DNA from: an uncultured Chlamydiales bacterium
Lineage (GTDB): Bacteria; Chlamydiota; Chlamydiia; Chlamydiales; JAAKFR01
Assembly: GCA_963699155.1 (NCBI GenBank)
Contig: OY969414.1
Span: 1,195,757 to 1,259,756 of the forward strand
Direction of reading: 5' to 3'
Length of the DNA: 64,000 bases
Shown here: one piece after another, positions 1 to 64,000 of the stretch
Numbering within the stretch: position 1 is the stretch's first letter
Layout of the letters: each line of letters starts with the position of its first letter
The notes under the pieces: generated by a model
What the model was told of the DNA's origin: nothing
What the model saw: the letters and a program-made list of their open reading frames with translations, nothing else
The model's database searches: none
Translations under genes and position numbers: made by a program

Positions 1-636
1 TTTCCTAAAGTCGTACTCCATCCCTCATTTGATTGGATGATGGCCAGTCTCGATGGAATTGATATCGATGGCACTTCAATTGTAGAGATTAAATGTCCTG
101 GTCAAGTCGATCATGAAATAGCAAAAGCAGGGAAGGTGCCTGAGAAATATTTCCCTCAACTTCAACATCAATTAGCCGTAACCGGTCTGGACATGGTCTC
201 TTATTTGAGTTTTGATGGAAATGAAGGAGTGATCATCGAAATAGGAAGGGATGAGCATTTCATTGCAAAAATGATCGATTTAGAGAAAGAGTTTTGGAAA
301 TGCGTGACGACTCTTACGGCCCCTCCATTGCAAGAAAGGGATATTGTCAAGCGTGAGGATCTAGAGTGGGCCGAAGTATCTAAACAATGGCTCGAGGTGC
401 ATCAAAAGATGCAGGTTCTTGAAAATGAAGAGAAAGCATTACGTGAAGTTCTTATCCAAATGGCAGGGGTTCAAAATGTCACAGGTGGAGGCGTTCGGTT
501 AACACGCTCTCTTCGCAAAGGCAATGTACAATATGGCCAGATCCCAGAACTTCAAAATATAGATTTGGAAAAATACCGCAAAGAACCCATGGAAATTTGG
601 AGGCTTCTACCTTCTGATAAAAAGAAGGATGCCTAA
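1..636 (+). CDS. YqaJ/lambda-exonuclease-like viral recombinase (5' partial)
   Basis: Frame open from base 1; motifs MASLDG...VEIKCP...YFPQLQHQLAVTG typical of YqaJ-family PD-(D/E)xK nucleases. Confidence 0.85.
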   Translation, partial: FPKVVLHPSFDWMMASLDGIDIDGTSIVEIKCPGQVDHEIAKAGKVPEKYFPQLQHQLAVTGLDMVSYLSFDGNEGVIIEIGRDEHFIAKMIDLEKEFWKCVTTLTAPPLQERDIVKREDLEWAEVSKQWLEVHQKMQVLENEEKALREVLIQMAGVQNVTGGGVRLTRSLRKGNVQYGQIPELQNIDLEKYRKEPMEIWRLLPSDKKKDA

Positions 637-845
637 AAAAGGGACTAAGGATGAACTTCATCCATTTTTCTGAACTTCAGGGTTACTGGTTGACAAAATC
701 ACAGAAATATTGAATATGAAATTTTATAATGGGTTTGAGCCTATTCTCTTCTTCCATTTTGGAAGAGAGTTGTGTATCAAGCGTAGGGCGTTTTCTTACG
801 CTTGCATCCGATAAGTGCATGGCATCCTCATCTTAATAGGTATTC

Positions 846-1844
846 ATGGAACTAAAAGCCAATAATCATTTAGCTCCTATTGTAGTAATCACAGGAGCCT
901 CTGCAGGTGTAGGGAGGGCCACGGCCCTTCGATTTGCTAAAAGCGGAGCTAAAATGGGGTTAATAGCTCGAGATGGCGAGCGTCTCAAAAATCTGGAAAA
1001 GGAAATCACAAATCTAGGATCTGAAGCCCTCTCGATTCCAATGGATGTAACCAATGAAGACGATATGTTCCGCGCTGCGGATGAGGTCGAAGAAAAGCTG
1101 GGACCGATTGACATTTGGATCAATAACGCTATGGTTACGATTGATTCGGAATTTATAAATATAGAGCCAAAGAATACGCCCGCGTCACTGATGTGTGTTA
1201 CCACGGTTTTGTCTATGGCACAATGGCTGCTCTTTCTAAGATGTATCCTCGAAATAAAGGGGTGATTGTCCTCGTCGGTTCGGCTTTGGCATACAGAGGG
1301 ATTCCACTCCAATCGGCTTATTGCGGAGCTAAACATGCGATACAAGGATTTAGTGAATCTTTGCGCAGTGAACTCATCCATAATAAAAAAAATATCTTCA
1401 TCACCATGGTTCAAATGCCCGCGCTAAATACTCCTCAATTCCATGTGGTGCAAAACAAATAGACCTAACAAACCAAAACCCGTGGCGCCCATTTTTCAAC
1501 CGGAAATTGCAGCTGAAGCGATTTTTTGGTCGGCGCACCATCCCAAAAAACGGGAAATTATCGTAGGAGCGAGGAATACCGTAATCGTATGGGGGAATAA
1601 ATTTTTCCCTGGATTTGGAGATTGGTATCTGGCTAAAACATGCTATAAATCTCAAATGACAAAAGAGCCGGTTGAAGAGAATCGGAAAATAAATCTTTGG
1701 ACCACCGTAAAAGGACCTTTTAAGTCTCATGGAACATTTGATAAAGAAGCTGTAAATAAGAGTTTGCAACTCTATTTCGTCATGCATCCATGGATCTTCC
1801 TGTTTGATTTTAGTTTTAATTTTAATAGGGGCATAGTATTTTAA
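846..1844 (+). CDS. SDR family oxidoreductase (two frameshifts)
   Basis: ITGASAGVG Rossmann motif, INNA and catalytic YCGAK spread over ORFs 846-1265, 1193-1462 and 1443-1844. Confidence 0.85.
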
Positions 1845-1848
1845 TAAA

Positions 1849-1990
1849 ATGGCATTAAAAAAGGAAACATAATCAGGTCGATAAAAACTTCTGTGTATAA
1901 AATCCCAACTAGTTCACCCGAATCTGATGGTACAATTCGAAGTGGGATGAAACAACTCTGGTTTTAGTATCCGTCGTGAACAGGTGATTC
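1849..1990 (+). pseudogene. N-terminal fragment of a mandelate racemase/muconate lactonizing (enolase-superfamily) protein
   Basis: Hand translation across frameshifts gives VYKIPTSSPESDGT..WDETTLVLVSV, resembling that family's N-terminus; the rest of the gene is absent. Confidence 0.5.
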
Positions 1991-2061
1991 AAACAACAGG
2001 CAAAAAAGTGCATCATTTAGCAGAAATATTAAAAATGGCCATCGACCAATAAAACCATTCG

Positions 2062-4468
2062 TTAAGAGCCGATGCGGACAATGAAATCTACACCTTCCCA
2101 ATGCTTCGCTTCCGGCCAGTGAAAAGTGAATTTCACTTCATTTCCAGTAGAAAGTTGCGTCGTCATGAGATCAGCGCTATGAATCCCTAATCCTACATCA
2201 TGTGTTTTTACATCATGAGTTGTTTGCCAATTATCAGCGCTCCAATGAATGATTGCAGGCGTCAATGTTTCGATACGGAGTATTTTGCCGGGATAGATGA
2301 AGCGAATCTTTTGATTAAACCTCCATATCATCCTTGGAGATACCGTTTTATCAATCAGATAACGTTTCACGGTTTGAGGAGGCATATCGAAGACTTTCCC
2401 GTCATGTAATGAACGTCGCAATTTGAGGTATTCTGCATGGGCCCAGACAAGAGGCATAGCCGAACCGGAAGGTTTACCCAAATACAATCCCTTTTCTGGT
2501 ATATCCTGCTTATCCCAGACTTGTTCTGAAATCAGCCCATTTTCTCCTGCGAAAGATTCCATGGCGTTAAGCAGCTTCTTTGCATTTTCGACCTGACCTG
2601 CTGCCAATTCGTAATGGGCTCGTTCACCTGTCAACAAGGGCCAACCACGGCCTATTCCTGTCCCATCAAATGGCGAGCCATCTTCATGTTCCCCATAGCC
2701 ATCATCATTGTAGCGATGCCATGTAGGCCCGCAAGGGGTCTCTATTTTGAGCAATGCATCTATCACTTTTACTGTATCGCGCATGCGTGGGTCATCCGCA
2801 GCGCGCAAACCAAAGCGTACTAGAGCAAGTGCATCGGGGCTTATCAGATGTTTAGTAAGCATAGTATCTTCAGCAGCCGAAACGTTTGGGATATGTACAT
2901 CCTTTTGTAAACGGGATACGCCTCCTGCTTTTTGCGTCGGAACAATCCGTACATAAAACCCTTGGACGTTAAATTTACGGCACCAGTCTGTTCCAGAGAC
3001 GTACATCCACTGATCGATGGATGTATTCCATACATCTGCGACCTCACGCAAGTAATTTGCAATCGATGTTTCCTGATTCAAATCGGCAAGATCAGCTGCT
3101 GCCAAGAGTGCAGCAATTTCTGCTCCAACAGTGAATTGTGAATATCCTGGATCTTCTTCCCAACGATCTTCTGGGCTAACAGGTCCATTGCGGACTAAAT
3201 AGCCAGCCGCATTTCGTACCATCGGCCAAAACTGAGCTGCGCTTTCCCTCGTCAATGCCCTTTCACGCAAAGCAAAATCAACCAAAAGAATGGGCAGGGC
3301 AGTTTCATCCATTTGGATTCCAGTCCAATTGGGCGAGCCATCCACCCACATATTCTGGGGCCAATACCCTTCAGCATGTTGAGTTGACTGCAAGAAAGAA
3401 AGCATGCGACGGACATCCTCATGCGCACCGGCAGCTAGCAAGGCGCCTGCCGTTTCCACCATGTCGCGGGACCAAATAAGGTGGTAACCACCCAGGTCCT
3501 TATCTCCCTTACTAAATCCCCAAGGTATGGATAGGCTAGCTATCAGGCCCCCCGGAGGTGTTTGGGATTCATGAGTGCGTATCACAGAGAGACTCTTTCG
3601 AGAAAGGGTGTTAGGAAGGGGATCTATCTCTTTCAACGCAGTATGCCCATTTATCCAATCCTGCCACCCGGCAAGGTAGGCTTGCTTTGCCGGATCAAAA
3701 CCAGCCTTAAGGCTGGCGATGGCATTGTGAGCGGCTTCTTCAGGATTCTTTGCCAAACCCAAGAGCCAATAGGAAATTACCACCCGATTTTGCAAGATCG
3801 ATTTGAGCAGTGAGAGACACATTGCCCCTTTCAGCGCGCGAATATTCACAAGTCATTTGTTTGTGATCTCTTAAGTCATGCCATCCATCTGAGGGACCTA
3901 CGTAGCTAACAGATCGTTTTAGCCAGGGAACGGAACAGGCAAGAGCTAATGCACAGTCTTTTCTCTGAGCAAATAATAGCTGAGTATTCTCAAATTCAGC
4001 TAGCCAAGCGGTATTATCCTGACCTTGATTCTCCAGATGTGGTGAAAGTACGACGTAGATTTTATAATCTGGTAATTGCCCTTGAAGTGGGATAAATTGC
4101 GTCTGTTGTAACACAGTATCTCGCTGAGAGTCTGTCACAATCTGTTTTTCAATGCGGTACCGATGTTCATGGCAGGTATTGACTAAACTAAATGCTGGTA
4201 CGCCATCGGCCATCCAGTGCACTTGTGAATCAGTATTCCGTTTCTCTTCTGAAAAAAAATGGCTCCCATCTGTGGCGATTAATCCCATATCGCGAGTACA
4301 AGCTTGGTCAATACGGGGATAATAGATTTCATTGAAGATTCCATGGCTAAGTGTAAACCAAATATGACTCTTGTCGCTAAGGGCCGTTCCAACTCCTGTT
4401 TTAGCGCTAGAAGTCCAACGAGCAGGGACACCGGGACTGCCGGGGGCGAAATTGTTTGGTGTTGGCAT
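2062..4468 (-). CDS. Glucoamylase / glucan 1,4-alpha-glucosidase (glucodextranase-N + GH15), one frameshift near 3.8 kb
   Basis: N-terminal APGSPG..RWTSSAKTGVG; GH15 motifs IASLSIPWG, GGYHLIWSRD, EDRWEE, RYNDDGYGE, SAMPLVWAHAEY. Confidence 0.9.
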
Positions 4469-4667
4469 GCTATATCCTTTTTGCATTTCCAATCTTTTCT
4501 ACATTTCTCTATTTAAAAAATAAATATCAAAATCATGTAGATACAGTTTGTCTCCACGTACCAGTTGGCTAAAATTAAAATAATAGTTACAGTCGTGTTA
4601 TCTTCGGTGAGTTGTTGTAAACATCTCATTCTTAATCAAGTTACTGATGTAATAGGCGTGGTCGAAC

Positions 4668-5911
4668 ATGAAACCAACTAGTCCTAGCATCCTGACAATC
4701 AATGGCGGTTCATCGAGCATTAAATTCGCGCTATTCGAAGCGAATAGCCCCCTGAATCGCATTCTGGGGGGCAGCATGGAGCAGATTGGACTGCCGGAAC
4801 CACCTTCGTGTGAAAGGGATCGAGCCAGGCGGATCACATTTCGCGACCTACTCGCTCAGAACCATACTGCAGCGGTAGATATCTTGATGGATTGGATTGA
4901 AGAGAGGTTCGGGAAAGATGCATTGACCGCAGTGGGACATCGCATGGTACATGGTGGAAAAATATATAAGCCGCAGCGAATTACTGAGGAAATGGTTGAA
5001 GAATTGCGTCAACTTCAGTCCTTTCGATCCTGAGCATCTGCCTGAAGAGATCCTTTTGATCGAGGCATTTCATCGTCGATTTCCTGACTTCCGCAAGTAG
5101 CGTGTTTTGACACAGCTTTTCATCATGATCTGCCACGGGTAGCTAAGTTGTTACCGATTCCACGCCGTTATGAAGCGCAGGGAGTGAGGCGGTATGGGTT
5201 TCACGGGTTATCCTATGAGTTTTTAATGGGAGAACTGGCCCGCTTGGCTGGAACAGAGGCAGCACAAGGCCGGGTCATCCTCGCCCATCTCGGCAATGGT
5301 GCGAGCCTAGCTGCGGTGCGACGGTGGCAAATCTATGGATACCAGCATGAGTTTCACTCCGACAGCCGGGGTGCCGATGAGTACACGTTCAGGAGATCTT
5401 GATCCGGACTAGTTTGGTATTTGGCACGCACGGAGGGATTCGATGCAAAACAATTCAATGAGATGGTTAATTTTCAGTCGGGACTGCTTGGTGTATCGGA
5501 GATTAGTTCCGATATGCGTGACTTGCTCGATCATGAAACTCAGGATATACGGGCAGCTGAAGCGGTCGCATTGTTTTGTTATCAGGTTAAGAAATGGATC
5601 GGTGCATTTGCAGCGGCGTTAGGTGGACTGGATACACTGGTATTTGCTGGTGGTATCGGGGAGAATGCACCTACGATTCGTTCCCGGATTTGCGAAGGTT
5701 TAGGATTTCTTGGAATCGAATTCGAAGAAAAACAAAATGCAGGCAAATGAAGGAGTTATTTCTACGGCAGCCGGCCAGAGTAACTGTCCGGGTCATACAT
5801 ACAGATGAAGAATGGATGATAGCACATACGGTCTGTCGCGTCCTTGGACTTAGAAGTCTTAACAAAGTGAAAAACATGATAATGAAGCATGCTGTAGAAA
5901 CTAGAAGTTGA
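4668..5911 (+). CDS. ackA: Acetate/propionate kinase (several frameshifts)
   Basis: [50 protein letters not shown] and TDEEWMIA across successive ORFs. Confidence 0.9.
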
Positions 5912-5926
5912 AAAACTGGTAAGCCA

Positions 5927-8280
5927 TTGTCGCCCGATCTGCTGCAAAAAATGAATGCCTATTGGCGGGCTGCGAATTACCTTTCGGTCGGCCAGATTTA
6001 TCTCTATGACAATCCACTGCTGAAGGAGCCACTAAAATTATCTCATGTGAAGCCGCTAGTGGTTGGACACTGGGGCACAACACCGGGCCAGAATTTCATC
6101 TATGTGCATTTGAACCGGGTCATCAAGAAATATGACTTGAATATGTTCTACATCGCCGGTCCTGGCCACGGCGGCCCGGCATTAGTGGCGAAATACTTAT
6201 CTCGAAGGCACCTATAGTGAGATTTATCCGAACATCAGCCAGGATGAAGCGGGCTTAAAAAAACTGTTCACGCAATTTTCGTTTCCCGGTGGGATTTCCA
6301 GCCATGTTGCGCCGACAACACCAGGGTCGATTCACGAAGGGGGTGAGCTAGGGTATTCACTCAGCCATGCCTTTGGTGCTGCATTCGACAATCCCGATCT
6401 GATCGTCGCTTGTGTGATTGGCGATGGTGAAGCAGAAACTGGCCCTTTGGCGACCGCATGGCAATCCAATAAATTTCTCAATCCAATTACCGATGGAGCT
6501 GTGCTGCCGATCCTACACCTAAATGGTTACAAGATCAGCAATCCGACTATCTTGGCTCGCATCGAGCATGAGGAATTGGAACAATTTTTCCGAGGCTGCG
6601 GCTGGACGCCTTATTTTGTGGAAGGTGATGAACCGGAAGAGATGCATCAACTCATGGCCGGTACTTTGGAAAAAGTCATCGAGGAGATTCGGCAGATCCA
6701 AAGCAACGCACGCAACAAGAATGACACTACTCGGCCACGCTGGCCAATGATCGTCCTGAGATCACCAAAGGGTTGGACTGGGCCAAAAGTTAGTTGATGG
6801 TCTGCAAATTGAAGGGACATTCCGAGCACATCAAGTGCCGCTTCTGGTAGATGCCGAGCATCCCGATCATGTTCAAGCAGCTTGAAAGCTGGATGAAAAG
6901 CTACAAGGCAGAGGAACTATTCGATGAGAATGGGCAGGCTTATACCGGAATTAGCTGAGCTTGCGCCTAAGGGTGACCGGCGGATGGGCGCCAATCCTCA
7001 TGCCAATGGTGGTATTTTGCTGCGCGATCTGCGTAATGCCGGACTTTCACGATCACGCGGTGAATGTGCCGTCTCCTGGCGCTGTCATGGCTCAAGACAC
7101 GCTCGTGCTGGGCAAGTTCCTTCGTGATGTGGCCAAGCTGAATCAGGATCAACGTAATTTTCGTATTTTCGGTCCCGATGAGACACTCTCGAATCTTTTG
7201 GGTGCAGTCTTTGAAGTCACTAATCGTCAATGGGACGCTCGGGAAGTAAAAAATGATGAATTTCTCGCACCCGCAGGACAAGTGCTGGATTCGATGCTCA
7301 GCGAGCACCAGTGCGAGGGATGGCTAGAAGGATATTTGTTAACCGGGCGGCATGGGCTGTTTAACAGTTATGAAGCCTTCATTCGTATCGTCGATTCGAT
7401 GTTCAGCCAGCATGCCAAATGGCTGAAGGTAACATTGGAATTGCCCTGGCGCCGGAAGATCGCATCGTTGAACTACCTGCTTGCCTCTCACGTCTGGCAG
7501 CAGGATCACAATGGATTCACACACCAAGATCCCGGTTTCATTGACCACGTGATCAATAAAAAGGCCGATATCGTACGCGTTTATCTACCCCCCGATGCCA
7601 ATTGCCTACTCTCGGTCTTTGATCACTGCCTGCGCAGCCGACATTACGTCAATGTGGTGGTAGCCGGCAAACATGCTCTCCCTCAATGGTTGACTATGGA
7701 CGCTGCAATTGTCCATTGCACGGAAGGAATTGGCATCTGGCAATGGGCTAGCAATGACCAGAATGCTGAGCCAGACGTGGTGATGGGCTGCTGCGGAGAT
7801 ACTCCCACACTGGAGATCTTGGCTGCTGTTTCCATTCTCCGCCAGCATCTACCCGATCTGAAAATCCGGGTGATCAATGTCGTCGATCTGATGAAGTTGC
7901 AGTCTCAGAGCGAGCATCCGCATGGTCTAAGCGACAAGGATTACGATTCTCTATTCACCAAAGATAAGCACATCATCTTCGGCTTTCATGGATACCCATG
8001 GCTGATCCACCGATTGACCTACCGCCGGACCAACCGCAACCTCCATGTTCGTGGCTATAAAGAAGAGGGCACCATCACGACTCCCTTCGATTTGAGAGTG
8101 CAAAACGACCTGGATCGCTTTCATTTAGTGCAAGATGTGGTCGATCGCCTGCCCCATTTAGGTGGTAAGGGGGCTTATTTGAAGCAGATGATGCAAGACA
8201 AGCTCATCGAGCACAAGCACTATGTCGATAAGCACGGCCAGGACATGCCGGAAATTCGGAATTGGAAATGGAAGGGATGA
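5927..8280 (+). CDS. xfp: Phosphoketolase (XFP family; frameshifted)
   Basis: [34 protein letters not shown] motif, [39 protein letters not shown]. Confidence 0.93.
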
Positions 8281-8350
8281 TAGTGCGATGGCGTTGCGAT
8301 TGATTGAGATAGTGTTGCAGGCTAATTCTCCTATTACAAAAGAGTAGAAT

Positions 8351-9376
8351 ATGACTATGGAAGCGCTAATAGATATCGCGAAAATGTTAGTTGCTGGAGA
8401 CAAGGGTCTTCTGGCAATGGATGAAAGTAATCCAACCTGTAACAAACGATTTGCCAAGTTGAGGAATTCCCGAGACTGAGGAGAACAGACGATGCCTATC
8501 GAGAGTTAATTGTAACAACACCTGGTCTTAGTGAGTGCATTAGCGGTGTGATTCTTTACGATGAGACAATCCGTCAACAGAAGAAAGATGGAACTCCATT
8601 TGTTAAGGTTATCACCGATGCAGGAATTATTCCCGGCATTAAAGTTGAACTGGTGCAAAGGACATGGCAGGTCATCCTGGAGAAAAAATAACTGAGGGTC
8701 TCGATAGATTGCGCGACGTTTGGCTGAATATTCTCAAATGGGCGCCCGTTTTTGCTAAGTGGCGCGCGGTGATTGCAATAGGCGATAGTATTCCAAGTCG
8801 AGGTTGCATCGAGGCAAATGCATAGGCATTGGCTCGCTATGCCGCATTATGCCAGGAGGCTGGACTGGTACCCATCATAGAGCCGGAAGTGCTCATGGAT
8901 GGCGAGCATACATTAGAAAGATGCTTCGAGGTAACAGAGGAAGTCTTACGAATAGTTTTCAATCAACTTTACACGCAAGGTGTGATGCTGGAGGGGATGA
9001 TCCTTAAGCCCAATATGGTGCTTCCTGGATTGACTTGTCCCAAGCAAGAAACGGTGGATGAGGTGGCTGATACCACAGTAAAATGTCTCTTGCGAGCTGT
9101 CCCGGCTGCTGTTCCTGGCATTGCGTTCTTGTCAGGTGGACAAAGCTGTGAATTGGCTTCGGCCCGTTTGAATGCCATGAATGTTAGATTCAAGTCACGA
9201 CTCCCTTGGGCGCTTGGCGTTTTCATTTGCGCGCGCCATCCAACAACCTGCTTTGGAGATTTGGCAAGGCAAAGAAGCCAACGTGCCCGCAGCACAAGAA
9301 GCTCTTATATCATCGAGCTAAATGCAATCGGGCTGCACGCCGTGGTGAATACACTCCCTCGATGGAAAGGGTATGA
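8351..9376 (+). CDS. Class I fructose-bisphosphate aldolase (frameshifted)
   Basis: Hand translation from ATG 8351 gives KGLLAMDES; also ARYAALCQEAGLVPIIEPEV, ILKPNMV and FLSGGQS; ends GEYTPSMERV* at 9376. Confidence 0.88.
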
Positions 9377-9400
9377 GATAGTAATAACAGAGATACCATT

Positions 9401-11863
9401 ATGGGATCAAATTGGCCAGCCCAGGATCAAATCGAAGTCCGATACGAAGGATGATTTAAAATCCCTACCCTTGCGGAGGTGGAGAAAAAATTGGGTTCTT
9501 CGCCGGAGGGCCTTAGCGAGGCCGAGGCGCAGAAACGACTGACCCAATATGGACCTAACGAGATTGAAGAAAAGAAAACCAATTCCGTTCCTGAAATTCC
9601 TCTCCTATTTTTGGGGTCCCATCCCGTGGATGATTGAAGTAGCCGTGATTTTATCTGGAGTGGTTCGACACTGGCCCGATTTTTTCATTATCCTCATTTT
9701 GCTTTTTGCTAATGCCGTAGTCGGATTCTGGGAAGAACACAAAGCGGCCAATGCCATTGCTGCTCTGAAGGCCCAGCTTGCGATCAAGGCCCGGGTGAAA
9801 CGCGATGGGAAGTGGATTACTCCCGCGGCGCGTGAGTTGGTTCCAGGTGATCTCATCCGATTGCGGCATGGGCGACATTGTTCCGGCGGATGCGCGGCTC
9901 CTGGATGGAGATCCGGTAGAGGTGGATCAATCTGCGCTGACGGGAGAATCATTGCCCGTCGAGAAGAAATCTGGCGAGGCGGTATTTTCAGGATCGATCG
10001 TCCGCCAGGGTGAAATCGGCGCATTGGTCTATGCTACTGGAACGAATACTTACTTCGGTAAGACGGCGCAGCTGGTACAGGAAGCACATACCGTCAGCCA
10101 TTTTCAAAAGGCCGTTTTGAAGATCGGCAATTACCTGATCATTCTTGCGGCTGTTATGGTGGCGGTAATTATTACCGTAGCGATCTTCCGCGGCGATCCG
10201 ATTCTCACCACACTGCAATTTGCCCTTGTACTGACCGTGGCCGCTATTCCTGTGGCAATGCCGACGGTTTTATCGGTGACGATGGCAGTCGGTGCGCGCC
10301 TCCTTGCCAAAGAAACAGGCGATTGTGAGCAAGTTAGTGGCTATTGAGGAATTGGCAGGCGTGGATATCCTATGCGCGGACAAGACTGGCACCTTGACCC
10401 AAAACAAGCTGACGCTGGGCGATCCATTCAGCGTGAACAATATTCCAGCCGAACAAGTGATTCTCAATGCTGCGCTGGCATCGCGCGCGGACAATAACGA
10501 TACCATTGATCTGGCTGTTCTTGGTGGCCTGAAAAACAAAGATGCGTTGAAAGACTATCAGGTGATCCATTTTCAACCATTCGATCCAGTGCATAAACGC
10601 ACCGAAGCCACAGTCAAGAGTGCAGATGGAAAACAGTTCAAAGTGACGAAGGGCGCACCTCAGGTGATTTTGGCATTGTCGGCCAATGCTGGACAGGTGA
10701 AGGATGCTGTCGAGAAAGCTAGTAGACGAATTCGCTGCACGTGGCTTTCGTTCGCTTGGCGTAGCGCGGGCCGATGGAGATGGCGGGTGGCAGTTTATCG
10801 GTGTGTTGCCCCTGTTCGATCCACCACGAGAAGATGCCAAAGCAACGATTGCGACCGCAGGGCAAATGGGCGTAAAGATCAAGATGGTTACGGGCGATCA
10901 ACTGGCCATTGCCAAGGAAACTGCCAAAAAATTAGGCATGGGTACAAATATCCTTGATGCCGCAGTCTTTAGGCGACTCAAAGCAGTCAGGAGACCGCAG
11001 AGACTGCTGAATCCATCGAGAAGGCCGACGGTTTTGCTCAAGTGTTCCCGGAACATAAGTTCCACATTGTGGATGTCCTGCAAAAACGGGGCCATATGGT
11101 TGGCATGACAGGAGATGGGGTAAATGATGCCCCTGCTCTGAAGAAAGCCGACTGCGGCATTGCCGTTTCTGGTGCGACAGATGCAGCGCGTGCAGCAGCC
11201 TCCATCGTGCTGATGAAGCCCGGCCTATCGGTAATCATCGATGCCATCAAGGAGAGCCGGAAAATATTCCAGCGGATGAATAGCTACGCGATCTACCGTA
11301 TTGCCGAGACATTGCGCGTACTGCTTTTCATGACAGCAGCGATCCTGATCTTTAACTTTTATCCCTTGACAGCCGTGATGATCGTGATGCTGGCGTTGCT
11401 CAATGACGGCGCTATCCTGTCTATTGCCTATGACAACGTTCATTACAAGGATCAGCCTGAAGCCTGGAATATGCGTATGGTACTGGGGATTGCCACCGTG
11501 CTGGGCATCATCGGCCCCGTGGCTGCATTCGGTTTGTTCTATCTTGGGCGACGTGTTTTTCACCTCGACCATAAGCATCTCCAGCCGATGATGTATCTGA
11601 TGCTTTCCGTTGCCGGGCATCTGACAATTTTCCTTACCCGCACGCGCGGTCCTTTCTGGTCTATACGCCCTGCGCGGATTTTATGGATGGCCGTATTCGG
11701 CACACAAATCATGGCAACATTCATCGCAGTCTACGGATTTCTTATGCCACCACTTGGCTGGAAATGGGCCGGATTTGTATGGGGATATGCACTGATATGG
11801 GCCTTCTTGAGTGACCGCGTGAAATTGCTCGCGTATCGGATTTTTGATCCAATTAAAATCTAA
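9401..11863 (+). CDS. Plasma-membrane-type proton-efflux P-type ATPase (P3A; frameshifted)
   Basis: FWGPIPWMIE, DQSALTGES, AIPVAMP, DKTGTLT phosphorylation site, KGAPQ, MTGDGVNDAPALKKA, IAYD. Confidence 0.9.
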
Positions 11864-12018
11864 AAAACCATCCGATTTGACACCGCAGATCGCCAAGCGT
11901 GCGTATGAACTATACGAGCAACGGGGCCGTCAAGATGGAGAGAGCGGTTCAAGATTGGCTCCAGGCGGAACATGAAATACAGAAAGATAAATCACATAAA
12001 GAGAAATTGCCAAAATGA
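11864..12018 (+). CDS. DUF2934-like domain, probably the frameshifted C-terminus of the H+-ATPase
   Basis: Hand translation gives DLTPQIAKRAYELYEQRGRQDG..AVQDWLQAEHEI; it has no ATG start of its own. Confidence 0.65.
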
Positions 12019-12103
12019 CTCCAGACTCCAACTCATTTGATTCAAGCATTGGCATATCATTTGCTGGAACAAGCGTAATAACATTTATTATTGACGGCAT
12101 ACC

Positions 12104-12268
12104 ATGCTTTGGTGGTCTGTATTTTTTTTGATTGCCGCAATCGTGGCAGCAATTTTTGCCTTTGGAGAGATTCTCGTTGGCGCAAAATCAATTGCCAGAT
12201 TTTTTTTCTGGGCTTTTCTGGCTCTGTTCTTTGTCAGTATAATTTTCTATACCTACACCCTGCCTTAA
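12104..12268 (+). CDS. Small membrane protein, DUF1328/UPF0391 (YtjA-like), 54 aa
   Basis: Below the ORF-track cutoff: MLWWSVFFLIAAIVAAIFAFGEILVGAKSIARFFFWAFLALFFVSIIFYTYTLP*. Confidence 0.8.
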   Translation: MLWWSVFFLIAAIVAAIFAFGEILVGAKSIARFFFWAFLALFFVSIIFYTYTLP

Positions 12269-12360
12269 GTTGTGTTTGTTTAAGGAATAGTAAATGAAAA
12301 TTTTTGTAAGAGAAACATCATCTGAAAGTTTCTCAAGGTAAAAGAAAGAATCTGCCATTG

Positions 12361-14145
12361 TTAGTGAGTGTGTTCGAATTTGTGTTCTTCAAACTGAAGT
12401 AAAGAAAGTAATAGCAATACTTGAAAAAGTCTATTCACAATAGACTCTGTTATTTCTTCTAATTCAATAAGACCATGGCAAACATTATTGCGTATGTTCC
12501 AGCCCAAGGGGCTAGTTAATAATAACTTGAAATAGGTAAGAAGGTTATCGTCAAAAGCATTTTTAAGTTCATCTTTTTCAAGGATAGCACCCAAAGTCAA
12601 AAGTTGAAAACCTCCATTCTGATCTAACCTGTAAGTTACTCACCCTGCAATTCCACAAGAGTTGGCAGTATGTGCTCGATTTGAGGAATCAGTATGTAAG
12701 CAGCAGAAAAAAAATCCTTGTTTAAGAAAAAATTCAAACCCTTTGCTAGCGCATTTTTCCTCTTAGAAATTTGAGAAATACGAAATAACTTTTTTGAAAA
12801 AAAATGATCTATAAGATCATCAACATGAACATTAAATGTTGATATGACATTTTTAAGAATGTCGTTCAAAAATACGGTCAATATTGCTATGTCCTGCGAC
12901 ATTTGCAACAGAACATGGCTATCTAAATCCTCAGCAATAGGCTTCACTCTTGCTAAAGTTCGGCCTTGTTTATCCTGCTTATTAATGCCAATAAGAAACG
13001 TCAATGGGTATTGCTTAAACAGCTCCTGAACGGTGTGCGCAGCTTGCTCTTTTTTGAGGAAGGAAACTTATAGCCATTGTCTCAAGGGCACTTGATAAAG
13101 ACCCCTTCACAAACTCCTCTGCATATTTTTGATATTCTGCAGCAGAAATAGTTGTTTTTGCCTCTACGATATGCAAATCTTCAGGAGGTAATTCTTGGAT
13201 AGCTCTCAAAATTTTCTGTTTGAAAGATTTACCTAAACCAAATCTTTGGAAAATATGCAAAGCTTCTCTCAGCCAAGCCTCCGCAACCATCGGTGATACT
13301 TTTTTTGCAGCAACTAATACTTCTTCTCCATATACGGATAAAACTTCTTCAATTTGCTGAGGTTGTCGAGGGATATGCTTATTTAAATAATAGTCGGCGA
13401 GCCTTTCGGCCGCTTGATGCAATCCAAAGATATTATTACTAGCGCTTTTCAAGCGCACAAATCTTTCTTTTAGTCGTTCAATAATAAGGTTAGTTTGTTC
13501 TGTGGAAAGTAATTTTGACACTTTTTTATCATCTACTAAAAGATCATAACTAAATCCCCAAGTTCCAAGTTGTTGATCTACAGCATACAAAGACTCAAAG
13601 TCGATGATTTTGTTGATCAAGGCTGTGATTCTTTGTATATCAGAGATTTGCATGGCAATATTTAAGCCTCTCGCAAGAGCAATCTTTCCTTCTACGGCGG
13701 GGAATTTAAAAGGTATAGCTCTTGAGCAAAGGGCAATTGTCTGATCGACTGCTTCTTGTGCAAATTTTACATCTGCTCCAGAGCCTGTGACTGATTTGGT
13801 GAGATCCCAAACTAAGTCAGAATATCTTAACCGTAGGGCAGGGTGTTGAGCATACTTGCATCGATCTTGCCAATATTCGAGAACCTCAGGTGTCAGAACC
13901 GAAATGGATGGATTTTCAAAAACGGAGCCATCATCATGTTTGCACCTGAAGTACGGACCATAGTAGTTATTTATACCCGCATTTTTGGCAAACAAAAATG
14001 CCAATGATTCAGCGCGGAATGCAAATTCCTCGTTGATTTTAGGTTGTTGTTCTGCTAACTGACGAAGTCTATCAGATATTTCAGCTTCACTGAATGGATC
14101 TGTTTTGGATTCATAATCCAAAAATATTGATTCTACACTTTTCAT
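12361..14145 (-). CDS. DUF4209 (HEPN-like) domain protein, two frameshifts
   Basis: Three collinear ORFs; C-terminal LIPQIE and LLTSPLGWNIRNNVCHG (RxxxxH). Confidence 0.7.
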
Positions 14146-14149
14146 AATT

Positions 14150-15235
14150 TTAGAAATGATCCCTATCTGAAGCATCCTCAGTTCTATGTTCTGTTAGTTT
14201 TGCTTCAATTTCAGCTGCGGTGGGTAATGTGCCCTCGAGTTCTTTAGGAAGGGTATCTAAAATGGTCACTTCATATTCAGAAACACCCATGGGCATTGTA
14301 CTTCGTTCTAAAGAGTATTCAACTTTTAAATCATTCTTTGTGCGGCAAATAATCATCCCTATCGATGGGTTATCTGAGGGATGTTTGATTTGTCGATCCA
14401 CTGCAGCGAGGTAAAAATTCAATTTCCCTGCATATTCTGGTTTGAAGTCAGTCGTTTTTAATTCTACTACACAAAAGCAGCGTAGCTTGATGTGGTAGAA
14501 AAGCATGTCTAAATAATAGTCATCTCCTGCGATCTCGATGTGATACTGTCTGCCAATGAAAGCGAATCCCTGTCCTAGTTCTAAAATCAACTTTTCTAAA
14601 TTATCGATAAGCCCACGCTCAAGTTCTTTTTCAACATAATCATTGGTGAGAGACAAAAACCCAAAATTATAGGGACTTTTTAAAATATCAATAGCTAAAC
14701 GAGAGTGGGGATCGGGTAGGCATGTCTTAAAGTTTGTAACGGCTTTTCCCTGTCTTTTGTAAAGATTTGATTTAATAGCCTCTTCTAATGCTCTTCCACT
14801 CCATCCCTTTTGCAGTACCTGATGGGCATACCAATTTCGAGTATCTGGATCCTTTAACTTCTCTATTAGCAGGATGTTATGCCACCATGGAATTTGTGCA
14901 AGCAGTGTCTGCACAAATTGCGGATCAGGGTAAATTTCGGCAAACTTGCGCATGTATTTTAAATTTCTAACTGAGAATCCAGAAATTCCCGGAAACTCGG
15001 TAGCTAAATCTTTAGCCATCCGGTCAATTATTTTTGCACCCCATCCCTCTTTATTCTGCTTTTCAAGAATAGATTTACCAATCGACCAATAGAGTTTTAC
15101 TAACTCGCTATTGACAGATAGGCTAGCACGCAATTGGGCTTCTAGGATTTTTTTCTTAATCTCTTCAAAAAAATCTTTGTAATTGATTGGGAGAAGTTGT
15201 GAAGAATTGGGCTCAGCAAAAAGATTTGTTGTCAT
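14150..15235 (-). CDS. DUF1016/YhcG family PD-(D/E)xK nuclease-domain protein
   Basis: VNSELVKLYWSIG, GFSVRNLKYMR, ELGQGFAFIGRQ, DMLFYHIKLRC..VVELK, GKLNFYL. Confidence 0.92.
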   Translation of the reverse strand: MTTNLFAEPNSSQLLPINYKDFFEEIKKKILEAQLRASLSVNSELVKLYWSIGKSILEKQNKEGWGAKIIDRMAKDLATEFPGISGFSVRNLKYMRKFAEIYPDPQFVQTLLAQIPWWHNILLIEKLKDPDTRNWYAHQVLQKGWSGRALEEAIKSNLYKRQGKAVTNFKTCLPDPHSRLAIDILKSPYNFGFLSLTNDYVEKELERGLIDNLEKLILELGQGFAFIGRQYHIEIAGDDYYLDMLFYHIKLRCFCVVELKTTDFKPEYAGKLNFYLAAVDRQIKHPSDNPSIGMIICRTKNDLKVEYSLERSTMPMGVSEYEVTILDTLPKELEGTLPTAAEIEAKLTEHRTEDASDRDHF

Positions 15236-15344
15236 AATATAATGGGTTTGTAAATCGAGGAATTTTTCCATACCGATCGAGAGAAGTCAATATTTTCATG
15301 TGGAGTATCTGATAACGCATGTATTATTTAAGATGGATGCAGTC

Positions 15345-16880
15345 TTAAAAATTTCTGTATTGGTAAGGAGCTAACGGAGACATGAAGTTATCATAGGCTG
15401 CCCTGCCTTTTTTGCGTTGAGCTTCTTCATCAGCATGATTTTTTGCATTCGCTGCTCGTAAGCTGAGAGCAAGATAGCGAAAAGCATCCGCACCATCGCT
15501 AGAAAAGTCATGGACAGGTTTATCACTCCAGCATCCATGCCGTTCATTCCATTCTTTTTTGTAATTTTCAAGTGCTCGAATCCCTTTTTCACATTTTGCT
15601 TCGTCAAACCAGCAACGGTTGAAAATGGCTCGCACAGCATCGATGCCTTCTTGGAGACTCAATTTAGGAACGGGAGTCAAAGTAATGCCATGGTTGCGTG
15701 CGATTTGGATGCGATTAAGGCCACTTCCATATTCATGATTATTAGCATCGTGAGGAACGAAGTATTTCTGCGTAAAATAAGGCTTATCTTTTAAAATTTT
15801 AAGATAATGTGTCAGTGGCTCTCCCGACATTTCATAGTAATCTATCAAATGCACTTCCTGTCCTAGAATTTGATACCACCAGATCGCTGTTGAATCGTTA
15901 AATCCTAAATCCATGGAGACAAAGGCAGGTACTGTTTCGTCGTAGACAACTCGTCCAATTCGTTTTTCAGCTCTGGCTTTTGCAATATATTTGCCATAAT
16001 ACAAACCCTCTGTGGAAGCCTGGAAAGCTTCATCTGGGGTGCTTGGATATTCTCGCTTCATATCCTCATGCTGTGTGACGTATTTTTTGGCATACCAGCT
16101 CATTTGAGAGGGGTGCAGGGTGATTTTGTGTACTTCATGTAACTCCTTGAAGTACTCAAATAAGTCGGGAGGAATAGTCACTGCGTTCTCAATCCAATAC
16201 TCCCTATTCCTGAACCAAGGGAAAAAGAAAAATTTGAAATCCAGCGGGGTTAATTCTATTTCAGAGTCTTTTAAAGCTTGCGCTCTCTTACACATTTCAT
16301 AAAAATAACCCTCCCTCCCTTCGGCTGTCGATTCGATGAAGCAATACTGACCAGATGCTAACGTATTCAATGAGCCCGTGACGATTTCTCGTGCTTTATC
16401 AGGAAATTTAGCGCATATCTTCCCAAATTCCGAAATGTGCAAATATTGAAATGTGCTCGATCTCAAAGACATACCCACTCTCAATGAAGAGCCATTGGAA
16501 AATTGGATCATCTGGGCGGTGTCCATGTTTGATTGACGCAGTGCTTTCAGTTCTTCAGGCAGATTGTCATATGCAAATTTTGCACGGCGAAACAGCTGCT
16601 GAGCATCTTCGAGGGTATGTGCAATGATCCCTGCTGAAACGTTGGAGTTGAATAAGCAACGATCGAGGAACAGAAGGCAAATGAACGTTGAAATGCCCAA
16701 CTGTCTGGCTTTAAGAATGAGATTACAATGGTGGATCCCATTATACAGCTCTTCCTGTGCCCAATTCATTTGAAATCGAACTTTATTGCCTTGCTTATCA
16801 ATGATGTAGTAGAGATTGTTGAGTCTCCATCTTGGATTTGCAAGGAGCATCTGAGCAACGTCGATTTCTTCAGTTTTCAT
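15345..16880 (-). CDS. terL: Phage terminase large subunit
   Basis: ILKARQLGIST Walker A, LHISE Walker B, ESTAEG motif III, and an RNase H-like C-terminal domain (MDLGFNDST...DGADAFRY). Confidence 0.9.
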   Translation of the reverse strand: MKTEEIDVAQMLLANPRWRLNNLYYIIDKQGNKVRFQMNWAQEELYNGIHHCNLILKARQLGISTFICLLFLDRCLFNSNVSAGIIAHTLEDAQQLFRRAKFAYDNLPEELKALRQSNMDTAQMIQFSNGSSLRVGMSLRSSTFQYLHISEFGKICAKFPDKAREIVTGSLNTLASGQYCFIESTAEGREGYFYEMCKRAQALKDSEIELTPLDFKFFFFPWFRNREYWIENAVTIPPDLFEYFKELHEVHKITLHPSQMSWYAKKYVTQHEDMKREYPSTPDEAFQASTEGLYYGKYIAKARAEKRIGRVVYDETVPAFVSMDLGFNDSTAIWWYQILGQEVHLIDYYEMSGEPLTHYLKILKDKPYFTQKYFVPHDANNHEYGSGLNRIQIARNHGITLTPVPKLSLQEGIDAVRAIFNRCWFDEAKCEKGIRALENYKKEWNERHGCWSDKPVHDFSSDGADAFRYLALSLRAANAKNHADEEAQRKKGRAAYDNFMSPLAPYQYRNF

Positions 16881-17307
16881 GGTTAAGAAGCTCTTTTGAG
16901 GCACCATCGATACGATTTAGAACAAAGGCAAGAGGATTGCCAGTATCGCCTGAAACCTGCTGACGATCGGTCCAACCACAAGTATTTGCTAAAACTAGCT
17001 TCGTGATACTTGCGTTATAGAGATTCAGCAAACCCCCTTTGATTAGCTTCGATTGCTGCCAATGTTGAGCCCGCCTATACACTCCAGAAAACTTTTCATT
17101 TTCTTTAGCCCATATTGCAAGTAGGTCGGGATCATAGCTTCGTTCCAGAGCAAAATCTTTAAACCAGACGCTATCGGGTCGCTGCATCCATTCCTCAAAT
17201 GCAGTGGCTTCGTCTTCGATAAACTGTGCAGTGTACATTTTAGGACGACCCCCATTTTCACTGCCTGGATATGCGGTATGACCTTTTGGAGCTGGCATGT
17301 TGCCCAT
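16870..17307 (-). CDS. Probable phage terminase small subunit
   Basis: MPAPKG..GRPKMY start, helical core with GGL..YNASITKLVL; overlaps the terL start. Confidence 0.75.
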   Translation of the reverse strand: MGNMPAPKGHTAYPGSENGGRPKMYTAQFIEDEATAFEEWMQRPDSVWFKDFALERSYDPDLLAIWAKENEKFSGVYRRAQHWQQSKLIKGGLLNLYNASITKLVLANTCGWTDRQQVSGDTGNPLAFVLNRIDGASKELLNHEN

Positions 17308-17410
17308 ATGTAAAAATTGCTTTGATTTAATTTTTTTATATCACAATTTTCTTATTTTTTCAAAAAAAACTAGCGCGGATGTGATTGATTTTTAAATATT
17401 TTAATGAATT

Positions 17411-18403
17411 TTATTTAAGTATTTCTAAAACCCATTCTCTAATGTCCAATCCTTGTTGAATGGCCTCACCGATGTCTTTTCCCACAGGGGTAGGACATGC
17501 TTCTGATGCAGGATATAGTTTTTGCCATTTGGTAAGCATAGCAATGCCACCCTCATCATTGTCGTGACATATCAACACTTTTCTTCTTTTCGCCCAGTAA
17601 TCTGTCACAATATCTGGATTTTTTGTATTGCTACCAACAGCCACAACAAAAAGCAAGTCGCTACAAACATGATGCAGAGCCAAGGCGTCAAATTCACTTT
17701 CCACAATCATCATGATCGGCTTCTGAGTATTTCCAACGATGTTTAAGCCATTCATAGATCCTGGCATCGCCCAATACTTGGGAAATTTTGCATCTTTATA
17801 CCATCCTTCTCTTCGGATTTTGATACGAATAACCTGCCCTGAAGGCTCTGTAGTTGGAATGACAATTCCTATCGGGATTTTTATTTCTGGCTTATCATCT
17901 ATTTCAAACTCTGAGCCAGATAATGTGATCTTACGGTCACAAAATCCTATGCCATAATTTTTAATGGCTTCTTCAGGAATACCCCTTTTAGTTAACCATT
18001 GTATTTGTGCAGGATGATTCCAAATCATTTTATGAGCCCATGCTACGCAATCATTAGCTCTTTTTAGCCATTTTTCACTCGGTGCATGCAGAATCGGAGT
18101 CACAAATGTTTTGTTGTCGACAGTTGAGAAGAGTGACCTTCTGTGCGAAATATTTAATTTTTTCGCTATCTCTTTAAATGGCACACTCAAAAAGTCTACA
18201 TAAAATTGAATTGTGTCACCCCTTACCTGGCACTGTCGACATTTATAATATCCAATGCAATTTTTCATTTGTCTGTTAGGCTGGATATAACATCTATCAT
18301 GACCTCCGCATGCAGGGCAGGATCAATGATATTCTCCTCCATGAGTAGCTGATACCCTTTTTGGATCTAACCCAATCTCTCTAAATAACTGTAGCAAGTC
18401 CAT
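17411..18403 (-). CDS. Zn-finger + Toprim primase-like protein with an in-frame TGA at 18323-18325
   Basis: From ATG 18403: ...GGEYH*SCPACGGHDRC...YKCRQC, in frame with ORF 17411-18268, which carries Toprim motifs IVESEFD and CHDNDEGG and a GKDIGE tail. Confidence 0.75.
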
Positions 18404-18457
18404 AATTCCTCTAACTCGTTATCTATAAAGTCTTTAGCAAAATGAATTATGAAAATC

Positions 18458-18632
18458 ATGACAAAATGACACAATTTTCTATCTTGTTATCTGCATATTT
18501 TTCTAATTTAGCTTGAATTGATGCGAGAATGGTGAATATTGTGTCATTTGTGTCATTAAAAGATTTAACAATCTTATTATCAGTTGTTAATAAAATGACA
18601 AAATTGTGACAGCTGTATGACGGAAGTGACGA
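18458..18632. repeat. Cluster of TGAC(A) repeats in direct and inverted orientation; candidate replication origin
   Basis: atgacaaaatgacacaat (18458-18475), near-inverted attgtgtcatttgtgtcat (18538-18556), and four TGAC at ~10-bp spacing (18596-18630) in AT-rich DNA just downstream of the helicase. Confidence 0.45.
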
Positions 18633-18652
18633 ATACAATGCTGAACCCCCGC

Positions 18653-20328
18653 TCACTTTTGGTACCCCATAGCATCGTTTTCATCATTGAGAAGTTTGAT
18701 CCCTTTCCATAATCGATACTGACCTGTCCTTCCATCAACCTCTTCTCCAAATTTATGAATCAAATAATTCGCCATTTCATTTTTGTTGGGCTTAGCATAA
18801 CCGTTAGAATCGCAAAACTTTTCCAGTGCTTGACGCATTTTGTTTTTTTGTGTGGAAAAAGCTGCATCCAAAATGCATTTTTCGTCTAAGAAATGTCCAA
18901 TTACATCATTTTCTTTTCGGTAGTTTTCTGTTTCCTGAAGGACAATGCTTGGGATTAAAAGACCGTCTGTTTGATATTTAATACATCCAAGAATTGCCAA
19001 GCGAGAATGCTTTCAGTTTCCTTGAATAACTTTTCTTTAAATCCAGGATCTAACAACCGCTCGTGAGGGTCTTTTGGTTCTGCGACAAAGTGCGCATTGA
19101 ATGGAATTAAATAGGTTCTAGACCAGAGAGCCTGGTCATCGGCAGGTGCCTCAGGCTTATAATTTGTTTGGATGAACATTGTATGCGATGGCTTTATTGC
19201 AAGGTCAACATTGGAATAGAGGCGCCTACAGGGGATCGTGTCTCTTCCACTATAGTTTTTCACTTTGGCTGCATCGATTGTCTTACCCTTATTAATTTCA
19301 GAAAATATTGCAAAGCGGACACCTTGAAGGTTTGCAAGTTCTGGACTTGGACTATTTGAATTCTGAGTATTTTTTTGTAATAAAAGCATTTCAGAAGGAA
19401 AAGTTCTGGCTAATTTTCCCAATACTCTCTCCAAGGCTTGTAGCAAGGTTCCTTTTCCATTGCGGCCTTGTGCTCCATAAAGAAAGAAAACTTTTTCTTC
19501 TTTTGCATCACCAAGAAGAGCTGATCCAAGACAACAGGCTAAAAAGTCCATCAACTCCTCATCTTCGAGTGTAATATCTTGGATGAATTTATCGAATAAT
19601 GCGCTATTAGCAATTGGAATATAAGGAGTTGGACACACCGTGCGCAGGTATCTTGCTGGTAGGTGAGGTAAAATGTCACCTGTTTTTAAATCAACAAGAC
19701 CATTACTGCAGGGAAGAAATCCTGGACAATGATCCCAAGTGCCTTTGAAAGAGACTTCTGTGCTAATGAATGTAAAAACAGCACTATAACGTTTAGCAGT
19801 ACGCAAAGTAGATGCTCTTTTTTTAATAGCATTTATAGTGTTTGCTTCATTTACATAAGAGGCAGCCCATTCATATAACTTTTCAACCTCTTTCATGTCT
19901 TGGTAACGTTGTCGAGCGAAATCTATTTCCCAATGAGTGCCATTCCAAACATAAAATGCTCCATTTTTCCCTTCAGAGCTGTCAAAAACATATTTATCCT
20001 TATGCAGATAAATAAATAATTCGGCATCTCCTCGTTCATTTCTATCTAGAGCATCCAAGACCATTTGGAGCTTCTTATCATTTGCGTTCTCTTCTTCAAG
20101 TCGAGCCGCGTTTGCTTGTATTTCAAGAATCCTGCTCATCTCAGAAGCATTTGTAAAGAGTTCAGGATTAGTTTTTAAGATTTCTTTTAGAGAACTACCA
20201 AGAGAAAAGGCTTGAGCTTCTAATAAAGAATTTTTCTCATTCCTAAGATCCTTTCTTTCGATTAGAAGCTTTTCTATTGATTCTCTTCCGGATTTATTAT
20301 TAACGAATTTGTTATTAACTGTTTGCAT
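18653..20328 (-). CDS. P4/D5-family SF3 helicase (phage/plasmid primase family), one frameshift near 18975
   Basis: D5_N-like YVWNGTHWE and LPCSNGLVDLKTG; Walker A GRNGKGT; ELANLQGVR; QTNYKP..DQALWSR..IPF; the C-terminal part is ORF 18653-19000. Confidence 0.88.
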
Positions 20329-20359
20329 TTATTAAACACTTGTTGAGCAGCGCTTTCAA

Positions 20360-20560
20360 TTATCTCTTTTTTCCTTGGCAATCAATCCATTCATCAAAAA
20401 GATCGATTCTGAGAAGTAAGCGCTTGCCGATTCTCCTAACTGCCTTTTCAAGGCCATTTTTGTGGCGCTTATGCAACAAGTGTCGCAATTGACCTTCAGT
20501 GAATGGATATCGTTCGCTACTAACGATTTGTTCAGGGTACCAAAATTCATAGCTGGACAT
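20360..20560 (-). CDS. Small excisionase/AlpA-like DNA-binding protein
   Basis: 66 aa, basic, with a RRIGKRLLLRIDLFDEWI wing motif; lies between the integrase module and the helicase. Confidence 0.65.
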   Translation of the reverse strand: MSSYEFWYPEQIVSSERYPFTEGQLRHLLHKRHKNGLEKAVRRIGKRLLLRIDLFDEWIDCQGKKR

Positions 20561-20655
20561 AGATTCTCCTATTTTTGAATATGTCCTAATAATAGCCGAT
20601 GTTTTTGGTAGAGTCGATTAAAGCCGTGGGAGTACGACCAACACTTTTTGGCAGT

Positions 20656-21948
20656 CTAGGGTGATAGAGAAGTGACAAGTTGCTGATATCTATGGCCTGG
20701 CACTTCTTGAGGCAGACTCATGAATGTAAGGAAGGTAATTTTACCAGGATAAGGCAGGTTAGCCTGTTCAATAGCTCTGCGTAATACTCTGTCTAAGCAG
20801 CTTTGTGGAGCTAAAAAGAAAAGCGAGGATTTGGGCTGGCCGAGTAATTGGAGATAATCATGTAAGAAAAAGGAAATGGGTGCTTCTTTTTTTCCAAATG
20901 ATGTGAGTAAGGATAACGCAGGAAGTGGTTGAGATGGTGATAAATCAGATAAGGATAATTCACGTATTTGATTGATTTCTGAAGTTATGCGAGAAAAAGC
21001 ACAGGTCAAACATATCCATAGCAAACCGAGCGCCTGAGCTGCATTTCTTTGAGCATCCCTTCTCCCTGTTAAAACTATTGAGATCAGGTTTTGAATGATC
21101 TTGACAACGCTAAATTGATCAATGGGATATTTTTGTGGTTTCACAAGACGAATCAGGCAATTGCCTTGCACATTCTTCTCAAGAGGGAGTATGTTATTTA
21201 AATGGTGTAAATCTTTATAATTTAGTTCATTACGAATGAAGTTTGCAAAACTGTTGAGGGATTCCCACCATTTTCCATCTTTCTCCTTGGGTAAAATCTC
21301 ATGAGATAGTTGTTGCAAATACTCAAGTAAATCGATCCCCTTACGCGGATAAGAAATAATGTCGTATCGAATTTTGAGATCATCTGCTTGCTCGAACCAT
21401 TTCTCATACCACTTAGCTGCAGATTCTAAAAAGAGAGGCGGTATTTGATCTTCTAACGTTTCGGCAGGGAACATGTCGTTCAAATAGCCTTGCGCATCTC
21501 TATCAAGGTGTTGGCGAATAAAATTCACAAAACTATTTACGGATTCATACCACTGTTCATCTCTATTTTTAGATAAAAATTCATAGGATAACCGTTGCAA
21601 ATACTCAAGCAAGGTAGTTTCTGCATTATCTTTGCAAGAGCGAGAAGTTATATTTAATTGACTTTTAGGATCATGTGCATGATTGCGCCATTCTTCATGC
21701 CATCTTGTAGCAGATTCTAAAAAGAGAGGCGGTATGCGCCTCTCTATTTTTGCCTTTGTCATCAAAGGCAGATAATGATCTGTGGCAAACATCCAACAGC
21801 GAGCTTGTTCTATTTCAGAGAAATTAACCCCTGATCCAAGCTCAGGGGAGATGGAGCCATCAGGATGGCCCATTGTGTTTATTCGGAAAGCGATTTTGGC
21901 TTGTAAATTTTTGAGAACTGCTTTGATTGGAGTGATGTTGTAGCTCAT
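20656..21948 (-). CDS. Hypothetical protein with an internal ~95-aa duplication and a degenerate tyrosine-recombinase-like C-terminus
   Basis: Repeats IPPLFLESAxxW and LLEYLQxLS..W.ES.NSF.NFIR; overlaps the integrase stop by 4 bp. Confidence 0.7.
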   Translation of the reverse strand: MSYNITPIKAVLKNLQAKIAFRINTMGHPDGSISPELGSGVNFSEIEQARCWMFATDHYLPLMTKAKIERRIPPLFLESATRWHEEWRNHAHDPKSQLNITSRSCKDNAETTLLEYLQRLSYEFLSKNRDEQWYESVNSFVNFIRQHLDRDAQGYLNDMFPAETLEDQIPPLFLESAAKWYEKWFEQADDLKIRYDIISYPRKGIDLLEYLQQLSHEILPKEKDGKWWESLNSFANFIRNELNYKDLHHLNNILPLEKNVQGNCLIRLVKPQKYPIDQFSVVKIIQNLISIVLTGRRDAQRNAAQALGLLWICLTCAFSRITSEINQIRELSLSDLSPSQPLPALSLLTSFGKKEAPISFFLHDYLQLLGQPKSSLFFLAPQSCLDRVLRRAIEQANLPYPGKITFLTFMSLPQEVPGHRYQQLVTSLSP

Positions 21949-23019
21949 TCGGCTTGCTCCAAAATTCGAGAAGAAGCTTCTTCGCTAAGATGGCGCACAT
22001 CTCGTACATCAAGATGTGTATAAACTTCAAGCATTTGGATCGTTTTATGACCAAGTGCAGTTTTTAATTGAAGACTATTGGCTCCAGATTTTGCTGCTGC
22101 AGTTGTAAAATGATGTCGTGTTCCATGAAATACAAAATTTTCGATATCGGCTTGTTTTAAGGCAGTTTTCCATGCTTTACTGATATCAATCTTCCCAAAA
22201 GCGGTTTTGCTTGCAAAAACTAAAGGTTTTGAGGGGTCGCGGTTTTGGTAAATGGATTTCAGCTCTTGAACAACAACATCTACCAGGGGCACACTGCGTG
22301 CTTCCCCATTTTTAGTTTCGGTGAAATGTGCCACTTTGTTTTGAAGATCGACTTGATCCCAAGATAATCCTAAAATTTCGCCCTTGCGAGCACCTGTAGT
22401 CAAGGAGAAGAGAACAATGCAATAAAGATAAGGATTTTTACTGTTACGGCAAGCTTCAAGCAACCTCTGGACTTCATTGTTTATCAATGGACGTCGTTTT
22501 TTTGTAAATTCTTTTAGCTTTATTAGGTTAGAACAAGGGTTTTCATCGATCCATCGCAATTGACGGCATCCATAAGTCAATGCTCCTGAAAGTGAAGCAA
22601 TGTATCGGTTTACTGTAGACGCTGTGCGCCCTTTTCCTTTTGGTGTTGGTGTACTGAGGAGCAGTTGTCTTTCTTCAGTTAGCCGCTCTGGAGTCACATG
22701 GAAGAGGAAGTAAGTACCAAGTCGTTTTTTCCAGTAATTGAGGTGACGTAGTGTATCTTTTGACGAGCTATGGTGTTCTAAGGTTCCACTGGTGATATAG
22801 CGATCGACTAGATCGCCAAAGGTATTCTTTTGTTTGTATCTTTTGAAATTGAAACGCCCATTTCTAATCTCAAGCTTCTGTTTCTGCCGCCCAATCCCTA
22901 GCTTCTTCTATGCGATCGACAATTTTGCAAACGGTATCATGCCCTTTGATGCGAATCAGTACTTTCCAACCAGGAAGTGTTTTGCCATTTTTATCTTTTC
23001 TTCTAGTAATGGTTGCCAT
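21945..23019 (-). CDS. int: Tyrosine recombinase/integrase (one frameshift near 22875)
   Basis: Catalytic GARKGEI, TKNG, HGTRH, LGH and VYTH; N-terminal arm MATITRRKDK...EARDWA hand-translated from ATG 23019. Confidence 0.92.
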
Positions 23020-23192
23020 AACTCAAACCTCATTTTGTTAATTGATTTGAGCGGCCGAAAATGCTGGATAGTGCTGGTTAGATTTTTTTTCACTGTACCG
23101 CATTTGTACCGCAAGACTGAAAACTAGCGAGTTACACTAATTTTTTCAATCTCAATCTTGCTCACAGATGCTCGTCAGTGCTGGATAAAGGT

Positions 23193-23265
23193 TGGGGCAA
23201 CCTGGATTTGAACCAGGGACCGACGGGTTATGAGTCCGCTGCTCTAACCGCTGAGCTATTGCCCC
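23193..23265 (-). tRNA. tRNA with CAT anticodon (likely tRNA-Ile2; Met not excluded)
   Basis: GGGGCAATAGCTCAGCGGTTAGAGCAGCGGACTCATAACCCGTCGGTCCCTGGTTCAAATCCAGGTTGCCCCA folds as a cloverleaf; CCA is not encoded. Confidence 0.93.
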
Positions 23266-23338
23266 GGAGGGGACATGGTAGCGGGGGGCTGTTTTTTTGT
23301 GGAGAAAAAGAGCGGTGGGACGATATAACTCGTTTTTT

Positions 23339-24577
23339 ATGAGACATTGGTTACTTGGTTCTGTGATTTTTTGGTGCGCGGTGGTGGTGGCCGAGGATTG
23401 TAGTGTCTCCAATTATTATTGTAATGATGCGATACCGAGGACAAGAGCTGATAATATTCCGCAAACTCATCTGATCGATATGAGCGACGAGTACCTGACG
23501 GGGTATATCCAGGCTCTCGTCGATATGAATTACTATGAGTTTGAGGTGAGTACCATTGTCAGTGGGGGAGTCGTCTATGTCTTCAATCTGCCGTACAATG
23601 AGGTGATCGCTAATAGTATCTTGTGCTTTATCTATGACATCCCCGGTGTGAGCTCTATCCAGAGAGTCAACTGCCCTCCTGACGATTTCATCTGCGCTCT
23701 GGAAGAATATAACCCTCAAGCTGCACAAAATATCGCGGACTCTCAATCCTATTTGGCCATGTGCGAAAATCCAGCCGATAGTTGCTCGATTCGGGGAATT
23801 TGGTTTCCCCAAAACACAGTGCTCTTTCAGCCGCTCGTCGCCGATCCCAGGCAAGTCACCAATGGTGCTGCGCTACGCTTCAATGACCGTGTCATTGGGA
23901 AACATGTAGGAGCGGTCTTTTTTGGGGATGACTTCATCTTTCTGCGCTTGAAAGATATCTTGTACTGGCGTGGGGACATGGATTTGGGAATTGAGGCGGG
24001 GATTTTTTCTACTTTCCATCTTGATAAACCGAAAGCGTGCATGTTCAACACCGACTTCTATGTAGCAGCGCTGGTCACTTATGCGTTTGACCGCTGGTCT
24101 TTCCGCTTCAGACTCTGGCACCTCTCCTCTCACATCGGTGATGAGTTTCTCATCGCCAATCCTGGTTTCGACCGTCGTAACTTGAGCGATGAAGGGGTCG
24201 ATTTCTTCGCCTCCTATCAGTGGGGCCAAGCGATCCGCCTCTATGCCGGTATCGGAGATATTTTTGACCGTGACAAGGAATTCCCCGAACACCCCTTTTA
24301 CTTGGAGTGGGGTGCTGAAATCCGGGTCTTTGGGGGTAGGGATTGTTTCAATAAACTCTACTTCCAACCCTTCTTGGCCATGCACTTCAGGGCATGGGAA
24401 GAGCACCACTACGATCTCGATCAAAACTATGCGCTGGGCGTGGAGTGGAGCAAAATTCAGGGGATTGGCCGGCGCCTGCGTCTCTTCGTCGAGTACCACA
24501 ATGGCTTCAGCAAAGAAGGACAGTTCTGTAAAGAAAGATGTAGCTACATCGCTCTGAAGACGACCTATGGCTTCTGA
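23339..24577 (+). CDS. DUF1207 family protein (probably exported/outer membrane)
   Basis: Signal-like N-terminus; LFQPLVADPRQ and RLWHLSSHIGDEF motifs; terminal YGF. Confidence 0.8.
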   Translation: MRHWLLGSVIFWCAVVVAEDCSVSNYYCNDAIPRTRADNIPQTHLIDMSDEYLTGYIQALVDMNYYEFEVSTIVSGGVVYVFNLPYNEVIANSILCFIYDIPGVSSIQRVNCPPDDFICALEEYNPQAAQNIADSQSYLAMCENPADSCSIRGIWFPQNTVLFQPLVADPRQVTNGAALRFNDRVIGKHVGAVFFGDDFIFLRLKDILYWRGDMDLGIEAGIFSTFHLDKPKACMFNTDFYVAALVTYAFDRWSFRFRLWHLSSHIGDEFLIANPGFDRRNLSDEGVDFFASYQWGQAIRLYAGIGDIFDRDKEFPEHPFYLEWGAEIRVFGGRDCFNKLYFQPFLAMHFRAWEEHHYDLDQNYALGVEWSKIQGIGRRLRLFVEYHNGFSKEGQFCKERCSYIALKTTYGF

Positions 24578-24580
24578 TGA

Positions 24581-26695
24581 TTACTCTACAATCACAAAGC
24601 CATCTGGATAAATCGGACCCGAACTGCCGATCTGCAGTTTTCCGTTGAAGAAGTCGCTGTAGATACGTAAGCCCTGTTCGGCATTTTGGATACAAAATAA
24701 ACTGTTGCTGACCCATTCCGAACCCTTGATGGTCCCTGCACGGAGATTGCATTGGAAACGATGGGTGATTTTCTCCTTCCAGTAGGCGGGATCGCCAAAA
24801 AGGATAATGGGGCCAAAGGGTCTGCTACCCACTTTGTGGCGTACCTCTTCTAGGGCAAATTCAAAATCGGTGCCGATGCCGCCCATCACAAAGATGGGAA
24901 AGTCGAGATAGAACTCCGCCTGCCTCTCGACGAGCTGATCAAGTCGATAGGTCATCTTGGCTTCGACGTAAGGATTTTGCCTCTGCTCGTTGACCACCAT
25001 GTCGGGGCGAAGTTGGAAATCGACGATATTGGCGCAGGAGAGGATTCCTACCTCTTTAGCCATTCGATTGCCCATCTCCATCGCTCCCGGCCCTCCTCCT
25101 GTCACCAGAGCGAGCGGGGTATTTTTGCCGAGTAATGGGTGATCGACATTTTTTCTTATGTCGAGCATCCCTTGCAGCAGCTTCTTCAGCTCGATTTCAA
25201 AATTGCCTTGCATCAGATTAGAGCCATAGACGCCGAAGAAGGAGGCTTTCTCGAAAACGTCGATCTTATTCAAGGGGACAAACATCCCTGAGGTCTTGCT
25301 AGGACGTTGGATATACTGAAGAATCTGCCCACTCGTCTCATCAGCCCAATAGACAGGGATTCCAAAGGTGACCAGGTCGAGCAGCATGGCGCGGTCTTCT
25401 TGCGAAAAGTAGTAGCCATGGGAGCGTGAAGGAACCTGAAAGTAGAGTCCCATCAAATTGGATTGGACATAATAAGAGAGCAGCATCCGCTTCATCAATG
25501 GCGAGGGAAAATAACGTGTAAACAGAACACCTTGGCTGGTGATCAAACCGCTTTCAATCGCTTTGAGGAATGGGTAACAGGGCTGTTGTTCGATGTAGCG
25601 CTCCACCATGAGCGATTGTCTCACTTTATGGACAATTCCTGGAAAAGGTTGCTGTGGAGGATTGCGGAGGATCCAATCATTGGCAGAGAGAGCCTTCATT
25701 TGGCTCCCTTTGACGATGAAAGTGGCTGCCCGATCTCCAAGCGGTTCTGGAGCTGTTTTGAAGGCATCGAAAATTGCTTGAGGCTTTTCTAGATAGATCT
25801 GGAGCTGATCGCGGTCGGAGAAGAAAACATGCTCACGATGTGGCTCAAGAGTATAAAACTCCAAGGGAATATCGTAGATCTCTTTATCGCTCTTGCCAAA
25901 GAGCTCATAGATATCTCCTGAAGCCTGCGTATCGGGTTGAAGAACGCTGGCAGTCGTGTGTTGATATCCTTTAGGAAGCAGATCAGTCGCCACCCTTGCG
26001 AAAGCTGTGCGGATATGGAGAGGCGCCGAACAGACAAGCAAAATGTCATCAGGAGTGACCATGCGCGGCACATTGGGAACCCATCTTTGATGCAAGCGTA
26101 AGAGGTCTCGAAGGGCCATTTTTGTTTTGAGGGCGCGGCTGATGGTGGGAAGAAACGAATGGATCGAGGACTCAAACTGCATGACTCCCTCACGCAAGCC
26201 CAAAAAGGCGACACTCTTACCATCGATCACTTCGAGTGTCAGCTGCTCACTTCCATGCAACCCTCCAAGAGAGAGCAGGGGACGTCCTTCACGGTCTGAT
26301 CGACCAAACATCCGTGTGAGATAATCAGGGCTTCTCACACGTCTGCGCTCATCGGCAGCAAAGAGTTTTCCGATAAAGGCGCCCGGCGTCAGCAAAGGGA
26401 GCATCTCGCGAGCGAGCGCACCGATCGAGGAAATTTCCACCTTCACATGGGCGCATCCTTTCTCACGGTCAAGGATAATTTCTTTGCCCACGCCATTAAG
26501 GCCCAATTGTGCCAAGAGACTTTTGAAGTTGAACATCACTTGACCAGGATCGATCTGAAACCCGACAAAAACGGGCGAGATATTTTCAATGAGCAGCTCA
26601 GCAACAGAGTGAGTCTCGCTGATGGAAGAAATTTTTTCGATTCTTCCATCAGGAGTGACGAGATCGAAATGTCCGGGATAGAGAAAGCTTGTCAT
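24581..26695 (-). CDS. Large chlamydial LOG-family protein
   Basis: C-terminal TGGGPGAME and MGGIGTDFE motifs. Confidence 0.8.
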   Translation of the reverse strand: MTSFLYPGHFDLVTPDGRIEKISSISETHSVAELLIENISPVFVGFQIDPGQVMFNFKSLLAQLGLNGVGKEIILDREKGCAHVKVEISSIGALAREMLPLLTPGAFIGKLFAADERRRVRSPDYLTRMFGRSDREGRPLLSLGGLHGSEQLTLEVIDGKSVAFLGLREGVMQFESSIHSFLPTISRALKTKMALRDLLRLHQRWVPNVPRMVTPDDILLVCSAPLHIRTAFARVATDLLPKGYQHTTASVLQPDTQASGDIYELFGKSDKEIYDIPLEFYTLEPHREHVFFSDRDQLQIYLEKPQAIFDAFKTAPEPLGDRAATFIVKGSQMKALSANDWILRNPPQQPFPGIVHKVRQSLMVERYIEQQPCYPFLKAIESGLITSQGVLFTRYFPSPLMKRMLLSYYVQSNLMGLYFQVPSRSHGYYFSQEDRAMLLDLVTFGIPVYWADETSGQILQYIQRPSKTSGMFVPLNKIDVFEKASFFGVYGSNLMQGNFEIELKKLLQGMLDIRKNVDHPLLGKNTPLALVTGGGPGAMEMGNRMAKEVGILSCANIVDFQLRPDMVVNEQRQNPYVEAKMTYRLDQLVERQAEFYLDFPIFVMGGIGTDFEFALEEVRHKVGSRPFGPIILFGDPAYWKEKITHRFQCNLRAGTIKGSEWVSNSLFCIQNAEQGLRIYSDFFNGKLQIGSSGPIYPDGFVIVE

Positions 26696-26783
26696 GATTA
26701 TGTTAATTTATCTACTTGTTTAATAATCTAAACTGGTTAAAACTGGTAGGTTATTTTTAACTCGACTTTGAAGGGATGCACCG

Positions 26784-27677
26784 ATGAAATATCCTCGCAG
26801 AGTGGGAGTCCATGATGGCACCTTTCATGCTGATGAAGTCACGGCATGCGCTCTCCTGATTGTCTTTAACTTCGTTGATATCGATAAAATTGTCCGCACA
26901 AGAAACAGTGCCCTACTCACAGAGTGTGAATATGTCTGTGATGTCGGAGGGGTCTACGCACCTTCAGAGAAGCTCTTTGATCACCATCAAGCGAGCTATC
27001 AGGGAGAATTGAGTAGCGCTGGGATGATCCTCGAATATCTCAAAAGTCGGGGGGTAGTGAGTAATGAGGAGTTTCATTTCTTCAACAACTCCCTGGTGAT
27101 CGGAGTTGATGCCCACGATAATGGCCGGGCGCCTCAACTTCCTGGCTTCTGCACCTTTTCCCATATCATCGCTAACTATAACCCTACCTCCTACGAGGCT
27201 TCAGAGGAAGATTTTAATAGATGTTTTCAGGAAGCTCTCCACTTTACCGTCGGTCATCTCAAGCGCCTATATGAGCGCTATCTCTACAACCGCGAATGCC
27301 GCAAGATGGTGAAAGCGGCGATGGAAACAAAAGGTCCTTGTCTCTTTTTTGACCGTCCCATCTCCTGGATCGAGAGTTTCTTCTCACTGAATGGTAAGGA
27401 TCATCCTGCATTTTTTGTCTTGATGCCAGCTAAACAACATTGGAAGTTGAGAGGGATCCCGCCCGATTATGAACGGAGGATGCAAGTCCGTCTCCCACTG
27501 CCCGAAGAGTGGGCTGGTTTACTCGGCGATGAATTAAAAAAAGTCTCTGGTATTTCAGGTGCCATTTTTTGTCATAAGGGCCGTTTTACCTCGGTCTGGG
27601 AAACAAAAGAGGATGCGCTGAAAGCCTTGAAATATGTGTTGAAAAAGGAGGGCATTCACTATGAAGACACTCTTTGA
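26784..27677 (+). CDS. MYG1 family nuclease/hydrolase
   Basis: HDGTFHADE, DVGGVY..FDHHQ, LSSAG, DAHDNG, FCHKGRF. Confidence 0.92.
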   Translation: MKYPRRVGVHDGTFHADEVTACALLIVFNFVDIDKIVRTRNSALLTECEYVCDVGGVYAPSEKLFDHHQASYQGELSSAGMILEYLKSRGVVSNEEFHFFNNSLVIGVDAHDNGRAPQLPGFCTFSHIIANYNPTSYEASEEDFNRCFQEALHFTVGHLKRLYERYLYNRECRKMVKAAMETKGPCLFFDRPISWIESFFSLNGKDHPAFFVLMPAKQHWKLRGIPPDYERRMQVRLPLPEEWAGLLGDELKKVSGISGAIFCHKGRFTSVWETKEDALKALKYVLKKEGIHYEDTL

Positions 27678-27999
27678 AAAAATTATCGACAGGGAACTAC
27701 CCGGTGAGATTGTCTACGAAGACAAGAACATCATTGCCATCAAAGACAAATATCCAAAAGCGCCCGTACATCTCCTCATTGTTCCACGCAAGGTGATCGA
27801 GGATCTGCAATCGCTTCAGGATAAAGATCTGCCTCTGCTCATGGAAATTGTCAAGGTGGCGCAAAAGCTGGCGAAGGAGTTTCAGGTGGATGAAGAGGGG
27901 TATCGGCTCCTCGTTAATAATGGACCTAATGCTGGTCAGTCGATTCCCCACCTCCATTTTCACCTGCTGGGAGGACGGCCGCTAGGGCCGATGGGGTGA
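27661..27999 (+). CDS. HIT family nucleotide-binding protein (HinT-like)
   Basis: AGQSIPHLHFHLLGGR histidine triad. Confidence 0.93.
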   Translation: MKTLFEKIIDRELPGEIVYEDKNIIAIKDKYPKAPVHLLIVPRKVIEDLQSLQDKDLPLLMEIVKVAQKLAKEFQVDEEGYRLLVNNGPNAGQSIPHLHFHLLGGRPLGPMG

Positions 28000-29705
28000 T
28001 GCGAGGCCTTTTTATATTCTCTCTACTGCTGCCGATATTGCTCTGGAGCTCTCCTGTCGATGTGGCGCGTCGCGTCCAGGCCCATCTTCTGATCGGCGAT
28101 ACCAAAGCAGCTTTGAAAGAGGGGAGAGCGGCGGTCGCAGAATACCCTGAGGAGCCATTGGTCTATGCATGGGCGATACGGAGTCTTGCGGCTGCAGGTG
28201 AAGATAGTGAGATGATGGCTCTCTGGGAAAAAATGCATCTCTCTTATGAAAAAGAGGCGCTTGACCAGGATCTCCTCGAAGAGATGTGCTGGGGCATCCT
28301 GAAAAAGGGGAGGAGTGCCCCCGGGCTCTCTTCCCAAATGATCTCTCTGATCGGTGCCGCACTAGGCCAAGATATCAGGGCCCTCCCTTTTTTATTGATG
28401 GGACTCCGCCACACGAATGTCCACCTTAGAGAAGTGGCTGCCGAACTGAGTGCCCACTATGGAGATCAACCGCTTAGAGAAGAGATCGCGCGGATGGTAC
28501 GCGAAGAGACAGTTCTCGATGTGCGTGTGGAGGTGATTAGAGCTGTCGGTCAGCTGCATATGGAAGAGCTCCTTCCCCAGTTGATCCACTCTGTCGCCAA
28601 TCCGAAAACGGGACCGAGAGAAAAACTGGCAGCGATCGAGGCCATCATTCAGATGATGGATAAAATTGGAGCTGATGAGCTCAACCACTTGGCGACCTCT
28701 TCGAGGGCCGGTTTGCGCCAGCTGGCCTGCGAAGTGATCGCCCACTGCGATGCGAAAGAAGAGATCACTCTCCTGAGGCCCCTCCTGACAGACCCCCATC
28801 CTGACGTCTCTGCGGCTGCGATCCATACCTGGGGACTCCTTAGAGAGCCTGTCAATGAGGAGATTCAACAGTTAGCAACAAGAGCTGTCGATCCGAATGT
28901 CGGTATCACAGCGAGCTGGTGCTGGCTGATCGACAAGCCCCAGGAGGCAGAATCTGCCATGGAAAAGTGGCTCACCCACTCTCAAGCAAAAGTGCGGGCT
29001 TTAGCAGCCGGGGCTGTTGCGGCTGCAGGCCCCTACGGTGTGCCACTTGCGATGCGCTTCCTAAAAGAATCGCAGGATTCTTATGTCCGCCTCAATCTAG
29101 CGATCGGTTTAGCCGGTCAGCGCCTTTCGATTCCTGACGTTTGCACAGTACTCGATGATGCCCTGAAAAATCACAAAGAGCGTTGGATGCTTTCCGAAAA
29201 TGGGATTTTTCATACCCTCGAAAAGAGCAGCATCAGCCATAGCCCCAAAGGTCCCAATTATCCCGAAGTGGTCAATCAGTCGGTGCGTCTCGAACTTCTC
29301 AATCTCCTCGCCATTCTGGAGTATCCTTCTGCCCTTGAAACCATCAAACAGTTTCTCAAAGAGCGCAAGTGGGGGTTAACCGGTCTTGCAGCAGAGTCAC
29401 TGTTAGGTGAAGGGGATGAAACAGCTATCGATCTCGTCCGAGAACTTTTGAAAGATCCCGATAGAGAGATCCGCATAGAAGCGGCACTCGTTTTAGCCAG
29501 TTGGGCCAAGGATAACTCTGCCCTTCCCATCCTTATGGAGGCCTACCCCAAATCGGATCGCCAATTGCAGCTCAAAATCTTAGAATCATTAGGCCGCATC
29601 GGGGACAAGGTCAGCCTTCCCTTTTTAATCGAAAGGCTTAAAGAACCCTCTCTGATGATCCGTATGGTCGCCGCCTGCGTCTTGATTCAAACATTAAATC
29701 ACTAA
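27996..29705 (+). CDS. HEAT-repeat protein
   Basis: Signal-like N-terminus; repeated LL.D.D..VR..AA..L motifs. Confidence 0.8.
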   Translation: MMRGLFIFSLLLPILLWSSPVDVARRVQAHLLIGDTKAALKEGRAAVAEYPEEPLVYAWAIRSLAAAGEDSEMMALWEKMHLSYEKEALDQDLLEEMCWGILKKGRSAPGLSSQMISLIGAALGQDIRALPFLLMGLRHTNVHLREVAAELSAHYGDQPLREEIARMVREETVLDVRVEVIRAVGQLHMEELLPQLIHSVANPKTGPREKLAAIEAIIQMMDKIGADELNHLATSSRAGLRQLACEVIAHCDAKEEITLLRPLLTDPHPDVSAAAIHTWGLLREPVNEEIQQLATRAVDPNVGITASWCWLIDKPQEAESAMEKWLTHSQAKVRALAAGAVAAAGPYGVPLAMRFLKESQDSYVRLNLAIGLAGQRLSIPDVCTVLDDALKNHKERWMLSENGIFHTLEKSSISHSPKGPNYPEVVNQSVRLELLNLLAILEYPSALETIKQFLKERKWGLTGLAAESLLGEGDETAIDLVRELLKDPDREIRIEAALVLASWAKDNSALPILMEAYPKSDRQLQLKILESLGRIGDKVSLPFLIERLKEPSLMIRMVAACVLIQTLNH

Positions 29706-29745
29706 AAGGTTTAAAAAATTCTACTGATTTGCCATCTTGGCGTTT

Positions 29746-30936
29746 ATGGCTTGGGATTCCAAGATTGCAGACATTCAGCGTTTACTTGCCGAGCAAAAGG
29801 TCGATGGCTGGCTGCTTTATGACTATCATGGCTCCAACCGTTTTGCGCGGCAGATCCTCTCTATCCCAGCGCATCAGGTTCTGACACGTCCTTTCTTTTA
29901 CTGGATTCCCCGAGAGGGCACCCCTCATAAAATTGTCCACCATATCGAAGCGGATTCTCTCTCGCATCTGCCGGGCACGACCCTGCTCTACCTCTCGCGT
30001 ACAGAACTGGAGAAAAAGCTGAGCGAGCTGCTGAGCGGCGTGAAGAGTCTCTTGATGGAATATTCTCCGCGTGCTCTCAACCCCAATACCTCTGTTGTCG
30101 ATGCGGGGAGTGTGGAAATGGTGCGTGAGATGGGTGTCGAGGTGAGAAGCTCTGCCGATCTACTGCAGCAGTTTACAAGCGTCTTGACTGAAGAGCAGAT
30201 TCAGACCCATTTAGAGGCTGCAAGGGTTCTCATCGCCACTGTGGCAAAGGCTTGGGATCTGATCGTTGAATGCCTCCGCCACGATCAGATCATTACCGAA
30301 TATGAGGTACAGCAATGGATTTTGAGCGAATTTGCCGCCCAAAAGTGCCTCACAGAGGAGGGGCCGATCTGTGCCGTCAATGTCCATACCGCCCAGCCCC
30401 ACTACTCAGCAACCAGAGAAAGTGCTCTCAGAATCACACAAGGAGATTTTATCCTCATCGATCTCTGGTGTAAAAGGGATCTCCCGGATGCCATCTATGC
30501 CGATATCACCCGTGTGGGGGTTGCAGCAGCAGAGCCTACGCCTCGTCAACAACAGATCTTTGATATCGTAAAAAATGCGCAACAAAAAGGGATCGACTTT
30601 GTGCGGAGCAAAATAGCGGCAAAAGAGCAGTTACGCGGCTCTGATGTCGATGATGTCTGTCGCCAAACGATCCAGGAGGCTGGCTTTGGGCCCTATTTTA
30701 CCCATCGCACCGGTCACAATATCGACAGGCAAGTTCATGGCGCGGGAGCCAATCTAGACAATTTAGAGACCAGAGATCACCGCCCCCTTTTGCCCAATAT
30801 GTGTTTTTCGATAGAGCCTGGCATCTATCTGCCAGGGGAATTTGGGATTCGTTTGGAATCCGATCTGCTCATCTTACAGGGTGGCTCTGTCCAAGTGACG
30901 GGTGGGCAGGAAGAGAATATTATTTGTTTGTTGTAG
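29746..30936 (+). CDS. M24 family metallopeptidase (Xaa-Pro peptidase-like)
   Basis: LIDLW..YADITR, HRTGH, FSIEPGIY, GIRLE. Confidence 0.9.
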   Translation: MAWDSKIADIQRLLAEQKVDGWLLYDYHGSNRFARQILSIPAHQVLTRPFFYWIPREGTPHKIVHHIEADSLSHLPGTTLLYLSRTELEKKLSELLSGVKSLLMEYSPRALNPNTSVVDAGSVEMVREMGVEVRSSADLLQQFTSVLTEEQIQTHLEAARVLIATVAKAWDLIVECLRHDQIITEYEVQQWILSEFAAQKCLTEEGPICAVNVHTAQPHYSATRESALRITQGDFILIDLWCKRDLPDAIYADITRVGVAAAEPTPRQQQIFDIVKNAQQKGIDFVRSKIAAKEQLRGSDVDDVCRQTIQEAGFGPYFTHRTGHNIDRQVHGAGANLDNLETRDHRPLLPNMCFSIEPGIYLPGEFGIRLESDLLILQGGSVQVTGGQEENIICLL

Positions 30937-30949
30937 TTGAGGTTAGATA

Positions 30950-32098
30950 ATGAAACTAAAAATCATGTTGCTCGCAGCTCTCCTCTTCATCCCCCAGATG
31001 GCCCCTGCCTATTATGTTTACCACCCCTGCTGCCGTTCTAATGGTTGGTGGGCCGACATCGATTACTTGGTCCTCTGGAGAAAAAAACGGTTTTATCCTC
31101 CTCTTGTCACCTCAAACCCGACTCTTCTCCCCGCTCTTGGAGCGCCTGGAACGCAGATACTGTTTGGGAATGAAAAGGTAGGCGGCAAAGCAAAATCGGG
31201 CTTCAATATCGATGTGGGAGCCTGGATGAATCCCTGTCTCGCCTTGGGGACAGGCTTTCTCATTATTGCTGACGAACCAGTCAAATTTGACATCAAGGGT
31301 AATGGAGTCGGACAGCCGATTTTTGGTCGCCCCTTCTTTAATACGATTTCAGGGTTAGAAGATGTAGATGAGATCTCTTTTCCTCTCAGCGCGGTGAACG
31401 GAGAGATCAACATCGATACCTTCAATCGGGCGCTCGATTATGATCTCTATGCCCGTTGGCGCTTCGGGAAAACCCCCAGCCTTAAACTCGATTTTTTGCT
31501 TGGCTTCGATTACAACCAAGTCAAAGACAATCTGACCATCTCGACCAAATCGACAACTCCTTTAGTTCCGATCGGCCCCACTGTGGAAACCGTGAAGGAT
31601 CTCTTCAAGTGCAGAAATGAGTTTTATGGTGGCCTTGTCGGAGCGATCGCAGAGTGGAGGACCAAAAATTGGGCATTCATGTTCACCGGGAAACTGGGTA
31701 TCGGTAATATGCGTAAAACGGTGGAGATCAGAGGTGACACGACGTTGATCAACACCCTCCTTTTTAATGGATCGACCACCATTCCTGTTGGGCTTTTAGC
31801 CCAAACCTCAAACATTGGTGAAACGAAACATAACAAATTTGAAGTGGTGCCTCAATTCCATGCCAATTTCCAGTGGCATGTTTGCGACTGGTGTGGCCAA
31901 ATATGGCTCAATGTGGGCTACATGTATATGTACTGGCCCTCAGTTGTTTTAGCCGGTGATCAGGTCGATCTCAACATTAACCTCGATCAGCCACCTCTGG
32001 TCAATCCCGGTATCGGCCTTCCTTCGCCCCCACAACGCCAGAATAATACCAATTTTTGGATGCAGGGTCTGACCGCCGGTATTTACGTTTGTTACTAA
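30950..32098 (+). CDS. Outer-membrane beta-barrel, BBP7-like
   Basis: Signal peptide; DYLVLW..PPLVT, RPFFN, NEFYGG, GLLAQ.SNIG, GDQVDL and FWMQGL motifs; aromatic C-terminus. Confidence 0.7.
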   Translation: MKLKIMLLAALLFIPQMAPAYYVYHPCCRSNGWWADIDYLVLWRKKRFYPPLVTSNPTLLPALGAPGTQILFGNEKVGGKAKSGFNIDVGAWMNPCLALGTGFLIIADEPVKFDIKGNGVGQPIFGRPFFNTISGLEDVDEISFPLSAVNGEINIDTFNRALDYDLYARWRFGKTPSLKLDFLLGFDYNQVKDNLTISTKSTTPLVPIGPTVETVKDLFKCRNEFYGGLVGAIAEWRTKNWAFMFTGKLGIGNMRKTVEIRGDTTLINTLLFNGSTTIPVGLLAQTSNIGETKHNKFEVVPQFHANFQWHVCDWCGQIWLNVGYMYMYWPSVVLAGDQVDLNINLDQPPLVNPGIGLPSPPQRQNNTNFWMQGLTAGIYVCY

Positions 32099-32127
32099 CC
32101 CCCTCTTTCCTATAGAATCTTCTCCTC

Positions 32128-33348
32128 ATGGAAAAGAAAGGATCTGTTTTATCAGCGACGCTTCTCGTTGCGGGGACATGCATTGGGGGAGGAATGTTAG
32201 CCCTACCTGTCGCCACTGGGGCTTCCGGTTTCTTTCCCTCCTTCCTTCTGATTCTTGTCGGCTGGGCTTTCATGACTACCACGGCACTTTTTCTTGCAGA
32301 GGTCAATCTCTGGATGGAACCAGGCGTTCACGTCATTGGAATGGCTTCGCGCTTTTTAGGACCACTCGGAAAGGCAGCCGCATGGATTCTCTACCTCTTT
32401 ATCGGATATGCCTCCCTAGTTGCCTATACGGCCGGTGGTGGAGAGCTCTTTGCAGCGGGTATAAAAAAGGTTTTAGGCATCGATCTCTCCCATACTACTG
32501 CACTCGTTCTCTTTGTGGTCATTTTTGGGACCATCATCTATTTGGGCAATACCATCGTCGGACGTGTCAACACCGTTTTAATGTTTGGATTGATCATTTC
32601 CTATATTTTATTGATTGGCATCGGATTGCCCTATGTGCAGTGGAGACATCTCCTTAGAGGCTCCTTTGGCAATAGTTTGATCGCCATTCCGCTCCTGTTG
32701 ACCATCTTTAGCTTCCAGACCATTGTCCCCAGCTTGACGATCTACTTGAAGCAGGATGCAAGAGCGCTGCGCCGCTCGATCATCTATGGAACGACATTTG
32801 CCTTAGTGATCTATATCTTGTGGCAATTGCTCGTTCTCGGAACTGTACTCTATGAGGGTGATCAAGGTTTAGCAGCCGCTCTCGCACAAGGTAAACCGGC
32901 AACTGAGTTTCTTGGGTCGGCGGTTGCAAACCCGTGGCTAGGGATGATTGCCGACTTTTTTGCTTTCTTTGCACTCGTCACCTCCTTTTTAGGCATCGCC
33001 CTCGGTTTGTTCGATTTCCTAGCCGATGGCTTAAAAATTAAACGGACCCATTTGGGAAATATAGCGCTCGGCTTTTTGGTCGCGCTGCCCACACTCTTTT
33101 TCGCACTGACGTTGGAGAGATGTTTCTTCATTGCGCTCGATAGCTCCGGAGGCATCGGTGATGCTCTTCTCAATGGACTCTTTCCCGGGCTCATGCTCTG
33201 GATAGGAAGGTACCGGGATCAATTGCCCTCCGAGTATAAAACTCCGGGAGGGAAGCCTCTCGTCATTGCCATTATCATCTATGCCCTCTTTGTCTTTACT
33301 GTTGAGATGTTAGGAAAGTTTGGCTTCATCGTCTCATTAGGTGGATAA
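32128..33348 (+). CDS. Aromatic amino acid permease (HAAAP, TyrP/Mtr family)
   Basis: LLVAGTCIGGGMLALP, FALVTSFLG..LGLFDFLAD; many TM helices. Confidence 0.9.
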   Translation: MEKKGSVLSATLLVAGTCIGGGMLALPVATGASGFFPSFLLILVGWAFMTTTALFLAEVNLWMEPGVHVIGMASRFLGPLGKAAAWILYLFIGYASLVAYTAGGGELFAAGIKKVLGIDLSHTTALVLFVVIFGTIIYLGNTIVGRVNTVLMFGLIISYILLIGIGLPYVQWRHLLRGSFGNSLIAIPLLLTIFSFQTIVPSLTIYLKQDARALRRSIIYGTTFALVIYILWQLLVLGTVLYEGDQGLAAALAQGKPATEFLGSAVANPWLGMIADFFAFFALVTSFLGIALGLFDFLADGLKIKRTHLGNIALGFLVALPTLFFALTLERCFFIALDSSGGIGDALLNGLFPGLMLWIGRYRDQLPSEYKTPGGKPLVIAIIIYALFVFTVEMLGKFGFIVSLGG

Positions 33349-33497
33349 ATGAAACCGGAATTGGTCGAAGCCTTGAAAACCCTTCTCTAAAAAGGGAAGC
33401 CAACTCCCCACCCTCCTCAATAAAATCAATCTCTCCTCAAGGGATAATAAAAAAAGTGACAACGAAATAATTTTCTCAAAATAAGGAGAATGAATAG

Positions 33498-33940
33498 ACA
33501 TGTCGGGTGGGTTGCGTCACTTCGTGTCAGCAACCCCCCAGCGACCTAATACCGTCAAGTTAAGGAAATCCGCAGTTATTATAAGGGGAGGGCCCCTCGC
33601 GCTTTGCGCTCGCCCCCCTCCCCTTTTAACCCCTCCCCCACCCATTTTTGGGAGAGATCTGTCGACTCCGCGAGGATATTTGCCAAGACACAACATGGAT
33701 CCTAAATGGCTTCTCATTTATCTGTCGGGCGGTTGCTGACACGAAGTGACGCAACCCACCCGACATGTATATAAGCTGCTTTTTAAGATCGATTGTACTG
33801 TCTTGGTTGCTTAGACTCCATTCTGGAAAATCTCTCCCAAACATGGGCGGGAGAGGGGTTTAAGGGGAGGGGGGCGAGCGAACGTAGTGATGCGAGGGGC
33901 CCTCCCCTTATAATAACTGCAGACTTCCTTAACTTGACGG
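33498..33940. repeat. Interleaved inverted repeats (module A ~38 bp, module B ~135 bp)
   Basis: 33498-33535 is the exact reverse complement of 33731-33768; 33552-33658 is an imperfect reverse complement of 33829-33940. Confidence 0.9.
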
Positions 33941-33960
33941 CATTACCCAGCGACCCCCCT

Positions 33961-35150
33961 TGAGCCGCAGATTGCAAAGCCATATCGCCTCCTCGCTGGG
34001 AGGGTGTGCACAGCACTACCCTCCACGCTTCGCTCAGCTCCGGAAGCGATCTGGCTTTGCAATCTGCGGCCGCGGGCGCCTACGGCGCGGTCCCGCACTG
34101 CCTGGTGCTGGTTAAACCCTGAGGCAGTGAAAGTATCTCAGGTTATATCTTGCGGGAGTAATGCCTCGCCACTCCTGCCTGCGAACGGGGCACTCGCGCA
34201 CTCATTCCCCAGCGTGACTTCGTCTCTATGCTGGGGCCCCTTTCGTGTCAGCTCGTAGACATACCTGGAGGAGGGCCCTTCGCTTCGCTCACCCCGCTCC
34301 CCCAGACCCCTTCCCCCACCCATTGTTCAGGGGGAGAGAGGCTAACGCCGCCTCTCTCCCCCTATACCCCCTCTCTCAGCGGCAAAGGGGCATGCCCCTT
34401 TGCATACCTATAGCCCAACGTACGTGCTTCTAGCTCTTATTATCCAAGAGCTGTGTCCTTCCTAGATACTGCTGAGGGGTTCCAGTAAATGAGACGAAGT
34501 CTCTCAGGGGTATTCGTGCAAACACAAAATCGGGTGGGGGCGCCAAAGCTTCGCAATGGCACGGACCAGTGGAACGTCCCAAGATATGCATACGAGCGAG
34601 ATATGAGAGGTGCCAATCATAAAGTAAGTATGGCTATGTCTTGGGTAAATCACTTCCACTTCGACAAATCTCTCCCAAAAATGGGTGGGGGAGGGCGGCG
34701 CCCCGTTCGCAGGCAAGAGTTGCGAGGCATCACTTTCGCAAGATGTAACTAGAAATAATTTCGCAAAAAGAGCTTCAAGGATGGGTGGGGGTGGGGGCCA
34801 GGGGGAGGGGGGTGAGCGAGTGAAACGAGCGAAGGGCCCTCCCCCAGGTATGTCTACGAGCTGACACGAAAGGGGCCCCAGCATAGAGACGAAGTCACGC
34901 TGGGGAATGAGTGCGCGAGTGCCCCGTTCGCAGGCAGGAGTGGCGAGGCATTACTCCCGCAAGATATAACCTGAGATACTTTCACTGCCTCAGGGTTTAA
35001 CCAGCACCAGGCAGTGCGGGACCGCGCCGTAGGCGCCCGCGGCCGCATCTTGCTTTGCAGATCGCTTTCGCAGCTGAGTGAAACGTGGGGTCTAGTGCTT
35101 TGCACAGACCCCCAGCGAGAAAGCGATATGGCAAAGCAAGATGCGGCTCA
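33961..35150. repeat. Large inverted repeat: perfect 204-bp arms plus diverged hairpin extensions
   Basis: 34065-34268 equals the reverse complement of 34844-35047 when compared base by base; homology continues imperfectly outward to 33961/35150 and inward to ~34324/34781. Confidence 0.95.
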
Positions 35151-35243
35151 ACGGGGACAAGGTACCTCAAAAAGCCTCCAGTGGAGGGTTTTTGATGGGT
35201 TGTCCGAGAGTTCACAAGTTTACTTGTGAACCGAGGGGAAGCA

Positions 35244-35430
35244 GGGGGTTGCTGACACGAAGTGACGCAACCGCCCGACAGATAAATGAGAAGCCCTTTA
35301 AGATCGATTGTGATGTCTTTGTCGTTTAGACTCCATGCAGAAAAGCTTCTTCAAAAATGGGTGGGAGAGGGGTTTAAGGGGAGGGGGGCGAGCGATGCGT
35401 TAGCGAGCGAGGGGCCCTCCCCTTATAATA
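35244..35430. repeat. Third copy of modules A and B
   Basis: ggttgctgacacgaagtgacgcaacc at 35247; 35297-35430 is a diverged direct repeat of 33782-33915. Confidence 0.9.
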
Positions 35431-35441
35431 GTCGACTCGGT

Positions 35442-35858
35442 TTAGAGGTGCACCAGATGACGGAGCGCCTCCTGCTTCATCTTGAGGTAGAGGCTGGCAA
35501 GTCCGTTGGCCCTTCCGGGTGTCAATGCACTGGGGATGCCGATCTCTTCGAGAAAAGTGGGAGGGGAGAGAAGGATCGTTTCGGCAGGCTCTCCGCTATA
35601 GACTTCGATGAGAAGGGCAGCCAAGCCAGCCGAGATGAGGGCGTCAGAGGCAGCATAGAAATAGACCTTCTGGTTTTCATAGCGGCTATAGAGATACATC
35701 AGGCTCTGGCAGCCCGAGACCCGGTTTTCTTCGGTTTTCCAAGCAGGATCAAAGGAGGGGAGCTTCTTTCCCCCTTCCATAATTTCGCTATAGAGAGTTT
35801 CTTTAGTGACTAGGCTGTCGAAGCGTTGAATAAGAGCAGTGGCTTTAGTGAGGCTCAT
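35442..35858 (-). CDS. sufE: SufE family Fe-S assembly protein
   Basis: ENRVSGCQS, SDALISAGL, LTPGRANGL. Confidence 0.9.
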   Translation of the reverse strand: MSLTKATALIQRFDSLVTKETLYSEIMEGGKKLPSFDPAWKTEENRVSGCQSLMYLYSRYENQKVYFYAASDALISAGLAALLIEVYSGEPAETILLSPPTFLEEIGIPSALTPGRANGLASLYLKMKQEALRHLVHL

Positions 35859-36568
35859 AATTCTGGATGGCCTGGAGAGCTGGGGGAGAGGTTATTCGCT
35901 AAAGACTCTAGCTGTGCTAGCTTTGTTTTCATCTCTTCGATGCCCCTTTGCAGAACGTCACGCTGGTTTTCTTCTTTTTCCGGATCATGGCCCAGGTTTT
36001 GCCCTGAGCCGATTTTTACGGCCACTTGGAGAGCGATAAAGAGTCCAAAGACGGCCCCCATGACATAGGGGAAGACCACGGAAGCTGCCAACAGAACCGT
36101 CACAGCGACGGCAAGAACAATCTGTTTTGTTCCATTTTGATCGAGACCCTCGATTCCCTGATTGAGGATATTCCACAGCGTATATTTTCCTTCGGGATCA
36201 AAACTATTTACCGATAAAAGACCGGCAATGAGTCCAAAGGCAGCACCAAAACCCAGTCCAATTGTGAGTGGGAGGGCGACCGCCTTAAATCCATAGAGCA
36301 GCCCTGTGCAACTGATGATGACTCCCCATGTTAGGAGATAGCCGACCAATTGGCGCCAGTTATTTTTGACAAAGGTGGCTGTCTTTCCAAAGGCAGAACC
36401 TAAAGTGGCGACCACAGGAGTGATTCCCCAGGCGATGACCCCCAATGCTGTATCGAGAACCTGATCTGCCTGGCCGAGAGCGCTAGGAATTTTTTTAATT
36501 TCGGCGGTAAAGTCCTTGCGAAAGCTCTCCCAACAATGGTTGATCGATCCAGGAATGCAACAGCTCAT
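35855..36568 (-). CDS. Hypothetical membrane protein (two hydrophobic hairpins, C-terminal coiled coil)
   Basis: Long ORF overlapping the sufE start; start codon choice uncertain. Confidence 0.65.
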   Translation of the reverse strand: MSCCIPGSINHCWESFRKDFTAEIKKIPSALGQADQVLDTALGVIAWGITPVVATLGSAFGKTATFVKNNWRQLVGYLLTWGVIISCTGLLYGFKAVALPLTIGLGFGAAFGLIAGLLSVNSFDPEGKYTLWNILNQGIEGLDQNGTKQIVLAVAVTVLLAASVVFPYVMGAVFGLFIALQVAVKIGSGQNLGHDPEKEENQRDVLQRGIEEMKTKLAQLESLANNLSPSSPGHPEL

Positions 36569-36658
36569 GGCGTATAGAATAGGGCGCAAGGGTTTATCTT
36601 GCAATTAAAAAAGCATTGAAGTTTAATACCCTGTCATTGTAATTGATCTAGTGAATCT

Positions 36659-36877
36659 ATGCCGAAAGAAGATACCATAAAAGTGGAAGGGACCGTTGAA
36701 GAGCTGCTGCCCAACATGCATTTTCGGGTGGTTTTGGAAAATGGGATGACAGTGGTCGCTCACTTATGTGGCAAGATGAGAATGCGCAATATTCGAGTCC
36801 TGACGGGTGATAAAGTGACCGTGGAAATGTCGCCTTATGACCTTTCAAAAGCGCGGATCATCTATCGTCATCGGTAA
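36659..36877 (+). CDS. infA: Translation initiation factor IF-1
   Basis: [35 protein letters not shown]. Confidence 0.97.
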
Positions 36878-37007
36878 GCTTTCCCGCGCGCCCAATTTGG
36901 GAGAAATTTTGCTAACATTGTACCAGTTCTGCATTGCTGTTGATTTTTTTTAGATTTATTCCGTAAACTGTGCAGCTTATTCTAGAGGTACATTGTATGT
37001 GCTTTGT

Positions 37008-37079
37008 GCCCAGATAGCTCAGTGGTAGAGCACTTGCATGGTAAGCAAGAGGTCGTAGGTTCAATTCCTATTCTGGGCA
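37008..37079 (+). tRNA. tRNA-Thr(GGT)
   Basis: Cloverleaf GCCCAGA/TCTGGGC; anticodon arm CTTGC-ATGGTAA-GCAAG. Confidence 0.95.
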
Positions 37080-37129
37080 GTAGAAGTTAGAAATAAATAA
37101 AACTTAAAGCTTAACGGAGGATAGTCAAA

Positions 37130-38319
37130 ATGGCTAAAGAAACATTTCAAAGGAACAAGCCACACGTCAATATCGGAACAATCGGTCACGTCGACCATGG
37201 TAAAACTACGCTGACTGCTGCGATCACAAAAGTTCTGGCTGAGAAAGGGCAGAGCGAAATTTCGCGATTATGCTTCGATCGACAATACCCCCGAAGAAAA
37301 AGCGCGAGGGATTACGATTAACTCGACTCACGTCGAGTATGAAACAGAAATTCGCCACTATGCGCACGTCGACTGCCCAGGCCACGCTGACTATGTCAAG
37401 AACATGATCACCGGTGCTGCTCAGATGGATGGTGCGATTCTCGTCGTCGCAGCAACAGATGGTGCGATGCCTCAAACAAAAGAGCACATTCTCTTCGCTC
37501 GCCAGGTAGGCGTTCCTTCGATCGTCGTCTTCCTGAACAAAGTCGACATGATCGGTGAAGGCGATCAGGAGCTGATCGACCTCGTCGAAATGGAACTGAC
37601 ACGAACTTCTGGAAGCTAAAGGCTACAAAGATTGCCCCATTATTCGAGGATCCGGCCTCACGCGCTCTTGAAGGGGATCCGAAATATGTCGCAAGCCATC
37701 GTCGAGCTGATGAAAACTGTCGACGAACATATCCCCACACCCAAGCGTGAAGTCGACAAGCCCTTCCTGATGCCTGTCGAAGACGTCTTCTCTATTTCTG
37801 GCCGCGGAACTGTGGCTACCGGACGTGTCGAGCGTGGAGTTGTCAAAATCAACGATAAACTCCAGATCGTCGGCCTCCGTGAAACACGCGATAGCGTAGC
37901 TACAGGCCTCGAAATGTTCAACAAAACGTTGGACGAAGCGCGTGCAGGGGAAAACGTCGGGATCCTCCTCCGTGGTGTGGAGAAAGATGATATCGAGCGC
38001 GGTATGGTTCTCTGCGCTCCCGGTACATGTGACCCCGCACAAAAAATTTAAAGGCACAATCTATGTTCTGACCAAAGAAGAGGGAGGCCGCCATAAGCCC
38101 TTCTTCACAGGGTACCGTCCCCAGTTCTACTTCCGTACAACGGACGTGACGGGAACTGTCACTCTACCTGAAGGGACAGAGATGGTGATGCCCGGCGATA
38201 ACGTCGAGATCTCAGCTGAATTGATCGCTCCGATCGCGATGGAAGAGGGAATGCGTTTTGCGATCCGTGAAGGCGGCCGTACTATCGGTGCTGGAACGAT
38301 CTCAAAAATCATTGAGTAA
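37130..38319 (+). CDS. tuf: Elongation factor Tu (frameshifted, likely sequence errors)
   Basis: [33 protein letters not shown] and [10 protein letters not shown] across four ORFs. Confidence 0.96.
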
Positions 38320-38332
38320 CGCGCCTGGGATA

Positions 38333-38356
38333 GAGCAAGGGGTAAAACCCTTGCTC
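38333..38356 (+). other. Stem-loop after tuf (no U-tract)
   Basis: gagcaaggg-gtaaaa-cccttgctc. Confidence 0.6.
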
Positions 38357-38363
38357 AAAACAA

Positions 38364-38456
38364 CCTGACGAGCGGTGACTTCACACGGGGGTCGCTCACG
38401 AGAGATGACTTCCCACGGGGGTCCCTCACGAGAGATGACTTCCCACGAAAGGAGTC
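38364..38456. repeat. 30-bp tandem repeat, ~3 copies
   Basis: ctcacgagagatgacttcccacgggggtcc-like units between tuf and tRNA-Trp. Confidence 0.85.
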
Positions 38457-38473
38457 TTCTCTTGATCAGGTAT

Positions 38474-38546
38474 GGGTGTGTAGCTCAGCTGGTAGAGCAG
38501 CGGTCTCCAAAGCCGCCGGTCGGGGGTTCGAATCCCTCCGCACTCG
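38474..38546 (+). tRNA. tRNA-Trp(CCA)
   Basis: Cloverleaf GGGTGTG/CGCACTC; anticodon arm GCGGT-CTCCAAA-GCCGC; canonical position before secE. Confidence 0.95.
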
Positions 38547-38600
38547 ATGATTCATTTAAAGAGCCAGTTTTGCAATTGGCTATAACGAGAGAAATCAAAG

Positions 38601-38873
38601 ATGGTTGGTGAACAGGTACAAAAAATGGATGTCAAGAAAGGCCGCTCATCCTCTTCTGCTAAAGCTGAAGGGCAAAAAGTCGTAGCTTTTATCGGCGATG
38701 TCAAGCAGGAGCTCAAAAGAGTCGAATGGACGAGTAAAGAGGAAATAAAAAATTATACCAAAATTGTCCTTTTGAGCACCTTCATTTTCGCTGCATTCAT
38801 CTATGTGGTCGACCTAGTGATCCAAGGATTCCTGGGAGGAATCAACCTTCTTGTTAAGTTAATTACCGGATAG
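38601..38873 (+). CDS. secE: Preprotein translocase subunit SecE
   Basis: ELKRVEWTSK motif plus one TM helix; lies before nusG. Confidence 0.93.
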   Translation: MVGEQVQKMDVKKGRSSSSAKAEGQKVVAFIGDVKQELKRVEWTSKEEIKNYTKIVLLSTFIFAAFIYVVDLVIQGFLGGINLLVKLITG

Positions 38874-38880
38874 TTTTGAC

Positions 38881-39426
38881 ATGAAGAAATGGTACGTCGT
38901 TCAAGTCTATACAGCTCAAGAGAAAAAAGTAAAAAAAGCTCTTGAAGAGTTTCGGGAATCTTCTGGCGTTGCAGATCTCATCGAAGAAATTCTACTGCCC
39001 ACAGAAAATGTCATGGAGGTCAAAAAAGGGGAGCAAAAGATCTCCGAAAAAAGAATTTGGCCAGGCTATGTTCTCATTAAGATGGAGCTGACAGATGACT
39101 CCTGGCAGTATGTCAAACACGCCGCCGGCGTCATCGACTTTTTGGGAGGGGAAAGGCCAACCTCGCTCACAGATGGCGAAGTCAATAGTATTCTCAAAGA
39201 GCTCGAAGATAAAAAATCGGGTGTGACCCAGAAACACAAAATTGAAGCCGGTGATCGCGTCAAAATCAACGATGGCGTCTTCGTTAACTTTATTGGGACC
39301 GTCCAAGAGGTCTTTCAAGACAAGGGCCGTCTGAGTGTGATGGTCTCCATCTTCGGCCGCGACACCCGGGTCGACGACCTAGAATTCTGGCAAGTCGAGG
39401 AAGTCACCCCCGACACCGAACTTTGA
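38881..39426 (+). CDS. nusG: Transcription factor NusG
   Basis: WYVVQV, PGYVLI, KOW domain, VSIFGR. Confidence 0.97.
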   Translation: MKKWYVVQVYTAQEKKVKKALEEFRESSGVADLIEEILLPTENVMEVKKGEQKISEKRIWPGYVLIKMELTDDSWQYVKHAAGVIDFLGGERPTSLTDGEVNSILKELEDKKSGVTQKHKIEAGDRVKINDGVFVNFIGTVQEVFQDKGRLSVMVSIFGRDTRVDDLEFWQVEEVTPDTEL

Positions 39427-39431
39427 TTTAT

Positions 39432-39567
39432 AATTCAACGCAAAGACACAGAGACGCAAAGTCGCAAAGACACAGAGACGCAAAGTCGCAAAGAAAAGAG
39501 GAAAGCCGGAGTCGTCACCAAAAAATTTGATTCCTTTCTTAGCGTCTTTGCGCCTTTGCGTTGAATT
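39432..39567. repeat. REP/MITE-like palindromic element built from 8-bp (a/t)cgcaaag units
   Basis: aattcaacgcaaag... at the left pairs with ...ctttgcgttgaatt at the right; contains an internal 24-bp duplication. Confidence 0.8.
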
Positions 39568-39660
39568 TTTAATAAGTTTTTGGTGACGAAAAAAAGCGGG
39601 ATTCATATAATAGCCGGCATTCTGCCTCTATTACGTACGTAATGTTCAAGGAAAATTGTC

Positions 39661-40095
39661 ATGGCTAAGAAAGTCGTCAAATTAATCAAGCTTCAGATTC
39701 CAGCTGGAAAAGCCAACCCTGCGCCGCCCATTGGGCCTGCTCTCGGTGCTGCAGGGGTCAATATTATGGCCTTTTGCAAAGATTTCAATGCGAAGACGCA
39801 AGAGATGAGTGGAGATATTCTCCCCGTTGAAATTACAGTCTATGCAGATAAAAGTATTACCTTCATCACGAAACAGCCCCCTGTGCCGAATATGATTAAA
39901 AAAACCTTGGGACTTGAATCGGGCTCAAAGATTCCTAACCGAGACAAGGTGGGCAGACTGAGCAATGCTCAGGCTGAAGAGATCGCGAAAAAGAAATATC
40001 CCGATATGGGAGTCCGTACACTACGCTCTGCAGTGAGAATGGTGAAAGGGACTGCTCGTAGCATGGGAATCGATGTCGATCCAGAAGAGGAATAA
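39661..40095 (+). CDS. rplK: 50S ribosomal protein L11
   Basis: [23 protein letters not shown]. Confidence 0.97.
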
Positions 40096-40178
40096 GGGCT
40101 GCTCTTTGGCGCAGGAGCCCAAGCAAGGCAGGCGCTAAGAGCGGTAAAATCTCCTTTTGGACGTTAAAAAAGGAAAAT

Positions 40179-40877
40179 ATGGCACAAAAAAGTAAACGCA
40201 TTCGGGAGATTGCTTCCAAGGTGGATACCACAAAGGCTTATTCACTGGATGAAGCGGTCGCTATATTGCAGCAGTGCCCTTCCGTTAAATTTGATCAGAC
40301 GGTCGATATATCGATCAAAATGGGAGTCGATCCCAAAAAGTCTGATCAGCAGGTGCGAGGAACCGTTTCTTTACCGAATGGAACGGGTAAATCGCTATCA
40401 ATTCTCGTCTTTGCTGCCGGTGACAAAATACAGGAAGCGCTCGATGCGGGCGCCGACTTTGCCGGTAGTGACGATCTCTTTGAAAAAGTCAAAGGGGGAT
40501 GGACAGATTTTGATGTTGTCATTGCAACGCCTGATATGATGCGGGAGGTCGGAAAACTAGGAAAGGTATTAGGTCCGCGCGGCCTGATGCCCACGCCAAA
40601 GGCGGGAACTGTCACGACCGATGTCGCATCGGCTGTTAGAGAAATTAAAAAGGGTAAAATCGAATTCAAACTCGATAAACATGGTGTGAGCAACACGGGC
40701 GTGGGAAAGCTCTCTTTTTCCAAGGAAGCCATTGTTGAAAATATCCGTACCCTTCTCACAGCGCTCATGCGTGCTAAACCAGCCTCGGCAAAGGGACAGT
40801 ATATCATGTCGATCGCTCTGTCTTCGACTATGGGACCAGGTCTCAAGATTGACCGGTCTGAAATTCCATCAACGTAA
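40179..40877 (+). CDS. rplA: 50S ribosomal protein L1
   Basis: [28 protein letters not shown]. Confidence 0.97.
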
Positions 40878-40885
40878 GGGGTAAC

Positions 40886-41398
40886 ATGAGAGCTGAAAAA
40901 CAACTCCTCCTCGATGAGATTAAAGAAAAGATTGAGGGAGCTACTGGATTTGTCGCCCTGAACTACAAGAACTTTACATCGGCTAGAGCGCGTGCATTCC
41001 GCGATCGGGTAGCAGAGATGGGAGGTGAATTTGAAGTGGTGCGGAAGCGCGTTTTTGTCAAAGCGGCAGAAACGATGGGTCTTTCGTTCAACGTTCAAGC
41101 GTTGACTGGGCATATCGGAGTGATCTTCGCGAAGGATGATGCAACGGCTCTGATTAAGAGCACGCTGAAATTCAGCGAAGAGAATGACGAAGCGATGACT
41201 CTTTTAGCAGGACTTATCGATGGTGTGCTCTGCACAGCAGAAGATGTCGAGGCGATTGCGAAATTGCCAGGTATCAACGAACTGCGCGCACAATTCCTTG
41301 GTCTTCTCGAAGCGCCCATGGCGCAATCGGCCCAAGTGGTCCAAGCTGTTCTTGCCGCTATTCTCTATGCTTTAGAAGAGAAGGGCAAAAAAGGTTAA
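40886..41398 (+). CDS. rplJ: 50S ribosomal protein L10
   Basis: Position between rplA and rpl[18 protein letters not shown]. Confidence 0.93.
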
Positions 41399-41471
41399 TG
41401 TTCTCTATCTTAAGAAGAGAAAGGCAAAAAAGGTTAGATTTAATTTTAATGTTCAAGATGAGGTAACAACC

Positions 41472-41867
41472 GTGACTACACAAAATTTAGATGATATCGT
41501 CGAAACGCTCAGCAATCTCAAGGTCGCTGATCTCGCCAAATTGAAAAAGATGTTGGAAGATAAGTGGGGCGTCACAGCTGCAGCTCCTGTAGCTATGGCC
41601 ATGGCCGCTCCTGCAGCTGGAGCTCCTGCTGCTGCGGCAACTGAGTCAACAGAGTTCAAAGTCACACTCGAATCTGTGCCTGCTGATAAGAAGATCGGCG
41701 TGATTAAAGTGGTGCGCGAGGTGACTGGGCTCGGCTTGAAAGAGGCGAAAGATATCGTCGAAGCCGCTCCCAAAGTTCTTAAAGAAACTGCTCCAAAAGC
41801 AGAAGCAGAAGAAATTGCTAAGAAGCTTGAAGCTGCTGGTGCTAAGGCAACTTTGAAAGGCCTGTAA
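41472..41867 (+). CDS. rplL: 50S ribosomal protein L7/L12
   Basis: Ala-rich hinge; [20 protein letters not shown]. Confidence 0.97.
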
Positions 41868-41890
41868 GCTGCTGAATCAACCAAAATTTT

Positions 41891-41926
41891 GCACAAGCTA
41901 CCTCACTGAGGATAGCTTGTGCTTTT
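41891..41926 (+). terminator. Intrinsic terminator/attenuator between rplL and rpoB
   Basis: gcacaagcta-cctc-act-gagg-a-tagcttgtgc followed by tttt. Confidence 0.7.
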
Positions 41927-41958
41927 GTCATTATTTTACTTAGTGGGGAGCTTGTCAC

Positions 41959-44900
41959 ATGCTAAAGAGACGGCCGGATAGGGTCAGCTTCGTCAAAAAG
42001 GAAGAGATTATCGATCTTCCCAATTTGATCGAGGTGCAGATTAAGTCATACAACCAGTTTCTGCAAATCGATAAATTTCCTGAAGAGCGGGAAAATATGG
42101 GATTGCAAGAGGTATTCACAGAAATATTTCCGATCAAATCCTACGATGAAAAAACTGTTTTAGAATATCTCTCCTATAACCTTGGAGTGCCCAAATACAC
42201 TCCAGAAGAGTGTATCCGGCGCGGGATCACCTACAATGTCACTCTAAAGGTCCGCTTCCGGCTGACAGACGAGACAGGTATTAAGGAAGAGGAAGTCTAC
42301 ATGGGGACGATCCCTGTGATGACCGAAAAAGGGACCTTTATCATCAATGGAGCTGAACGTGTGGTCGTCTCCCAGCTCCACCGTTCTCCTGGTATCAACT
42401 ATGAACAGGAAAGACATCCGAAAGGGATGATGCTCTAGCCTTCCGCATGATCCCTTACCGCGGAAGCTGGCTCGAGGCTGCTTTTGACTCGAACGATCTG
42501 ATCCATGTCTATATCGACCGTAAAAAACGGCGCCGCAAAATTCTTGCCACGACCTTTATCCGTGCTCTGGGCTACTCTTCGGATGCCGACATTATCGAAG
42601 AGTTTTTCACCACCTCCAACATGAAGGTGAAAAGTGAGAGCGAATTTGGCAAGCTGGTCGGTAAAATTTTAGCTGAAGACATTATCGATGCCGCTAGCGG
42701 CCTTGTCTATGGAAAAGCAGGCGAGAAGCTGAGCACAGCGATGCTCAAACGGATCGTCGATGCAGGCATCCACACCTTAAAAATCGCCCAAGATGCGGAT
42801 GAGAACCATCCGATCATCAAAATGTTGGCGAAAGACCCTACCGACTCCTATGAAGCTGCTTTAAAAGATTTCTATCGCAAAATCCGCCCCGGCGAACCTG
42901 CAACGCTCTCCAATGCACGTTCTGTCATCATGCGCCTCTTCTTCGATCCGAAACGCTATAACCTGGGGCGTGTAGGTCGCTATAAATTGAATCGTAAACT
43001 CGGTTTTGGCTCTAGTGAAGAAGAGCTTGCGATCGTTACCCTGCGTAAGGAAGATGTCATCGGAGCTTTAAAATATCTGATCCGCTTAAAAGCGGGTGAT
43101 GAAAATGCGAACGTCGACGACATCGACCACCTCGCAAACCGCCGTGTCCGTTCTGTCGGAGAGTTGATTCAGAACCAGTGCCGCGTCGGTTTGGCGCGCA
43201 TGGAGAAGATCATCCGCGAGCGGATGAACCTTTTTGATTTTTCTTCCGATACTTTGACACCTGGCAAAATTGTCTCTGCAAAGGGGCTGGCAGGTGTGCT
43301 GAAGGACTTTTTCGGCAGATCTCAGCTCTCCCAATTTATGGATCAGACCAATCCGGTTGCTGAATTGACCCACAAGCGGCGTCTTTCTGCTCTGGGACCT
43401 GGCGGTTTGAACCGAGAGCGTGCTGGTTTCGAAGTGCGCGACGTCCATTCTAGCCACTACGGAAGAATCTGTCCGATTGAAACACCTGAAGGTCCTAACA
43501 TCGGTCTGATCACCTCACTTTCGTCTTTCGCAAAGATCAATGAATTTGGCTTCATCGAAACCCCTTACCGGATGGTCCGAGACGGGGTTGTCACCGATGA
43601 GATTGAATATATGACTGCCGACGTGGAAGAGCAGTGCATCATTGCACAGGCCTCGGCACGGCTCGATGAGCATAATATGTTTAAAGATGAGATTTGCTGG
43701 GCTCGCTATAAAGGGGAGTCACTCGAGATCGAATCGAGCAAAGCGACCCATATGGATGTCTCGCCTAAGCAGCTCGTCTCTATCGTCACAGGCCTGATTC
43801 CCTTCTTGGAACATGATGACGCCAACCGGGCGTTGATGGGCTCGAACATGCAGCGTCAAGCGGTACCTCTTCTGATACCTGATGCCCCGATCGTCGGAAC
43901 AGGCTTGGAAGCTCGCTCTGCGCGCGATTCTGGAGCTGTTGTTATCGCTGATGAAGATGGGACAGTCGAATATGTCGATGGTCTCAAGATCGTAGTCGCC
44001 TCAAAACAAAATCCGATGGAGAAAAAAACCTATGAACTGAAAAAGTTCATGCGCTCCAATGCAGGGACCTGTATCAATCAGAAACCTCTCTGCGATGTGG
44101 GTGATAAGGTAAAAGCGGGTGACGTCATTGCCGATGGACCCGCGACCGATCGTGGCGAAATTGCACTCGGTAAAAACGTGCTCGTGGCCTTCATGCCTTG
44201 GTGTGGCTACAACTTTGAGGATGCGATCATCATCTCGGAAAAACTGCTTCGAGAGGATGCCTACACCTCAATCTACATCGAAGAGTTCGAGTTGACAGCG
44301 CGCGATACCAAACTGGGTAAGGAAGAGATCACCCGCGATATTCCGAACGTGTCGGAAGAGGCGCTCGCCAATCTGGGCGAAGATGGGATCATCCGCATCG
44401 GTTCCGAGGTGAAGCCTGGCGATATTTTAGTCGGGAAAATTACGCCGAAGTCTGAAACTGAGCTGGCTCCTGAAGAGCGACTCCTCCGCGCCATCTTTGG
44501 CGAAAAGGCCGCTGACGTCAAAGATGCCTCTCTGACTGTGCCACCAGGCACCGAAGGGGTTGTCATGGATGTGAAGGTCTTCAGCCGCAGAGACCGCCTC
44601 TCCAAAACAGATGATGAGCTGGTCGAAGAGGCCTCCCATCTGAAAGATCTGCAGAAAGAGTACAAACAGCGGATGACGATCCTGAAGATGGAGCGTCATG
44701 AAAAATTGGGGGCCCTTCTTATGGGTGAGAAGGCGCCTGCGCCGATCATCCATCGCCGTACCGCAGAAGAGATTGTAGCTCAGGGAGCGCTCTTTACTCA
44801 GGAGATGATCGAGACCTTCGAGCATGAAGATCCGATCGATCTCATCATGCCTCCACACGATCTCTACGAGATGCTCCGCTCGATCTTGCGTGACTATGAG

Positions 44901-45722
44901 ATCCAGCTGCAGAAGCTCGAGATGAAACACAAGACTGAGATCGAACTACTTCGCAAAGGGGATACCGATCTCGATCCAGGTGTCATCCGTCAAGTCAAGG
45001 TCTACATCGCCTCGAAGCGCAAGCTGCAGGTGGGCGATAAGATGGCAGGTCGTCACGGTAACAAAGGGGTTGTCTCTAAGATCGTGAACGAGGCCGATAT
45101 GCCCTACCTTCCCGATGGCCAGACGATCGAAATCATTCTGAACCCGCTTGGGGTACCTTCTCGAATGAACATCGGGCAGGTGTTGGAAACCCACCTCGGC
45201 TTTGCTGCCAAGAAGGCGGGCATCTTTGTGAAGAGCGCCGTCTTTGAGGGATTCCCTGAAGACCGTATCTGGGAGATGATGAAAGAGCAAAAATTGCCTG
45301 AGGATGGCAAATCTTATCTCTATGATGGCCGCAATGGAGAGCGATTCGATAACAAAGTGGTTATCGGATACATCTATATGCTGAAATTGAGCCACCTAGT
45401 GGCCGATAAGATCCACGCCCGCTCGATCGGCCCCTACTCCCTCGTCACCCAACAGCCTCTCGGCGGTAAAGCCCAGATGGGGGGACAACGATTTGGGGAG
45501 ATGGAGGTGTGGGCGCTCGAAGCCTATGGTGCTGCACACGTATTGCAGGAAATCTTGACCGTGAAATCGGACGACGTCTCAGGGCGTACCCGCATTTATG
45601 AGTCAATCGTGAAAGGAGAGAATCTCCTTAAAGCCGGAACGCCAGAGTCCTTTAACGTCTTGATCAAAGAGATGCAAGGCTTGGCGCTAGACGTGCGTCC
45701 ATTAACTGTCGAAGAAGATTGA
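41959..45722 (+). CDS. rpoB: RNA polymerase beta subunit (one break near 42435)
   Basis: [49 protein letters not shown]. Confidence 0.97.
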
Positions 45723-45741
45723 GCAAGAGAGGAGATTGTAC

Positions 45742-49892
<4,151 letters not shown>

Positions 49893-49897
49893 GAAAA

Positions 49898-49923
49898 AGA
49901 GCCCAGGTTCACCCCTGGGCTCT
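49898..49923 (+). terminator. Hairpin after rpoC, putative terminator
   Basis: agagcccagg-ttcacc-cctgggctct; weak U-tract. Confidence 0.5.
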
Positions 49924-49940
49924 CTAACAAAGGAAACCCT

Positions 49941-50306
49941 ATGTCCCTCAAACCCGTCACCTTCTGCCAAGTCTATAATGAATATGGCACCGAAGGCCTT
50001 ACTGAGGAAGGGAAGTCTACGCGAAAAATCATGATTGGCTGCATCGCCGGAGGAATTGGCGGGGTTGTTTCCGGTGCATTAGTCATCGTTCTAGCTATTC
50101 TCTTTCCCAGCCACCCTTTTCTCAATATGTGGCAAATGCCCCCAGTAACTTTCACAGCGATCGTCGCCACTTCAGGATCTATCATGGCGTTGTGTGGCTC
50201 CATCCTCGCTATACTCTATACTTATCTTGGCTATTGCCACCCCATGAGTGAGGAGAACATGAACCATGAGGTCCATCCCGATATCATCCCCCAGCTCCGC
50301 GCCTAG
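49941..50306 (+). CDS. Small two-TM protein (Inc-like topology)
   Basis: RBS-like aagga upstream; two hydrophobic segments; no signal peptide. Confidence 0.6.
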   Translation: MSLKPVTFCQVYNEYGTEGLTEEGKSTRKIMIGCIAGGIGGVVSGALVIVLAILFPSHPFLNMWQMPPVTFTAIVATSGSIMALCGSILAILYTYLGYCHPMSEENMNHEVHPDIIPQLRA

Positions 50307-50439
50307 TTCTTATCGTTCCTATCGTTGTATCGTTCAAATCGTTTTCTGGTTTCGACGCATTTGACATGAAATTTCTTATCCAAAATTGGCGTTTTTTTAT
50401 GAACATCCTGTATGAGATGAGAAAAAGCGAGGAGACTCA

Positions 50440-51183
50440 ATGAAAAGCATTTCACTGTTAGCACTGCTGTTGTTCATATCCGCTAGTTCACTGCCTAGTG
50501 TGGGAACTGAGGAGAGCATGGGTAGGGTTGATGGCATCGAGATCAATGTGGCAGTACAGGGACCAGCGACGCAGGAGACACCTTTACAGGTTGCCTGTCT
50601 GTTTGAGTATACGGAAGGCGATATTTACAAATCGCCCCCTGCATTACCAAAAGAGTTGAATGGGATGGTCCATCTGGATGAAGCATTGAATGGACTCATT
50701 ACCGAGATACGCAAGACAAATAAATTTAGGGGAGAGCTCTTAGAAACACTACTCATTACACCTCCACCCAATACGGTGAAGGCAAAAAGATTACTGCTGA
50801 TCGGTCTTGGAAATAGGGACAGCTTCAAACCTGAAATCATGCGGATGGTCGGTGTTGTAGGGATGCGAGAAGCGTTGAGAATGGGGGTTTCGAGCTACGC
50901 GCATGCGAGCGACTTAAAGGATGCGGGGATCTCTTCGCCCACAGCTGAAGTGGCTGAGTTTGCGATCAAGGGAGCGATAGAGGCTTACCGTACACAACTC
51001 TTTTTAAAAGAGCGGAATGCTTCGGAGAATTTAACCGTAAATAAAATGACTCTTCTAGCCGGACCAGCCTTAGAAAGTATCGTGGGAAGTTTGAAAAGCT
51101 TAGCTGTCTTAGCCAAGATGGCTGTGTTATGCATAATGGACAGACGATCATGGCTTTGGACTCCAAAGTACATGGCCGGCTGA
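50440..51183 (+). CDS. Exported protein with an M17-peptidase N-terminal-like domain; C-terminus probably non-native after ~51070
   Basis: RBS gaggag; signal peptide; LDEALNGLITEIR..F.G..LETLLI..KAKRLLLIGLG. Confidence 0.7.
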   Translation: MKSISLLALLLFISASSLPSVGTEESMGRVDGIEINVAVQGPATQETPLQVACLFEYTEGDIYKSPPALPKELNGMVHLDEALNGLITEIRKTNKFRGELLETLLITPPPNTVKAKRLLLIGLGNRDSFKPEIMRMVGVVGMREALRMGVSSYAHASDLKDAGISSPTAEVAEFAIKGAIEAYRTQLFLKERNASENLTVNKMTLLAGPALESIVGSLKSLAVLAKMAVLCIMDRRSWLWTPKYMAG

Positions 51184-51239
51184 AAGTCTATCAAAGCGAG
51201 CGCACAATTCTGAGGGGTTAGCATTTCTCTCATACTCAT
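51070..51239 (-). pseudogene. Truncated YcaC-like isochorismatase/hydrolase
   Basis: LTPQNCALALIDFQPAM.FGVQS..N..LAKTAKLF.LPTILS, after which homology is lost. Confidence 0.75.
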
Positions 51240-51337
51240 AACAACCTACCTTTTAGCGGGAAACTAGGCAAAATGAGCTAGATTGTCAATAAAAAATTTA
51301 CTTGTTAGGATAGACTTAACTATTTTGGAGGGTTTTT

Positions 51338-51913
51338 ATGGCAGTTGAAAAAGAATTAGATGGCTCGGTTCTTGAAATTTTGACAAAGCCTGAAGTCAGA
51401 AAAGAATTTAAACAAAATCCGCGAGAATGTCTCAAAAAGCACAATATTAAATGGAGCGATGACCGAGAAATTAAAGTCTCCGAAGATACAGACAAAAAAA
51501 TCTATTTTACCATTAGGGTAATGAAAGATCCAAAATTATTGGATCAAATCGAGCTACCTGAGAACTTAAAAAAATTCTATAGAGAACTGTACCAATCACC
51601 CGAGCTCCGTGCTCGATTGCAACGCAATCCAAAAGAAGTTTTTAAATCGTTTAATATTGATTTTCCGAGTGACAAAGAGATTATTGTTCTTGAAGATAGC
51701 GATCAGCTTTTTAATTTTGTTCTTCCAGATTCATCAGAAATTAGTGAAGCGGAATTAGCTCAACTAGCAGGTGGGGTAACAACCAAGAAGAGTACCTCAA
51801 CAGATCTGATTGTCGCTGGTGTCGTCTTATGCAGTTTGAATCTCTTTGTGGGTGCTGGATTTATTATTGCGGGTGCTGTCCTTAAAAGTAGAGAGGCTCA
51901 AACCAAAAATTAA
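51338..51913 (+). CDS. NHLP-leader RiPP-precursor-like protein with two tandem leader domains and a double-glycine site
   Basis: GGAGG RBS; two PE.R..(F/L)..NP.E.....I......I.V.ED domains; EISEAELAQLAGG followed by a 45-aa hydrophobic core. Confidence 0.8.
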   Translation: MAVEKELDGSVLEILTKPEVRKEFKQNPRECLKKHNIKWSDDREIKVSEDTDKKIYFTIRVMKDPKLLDQIELPENLKKFYRELYQSPELRARLQRNPKEVFKSFNIDFPSDKEIIVLEDSDQLFNFVLPDSSEISEAELAQLAGGVTTKKSTSTDLIVAGVVLCSLNLFVGAGFIIAGAVLKSREAQTKN

Positions 51914-51917
51914 TAAC

Positions 51918-52807
51918 TCAAATTCTTGCCGAGTTAGAGCGGCCACTCCCAGGTGTGTAGCTTTGGGGAGTGGGACGAGGAGCTACTTGCCGAGGAGGAG
52001 GTTCTTGTCTGGGAGGAGGGTCGGGGTTTCTCACCACCATGCCCACAAGACCGATAGATCGCTTTTGAGGTAACCTGAATTCCTCTCTCTTCTGGGCGGG
52101 CTTTGGAGCAGGCTGTTGAACCGGCCTTGAAGAGGGTGGGGGCACAATTTTACTGGGCTGAGGGGGAGAAGTTGTCACTACAGGCTGCGGGCTATAAGGG
52201 GTAAAATCAACGGCTCTTGGCATAGGAGGAGCTGTCACTACAGGCTGTGGAGTGTATGGGGTGAAATCGACATGGCTTGTTACAGAAAAGGATGGCGAGT
52301 CTGTGAATCCACTGAACATAGTAGAGGAATCCGTAGGCGTTGCGTATGGGGTATATTCACCGTACTTGACGAGCTCCCTCCGCTATAAGGAACATAATCA
52401 GACTCTGTTGACGAAGGTGAGTGCAGGATATCGGAAGCGGCATCGTCGAGTGTGCTTTTAAAATCAGAAAAGACTATACCTCCAAAAGCTGCTGCTTCAG
52501 TTGCCTTTTCGATAGATTGAGCGAGAATGAGGCCATTGGCATAGCTTGGAGTAAACATAGACCCTCCCAAACCATCAATTCCAACCGCAACAGCAGCGCC
52601 ATCTTGGAGCAGAGTTGACTTGTTCATGAGCTCTGCCACTTTTAGAGCTGTTTCTGCCGCATGAATTTCCTCATCGACTTTGGTAAAATCGGGGTAACCA
52701 AAGCCTTTCGAGGCGAAATAGCTATCTATCAAAGCATTCTTAGCTCTGTTCGCAGCATCCAATCTCGCCTGTGCGGCTTGGATAGGGCCATTTAATGGTG
52801 GTGCCAT
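51918..52807 (-). CDS. Hypothetical protein with Pro/Ser-rich repetitive C-terminus (one frameshift near 52340)
   Basis: Two collinear ORFs; repeated VDFTPY(T/S)PQPVVT. Confidence 0.55.
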
Positions 52808-52899
52808 TCATTTCCTCATTTGCTTAATTTTCTCATTTCCAGTAAATTCTATAGTTTCAAGTTAATTTCGAGCTAATTATTTTTAATTAAGGAGAAGAG

Positions 52900-54230
52900 A
52901 TGGCAGCCGCTTCATCAGTATCATCACACAGTATAAAGAGAGCTCCTTCACAGGATGCGAGAGGAGCACCCGCAAGGGGACAAAATGGTGAAGTAGCTCG
53001 GGTCGTGCAAACATCTCTAGCTAGTCAAAGCCCTCCTACTCAACTCCCAGCAGATCTGCTCTCTGAATGCTGCAAGAAAGGGGATATTGCTGTTGTGAGA
53101 AGGGCCATTGAGAGGGGAGCGCGTCCCGATGCCCAAACTCTCACTTGGGCTTGTCACTCAAAGAAATATGAAATTGTAGAGGCTGTAGTCGCAGTGGGAG
53201 CCAAACCGGATGGTGAGACGCTGACAACTGCTTGTGCAACAGGTAATCCCGCCATTGTCATGAAAATTCTCTCTTTGGGCGCCACACCCTCTTTTAATAC
53301 GAAAAGAATCGCTGAAAAGAGTCGAAATGATGAGATTATTCGAATGATCTATACTTTGAGGAGCGAAAGTTCTCCCTGGTCCAGTACCTCAGAAGATCCC
53401 TTCAAACCCAATAAAGAGGATTTATTTAAAAAGCAGCAAGAGACTATTCGGGCGATTGAGCAAAATACCCTAGATCGTCAAATGGAAGCTCATCATTGGA
53501 ACTTGTTAGGGGGCTATTTGCTTCGAGGACAAACGGTCAATGTCAGAGGTAAACCCTACACTCAAAAGGATACCGCCTTAGAAGCTATATCTCTAGAGTA
53601 TCCAGGTAAGTTCGATGCTCATTTAGTCCTCGCATCAATTCTTCCAGATGGAGAAAAGATCCTAATGCCTGATGGAAAATGGATGACAAAGAAGCAGCTT
53701 TGCAAAAAGGCTATGGCCATCGATGGAGGCCAACCCCATACTACGGCCGTCTTGTAGAGATGATGGCGGAGGGAGAGCGGCTTGCATTAGTCCCACAGGG
53801 CCTTCCAATGACAAAGCAGGAGATCCTTCTCCATGGACTTGGCATTTTGGGTCGTTGGAAAGGGTTTATCTATTACCCTCTTGCATTAACCCTTCCTGAT
53901 CTGGGGGCCTCTATCCAAGTAGGGGGCGTAATGATGACACAAGAGGCGCTATTGCTAGAAAGCATACGTGAGCTGGCCGGTTTTGCTTTAGCTTGCTACG
54001 TACTTGCTCACCGTCTTCCAGATCAGAGAACCGTCAAATTGCATGATGGAAGGAAAATGTCAAAGCAACAGCTATACTGCGAGGCATTAGCAAGAAACTT
54101 CCCCTGTCCTGCATTGGTCCATCACGATCTGGGGCGTTCTCTTCCTGTGGGGGGAAGAATTCAGGTGCCACCAGATAACCGCATCATGACGAGGGAAGAG
54201 CTTCTCACGAGTAGAGCCTATAACATCTGA
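52900..54230 (+). CDS. Ankyrin-like plus helical-repeat protein, effector candidate (frameshift near 53740)
   Basis: Ser/Ala-rich N-terminus; three L..AC..G/K....V...GA.P units; then ~6 units with a (M/Y)(T/S)xxxL motif. Confidence 0.65.
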
Positions 54231-54270
54231 CACTACTGTTTGTAGATGTCGACACCGCTGCTTTTTTTTA

Positions 54271-56577
54271 TCAATGTTTGTAGGTCTCGACCCGTTTAAG
54301 CCAGCCTGAGAGCCATTTGCCTTCTTGGTCGGGGTTGGGGGAGTTTTGGACGCGGAGGATGAGGAGCTCCTTGGCCGATTCGGCGAAATCGTAGACGATG
54401 TGAGGGGATTTGGGTGAGACGCGCTGCAGGACCTGGAGGAGGCCCCACCCTTGGCCATTATAGCGCTCCTTGGGAGAGGTGCCAGCGCCTTTGAAGTTGA
54501 GATAATCGACGAGGGCGTAGAGGCCATTGGAAGTGTTGGCCAGCTTGTAAAAGACGCGGATGGCATTTTCGCGCTCTGCATTGGGGAGATAGATCACAAT
54601 TTCTGGAAGTCTTCTTTCAAAGCGCTTGGCGAGGAAAATAGCCTGAAATTTTCTTGTGTCGACAAGGAATTGGCGCAAAGATTTCATCTGCGGGCTATTG
54701 ATGTTGTGATAGAACTCCTCACGAGAATTCCAGGGACAGGCTTCTGCCTCGCGCAGCCACTCGGGAATGGGTAGGTTAAGTTCCATCAGATAGTGGAGAA
54801 ATTCGGGAAATATCTCTTCGAAAGGACCTCTATAATTGGCGGGATACCAGATAAAATGGCCAATCCCAAAAGAGCCGAAATTTTCGCCTTTGTTCCAGTG
54901 AATGAGGTAGTCGATACTCCCGCCGCATTCGTTATACCAGATTTTGTCTGCAATCTTAATGGCATCTCTTTCATTGATGGTGAAGGAAAAGCCATCACCC
55001 CTCTTTTTGATGGTTTCTAGGGCAGATAAGAGGGAGGGGGGTGTTGGACTATAGGTGGCCAGAATTAAATCAGCACCGGGAAAGAGCGTCACATCGATCG
55101 GATCGCGTGCCGCGATGAGAATGACCGGTTTTCCCATTTCGATTAACTGCTGTAAAAATGCTTCTTGCTCAGGTTGATTCCAAGCATTAGAGCTGAAGAG
55201 GCAGAGAATATCGGCCTTGCTGGCCTCTTCGATCAATGGGGATGAAGGGTGCTTCTTTGAAAAAAAGATAATCGAGCTCTCTTTGCCGAAGGGTATAGAG
55301 AGTTGCCGTAGATGCGGCTCTAGACTGTCTGGAGCAAAGATTGCGACCGATCGTTGGCTGAGTGAGGGAATAAAAAAGAACTCATGTTTAATGGTGCGAA
55401 TCGCCTCTGCAGCAATTTTTTTTGCCAGTTGCTCATGGTTCGCTTTATTGAAAGAAGGGGCTTCTGACCTATCTAAGGAGCGCTCTTTTAACTGAATCAG
55501 CCTCGAAACAGATTCCTCGATCCTTTTTTCAGAAAGGCGTCCGCTTTTCACAGCATCCACGATGGCCAGATGGATGCGCTGCACATCATGAGGGGATAGC
55601 TCTTTTGAAAGATCTGCTCCAATCAATTGTTTCCCTCCCAAAAGAAGAAGATTACTACCTGCAGCAATGGCTTGGATCGCTGCTTCTTCAATCGAGCTGC
55701 AGCATTTCAGAAGTCCCTCCATCACCAAGGAGTCGGCGATGATGATTCCTGGAAAGCCGATCTCTTCTCTCAAATAAGAAAGAATTTTTGGCGAGAGTGT
55801 GGCGCATTTTTCTGAATCGAGTGCAGGAACAAGAATATGACCTGTCAAAATCGTATCGCACTCGGAGGCAAGCTGGGCGAAGGGAAGAAGTTCCCTTACT
55901 TTCAGCTCCTCCAAGGGCTTCTTCACAGTCGGCAAATCGAAGTGCGAATCGACCCCGACATCACCATGACCGGGAAAATGTTTGAGTGAGCTCACGATTC
56001 CCGCTTGTCTGTAACCCTCTAGAGTCGGTTTGGCAAACCGAATGACCGTTTCAGGATCTTCGCCAAATGAGCGGATCCCGATGACAGGGTTGCGAGGGTT
56101 GGAATTGACATCGACGACAGGGGAGAGATTCAGATTGACACCCACAGCTTTCAACTCGGAGCCCATGGCAAGAGCACTTTCTTCAGCCCACTCTGGTTTG
56201 CCAGCCATAGCAAGAGCGCGATTACCTGGGAAGAGAGTAAAGCCCTCCGTCAAACGGGTAACCTGGCCTCCTTCCTGATCGACAACGATCCAGAGGGGGA
56301 TAGGAAGGCGGTTTTCGCACGCGATCGCTTGCAGACCATCGCTGAGGAGACGCACTTGGTGCGGTGACTTAAGCCCATTCGCCCAATTATAGTAGATGAT
56401 CCCTCCGATATGGACCTCTCGGATCAGAAAATGGGCATCCTGATTGGCCTCTTCACCATAGAAGTGAGCCACAAGAAGTTGTCCCACTTTCTCTTCAAGG
56501 GTCATTTGATCGATCGTAGATGAACCAAAACAGGGAAAGAGTGCTAAAATAGCGGCAAACGCAAAAAATGGTCGCAT
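54271..56577 (-). CDS. GH3 beta-N-acetylhexosaminidase (NagZ-like) with an extra ~240-aa C-terminal domain
   Basis: Signal peptide; MTLEEKVGQL, VDQEGG, PVVDVN.NP.NPVIG.RSFG, and the NagZ signature KHFPGHG....DSH. Confidence 0.88.
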   Translation of the reverse strand: MRPFFAFAAILALFPCFGSSTIDQMTLEEKVGQLLVAHFYGEEANQDAHFLIREVHIGGIIYYNWANGLKSPHQVRLLSDGLQAIACENRLPIPLWIVVDQEGGQVTRLTEGFTLFPGNRALAMAGKPEWAEESALAMGSELKAVGVNLNLSPVVDVNSNPRNPVIGIRSFGEDPETVIRFAKPTLEGYRQAGIVSSLKHFPGHGDVGVDSHFDLPTVKKPLEELKVRELLPFAQLASECDTILTGHILVPALDSEKCATLSPKILSYLREEIGFPGIIIADSLVMEGLLKCCSSIEEAAIQAIAAGSNLLLLGGKQLIGADLSKELSPHDVQRIHLAIVDAVKSGRLSEKRIEESVSRLIQLKERSLDRSEAPSFNKANHEQLAKKIAAEAIRTIKHEFFFIPSLSQRSVAIFAPDSLEPHLRQLSIPFGKESSIIFFSKKHPSSPLIEEASKADILCLFSSNAWNQPEQEAFLQQLIEMGKPVILIAARDPIDVTLFPGADLILATYSPTPPSLLSALETIKKRGDGFSFTINERDAIKIADKIWYNECGGSIDYLIHWNKGENFGSFGIGHFIWYPANYRGPFEEIFPEFLHYLMELNLPIPEWLREAEACPWNSREEFYHNINSPQMKSLRQFLVDTRKFQAIFLAKRFERRLPEIVIYLPNAERENAIRVFYKLANTSNGLYALVDYLNFKGAGTSPKERYNGQGWGLLQVLQRVSPKSPHIVYDFAESAKELLILRVQNSPNPDQEGKWLSGWLKRVETYKH

Positions 56578-56601
56578 GGTCAGAGCAGTATAGACTAACT
56601 G

Positions 56602-57582
56602 CTACTTTCTCGTCAGATTATTGCTCTTAGTACGTTCAAGAACCAGCTTTTCCAATTTGATCGTGTCAGCGGCAAATTTGCGGATCCCCTCAGAGAGCTT
56701 CTCAATAGCCATCGCATTGTCGCCCAAGTAATAGCGGAAAGTTGGCTCGTCCACTTTAAATTTGTCGATAGGCAGATCATGAGCTTTTTGAGGATCCAAT
56801 TTACGAGGAAGATTTCCTTCCGTTTTACTGAGCACTTCTAAGAATTTCGGCGCAATGGTCAATAAATCGCATCCGGCCAATTCCAAGATTTCATCGACAT
56901 TGCGGAAAGAGGCGCCCATCACCTGTGTTTTAAGGTCATACTTTTTGTAATAGTTATAAATTTGGGTGACAGAAACGACTCCAGGATCTTTTTCAGGGGG
57001 ATAGGAGTCGACCTTTTCATGAGCTGTGTACCAATCGAGGATGCGTCCAACAAATGGTGAGACGAGGGTCGCTTTCGATTGGGCACAGGCGATCGCTTGT
57101 ACCAAGCTGAACATCAAGGTCATGTTACAGTGAATCCCCTCTTTTTCCAAAATTTTGGCAGCTTGGACACCTTCCCAGGTGGAGGCCAGTTTAATCAAAA
57201 CACGACTCCGATCGATACCAGCCGCCTCATAAAGCCCGATCAGCGTGGTCGCTTTGTGGATACTGGCTTCGACATCATAAGAGAGGCGGGCATCCACCTC
57301 GGTAGAAACTCTCCCAGGAACATATTTCAAAATCTCGATCCCAAAATTGACGAAGAGTTTATCGAGGATGTGGTGCAGCATCTGCTGCTCGTGAGAGGTC
57401 TTATGCGTTCCCCAATGGATGGCATCATCGATCAGATATTGGTACTGTTCCTCTTGCGCAGCTTGAAAAATCAGCGAGGGGTTGGTCGTTGCATCTGTCG
57501 GCCCATATTTCTTGATACTGTTGATATCTCCAGTATCGACTACAACGGTCGTTATCTGTTTCAGTTGATCAAGTTTATTCAT
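56602..57582 (-). CDS. tal: Transaldolase
   Basis: VVVDTGD, DATTNPSLI, RVLIKLASTWEG, SPFVGRILDW, MGASFRN. Confidence 0.96.
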   Translation of the reverse strand: MNKLDQLKQITTVVVDTGDINSIKKYGPTDATTNPSLIFQAAQEEQYQYLIDDAIHWGTHKTSHEQQMLHHILDKLFVNFGIEILKYVPGRVSTEVDARLSYDVEASIHKATTLIGLYEAAGIDRSRVLIKLASTWEGVQAAKILEKEGIHCNMTLMFSLVQAIACAQSKATLVSPFVGRILDWYTAHEKVDSYPPEKDPGVVSVTQIYNYYKKYDLKTQVMGASFRNVDEILELAGCDLLTIAPKFLEVLSKTEGNLPRKLDPQKAHDLPIDKFKVDEPTFRYYLGDNAMAIEKLSEGIRKFAADTIKLEKLVLERTKSNNLTRK

Positions 57583-57688
57583 TTTTCAACCCTTTTCTAA
57601 AAATATATAATATAAGCCATTGCTTTTTATTTATTTTTACCATATAACTATATTTTAGACAATCATTATAAAGATCAAGGAGGATTTT

Positions 57689-58141
57689 ATGGGGTCTCTC
57701 ATCCCACGATGGCAAACCAAATTTCCCACTCCATCACGAAGAGTCAGTGATCTATTTAATCTCGGACAGTTTTTCGAAAATTTTGAGCGCGAGCTCGAAA
57801 TCATGGGGACAACTTACTCTGGTTTAAGTATTTCTAGTGATGATGTCTCTGTTTTTGTCGATGCGCATGTCCCTGGACTCACTGCTAAAGATATCGAGGT
57901 GGCGATTGACGGAAACAACTGCTTGTGGATCAAAGGGGAAAAGAAAAGCGAAGAGAAAGATAAAAAGAAAAAGTACTATCGTCAATCTCAGGTTTCCTTT
58001 TCTTATTGCCTTCCTCTATTGGAAGAAATTGACCAAACGATAGAGCCAGAAGCTACCTGTAAAGATGGTGTGATGCACATCGTCTTTGCCAAAAAGAAAG
58101 AGAAGCAGACAGAAGCTAAAAAGATTAAGGTGAAAGAATAA
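57689..58141 (+). CDS. Hsp20/alpha-crystallin small heat-shock protein
   Basis: AHVPGL..DIEV..L.IKGEK, ATCKDGVM.I, C-terminal IKV motif. Confidence 0.9.
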   Translation: MGSLIPRWQTKFPTPSRRVSDLFNLGQFFENFERELEIMGTTYSGLSISSDDVSVFVDAHVPGLTAKDIEVAIDGNNCLWIKGEKKSEEKDKKKKYYRQSQVSFSYCLPLLEEIDQTIEPEATCKDGVMHIVFAKKKEKQTEAKKIKVKE

Positions 58142-58204
58142 TTCTCAAGTCCAGCGGTTCTCTCTGAGATGCCGCAAAAAATTGGAAATTGTGCAAGAAA
58201 GCGA

Positions 58205-58786
58205 CTATTTTTTAGTCGCTTTCTCCTTTTTGGCGATCTTGTAGCCTTTGCTTTTTTTCGTCACTTGGGCCGATTCTTCGCGGCCTCCAACCTTGCCTTT
58301 GGAGAGAATGGCGATCCATTCTTGTCGCTCCCCTTCGGTGATCGCTGCTTTCTTGACATAGGCAATGCGGTGTAAGCCACTTTTCGTCAAAATCATACGG
58401 ACTACTTCATGCTCTCCTGTTGGGAAGGAGCGTTCATAGAGAAGATCTTGTGGACTTTGCCAATGAACCTTCAGGGCGCTGATTTTACTTTTGAGGATCT
58501 CATCCTTCATCATCTCTTCCGCACTCTCTTTCGTCAAGACCTCACTATGGGTAAAATGGACGTCGATCAACTGGGTCCACTTTTTCTCATCTTCCCCTTC
58601 TAAAAAGTACCGTGTGACAGAAACACCCTTCTCTTCATGACCGTTTTGTGAACCCCTTTTCCACTTCGCCTTCTCTTCAGCTGGCAGGTTGAAATAGACG
58701 GTTTCATCAAACCGATACTTGGCCTCCAGCCCAAATGGTAGTAACAATAAGGTTAACAAAAGGAAAGGAAACCACTTTTTCATCAA
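58205..58786 (-). CDS. Hypothetical exported protein
   Basis: Signal peptide MKKWFPFLLLTLLLLPFGLEA; Lys-rich tail. Confidence 0.7.
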   Translation of the reverse strand: MMKKWFPFLLLTLLLLPFGLEAKYRFDETVYFNLPAEEKAKWKRGSQNGHEEKGVSVTRYFLEGEDEKKWTQLIDVHFTHSEVLTKESAEEMMKDEILKSKISALKVHWQSPQDLLYERSFPTGEHEVVRMILTKSGLHRIAYVKKAAITEGERQEWIAILSKGKVGGREESAQVTKKSKGYKIAKKEKATKK

Positions 58787-58860
58787 TCACCCCCTGAATA
58801 AAGAAATATTATAATCAATTTATAAATTAAAGGCAAAGTTTCGATGGGCACTTTCGGCAG

Positions 58861-59373
58861 AAAACTGGGGGTTTGCCACAGTGGGGCGAAGAGCGCGGGC
58901 TGGACGAAAACTGGGGGTTTGCCACAGTGGGGCGAAGAGCGCGGGCTGGACGAGAACTGGGGGTTTGCCACAGTGGGGCGAAGAGCGCGGGCTGGACGAA
59001 AACTGGGGGTTTGCCACAGTGGGGCGAAGAGCGCGGGCTGGACGAAAACTGGGGGTTTGCCACAGTGGGGCGAAGAGCGCGGGCTGGACGAGAACTGGGG
59101 GTTTGCCACAGTGGGGCGAAGAGCGCCGGCCGGACGAAAACTGGGGGCTTACCACAGTGGAGCGAAGAGCGCGGGCTGGACGAGAACTGGGGGTTTGCCA
59201 CAGTGGAGCGAAGAGCGCGGGCTGGACGAGAACTGGGGGTTTGCCACAGTGGAGCGAAGAGCGCGGGCTGGACGAGAACTGGGGGCTTACCACAGTGGAG
59301 CGAAGAGCGCGGGCTGGACGAGAACTGGGGGTTTGCCACAGTGGGGCGAAGAGCGCCGGCCGGACGAAAACTG
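58861..59373. repeat. Tandem array of 11 x 46-bp units plus a partial unit (VNTR, no spacers)
   Basis: Unit a(a/g)aactgggggtttgccacagtgg(g/a)gcgaagagcgcgggctggacg, with exact 46-bp period from 58861 to 59367. Confidence 0.97.
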
Positions 59374-59578
59374 CTTGGCATGAGAAGGGATGATCTGCTA
59401 CAGTGCCTTTCGACCTCTTGCGTAACCTCCTATAGGCAGCAGAAGGGGTCTTTTCGTTTATCTTTTTTTCCTCCCCTTTTCGCCTACTCGATTTGAGTAT
59501 GTCGAAAAGGGGAGGAAAAAAATCTAAACAAAAATTCCTCCTTCTTCTGCCGATAGGAGGTTATGCAAGAGGTCTACA

Positions 59579-59959
59579 ATGCAGATCGGCCATAAACTTC
59601 AGTTTCATTGCCAGGAGTGTGACAACCCGATTCTCTTCTCCGTCCTCGACAAGGAGAATTTCAAAAAAATTGTTTGCTGCGACTCCTGTAAAAAGAAGTA
59701 TGCCTTTCAGGATGAGACCCTCCTCAGACACCTCACCCAGTTTGAAGCCCTCTGCCACCAGATCTACGCCTCCGAAGAGATTCTGGGAAGCACCGCCATC
59801 GCCATCGACGTCGGCACCCACCATGTCGAGGTCCCCTTCAATATCCTTCTCACTCGCCTCAGCTCCGTCATCGAGCTCAACATTAACGGCAAGAAGTCGG
59901 TCATCTACTTCCGCGTCGAACCCCTCAAAGATATCCCCGCAGTCAAATCCGCCAACTAA
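59579..59959 (+). CDS. Conserved chlamydial protein with two CxxC motifs
   Basis: CQEC and CDSC; lies between tal and the V-ATPase operon, as I recall for other chlamydiae. Confidence 0.75.
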   Translation: MQIGHKLQFHCQECDNPILFSVLDKENFKKIVCCDSCKKKYAFQDETLLRHLTQFEALCHQIYASEEILGSTAIAIDVGTHHVEVPFNILLTRLSSVIELNINGKKSVIYFRVEPLKDIPAVKSAN

Positions 59960-59963
59960 CCTA

Positions 59964-60096
59964 TTTTCGTGCATCTGCCCATACCGGTGCCCATGCCCGC
60001 CCGTACCCGTTTCTGAAAAAAAATCGGGCACAGGCACAGGCATGGGAACGGGCACGCTCACGGGCACGAAAAAAGATTTACGCTCACGGGCACGAA
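59964..60096. repeat. Imperfect palindrome of 6-bp ggcac(a/g)-like units between convergent genes
   Basis: ttttcgtgc (59964) pairs with gcacgaaaa (60064); acgctcacgggcacgaa is repeated at 60054 and 60080. Confidence 0.65.
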
Positions 60097-60512
60097 GGAA
60101 GATTTAATGAAGGGATTCTTGTTGAAAAGTTGTCGATAGAGGCGATGACCTCTTTTTCTTCGTCGAGTGCTTTGATCAGAATGGCTGTGATGGCGTCGGG
60201 GAGCTGGAGCTTTTGGTTGCCCTCGAGGAGATGGCCTTTAAAGTAGATGGGCTTCTGGTCGATCCAGAGAATCCCTTCATTGGAGTTGATTTGGCGGGAA
60301 TAGACGTTGAGGAGAGCGACAGTTTGATCTTCCAGATGAATCAATTGGACCCCTAGGCCTGAAAAGGTATTTTCGGGAAGCAGGGAGTATTGGGAAGATT
60401 GAAAGTGGGGGGAGTTGGACGCCATCTCTTGATAGCGCCACACTGAGGGGGCTGAACAGCTTGTTGCGAGTGCCAGAAGTAGGAAGAAGTTAACGACGTT
60501 GGAGATGGCCAT
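60084..60512 (-). CDS. Hypothetical lipoprotein
   Basis: FFLLLALATSC lipobox-like signal. Confidence 0.6.
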   Translation of the reverse strand: MAISNVVNFFLLLALATSCSAPSVWRYQEMASNSPHFQSSQYSLLPENTFSGLGVQLIHLEDQTVALLNVYSRQINSNEGILWIDQKPIYFKGHLLEGNQKLQLPDAITAILIKALDEEKEVIASIDNFSTRIPSLNLPSCP

Positions 60513-60891
60513 TATTGGAACTGACGATGATGGCGCCAGCGGTGGCAAGGCCGGCTAGGATGAGGCCGATCCACCAGAGGCTGATACCGCAATTAGTAGC
60601 GCAGACGACAGCGGGTTCGCAGGCGGCTGTCGCAGCTTCTTCTTCCTCAGCCTCTTCGGCTGTAACCGCTGCGGGTGCTGGTTCCGCCACTAAAACCCCG
60701 CCTTCCCCATCTTCTGCGACTGCTTCAGCAGCAACTCCCTCTTCGAGACCAGCACATTGGCAGGGGGAGCAGTGGCAATTTGGACAGTAACCATGGTTAA
60801 AGTTCTGATAGTCGACAAAGGTATCACCGGCGCGCAGGCAGCCCGTCGATGCGAGGAAGATGCAGAGGAAAGTGAGAAGGTATTTGAGCAT
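60490..60891 (-). CDS. Cys-rich exported protein with acidic linker and C-terminal TM (paralogue 2)
   Basis: Signal peptide; [21 protein letters not shown]...CG.S followed by a TM helix. Confidence 0.75.
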   Translation of the reverse strand: MLKYLLTFLCIFLASTGCLRAGDTFVDYQNFNHGYCPNCHCSPCQCAGLEEGVAAEAVAEDGEGGVLVAEPAPAAVTAEEAEEEEAATAACEPAVVCATNCGISLWWIGLILAGLATAGAIIVSSNNGHLQRR

Positions 60892-60895
60892 ACGA

Positions 60896-61825
60896 TTAAT
60901 GGTTGGTGTTAGAGCCGTTACCAGAAATTAAAATGATGGCAGCAGCTGCGGCTACTCCCACAACAGCGATCGCAATGGCGCAATAGGAAACGCCACAGTC
61001 AACTCCGCAAAGGGGTGCGCAAGGATCACAGGGAGCGCAAGGCCCGCAAGGAGGGCAGGGAGGAGGTCCTAAGGGAGCAGATCCAGGAGAGGGTCCACCT
61101 GCACAAGACCTGTTAGGTGGGCCTTGGGTAGGTGTGGGTGCATAGGTATTGGTGACATTGGTGCGCACAGGGCTCGTCTGATCAGAGGCTTCGGCGGATT
61201 GATCACCGTTGTTGGGCTGGCCAGGATAAGGTTGTCCGCCATTATAAGGTTGGTTTGGATCAGGCTGTCCGCCATTGTAGGGCTGGCCTGGAGGGGGCTG
61301 ACCACCGTTGTAGGGTTGGTTTGGATTGGGTTGTCCGCCGTTATAGGGTTGCCCAGGATAAGGCTGTCCACCATTGTAGGGTTGGTTTGGATAAGGTTGT
61401 CCGCCATCGTAGGGCTGGCCTGGAGGAGGTTGATTGCCGTTATAGGGTTGCCCAGGATAAGGCTGTCCACCATAGGGTTGGTTTGGATAAGGTTGTCCGC
61501 CATCGTAGGGCTGGCCTGGAGGAGGTTGATTGCCGTTATAGGGTTGCCCAGGATAAGGCTGTCCACCATAGGGTTGGTTTGGATAAGGTTGCCCACCATC
61601 GTAGGGCTGGCCTGGATAGGGCTGTTGAGGAGCTGGGTAGCCTTGGGGGGCTTGCGCACCATTGGGGTTGGGCTGGCCTTGATTGCATACGCAAGGGTAG
61701 GAGTTACAATAGGGGCAATATCCATGGTTGAAGTTTTGGTAATCGACGAAAGTGTCACCAGCTCCAGAAAGGACGGCACTGCATGCGAAGCAAAAAGCAG
61801 TTAATAGAGAAACGACGATCTTCAT
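60896..61825 (-). CDS. Cys-rich exported protein with QPYxGG repeats and C-terminal TM (paralogue 1)
   Basis: Same N-terminal motif as the neighbour; long Gln/Pro/Tyr/Gly repeat; [14 protein letters not shown]. Confidence 0.8.
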
Positions 61826-61876
61826 AAGCGAGTTCCTGTTCCCAAGTTATTGAAGAGAATCTGCATAGCAAATCAT

Positions 61877-62443
61877 TCATTTTGGGGGCAAGCTGAAAGA
61901 TTGGATCGCTTTGAAGATCTGTGAGGAGAATGCGCTAAATTCCTGTTTGAGGCAGGTTGCCGTGACGACGTAAGCTTCACCATCTTGAAGCAGCATCGCT
62001 TGCACGAAGCGGATATCGCCCCACTGAGAAGGGCGGTCAATTTGGAGCATTTCTGCTGATCCTGCCGCAGTGGCCATGTTTCCCAAGAGTGCACAACGAG
62101 TGCCAGCGCGTCCTTCATGATAGCTCTTTGCTTGAGCTACATAGTCCTTGAGTGAGAGCTGAGTTGATTCAGAGGCAATGTTGATGGAGGGAGTAAATTG
62201 GCTATTTCCATGACCCGTTCCGACGAAGATCGCCTTCACTTTTTGGGGGAGCTGCTTCTCATCAACGATACATTCCCACCCTTTTGGAGGTGAAGCGAGG
62301 TAAGAGTGACATTCTCTCCCTTGAGTTGGTGAAGCTTGGTAAGGAATATGGCCCGCCGCGCCTAGGGTCAATCCACCCAATAACAAGAGAAGAAAAATGG
62401 ATCGTAAAAACATGCGAAACCTCTTGAATTTTAAAGCCAACAA
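61877..62443 (-). CDS. Conserved chlamydial exported protein (DcrB/PsbP-like appearance)
   Basis: Signal peptide; PPKGW, FTPSINIASE, AYVVTAT, AIQSF; divergent from the V-ATPase operon. Confidence 0.7.
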   Translation of the reverse strand: MLALKFKRFRMFLRSIFLLLLLGGLTLGAAGHIPYQASPTQGRECHSYLASPPKGWECIVDEKQLPQKVKAIFVGTGHGNSQFTPSINIASESTQLSLKDYVAQAKSYHEGRAGTRCALLGNMATAAGSAEMLQIDRPSQWGDIRFVQAMLLQDGEAYVVTATCLKQEFSAFSSQIFKAIQSFSLPPK

Positions 62444-62528
62444 TGCACAATTTTTCTCAATTCTTTAATTCAAAGTCTGAATTTGGGATAAGGCGCTATA
62501 ACACACAACACTCTAGAGGCCCAGGATA

Positions 62529-63155
62529 ATGGAGAATTTAGAAACTGGCAAAGACAAAATCAAAAAGATCTGCGAGATTCTAAAAGAGGAAACGCTCCAG
62601 CCTGCGAAGGAAGAGGCCCAAAAAATTATAGAGATGGCCGAGCAAGAGGCGCGTAATCTCATTCGTGAAGCGGAAGTCAAAGCCGAAGAGGTGGCTCATC
62701 AAAGCAAAACCCGTCTTGCCAAGGAGAGGGAGCTCTTCGACGCCTCCCTCAAGCAAGCAGCGAGACAGGGGATCGAAACACTCCGCCAAGAGATCGAAAA
62801 TCGGCTGTTTAATAGCGCCCTTTTAGATTGGTTAGGTCAGCAGTCGCCTGATCCGAAGCTGCTGGCCAAATTGATCGATGCGATCGTCAAGGCAATTGAA
62901 AAAGAGGGAACCAGCGCCGATTTCTCTGCATTGATCCCCCCCCAAATCCCCTCAGAAAAGGTGAATGCCCTCTTGGTGAAAGATGTTATAGAAAAATTGA
63001 GAGAGAAGTCGGTCGTTGTGGGCAATCAGGCGGCGGGGATTGAGCTCAAGCTCCATGATCGTAAATTGACTCTAGACCTCAGCGATGAGGCATTAAAAGA
63101 GCTGATCGGACAATATGTCCGAAAAGATTTTCGTGAGCTCCTGTTTCAAGCATAA
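62529..63155 (+). CDS. atpE: V-type ATP synthase subunit E
   Basis: DKIKKICEILKEETLQPAKEEA coiled coil; first gene of the chlamydial V-ATPase operon. Confidence 0.85.
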   Translation: MENLETGKDKIKKICEILKEETLQPAKEEAQKIIEMAEQEARNLIREAEVKAEEVAHQSKTRLAKERELFDASLKQAARQGIETLRQEIENRLFNSALLDWLGQQSPDPKLLAKLIDAIVKAIEKEGTSADFSALIPPQIPSEKVNALLVKDVIEKLREKSVVVGNQAAGIELKLHDRKLTLDLSDEALKELIGQYVRKDFRELLFQA

Positions 63156-63167
63156 GGGGAATTTGGG

Positions 63168-63962
63168 GTGAAGGCCTACTATTTTCTAACCGGTCTACTT
63201 CCACCACTTGAAATTGGACATGTCCCAACACTTGGGTATGTCGAACTTAAACAATTGATGGAGACCGACCTCAGCAATGACGATAAACAGCTAGTTCGTG
63301 AATTTCTCAGGCAGATCGACTTTGAGAATCTGAGAGCTCTTTGGGCGGGAGAACCTTTAGACTATCGGGGAAACTTATCGCGTGAGCAACTCGAGCAGGT
63401 GATGCATGAGTATCGCTGGCCGTCGCAGATTTCCATCCCTTACTATCTCGTCGATAATCTAGAGAAATATCGAACAACTGAAGAACGCCTTCGCCATTTT
63501 TCACTGCTCATGTCGCAATTTTATCGGTACCAGATCGACCACCATACCGGTTTTATCAGCGACTACTATGCCTTTCAGCGAGACCTCAGACTAGTGATGT
63601 TGGGATTTCGGGCCAAAATGATGGGTCGAGATCTCGCTGCCGAACTCCAGTATGAAGATGCCACTGACCCCATCGTTGCTCAAATTTTGGCCCAAAAAGA
63701 TTCCAAAACGTTTGAACCTCCCTTTGAATATAAGGAGCTCAAACCGATCTTTGAGCAGTATGGGGATCAGCCCTTAGAACTGAATAAGGCCCTTTTTGAA
63801 TATCAGTTCAACCACATTATCGAATTGTGGGGAGGGGAGCCATTTAACATTGACCGTATCCTCAATTATTTAGCACGCTTAATTCTGGTCGAGCGTTGGC
63901 TAGAATTTGATGTGCAAAAAGGGATCCAAATCGTTGACCGCATTGAAAAGGAAATCGCATGA
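63168..63962 (+). CDS. DUF2764 family protein (V-ATPase subunit C-like)
   Basis: YYFLTGLLPPL start; lies between subunit E and the putative subunit A. Confidence 0.8.
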   Translation: MKAYYFLTGLLPPLEIGHVPTLGYVELKQLMETDLSNDDKQLVREFLRQIDFENLRALWAGEPLDYRGNLSREQLEQVMHEYRWPSQISIPYYLVDNLEKYRTTEERLRHFSLLMSQFYRYQIDHHTGFISDYYAFQRDLRLVMLGFRAKMMGRDLAAELQYEDATDPIVAQILAQKDSKTFEPPFEYKELKPIFEQYGDQPLELNKALFEYQFNHIIELWGGEPFNIDRILNYLARLILVERWLEFDVQKGIQIVDRIEKEIA

Positions 63963-64000
63963 GTAGCGTAAGCGCAACACAGGCAAAAGGCAGGGTTGTC
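63959..64000 (+). CDS. atpA: Start of probable V-type ATP synthase subunit A (3' partial)
   Basis: ATGA overlap with the upstream stop; MSSVSATQAKGRVV; the call rests on operon order. Confidence 0.5.
   Translation, partial: MSSVSATQAKGRVV

Follow-up and report, generated by a model that had tools for sequence, protein, structure and literature searches.

Within a 64,000-nt stretch of an uncultured Chlamydiales genome (hereafter the window), an island beside a tRNA-Met gene carries an integrase, a replication module and a complete terminase (TerS and TerL), with no recognised portal, capsid, tail or lysis gene. We favour, with modest confidence, the reading that it represents a phage-satellite-like family of Chlamydiota whose members integrate at tRNA genes and replicate themselves. 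The direct basis for this reading comprises gene content, attachment-site repeats, tandem arrays in a congener, the recurrence of a layout lacking capsid genes, a conserved TerL, an 18-kb record with a terminal repeat (G304) and related complete phages. A satellite-like element had been proposed in an earlier note, and the recurrence of the layout, the tRNA-derived repeats in the congener and the lack of portal or capsid matches in the source genome (G000) all speak for it.

Gene content and boundaries of the island

The features are listed from the tRNA gene towards and beyond the window start.

23193-23265, minus: tRNA-Met(CAT), the integration target (ARAGORN)
23193-23234: proximal direct repeat, the 3' 42 nt of the tRNA
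21945-23019, minus: tyrosine integrase (PF00589, E 3.8e-33; phrog_1, E 1e-53)
20656-21948, minus: protein X, 430 aa, putative tyrosine-recombinase fold judged by its homologue in the congener G002
20360-20560, minus: conserved 66-aa ORF, 52-61% identical in three other elements
18653-20328, minus: D5-type primase-helicase with D5_N, DUF5906 and C-terminal domain (PF08706, E 2.4e-17; PF19263; phrog_1156, E 7.5e-65)
17411-18268, minus: DnaG-type primase with CHC2 zinc ribbon and Toprim (PF13155, E 3e-7; phrog_47, E 4.5e-21)
16870-17307, minus: TerS, P22 gp3-like (PF16677 GP3_package, 29.2 bits against a cut-off of 29.4)
15345-16907, minus: TerL, full length (phrog_2, E 6e-34)
14150-15271, minus: YhcG/DUF1016 PD-(D/E)xK nuclease, defence candidate PDC-S02 (PF06250, E 1.8e-62; PADLOC, E 2.7e-147)
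12361-14175, minus: DUF7380/DUF4209 protein in three pieces, defence candidate PDC-S39 (PF13910, E 2.8e-16)
846-11863: block of host-like G+C with fragmented SDR, GH15 glucoamylase, acetate kinase, phosphoketolase, class-I aldolase and P-type ATPase (Pfam)
1-636, plus: YqaJ/RecE-like exonuclease, C-terminal part (PF09588, E 1.9e-12; phrog_434, E 4.9e-32)
-6738 to -6697 relative to the window (L001:13262-13303): distal 42-nt direct repeat

The run of integrase, integrase-like, D5 helicase, primase, terS and terL genes on one strand at the tRNA, as first described in the earlier note, is real. The HTH gene placed in that run was not confirmed: the 66-aa ORF gave only weak profile matches to DUF6462 (E 0.03-0.22), although it is kept in 4/4 elements aligned and is possibly a small DNA-binding or excision factor. 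The integrase, at the element end beside the tRNA-Met repeat, is split over two frames (change near 22871-22891, with the N-terminal 41 aa in the other frame) and shares 60% identity with its intact 356-aa counterpart in G002. The helicase likewise occupies two frames, which an extra base behind 18995 in one metagenome contig joins; its C-terminal piece aligns to phrog_1156 positions 718-832. TerS homologues 44-71% identical adjoin terL in related loci, and the one from G039 scores 30.9 bits against PF16677. TerL is ~50% identical, over 89-92% of its length, to its counterparts in two cultured phages, Pseudomonas phage PS-1 and Erwinia phage EhrS_49, with which its ATPase and nuclease motifs align; dS is saturated in 36/36 TerL pairs and dN is 0.13-0.43.

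A search put forward in the earlier note was positive: a second exact 42-nt copy of the tRNA-Met 3' end lies upstream, 6.7 kb before the window and adjoining an APH gene. The pair is unique in searches with a 30-nt seed genome-wide (≤5 mismatches) and with the full repeat from -20 kb to +23 kb. The two copies enclose 29.9 kb, the island continuing beyond the window start, and in the source genome this stretch is a composite of the element, a host-like block and a second phage-like block. G+C is ~0.39 at 12-23.2 kb and from -6.7 to +2 kb, and ~0.49 at 2-12 kb, against a genome mean of 0.475. On the same modestly favoured reading, the element proper would be the tRNA-proximal 11 kb (~12.3-23.2 kb). 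The second block, also low in G+C, holds helicase, HTH, HNH, RecT and YqaJ genes. The YqaJ exonuclease reported earlier is indeed present; its gene begins upstream of the window, behind the RecT gene (L001:18980-19765, L001 being the 20 kb annotated upstream), and G307, a complete phage record, has a gene 45-47% identical to it.

Defence-like cargo behind terL, also described in the earlier note, was found as the candidates PDC-S02 and PDC-S39, the pieces of the latter aligning in order to profile positions 29-303, 424-498 and 532-579. After terL, other elements carry type I RM with Shedu, AbiE, or an Mrr-helicase. Metabolic genes are present too. The block that holds them has a G+C of 0.44-0.52 over 2001-12000 (the SDR pieces, 846-1844, lie in a 0.41 stretch), and its xfp-ATPase pair is 78-89% identical at the DNA level in G001 and G002, lying outside the repeat-bounded array in G002. 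The block is probably hotspot or chromosomal DNA common to congeners, not cargo that the element brought.

Protein X starts within the end of the integrase gene, overlapping its stop, and contains an internal duplication of ~290 nt. Pfam and PHROG searches returned no match for X, whose family has 167 representatives. An AF2 model of the G002 homologue (29% identical; pLDDT 92.5) found XerH, Cre and XerD as its best Foldseek matches and aligned to integrase 3nkh with a VIA Z of 12.1 (145 aligned residues, rmsd 3.6). This homologue is thus predicted, on its model, to have the catalytic-domain fold of tyrosine recombinases. In the X family R334 is retained in 46/47 members and the following residue is variable (Y/F/H/C/P/A); hhalign of X against integrases gave a probability of 1%. 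SPbeta MrpR and phi3T SroF, phage regulators built on a recombinase fold, have the same fold (VIA Z 8.5 and 7.7), and the X family appears to have no conserved nucleophile tyrosine, a further point of likeness to these two proteins. True integrases score above them (Z 12.1, 10.4), and there is no sequence similarity. By analogy, we infer that X may act as a regulator.

Recurrence of the capsid-less layout

In G002, which belongs to the same genus, three elements, 19.6, 8.2 and 11.4 kb long, lie in tandem in the corresponding chromosomal slot between tRNA-derived direct repeats, and an APH orthologue (80% identity) adjoins the last of three partial repeats. Element 1, with repeats 19.6 kb apart, has no structural gene; the third is degraded by IS66 and a group II intron. 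Relatives of TerL (57-64% identity) occur mainly in Chlamydiota MAGs. The layout found in G002, G039 and the loci L025-L037 consists of int, X, the small ORF, a replication module that varies among elements (DUF5906, DUF3987 or DnaB), terS, terL, HTH and defence genes. Two related loci lie beside tRNA-Thr/Tyr.

The earlier note put forward a search for the same synteny across Chlamydiota MAGs. Among 15 related loci having sequence downstream of terL, 12 carry int, replication module, terS and terL without structural genes, and the other three are portal-bearing phage contigs. Downstream of terL, none of the 12 portal-less loci (0/12) gave a structural PHROG or portal match that would mark portal, capsid or tail genes, with detection by PHROG scans for most loci and by single families plus BLAST for G304. 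Positive controls gave structural matches throughout (outgroups L034 and L036; G029; phages PS-1 and EhrS_49; G305-G307). The island itself has no structural PHROG or Pfam match, hence no recognised capsid, head-tail adaptor, connector, portal, tail or lysis gene. Nor did the complete G000 genome yield a portal or capsid match to six families (profiles phrog_156, PF05065, PF04860, phrog_332, PF05133, phrog_267 and PF06381) or, by tblastn, to 17 structural proteins. An upstream block of structural genes, which would have indicated an ordinary decayed prophage, was thus found neither in the annotated 20 kb nor by whole-genome searches.

G304, one of the 12, is an IMG/VR record of 18,194 bp. It has a 127-bp terminal repeat with an ORF crossing the junction, and contains two integrase matches, a primase, terS and terL, and no portal. 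The repeat is evidence that the assembly is circular or terminally redundant, and does not demonstrate encapsidation. In several members, ORFs after terL (373, 370 and 801 aa in G304) have no phage homologue and could be unrecognised structural proteins.

That phage-like DNA was misjoined to a chlamydial chromosome during assembly or binning is extremely improbable. The source assembly does contain many indel errors, and two related contigs carry other labels (a 4-kb one Saccharimonadia, one Verrucomicrobia). Against this, the same arrangement of DUF1207 gene, tRNA-Met, elements and APH gene recurs in an independent genome, where the contig is 2.6 Mb long; the third carrier is a chromosome of 2.2 Mb; and a Chlamydia-specific DUF818 gene adjoins the element in L031. 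The tRNA-integrase junction also recurs in the independent assembly, which rules out the chimeric join near 23.1 kb considered in the earlier note.

Candidate helpers and alternative explanations

The phage contigs G305-G307 carry a portal, and two of the three are rated complete at 39-41 kb. Their TerL sequences nest among those of portal-less elements in a FastTree phylogeny (local support 0.95-1.0); in the more careful IQ-TREE run, support for separating the element clade from the phages was only 74/99. G306 and G307, the complete ones, have no integrase; G307 contains homologues of the island's TerS-TerL and YqaJ/HTH genes, and none of the elements' replication modules turned up in the phages. 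We regard G305-G307 as candidate helpers with a putative link to Chlamydiota, a phylum from which, to our knowledge, tailed phages are not known.

On the satellite-like reading, the integrase would excise the element at the tRNA-derived repeats, with X and the small ORF, co-transcribed with it, possibly serving as regulators or directionality factors, and the element's own helicase and primase would replicate it. Its TerS and TerL would then cut concatemers and pump the DNA into procapsids of a helper tailed phage, the candidate helpers being portal-bearing phages with TerL in the same clade, while exchangeable anti-phage genes would occupy the slot behind terL. We infer excision, helper dependence, packaging and the role of X from the observations above, and the element probably spreads via the shells of a tailed phage. 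If so, such elements would need only the empty procapsids and tails of the helper. More tentatively, these loci may form a full chlamydial helper-satellite system, in which podovirus-like phages of ~39-41 kb are exploited by diverse capsid-less parasites with their own terminase. Such parasites would make up a class of satellites separate from PICI, cfPICI, P4 and PLE, would lie in tandem at tRNA genes and would be a main vehicle of anti-phage defence genes in chlamydial genomes; obligate intracellular environmental Chlamydiota would then host both tailed phages and their satellites.

The main competing explanation, which we consider unlikely, is that the elements are decayed prophages, derived from temperate phages like G305-G307 that lost the structural and lysis half and resembling one another through a common route of decay. 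The homologues in G307, the place of portal-bearing phages inside the same TerL clade and the clearly degraded third element of G002 would fit such decay, as would the integrase, helicase and PDC-S39 genes that read as frameshifted in the source copy. The source assembly, however, has tuf, rpoB and rpoC split as well, which makes these frameshifts no reliable sign of decay. Moreover, the phage-like part ends exactly after terL in 12/12 portal-less loci, with differing cargo beyond, and G002 element 1 is repeat-bounded without a structural gene. The absence of integrase from G306 and G307, replication modules that differ among elements and went undetected in the phages, a full-length TerL with saturated dS, and the circular or terminally redundant 18-kb G304 likewise argue against it. 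Less likely still, the elements could be integrative or plasmid-like without phage particles, their terminase repurposed for processing of replicated DNA, anti-packaging defence or plasmid maintenance. Consistent with this, the terS-terL pair of G003 shares its 32.8-kb contig with ParA, a pGP6-D-family protein (UPF0137), a resolvase and an LPD38 polyvalent protein; terL is in every case followed by defence genes; and the portions of PMC7846284 compared place a terminase within the "phage group" of genes carried by chlamydial plasmids. Yet TerL retains the ATPase and nuclease motifs of true phages, TerS is always kept beside it, its closest relatives belong to complete phages, and the literature compared, as far as it was covered, describes no non-packaging role for a terminase.

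Comparison with known systems

The D5-type primase-helicase is presumably the only part resembling P4 alpha. In layout, the satellite-like element resembles PICIs of the SaPI type, which, as defined for SatelliteFinder in the parts of PMC10085698 compared, have a fixed site, a terminal integrase, regulation, primase/replicase and TerS genes in one orientation, no other structural or lysis genes, and accessory or defence genes after the packaging gene. The island has the integrase and primase-replicase of a PICI, but its TerS is accompanied by a full-length TerL, in the same parts a marker of cfPICIs rather than PICIs, and it differs further in the recombinase-fold protein X beside the integrase. 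No AlpA, MerR or Stl regulator and no capsid-morphogenesis gene was recognised in the island. The main text of PMC10085698 contains "Chlamydi" 0 times and describes no satellite for this phylum. cfPICIs share TerS and TerL with an integrase and replication module; they also encode capsid, head-tail adaptor and connector (same source, parts compared), none of which was found in the island or in 12/12 portal-less relatives. Of the genes that define a tailed prophage (portal, major capsid, tail, lysis), the searches recognised none in the island.

Prochlorococcus tycheposons (bioRxiv 10.1101/2020.12.28.424599) and marine VEIMEs (PMC9618062), compared by description in the sections covered, resemble the island in having exchangeable cargo, a small replication module and a tyrosine recombinase that targets the 3' end of tRNA genes. 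They resemble G002 in tandem accumulation with partial tRNA copies, and some have a packaging gene. The insertion signature of tycheposons is seen here as the 42-nt tRNA repeat and the three partial repeats in G002. In contrast to the island, tycheposons and VEIMEs carry TerS or a capsid protein, according to the same sections, and the helper is expected to supply TerL.

Terminases of chlamydial islands and plasmids have already been mentioned in publications, which qualifies the earlier suggestion of an undescribed element family. PnaK_GI2 of Protochlamydia naegleriophila (PMC5010888), a cultured chlamydia, has TerL in a tRNA-Thr-adjacent island, and the plasmid "phage group" (PMC7846284) parallels G003 in placing a terminase on a plasmid; both were compared by description, not sequence. 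In the portions compared, these reports mention the terminase genes in passing and define no element family, attachment sites, satellite reading or helper. Satellites known so far encode either TerS by itself or a full capsid set, and a satellite with only a terminase is without experimental precedent in the portions of the satellite literature compared. Judged by predicted gene content, the chlamydial element is distinct from PICIs by its TerL and from cfPICIs by the lack of a recognised capsid set.

The tRNA-Met island and its limits

The window (G000:C1:1195757-1259756) belongs to a genome assembled as a single contig of 2,399,326 bp with a G+C of 0.475. As the earlier note had described, a run of integrase, integrase-like gene, D5 helicase, primase, terS and terL starts from tRNA-Met(CAT) on one strand, the genes of this run all lying left of the tRNA on the minus strand.

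Features of the island, read leftwards from the tRNA (window coordinates)
23193-23265, minus: tRNA-Met(CAT)
minus: tyrosine integrase (PF00589, E 3.8e-33)
minus: protein X, 430 aa, its start overlapping the integrase stop
minus: 66-aa ORF between X and the helicase
minus: D5_N/DUF5906 helicase
minus: Zn-ribbon/Toprim primase
minus: TerS, gp3-like (29.2 bits, slightly below the cut-off of 29.4)
minus: TerL, 520 aa (phrog_2, E 6e-34)
after terL: YhcG nuclease (PADLOC candidate PDC-S02, E 2.7e-147)
after YhcG: DUF7380/DUF4209 gene, three pieces in order along PDC-S39
0.8-11.9 kb: metabolic genes (SDR, GH15, acetate kinase, phosphoketolase, aldolase, P-type ATPase)
upstream of the window, within the repeat-bounded span: HA-domain helicase pieces, HTH_3 protein, small phage-family ORFs (phrog_3054 and phrog_4652), HNH nuclease, second HTH_3 protein, RecT, YqaJ start

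The upstream direct repeat of the tRNA 3′ end for which a search had been proposed exists: the 42 nt of 23193-23234 recur without mismatch at window coordinate -6738, upstream of the window start, and the first 30 nt of this repeat occur only twice genome-wide at ≤5 mismatches. The repeat-to-repeat span is 29.9 kb and reaches beyond the window, so that position 1, previously taken as the left limit, is a window edge and no real boundary. Inside the window, a repeat search together with a 3-mismatch search for the tRNA 3′ end recovered the tRNA alone, and no further att copy of at least 11 nt was found from -20 kb to 23.15 kb. Since the span contains no such internal repeats, its composite origin is one that we infer from G+C and from congeners. 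Left of the distal repeat, low G+C persists for ~8 kb (L001:5000-13261, window -15000 to -6739) across IS3 transposase pieces, an AAA protein, APH and a fatty-acid desaturase; in the same-genus genome G002, a primase-like fragment lies past the APH gene. The hotspot extends wider than the repeat-bounded span.

In G002 (2.6-Mb contig), the orthologous flank genes and tRNA-Met lead into an integrase 62% identical to that of the island, an X homologue, a small ORF, a DUF5906 helicase, terS and terL, and beyond terL into an HTH gene, type I restriction-modification with Fic, YgjP, DUF2779 and Shedu. The tRNA is partly repeated three times further on (42-44 nt each), at intervals of 19.6, 8.2 and 11.4 kb, and next to the last copy is an APH gene orthologous (80% identity) to the one that adjoins the distal repeat in the window's genome. 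Thus, three tandem elements occupy the same chromosomal slot in G002. The second carries integrase, X, a small ORF, a Zn-ribbon primase, DUF3987 and AbiE, while the third is interrupted by IS66 and a group II intron.

Several other accounts of the locus were weighed against these data. A chimeric join at 23.19 kb, such as the earlier note had raised for the region near 23.1 kb, is excluded by the tandem elements in the orthologous G002 slot. The island could also have been an ordinary decayed prophage with a full structural-gene block upstream; no structural genes were seen in the annotated 20 kb upstream of the window. The integrase, the helicase, the PDC-S39 gene and all metabolic genes are read in several frames, but taking these frameshifts as decay was rejected as unsafe because, in the same window, tuf (37115-38319) is spread over four frames, and rpoB and rpoC (41959-49927) are split into two and five pieces. 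The assembly has clustered single-base indel errors, pseudogene calls are unsafe anywhere in this genome and decay of the island genes cannot be claimed.

The metabolic genes had been regarded as island cargo. Delivery by the terminase element is the less likely reading, given that G+C in this block is host-like from 2 kb onward (the SDR pieces fall within the low-G+C stretch) and that the phosphoketolase-ATPase (xfp-ATPase) pair is shared with other genomes: at 78% DNA identity in G002, where it lies ~6 kb past the last repeat and outside the array, and at 89% in the related genome G001, where it is flanked by homologues of a left-flank gene of the window's genome and of the island phrog_3054 ORF. 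We read the block instead as hotspot-resident DNA that a rearrangement probably trapped between two mobile segments. Elsewhere, the window's genome has a further xfp-ackA pair, which is intact. A class-I aldolase fragment (8829-9542) between xfp and the P-type ATPase is missing from the adjacent pairs of G001 and G002.

Logan contigs were compared for four of the five low-share runs listed, three being labelled soil metagenome, and the listed matches included no RNA run. By frame arithmetic, an extra base behind 18995 in X4 (metagenome, depth 3.1, single contig) joins both helicase ORFs. No contig among the runs compared bridges the integrase frame change at ~22.88 kb, X3 having a gap at 22863-22877. 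Nor did any show an attP-type joint, which could not have appeared because the distal repeat lay outside the compared stretch. Run X1 is uncovered over 3.5-12.8 kb and 20.8-22.8 kb, and its contigs have loose ends at 23193 and 23266 that most simply represent another tRNA-Met locus. X1 contigs match 12.8-20.5 kb at 95-99% identity and diverge left of 12839; X1 holds a close variant of the element with a different neighbour after the PDC-S39 gene.

A terminase family and its downstream genes

Nine of the 41 related genomes searched, that of the window included, have a TerL match, and the match is strong (61-64% identity) in G002, G003, G023 and G039. A search of a species-representative collection returned 15 TerL loci. 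Titles at 58-64% identity were mostly Chlamydiae, Chlamydiales or Parachlamydia(ceae) MAGs, the exceptions by label being a 4-kb Saccharimonadia contig, one Verrucomicrobia contig and several entries named ‘uncultured bacterium’; outgroup sequences (43-46%) came from Lentisphaeria and Pseudomonadota. Upstream of terL the family layout recurs with interchangeable replication modules, and further members adjoin tRNA-Thr/Tyr or tRNA-Met.

Fifteen loci have sequence past terL (G000, G002, G003, G023, G039, L023, L025, L026, L028, L031, L037 and G304-G307); four that end in or at terL (L024, L027, L030 and L035) and three duplicates (L029, equal to G002; L033, equal to G003; L047, close to G304) were excluded. 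No structural match was found downstream of terL in 12 of these 15. As a positive control, the PHROG scan recovered portal, capsid and tail genes directly after terL in both outgroup loci (L034 and L036). The island TerL shares ~50% identity with cultured siphovirus terminases across 89-92% of its length; in those phages (PS-1 and EhrS_49), portal, MuF-like and capsid genes directly follow terS-terL, whereas the island has the YhcG nuclease instead. Defence genes, or candidates for them, make up the cargo behind terL in the family: type I RM with Shedu, AbiE, a VWA-PP2C-kinase triad and an Mrr-helicase-HA protein. The triad (VWA, PP2C phosphatase, protein kinase) occupies the post-terL slot at L028:9261-12655.

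Within the family, TerL remains full length and retains the ATPase and nuclease motifs that it has in common with PS-1 and EhrS_49. As dS was saturated in 36 of 36 TerL pairs (dN 0.13-0.43), dN/dS was not computable. Across the complete genome of the window, portal and capsid searches with phrog_156, PF05065, PF04860, phrog_332, PF05133, phrog_267 and PF06381 gave no match, phrog_332 and PF06381 being equally without a match in control genomes, and tblastn with 17 structural proteins also gave none. Another element has left a short terL fragment with stops at 2110262-2110489 (L021:10263-10490), flanked by a BioY/biotin-ligase pair on one side and a XerC/D-type recombinase on the other. Taken together, the island is genuine: it is integrated at a tRNA and belongs to a recurrent, capsid-less Chlamydiota family carrying both TerS and TerL.

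Protein X

The X family comprises 167 unannotated representatives at E ≤ 0.001. X had no sequence match in Pfam, PHROG, PADLOC or PDB, and profile comparison with integrases by hhalign gave a probability of 1%. An AlphaFold (AF2) model of the G002 homologue built from 50 sequences (pLDDT 92.5, pTM 0.90) was the usable one, a first model from 4 sequences being poor (pLDDT 51). Its C-terminal half (residues 178-338) resembles tyrosine recombinases, with XerH, XerA and Cre as top Foldseek hits (best E 8.6e-4) and VIA Z scores of 12.1 to an integrase and 10.4 to XerH. As far as fold goes, the label ‘int-like’ given to this gene was thus correct. Two phage regulators with a recombinase fold, MrpR (VIA Z 8.5) and SroF (7.7), also match the model. 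The residue after an almost invariant Arg is variously Y, F, H, C, P or A; a nucleophile Tyr is thus not conserved. X may serve a regulatory or accessory function. The gene also contains two tandem copies that have diverged to 73-74% identity and lie ~290 nt apart (window 21233-21735); this duplication accounts for its 430 aa against ~340 aa elsewhere in the family.

Candidate helpers and comparison with known satellites

IMG/VR contains five contigs with TerL at 57-59% identity. G304, of 18,194 bp, has a 127-bp direct terminal repeat with one ORF spanning the junction, and encodes two integrase matches, primase, terS, terL and an HTH protein 64% identical to that of the island. It matched neither the phrog_156 portal nor the phrog_283 capsid, and its three post-terL ORFs of unknown function had no match among 50,697 phage records. 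G305, G306 and G307 carry a phrog_156 portal immediately after terL. G306 (40.6 kb) and G307 (38.8 kb, with terminal repeats) are both rated 100% complete and have no integrase; in G307, homologues of the YqaJ (45-47% identity) and HTH genes from the left block of the island are present as well. In a FastTree phylogeny of 24 TerL sequences, built without the long-branched G016 and G029 rows, the portal-bearing contigs are nested among portal-less elements (local support 0.95-1.0); an earlier IQ-TREE run that included both was poorly resolved.

A sample of 301 genomes of the order contained 15 with the phrog_156 portal; G000, G002 and G003 do not have it. G029:C16 (L018) carries terL, portal (phrog_156), scaffold, major head protein (phrog_283) and adaptor genes, and G016:C38 (L019) carries terS, terL and portal; these are true tailed-phage blocks from the same order.

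Judged from sequence, the island is best explained, at a little better than even confidence, as a phage satellite of a new layout for which candidate helper phages were found. Taken as a set, the conserved family of capsid-less integrative elements with terminases, the real portal-bearing prophage blocks in 15 of 301 genomes of the order and the complete phages whose TerL falls in the family clade suggest that tailed phages, along with the elements that parasitize them, circulate among these intracellular bacteria and carry defence genes from one to another. Concrete candidates for testing are the att sites, G304 as an 18-kb free form, and two phage records, G306 and G307.

Chlamydiaphages characterized so far are small ssDNA viruses and are not known to encode terminases. 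Within a limited set of papers searched, we found no description of tailed phages or tailed-phage satellites of Chlamydiota. One report places a terminase large subunit on an island adjoining tRNA-Thr in Protochlamydia naegleriophila (PnaK_GI2; PMC5010888), and another describes a ‘phage group’ including terminase on two chlamydial plasmids (PMC7846284). In the related genome G003, terS-terL stand at the start of a 32.8-kb plasmid-like contig (G003:C24; L017/L020) with a resolvase, a 1344-aa LPD38 polyvalent protein, ParA and UPF0137 (chlamydial plasmid pGP6-D family), which fits that phage group. Published accounts of satellites give terL as a cfPICI marker alongside capsid genes, with PICIs typically without other structural genes (PMC10085698), and VEIMEs (PMC9618062) and tycheposons (bioRxiv 10.1101/2020.12.28.424599) as carrying TerS or a capsid gene. 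The island would extend these known satellite layouts by a terminase-only type.

Follow-up and report, generated by a model that had tools for sequence, protein, structure and literature searches.

A conserved, strand-specific three-way-junction hairpin is a module of a MITE/REP-like mobile repeat family in the Chlamydiales

Bacterial MITEs that form hairpins include Correia/NEMIS of Neisseria, ERIC/IRU and RUP. Folded single strands serve as recombination sites in integron attC, at the ends of IS200/IS605 elements and in the attP of CTX phage, and in these sites unpaired bases define the active strand. Quasi-palindromes can also be corrected by template switching, a process reportedly described by Ripley and by the Lovett laboratory. 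Among published examples, the IS982-derived MITE of Cardinium is a bacterial MITE that forms a long hairpin (PMC9769881), and REP/REPIN palindromes measure 20-40 nt and carry a GTAG or CGTC tag at one end (PMC3733652). Here we describe a hairpin, H, that is a conserved module of a non-autonomous, TIR-bounded, MITE/REP-like mobile repeat, a familiar kind of element, and whose three-way junction is conserved better than anything else in that element.

The window analysed is a 64,000-nt stretch from an uncultured Chlamydiales bacterium (GenBank assembly GCA_963699155.1, contig OY969414.1). A preliminary description of this DNA reported a pair of inverted ~110-nt hairpins, and both copies, here called A and B, are present at the places and with the sequences quoted. 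The reverse complement of A matches B at 88% mean column identity, and the copies contain inverted repeats of their own (29 nt at 93%, I17, and 17 nt at 100%, I24, respectively). Folded as RNA, A reached -78.0 kcal/mol on the minus strand and -71.4 kcal/mol on the plus strand, and B reached -70.0 kcal/mol on the plus strand and -67.0 kcal/mol on the minus strand (z between -9.6 and -10.8), and for every strand of either copy none of 200 shuffles was as stable; folding as DNA gave z of about -9.3 to -10.2. A covariance model of H scored A at 118.9 bits in the sense orientation versus 33.2 bits antisense, and B at 109.4 versus 26.4 bits. An Rfam search of 32500-36500 (E<=1) found nothing on H, its sole match being MIR7533 at 33604-33883 (55 bits versus a gathering score of 230), which lies on a different palindrome. 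Five loci from other genomes (G031, G070, G122, G048 and G001; handles with G denote genomes and those with L denote loci) gave no Rfam match on H at E<=0.1, and the matches there were sub-threshold miRNA-precursor models on the central palindrome of L035. The absence of H from known RNA families, as first proposed, is thus borne out for 32500-36500 and these five loci.

On its sense strand, H folds into a three-way junction of 38 pairs (RNAalifold, 39 copies). A long basal stem, P1/P2, is interrupted by 2x2 and 3x3 purine-rich internal loops; P3 is a mini-hairpin, mostly with a C-GNA-G triloop, and P4 is a hairpin with one bulged base and a 3-nt loop.

At the window locus, H is embedded in a composite element whose parts are collected in Table 1. 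A and B form the outer ~100 nt of a large inverted repeat with ~360 nt per arm (33955-34317 and 34795-35156), and the complementarity of the arms is 93% over the inner 259 nt and 81% over the outer 99 nt. The interval 33490-35430 is built of dispersed repeat modules, each with 10-50 BLAST matches in the genome, and is unique only within the element centre. Module M has about 45-50 BLAST matches in the genome and also lies inside H in 5 other copies; module N is homologous to a stretch 5' of H in G031 and G070; and module T contains a terminator-like hairpin that reads in both directions (35175-35187) and, in the genome of the window (G000), lies behind 10 of the 14 H copies. No ORF inside the element, including the longest central one, had a Pfam match. 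The parent insertion sequence of the nested insertion P is present in three identical full copies in G000, with the same TIRs and a DDE_Tnp_1 Pfam match (E 1.8e-19); two of these copies are inserted in the CCCAGCGACC motif of an H-element tail and the third in a partly matching motif. Removing P and one duplicate leaves terminus, small hairpin, tail and H on the minus strand in the order found in G031, and this nested-insertion layout indicates that A and B belong to a single composite unit, as its left and its right H. The element is flanked by convergent genes, a Trp/Tyr permease (+) and an unnamed ORF (-), and 47 nests with modules of this stretch are scattered across the 2,399,326-bp genome.

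Table 1. Parts of the composite element, in window coordinates.
Feature	Position	Strand	Remarks
Composite inverted-repeat element	33494-35287		Carries nested insertions; H copies A and B are sub-terminal modules
Left terminus ATAGACATGTCGGG	33494-33507	+	Same 14-mer bounds ~0.5-kb units in G031
Small hairpin, inner side of left terminus	33508-33536	+	Counterpart is a variable hairpin in G031 units
Nested insertion P, 399 bp	33547-33945	.	MITE derivative of a DDE_Tnp_1 insertion sequence
TIRs of P	33547-33600 and 33892-33945		
Exact 10-bp target duplication CCCAGCGACC flanking P	33537-33546 and 33946-33955		In tail of H element
Termini-only mini element, nested within P	about 33716-33773		
Hairpin H copy A	33954-34073	-	3' end toward left terminus
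Module M, ~118 nt	34074-34191, borders approximate	-	Independent small insertion adjoining H
Module N, left arm	34192-34317, borders approximate	-	Contains covarying CCCCAGC/GCTGGGG hairpin
Element centre	34318-34794	.	Repeat fragments and the sole unique stretch, about 34420-34640
Right-arm N' (about 34795-34920) and M' (about 34921-35038)	34795-35038	+	Mirror 34074-34317
Hairpin H copy B	35039-35157	+	3' end toward right terminus
Module T	35158-35240, borders approximate	+	Small insertion in H tail
Right terminal hairpin	35244-35272	+	
Degenerate right terminus CCCGACAGATAAAT	35274-35287	+	

The 14 copies of H in the 2.4-Mb G000 comprise 6 full, 5 split and 3 partial ones. The split copies are cut by the ~118-nt module M, after P4 at one point in 4 and between P3 and P4 in 1, and the partial copies keep the 3' part only. 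Of 40 relatives searched by BLAST with H as the query, 3 contained homologues. G031, a 1.7-Mb genome of another family in the same order, has at least 41 BLAST matches to H (40 of 96 candidates scored), arranged as pairs inside ~0.5-kb units of 320-590 bp, and 13 such units, each bounded by ATAGACATGTCGGG and its complement CCCGACATGTCTAT, can be aligned over their full length. The 13-mer core of the terminus occurs 37 times forward and 37 times reverse in G031, 74 in all, versus 0/1 for a reversed control pattern. At all 20 loci with two sense H (in G000, G001, G031 and G161), the order was (-,+) with 3' ends outward, so that the 3' end of each H faces whichever terminus is closer. A covariance-model search of the order, as suggested in the preliminary description, matched H in 16 of 150 genomes, G000 included, from at least 9 families (model from 39 copies, at most 24 candidates scored per genome, and 1 further genome unscored), and the usual arrangement of H is a divergent pair within a MITE-like unit of ~0.5 kb whose ends are common to the copies. 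Among 401 genomes of the order, about 10 carry multiple copies of the terminus pattern, and most of the rest are at the level of the control. Searching species-representative genomes for an exact pattern returned 88 stretches, nearly all in records with chlamydiae in their titles and a few in records titled Verrucomicrobia or Planctomycetaceae; for two of the Verrucomicrobia records the label is read as loose, because their hit places coincide with genomes placed in the same order. The exact pattern of the G000-type H 3' arm had 0 matches in genome contigs, a collection that possibly left out its own genome, and a distant BLAST of a plasmid collection with a clean G031 unit gave no match.

Comparison of G031 with its congener G224 resolved one presence/absence locus. 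At L052, a 688-nt gap in G031 holds a unit, and the orthologous G224 gap between the same flanking genes is 89 nt long and lacks it; a second locus, L040, measures 627 versus 282 nt, a comparison of lengths only. Units are always flanked by A-TA and TA-T, and G224 intergenic DNA is too diverged to align across the junction; together with an 8-bp palindrome in the terminus, GACATGTC, these constant flanks allow either TA duplication or a site-specific mechanism. H can also travel with other elements: in G070 it is a passenger of another MITE, which is 460 bp long and present in about 18 near-identical copies. The units are short, non-coding and dispersed, with shared TIRs and the resolved locus above, all of which are MITE features. 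The REP/MITE alternative named in the preliminary description is thus partly borne out, H being of that kind, although it has no Rfam match and we found no description of this chlamydial H family in open article text, including that of PMC3733652, PMC13229535, PMC6006769 and PMC9769881.

The fold is conserved far beyond the two copies at the window locus. Both sides of 25 of the 38 pairs had changed among 39 copies, and among 70 sense copies from 11 genomes both-side changes affected 35 of 38 pairs (versus 20.1 expected), 94.0% of cells were paired (versus 79.0% in shuffles) and the covariation score was 0.382 (versus 0.138 in shuffles). For these three measures 0 of 500 shuffles reached the observed values, although such controls overstate significance because the model guided the alignment and the copies are related to one another; controls with slid partners gave 29-48% paired. 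P2 shows this best: G000 has GATCGCTTCC/GGAAGCGAT, and G031 has several variants, among them AAAAATTCC/GGAATTTTT. The junction residues left unpaired and the two internal loops are also conserved across the 11 genome consensuses, indicating selection on more than palindromy, since copying from arm to arm is unable to maintain unpaired sequence. Selection on secondary structure, as originally argued from A and B, is therefore supported by strong covariation in the additional copies. One segment first listed as conserved, gctgagYgaaRcg, is better read as part of this pattern, because its Y and R are a compensating pair of the mini-hairpin (GCGAAGC versus GTGAAAC). The T-shape of the fold led us to consider an AAV-like 'flip/flop' of the inner hairpins, which we reject because antisense scores were at most 40 bits and P3 precedes P4 in all 70 sense copies with both.

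The outer stem of A and B has a different history. In 67 of 70 copies P1 keeps both its 2x2 loop (GA/GG, GA/GA, AG/AT, TA/GA and others) and its 3x3 loop (ACA/AAA, AAA/GAA, AAA/AAA and others), and both loops are complementary only in A, B and a copy at 2.208 Mb, all in G000 (3 of 70). In the remaining full copies of G000, three in number (321, 607 and 2375 kb), the 5' side reads GA...AAA and the 3' side AAA...GA. Copy A has kept its 5' arm, and its 3' arm is rewritten as the complement (TTT...TC); copy B has kept its 3' arm, and its 5' arm is rewritten (TC...TTT). Set against the other copies, these end states indicate that several bases of one arm were rewritten together to complement the opposite arm, the 3' arm changing in A and the 5' arm in B. 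With loops filled, A and B reach -48.5 and -45.8 kcal/mol as DNA, versus -33.1 kcal/mol for an ordinary copy, a gain of about 13-15 kcal/mol. From the end states, the rewrite probably arose by hairpin-templated repair or template switching; recombination between inverted partners in quasi-palindromic register would leave the same end state. The likeness to quasi-palindrome correction is that several neighbouring bases of an arm change together to complement the opposite arm and so convert an imperfect into a perfect hairpin, exactly as A, B and the 2.208-Mb copy differ from the other 67; the difference is that quasi-palindrome correction is a mutational process and no element family, and it would here be read from end states. 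Rewriting affected the arm at the lower coordinates in A and B, and that at the higher coordinates in the 2.208-Mb copy.

These comparisons divide the changes that the preliminary description had listed as compensatory. Its three stem differences are all present and all keep pairing. Differences in P2, P3 and P4 are truly compensated subfamily variants, the interior of A being common to the 607-kb and 2375-kb copies and that of B to the 2208-kb copy. The five changes in the outer stem, however, are opposite fill-ins of ancestral internal loops that are closed in only 3 of 70 copies, and their reading as covariation fails. Templated repair alone could create much 'covariation' without selection.

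The mismatches of H are strongly strand-biased. In the sense orientation we counted 90 G.U cells versus 24 A.C cells (53 versus 21 distinct pair/genome/type cases), and the 132 other non-pairing cells divide into 113 purine.purine and 19 pyrimidine.pyrimidine. Symmetric mutation of double-stranded DNA predicts equal classes, and the inequality therefore indicates that one strand folds; sense was also more stable than antisense in all four copies folded as DNA and in both copies folded as RNA. P3 ends in C-GNA-G (or T-GAA-A) triloops in 42 of 70 copies, on stems of two to four pairs, and in a GNRA-type tetraloop, GTAA, in 4 of 70; the tips of P4 are 3-nt loops in about 63 of 70. By thermodynamic rule, 3-nt loops are favoured in DNA mini-hairpins and poor in RNA, and GNA triloops are said to give very stable DNA mini-hairpins (Hirao and colleagues). 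Interruption of H by insertions, its carriage within another MITE in G070 and, in one record, the presence of cargo genes between the termini are the behaviour of mobile DNA and point the same way. Folded H would more likely be read as single-stranded DNA than as RNA. The G.U, purine.purine and triloop evidence is also compatible with RNA. Of the earlier proposal of a structured RNA/ssDNA element, the single-strand reading fits the G.U and purine.purine bias, and the notion of a stand-alone, two-copy structured-RNA locus falls away, H being a module of a dispersed MITE/REP-like mobile repeat family. We also considered a single-strand promoter, and saw by eye no conserved boxes resembling -35 or -10 across genomes.

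We found no transposase partner of the H family in the part of the public data searched. In G031, where an autonomous copy might have appeared as a pair of termini 1-3 kb apart, there was none. Termini 5.3 kb apart in G353 proved to be a normal unit, MORN, response-regulator and TPR genes, and a solo terminus. A 3.0-kb element between termini at L170 has a truncated left H and contains BlaI-like and BlaR1-like genes and an unnamed 315-aa ORF, without a transposase domain. In this one record the family's termini enclose cargo genes. Among 574 ORFs (>=150 aa) from 80 further loci, no recurrent family was found besides repeat frames, and the only large cluster (14 ORFs, 13 loci) consists of spurious frames through the repeat itself. 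The Y1 HUH transposase PF01797 had 0 matches in G000 (100% complete), G031 (99%) and G001 (74%), with 2 matches in G224 and 1 in G122; the IS630-type DDE_3 PF13358 had 0 matches in G031, G224, G296 and G349, the four richest carriers tested, and fragments only in G001. A decayed IS1182 region at genome position 738.5-746.5 kb, considered as a parent and rejected, yielded no H (best 12.9 bits, E 0.063, filters off), and its inverted repeats are other sequences than H. A chance pair of terminus-like 13-mers 2.6 kb apart at 856-859 kb of G000 encloses ordinary host genes, judged by eye from ORF translations.

We rank a cis role in propagation of the element on single-stranded DNA first, with an RNA role and no role jointly second. 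On the first reading, to which we give an even chance, H is a fold-conserved sub-terminal module that serves as a cis-acting single-strand site for a mobilising protein, its palindromy renewed by templated repair. In a unit with two divergent H, the sense H on either strand adjoins the 3' end at the terminus; the fold would be a cis-acting site read single-stranded, more likely as DNA, by the protein that moves or copies the element, and copies losing the fold would stop spreading. Palindromy would also be renewed by hairpin-templated repair (quasi-palindrome correction), producing the perfect outer stems of A and B. The patterns above suggest, rather than show, a role of the fold in mobilisation, DNA as the folded molecule, and template switching. 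A more specific form, in which H would be a folded single-stranded DNA site in the manner of attC or IS608 ends, served by an enzyme neither Y1 HUH nor IS630-type that uses the 3'-end strand symmetrically, seems to us doubtful; if true, it would be a new mobilisation mode, combining terminal inverted repeats with strand-specific branched hairpins and persisting across many chlamydial families. H might instead work as RNA, which we judge unlikely: it could stabilise 3' ends, be a site of processing or form a barrier, roles that have been suggested for REP, ERIC and Correia repeats, or it could be a small RNA. Because the H copies face outward, a transcript leaving the element, or fully crossing it either way, would end with a sense H, and the genes on the two sides of the element are convergent. 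RNA would accommodate the strand-biased G.U pairs and tandem G.A-type loops as readily as DNA, the few GTAA loops of P3 are of GNRA type, and module T brings a terminator-like hairpin behind most G000 copies. Such a role sits poorly with the promoter-like sites in 33300-35600 (0 versus 1.0 expected from shuffles), with the lack of a T-run directly after H or of a terminator-like site at either H, and with the dominant 3-nt loops; terminator-like sites nearby, on both strands of module T and at 33394-33409, number 3 in all versus 2.6 expected. Nor does H behave like a needed host RNA, being a passenger in G070 elements and cut by insertions in 5 G000 copies, and it has no Rfam match.

It is similarly unlikely, in our estimate, that H is functionless, an old palindrome in a selfish repeat in which templated repair and recombination between subfamilies generate 'covariation' by mutation. 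Multi-base copying from arm to arm has occurred in place in A, B and the 2.208-Mb copy; the stem of a further copy, CTTCAGCAGCTG/CAGCTGCTGAAG, is extended and perfect; subfamily mosaics exist, the interior of B being as in the 2.208-Mb copy with a different outer stem; and split copies have hybrid P4 arms. Yet templated copying should erase loops, and the 2x2 and 3x3 loops persist in 67 of 70 copies from 11 genomes. The unpaired junction sequence is conserved across families, the strand-biased mismatch spectrum is unexpected under symmetric DNA repair, and H is the sole interior part of the unit that BLAST still detects between G000 and G031. Least probable of all, and in our view improbable, is that H is a cluster of double-strand binding sites, laid out as inverted motifs, for a transposase or nucleoid protein, as in the sub-terminal repeats of some eukaryotic transposons, with the hairpin a by-product. 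This would account for ATCGC / GCGAT(G), a motif found twice per arm at a spacing of about one helical turn and one of the best-conserved sequences across 11 genomes, but P4 and inner P2 keep pairing while their sequence changes freely, and strand-biased wobble pairs are meaningless in double-stranded DNA. In G000 the P1 motif has changed on both arms (ATTGC/GCAA) and the P2 motif is unchanged, which fits pairing rather than altered protein specificity.

For annotation, these results mean that this part of the window, like about 47 similar nests in the genome, consists of small mobile repeats stacked together rather than of genes or regulatory RNAs. They also warn that covariance read from only two palindromic repeat copies may be misleading, since the stem difference that stood out most here is probably a repair artefact, and the H family offers clean natural examples of probable quasi-palindrome correction. 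Environmental chlamydiae share an old structured MITE family, and a partner enzyme, if found, could reveal how elements move in obligate intracellular bacteria. One insertion sequence among these repeats has as its target a 10-bp motif of a different mobile element.

Compared with described systems, what is unusual is the deep conservation of a branched, strand-specific hairpin in each arm together with the lack of a partner enzyme among the data searched. Like attC, IS200/IS605 ends and CTX attP, H conserves structure more than sequence, has conserved unpaired bases and shows strong strand asymmetry. It differs from attC in that its ends bear no resemblance, by eye, to the attC core motifs and that there are no cassette arrays; from IS200/IS605 in that no Y1 transposase accompanies the family in G000, G001 and G031; and from attC-like sites generally in that its copies stand symmetrically at both ends of a TIR unit rather than all on one strand. 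With REP/BIME/REPIN, as described in PMC3733652, H shares imperfect palindromes with conserved mismatches, mosaic modules, inverted doublets and a proposed recognition on single-stranded DNA. H is, however, 3-5 times longer (~110-120 nt) and branched, ends in GCCGCAG.../...CTGCGGC without a GTAG/CGTC tag, and belongs to a unit with true TIRs, and the same three genomes hold no Y1/RAYT gene. The closest likeness in overall form is to bacterial MITEs (Correia/NEMIS, ERIC/IRU and RUP being compared here by their general features): the units are small, gene-less, TIR-bounded and mainly intergenic, lie also inside other mobile elements, and vary widely in size, the smallest being mini forms reduced to the termini. 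Our searches yielded no parent insertion sequence for the H family, and, unlike in those MITEs, the conserved structure is a ~110-nt three-way junction inside each arm rather than end-to-end pairing, a fold kept across several families of the order with 35 of its 38 pairs covarying.

The tail of the H element, the MITE-like unit that carries the three-way-junction hairpin H near its end, is itself an insertion target. A DDE_Tnp_1 insertion sequence present in three identical copies in the window's own genome, and its 399-bp MITE derivative, both go into a single motif, CCCNGCGACC, which forms part of that tail, with a duplication of about 10 bp; at the third full copy the match to the motif is partial. 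The insertion sequence, like its derivative, is a mobile element that has another mobile element as its target.

Coordinates of the elements associated with H (window positions in nt; genome positions in kb; module borders approximate)
Feature	Sequence	Position	Length
IS-derived 399-bp MITE insertion with duplication	window	33537-33955	
DDE_Tnp_1 insertion sequence copies	own genome	941.4-943.0, 2274.4-2275.8, 2208.6-2210.2 kb	
Module M adjoining H	window	34074-34191 and 34921-35038	
H copies interrupted by module M	own genome	32.6, 321.7, 410.6, 445.8, 2274.1 kb	
Module T	window	35158-35240	
Segment between H-element termini	L170	3871-6876	3.0 kb

Two small repeats accompany H. Module M (about 118 nt, multi-hairpin, with about 45-50 BLAST matches in the genome) interrupts five of the H copies, using two distinct insertion points, and looks like a further small mobile repeat with a preference for H. 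Module T, which follows H in 10 of the 14 genomic copies, comprises a terminator-like, bidirectional hairpin that has an A-run on one side and a T-run on the other, together with a second perfect hairpin. At 2305.0-2305.2 kb (locus L015), the 3′ end of H and module T adjoin a truncated transposase-like helix-turn-helix ORF, of which only the first ~37 codons are present before it breaks off at its border with them.

Termini or arms of the H element also occur in other settings. The segment in record L170 encodes a BlaI-like repressor, a BlaR1-like peptidase and an unnamed 315-aa ORF, and is possibly an H-element derivative with cargo genes. In another genome (loci L104-L114), a different MITE of ~460 bp, with ends CTAGTACTCTGTAACAG..., carries one H-element arm as a passenger; its copies, about 18 in number, are near-identical, which suggests a recent burst.

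Some H-bearing records appear under Verrucomicrobia or Planctomycetaceae titles (L124, L131, L138, L160, L165 and others), and at least two of these records coincide with genomes assigned to the window genome's own order. In one 7.5-Mb genome, H is single-copy and lies at the edge of an 11-kb contig, where it could reflect either mis-binning or transfer.

The rewritten P1 arm, replaced by the complement of the opposite arm, is the lower-coordinate arm in both window copies (33955-33975 and 35042-35060) and the higher-coordinate arm in the copy at 2208.6 kb; the side of rewriting may be related to replication direction.

Long palindromic repeat cores (window 33604-33883 and L035:1129-1344) yielded sub-threshold Rfam matches to plant and animal miRNA-precursor models, for example MIR7533, whose gathering score is 230 and which scored 55-89 bits here, and such cores are likely to give rise to false RNA annotations.
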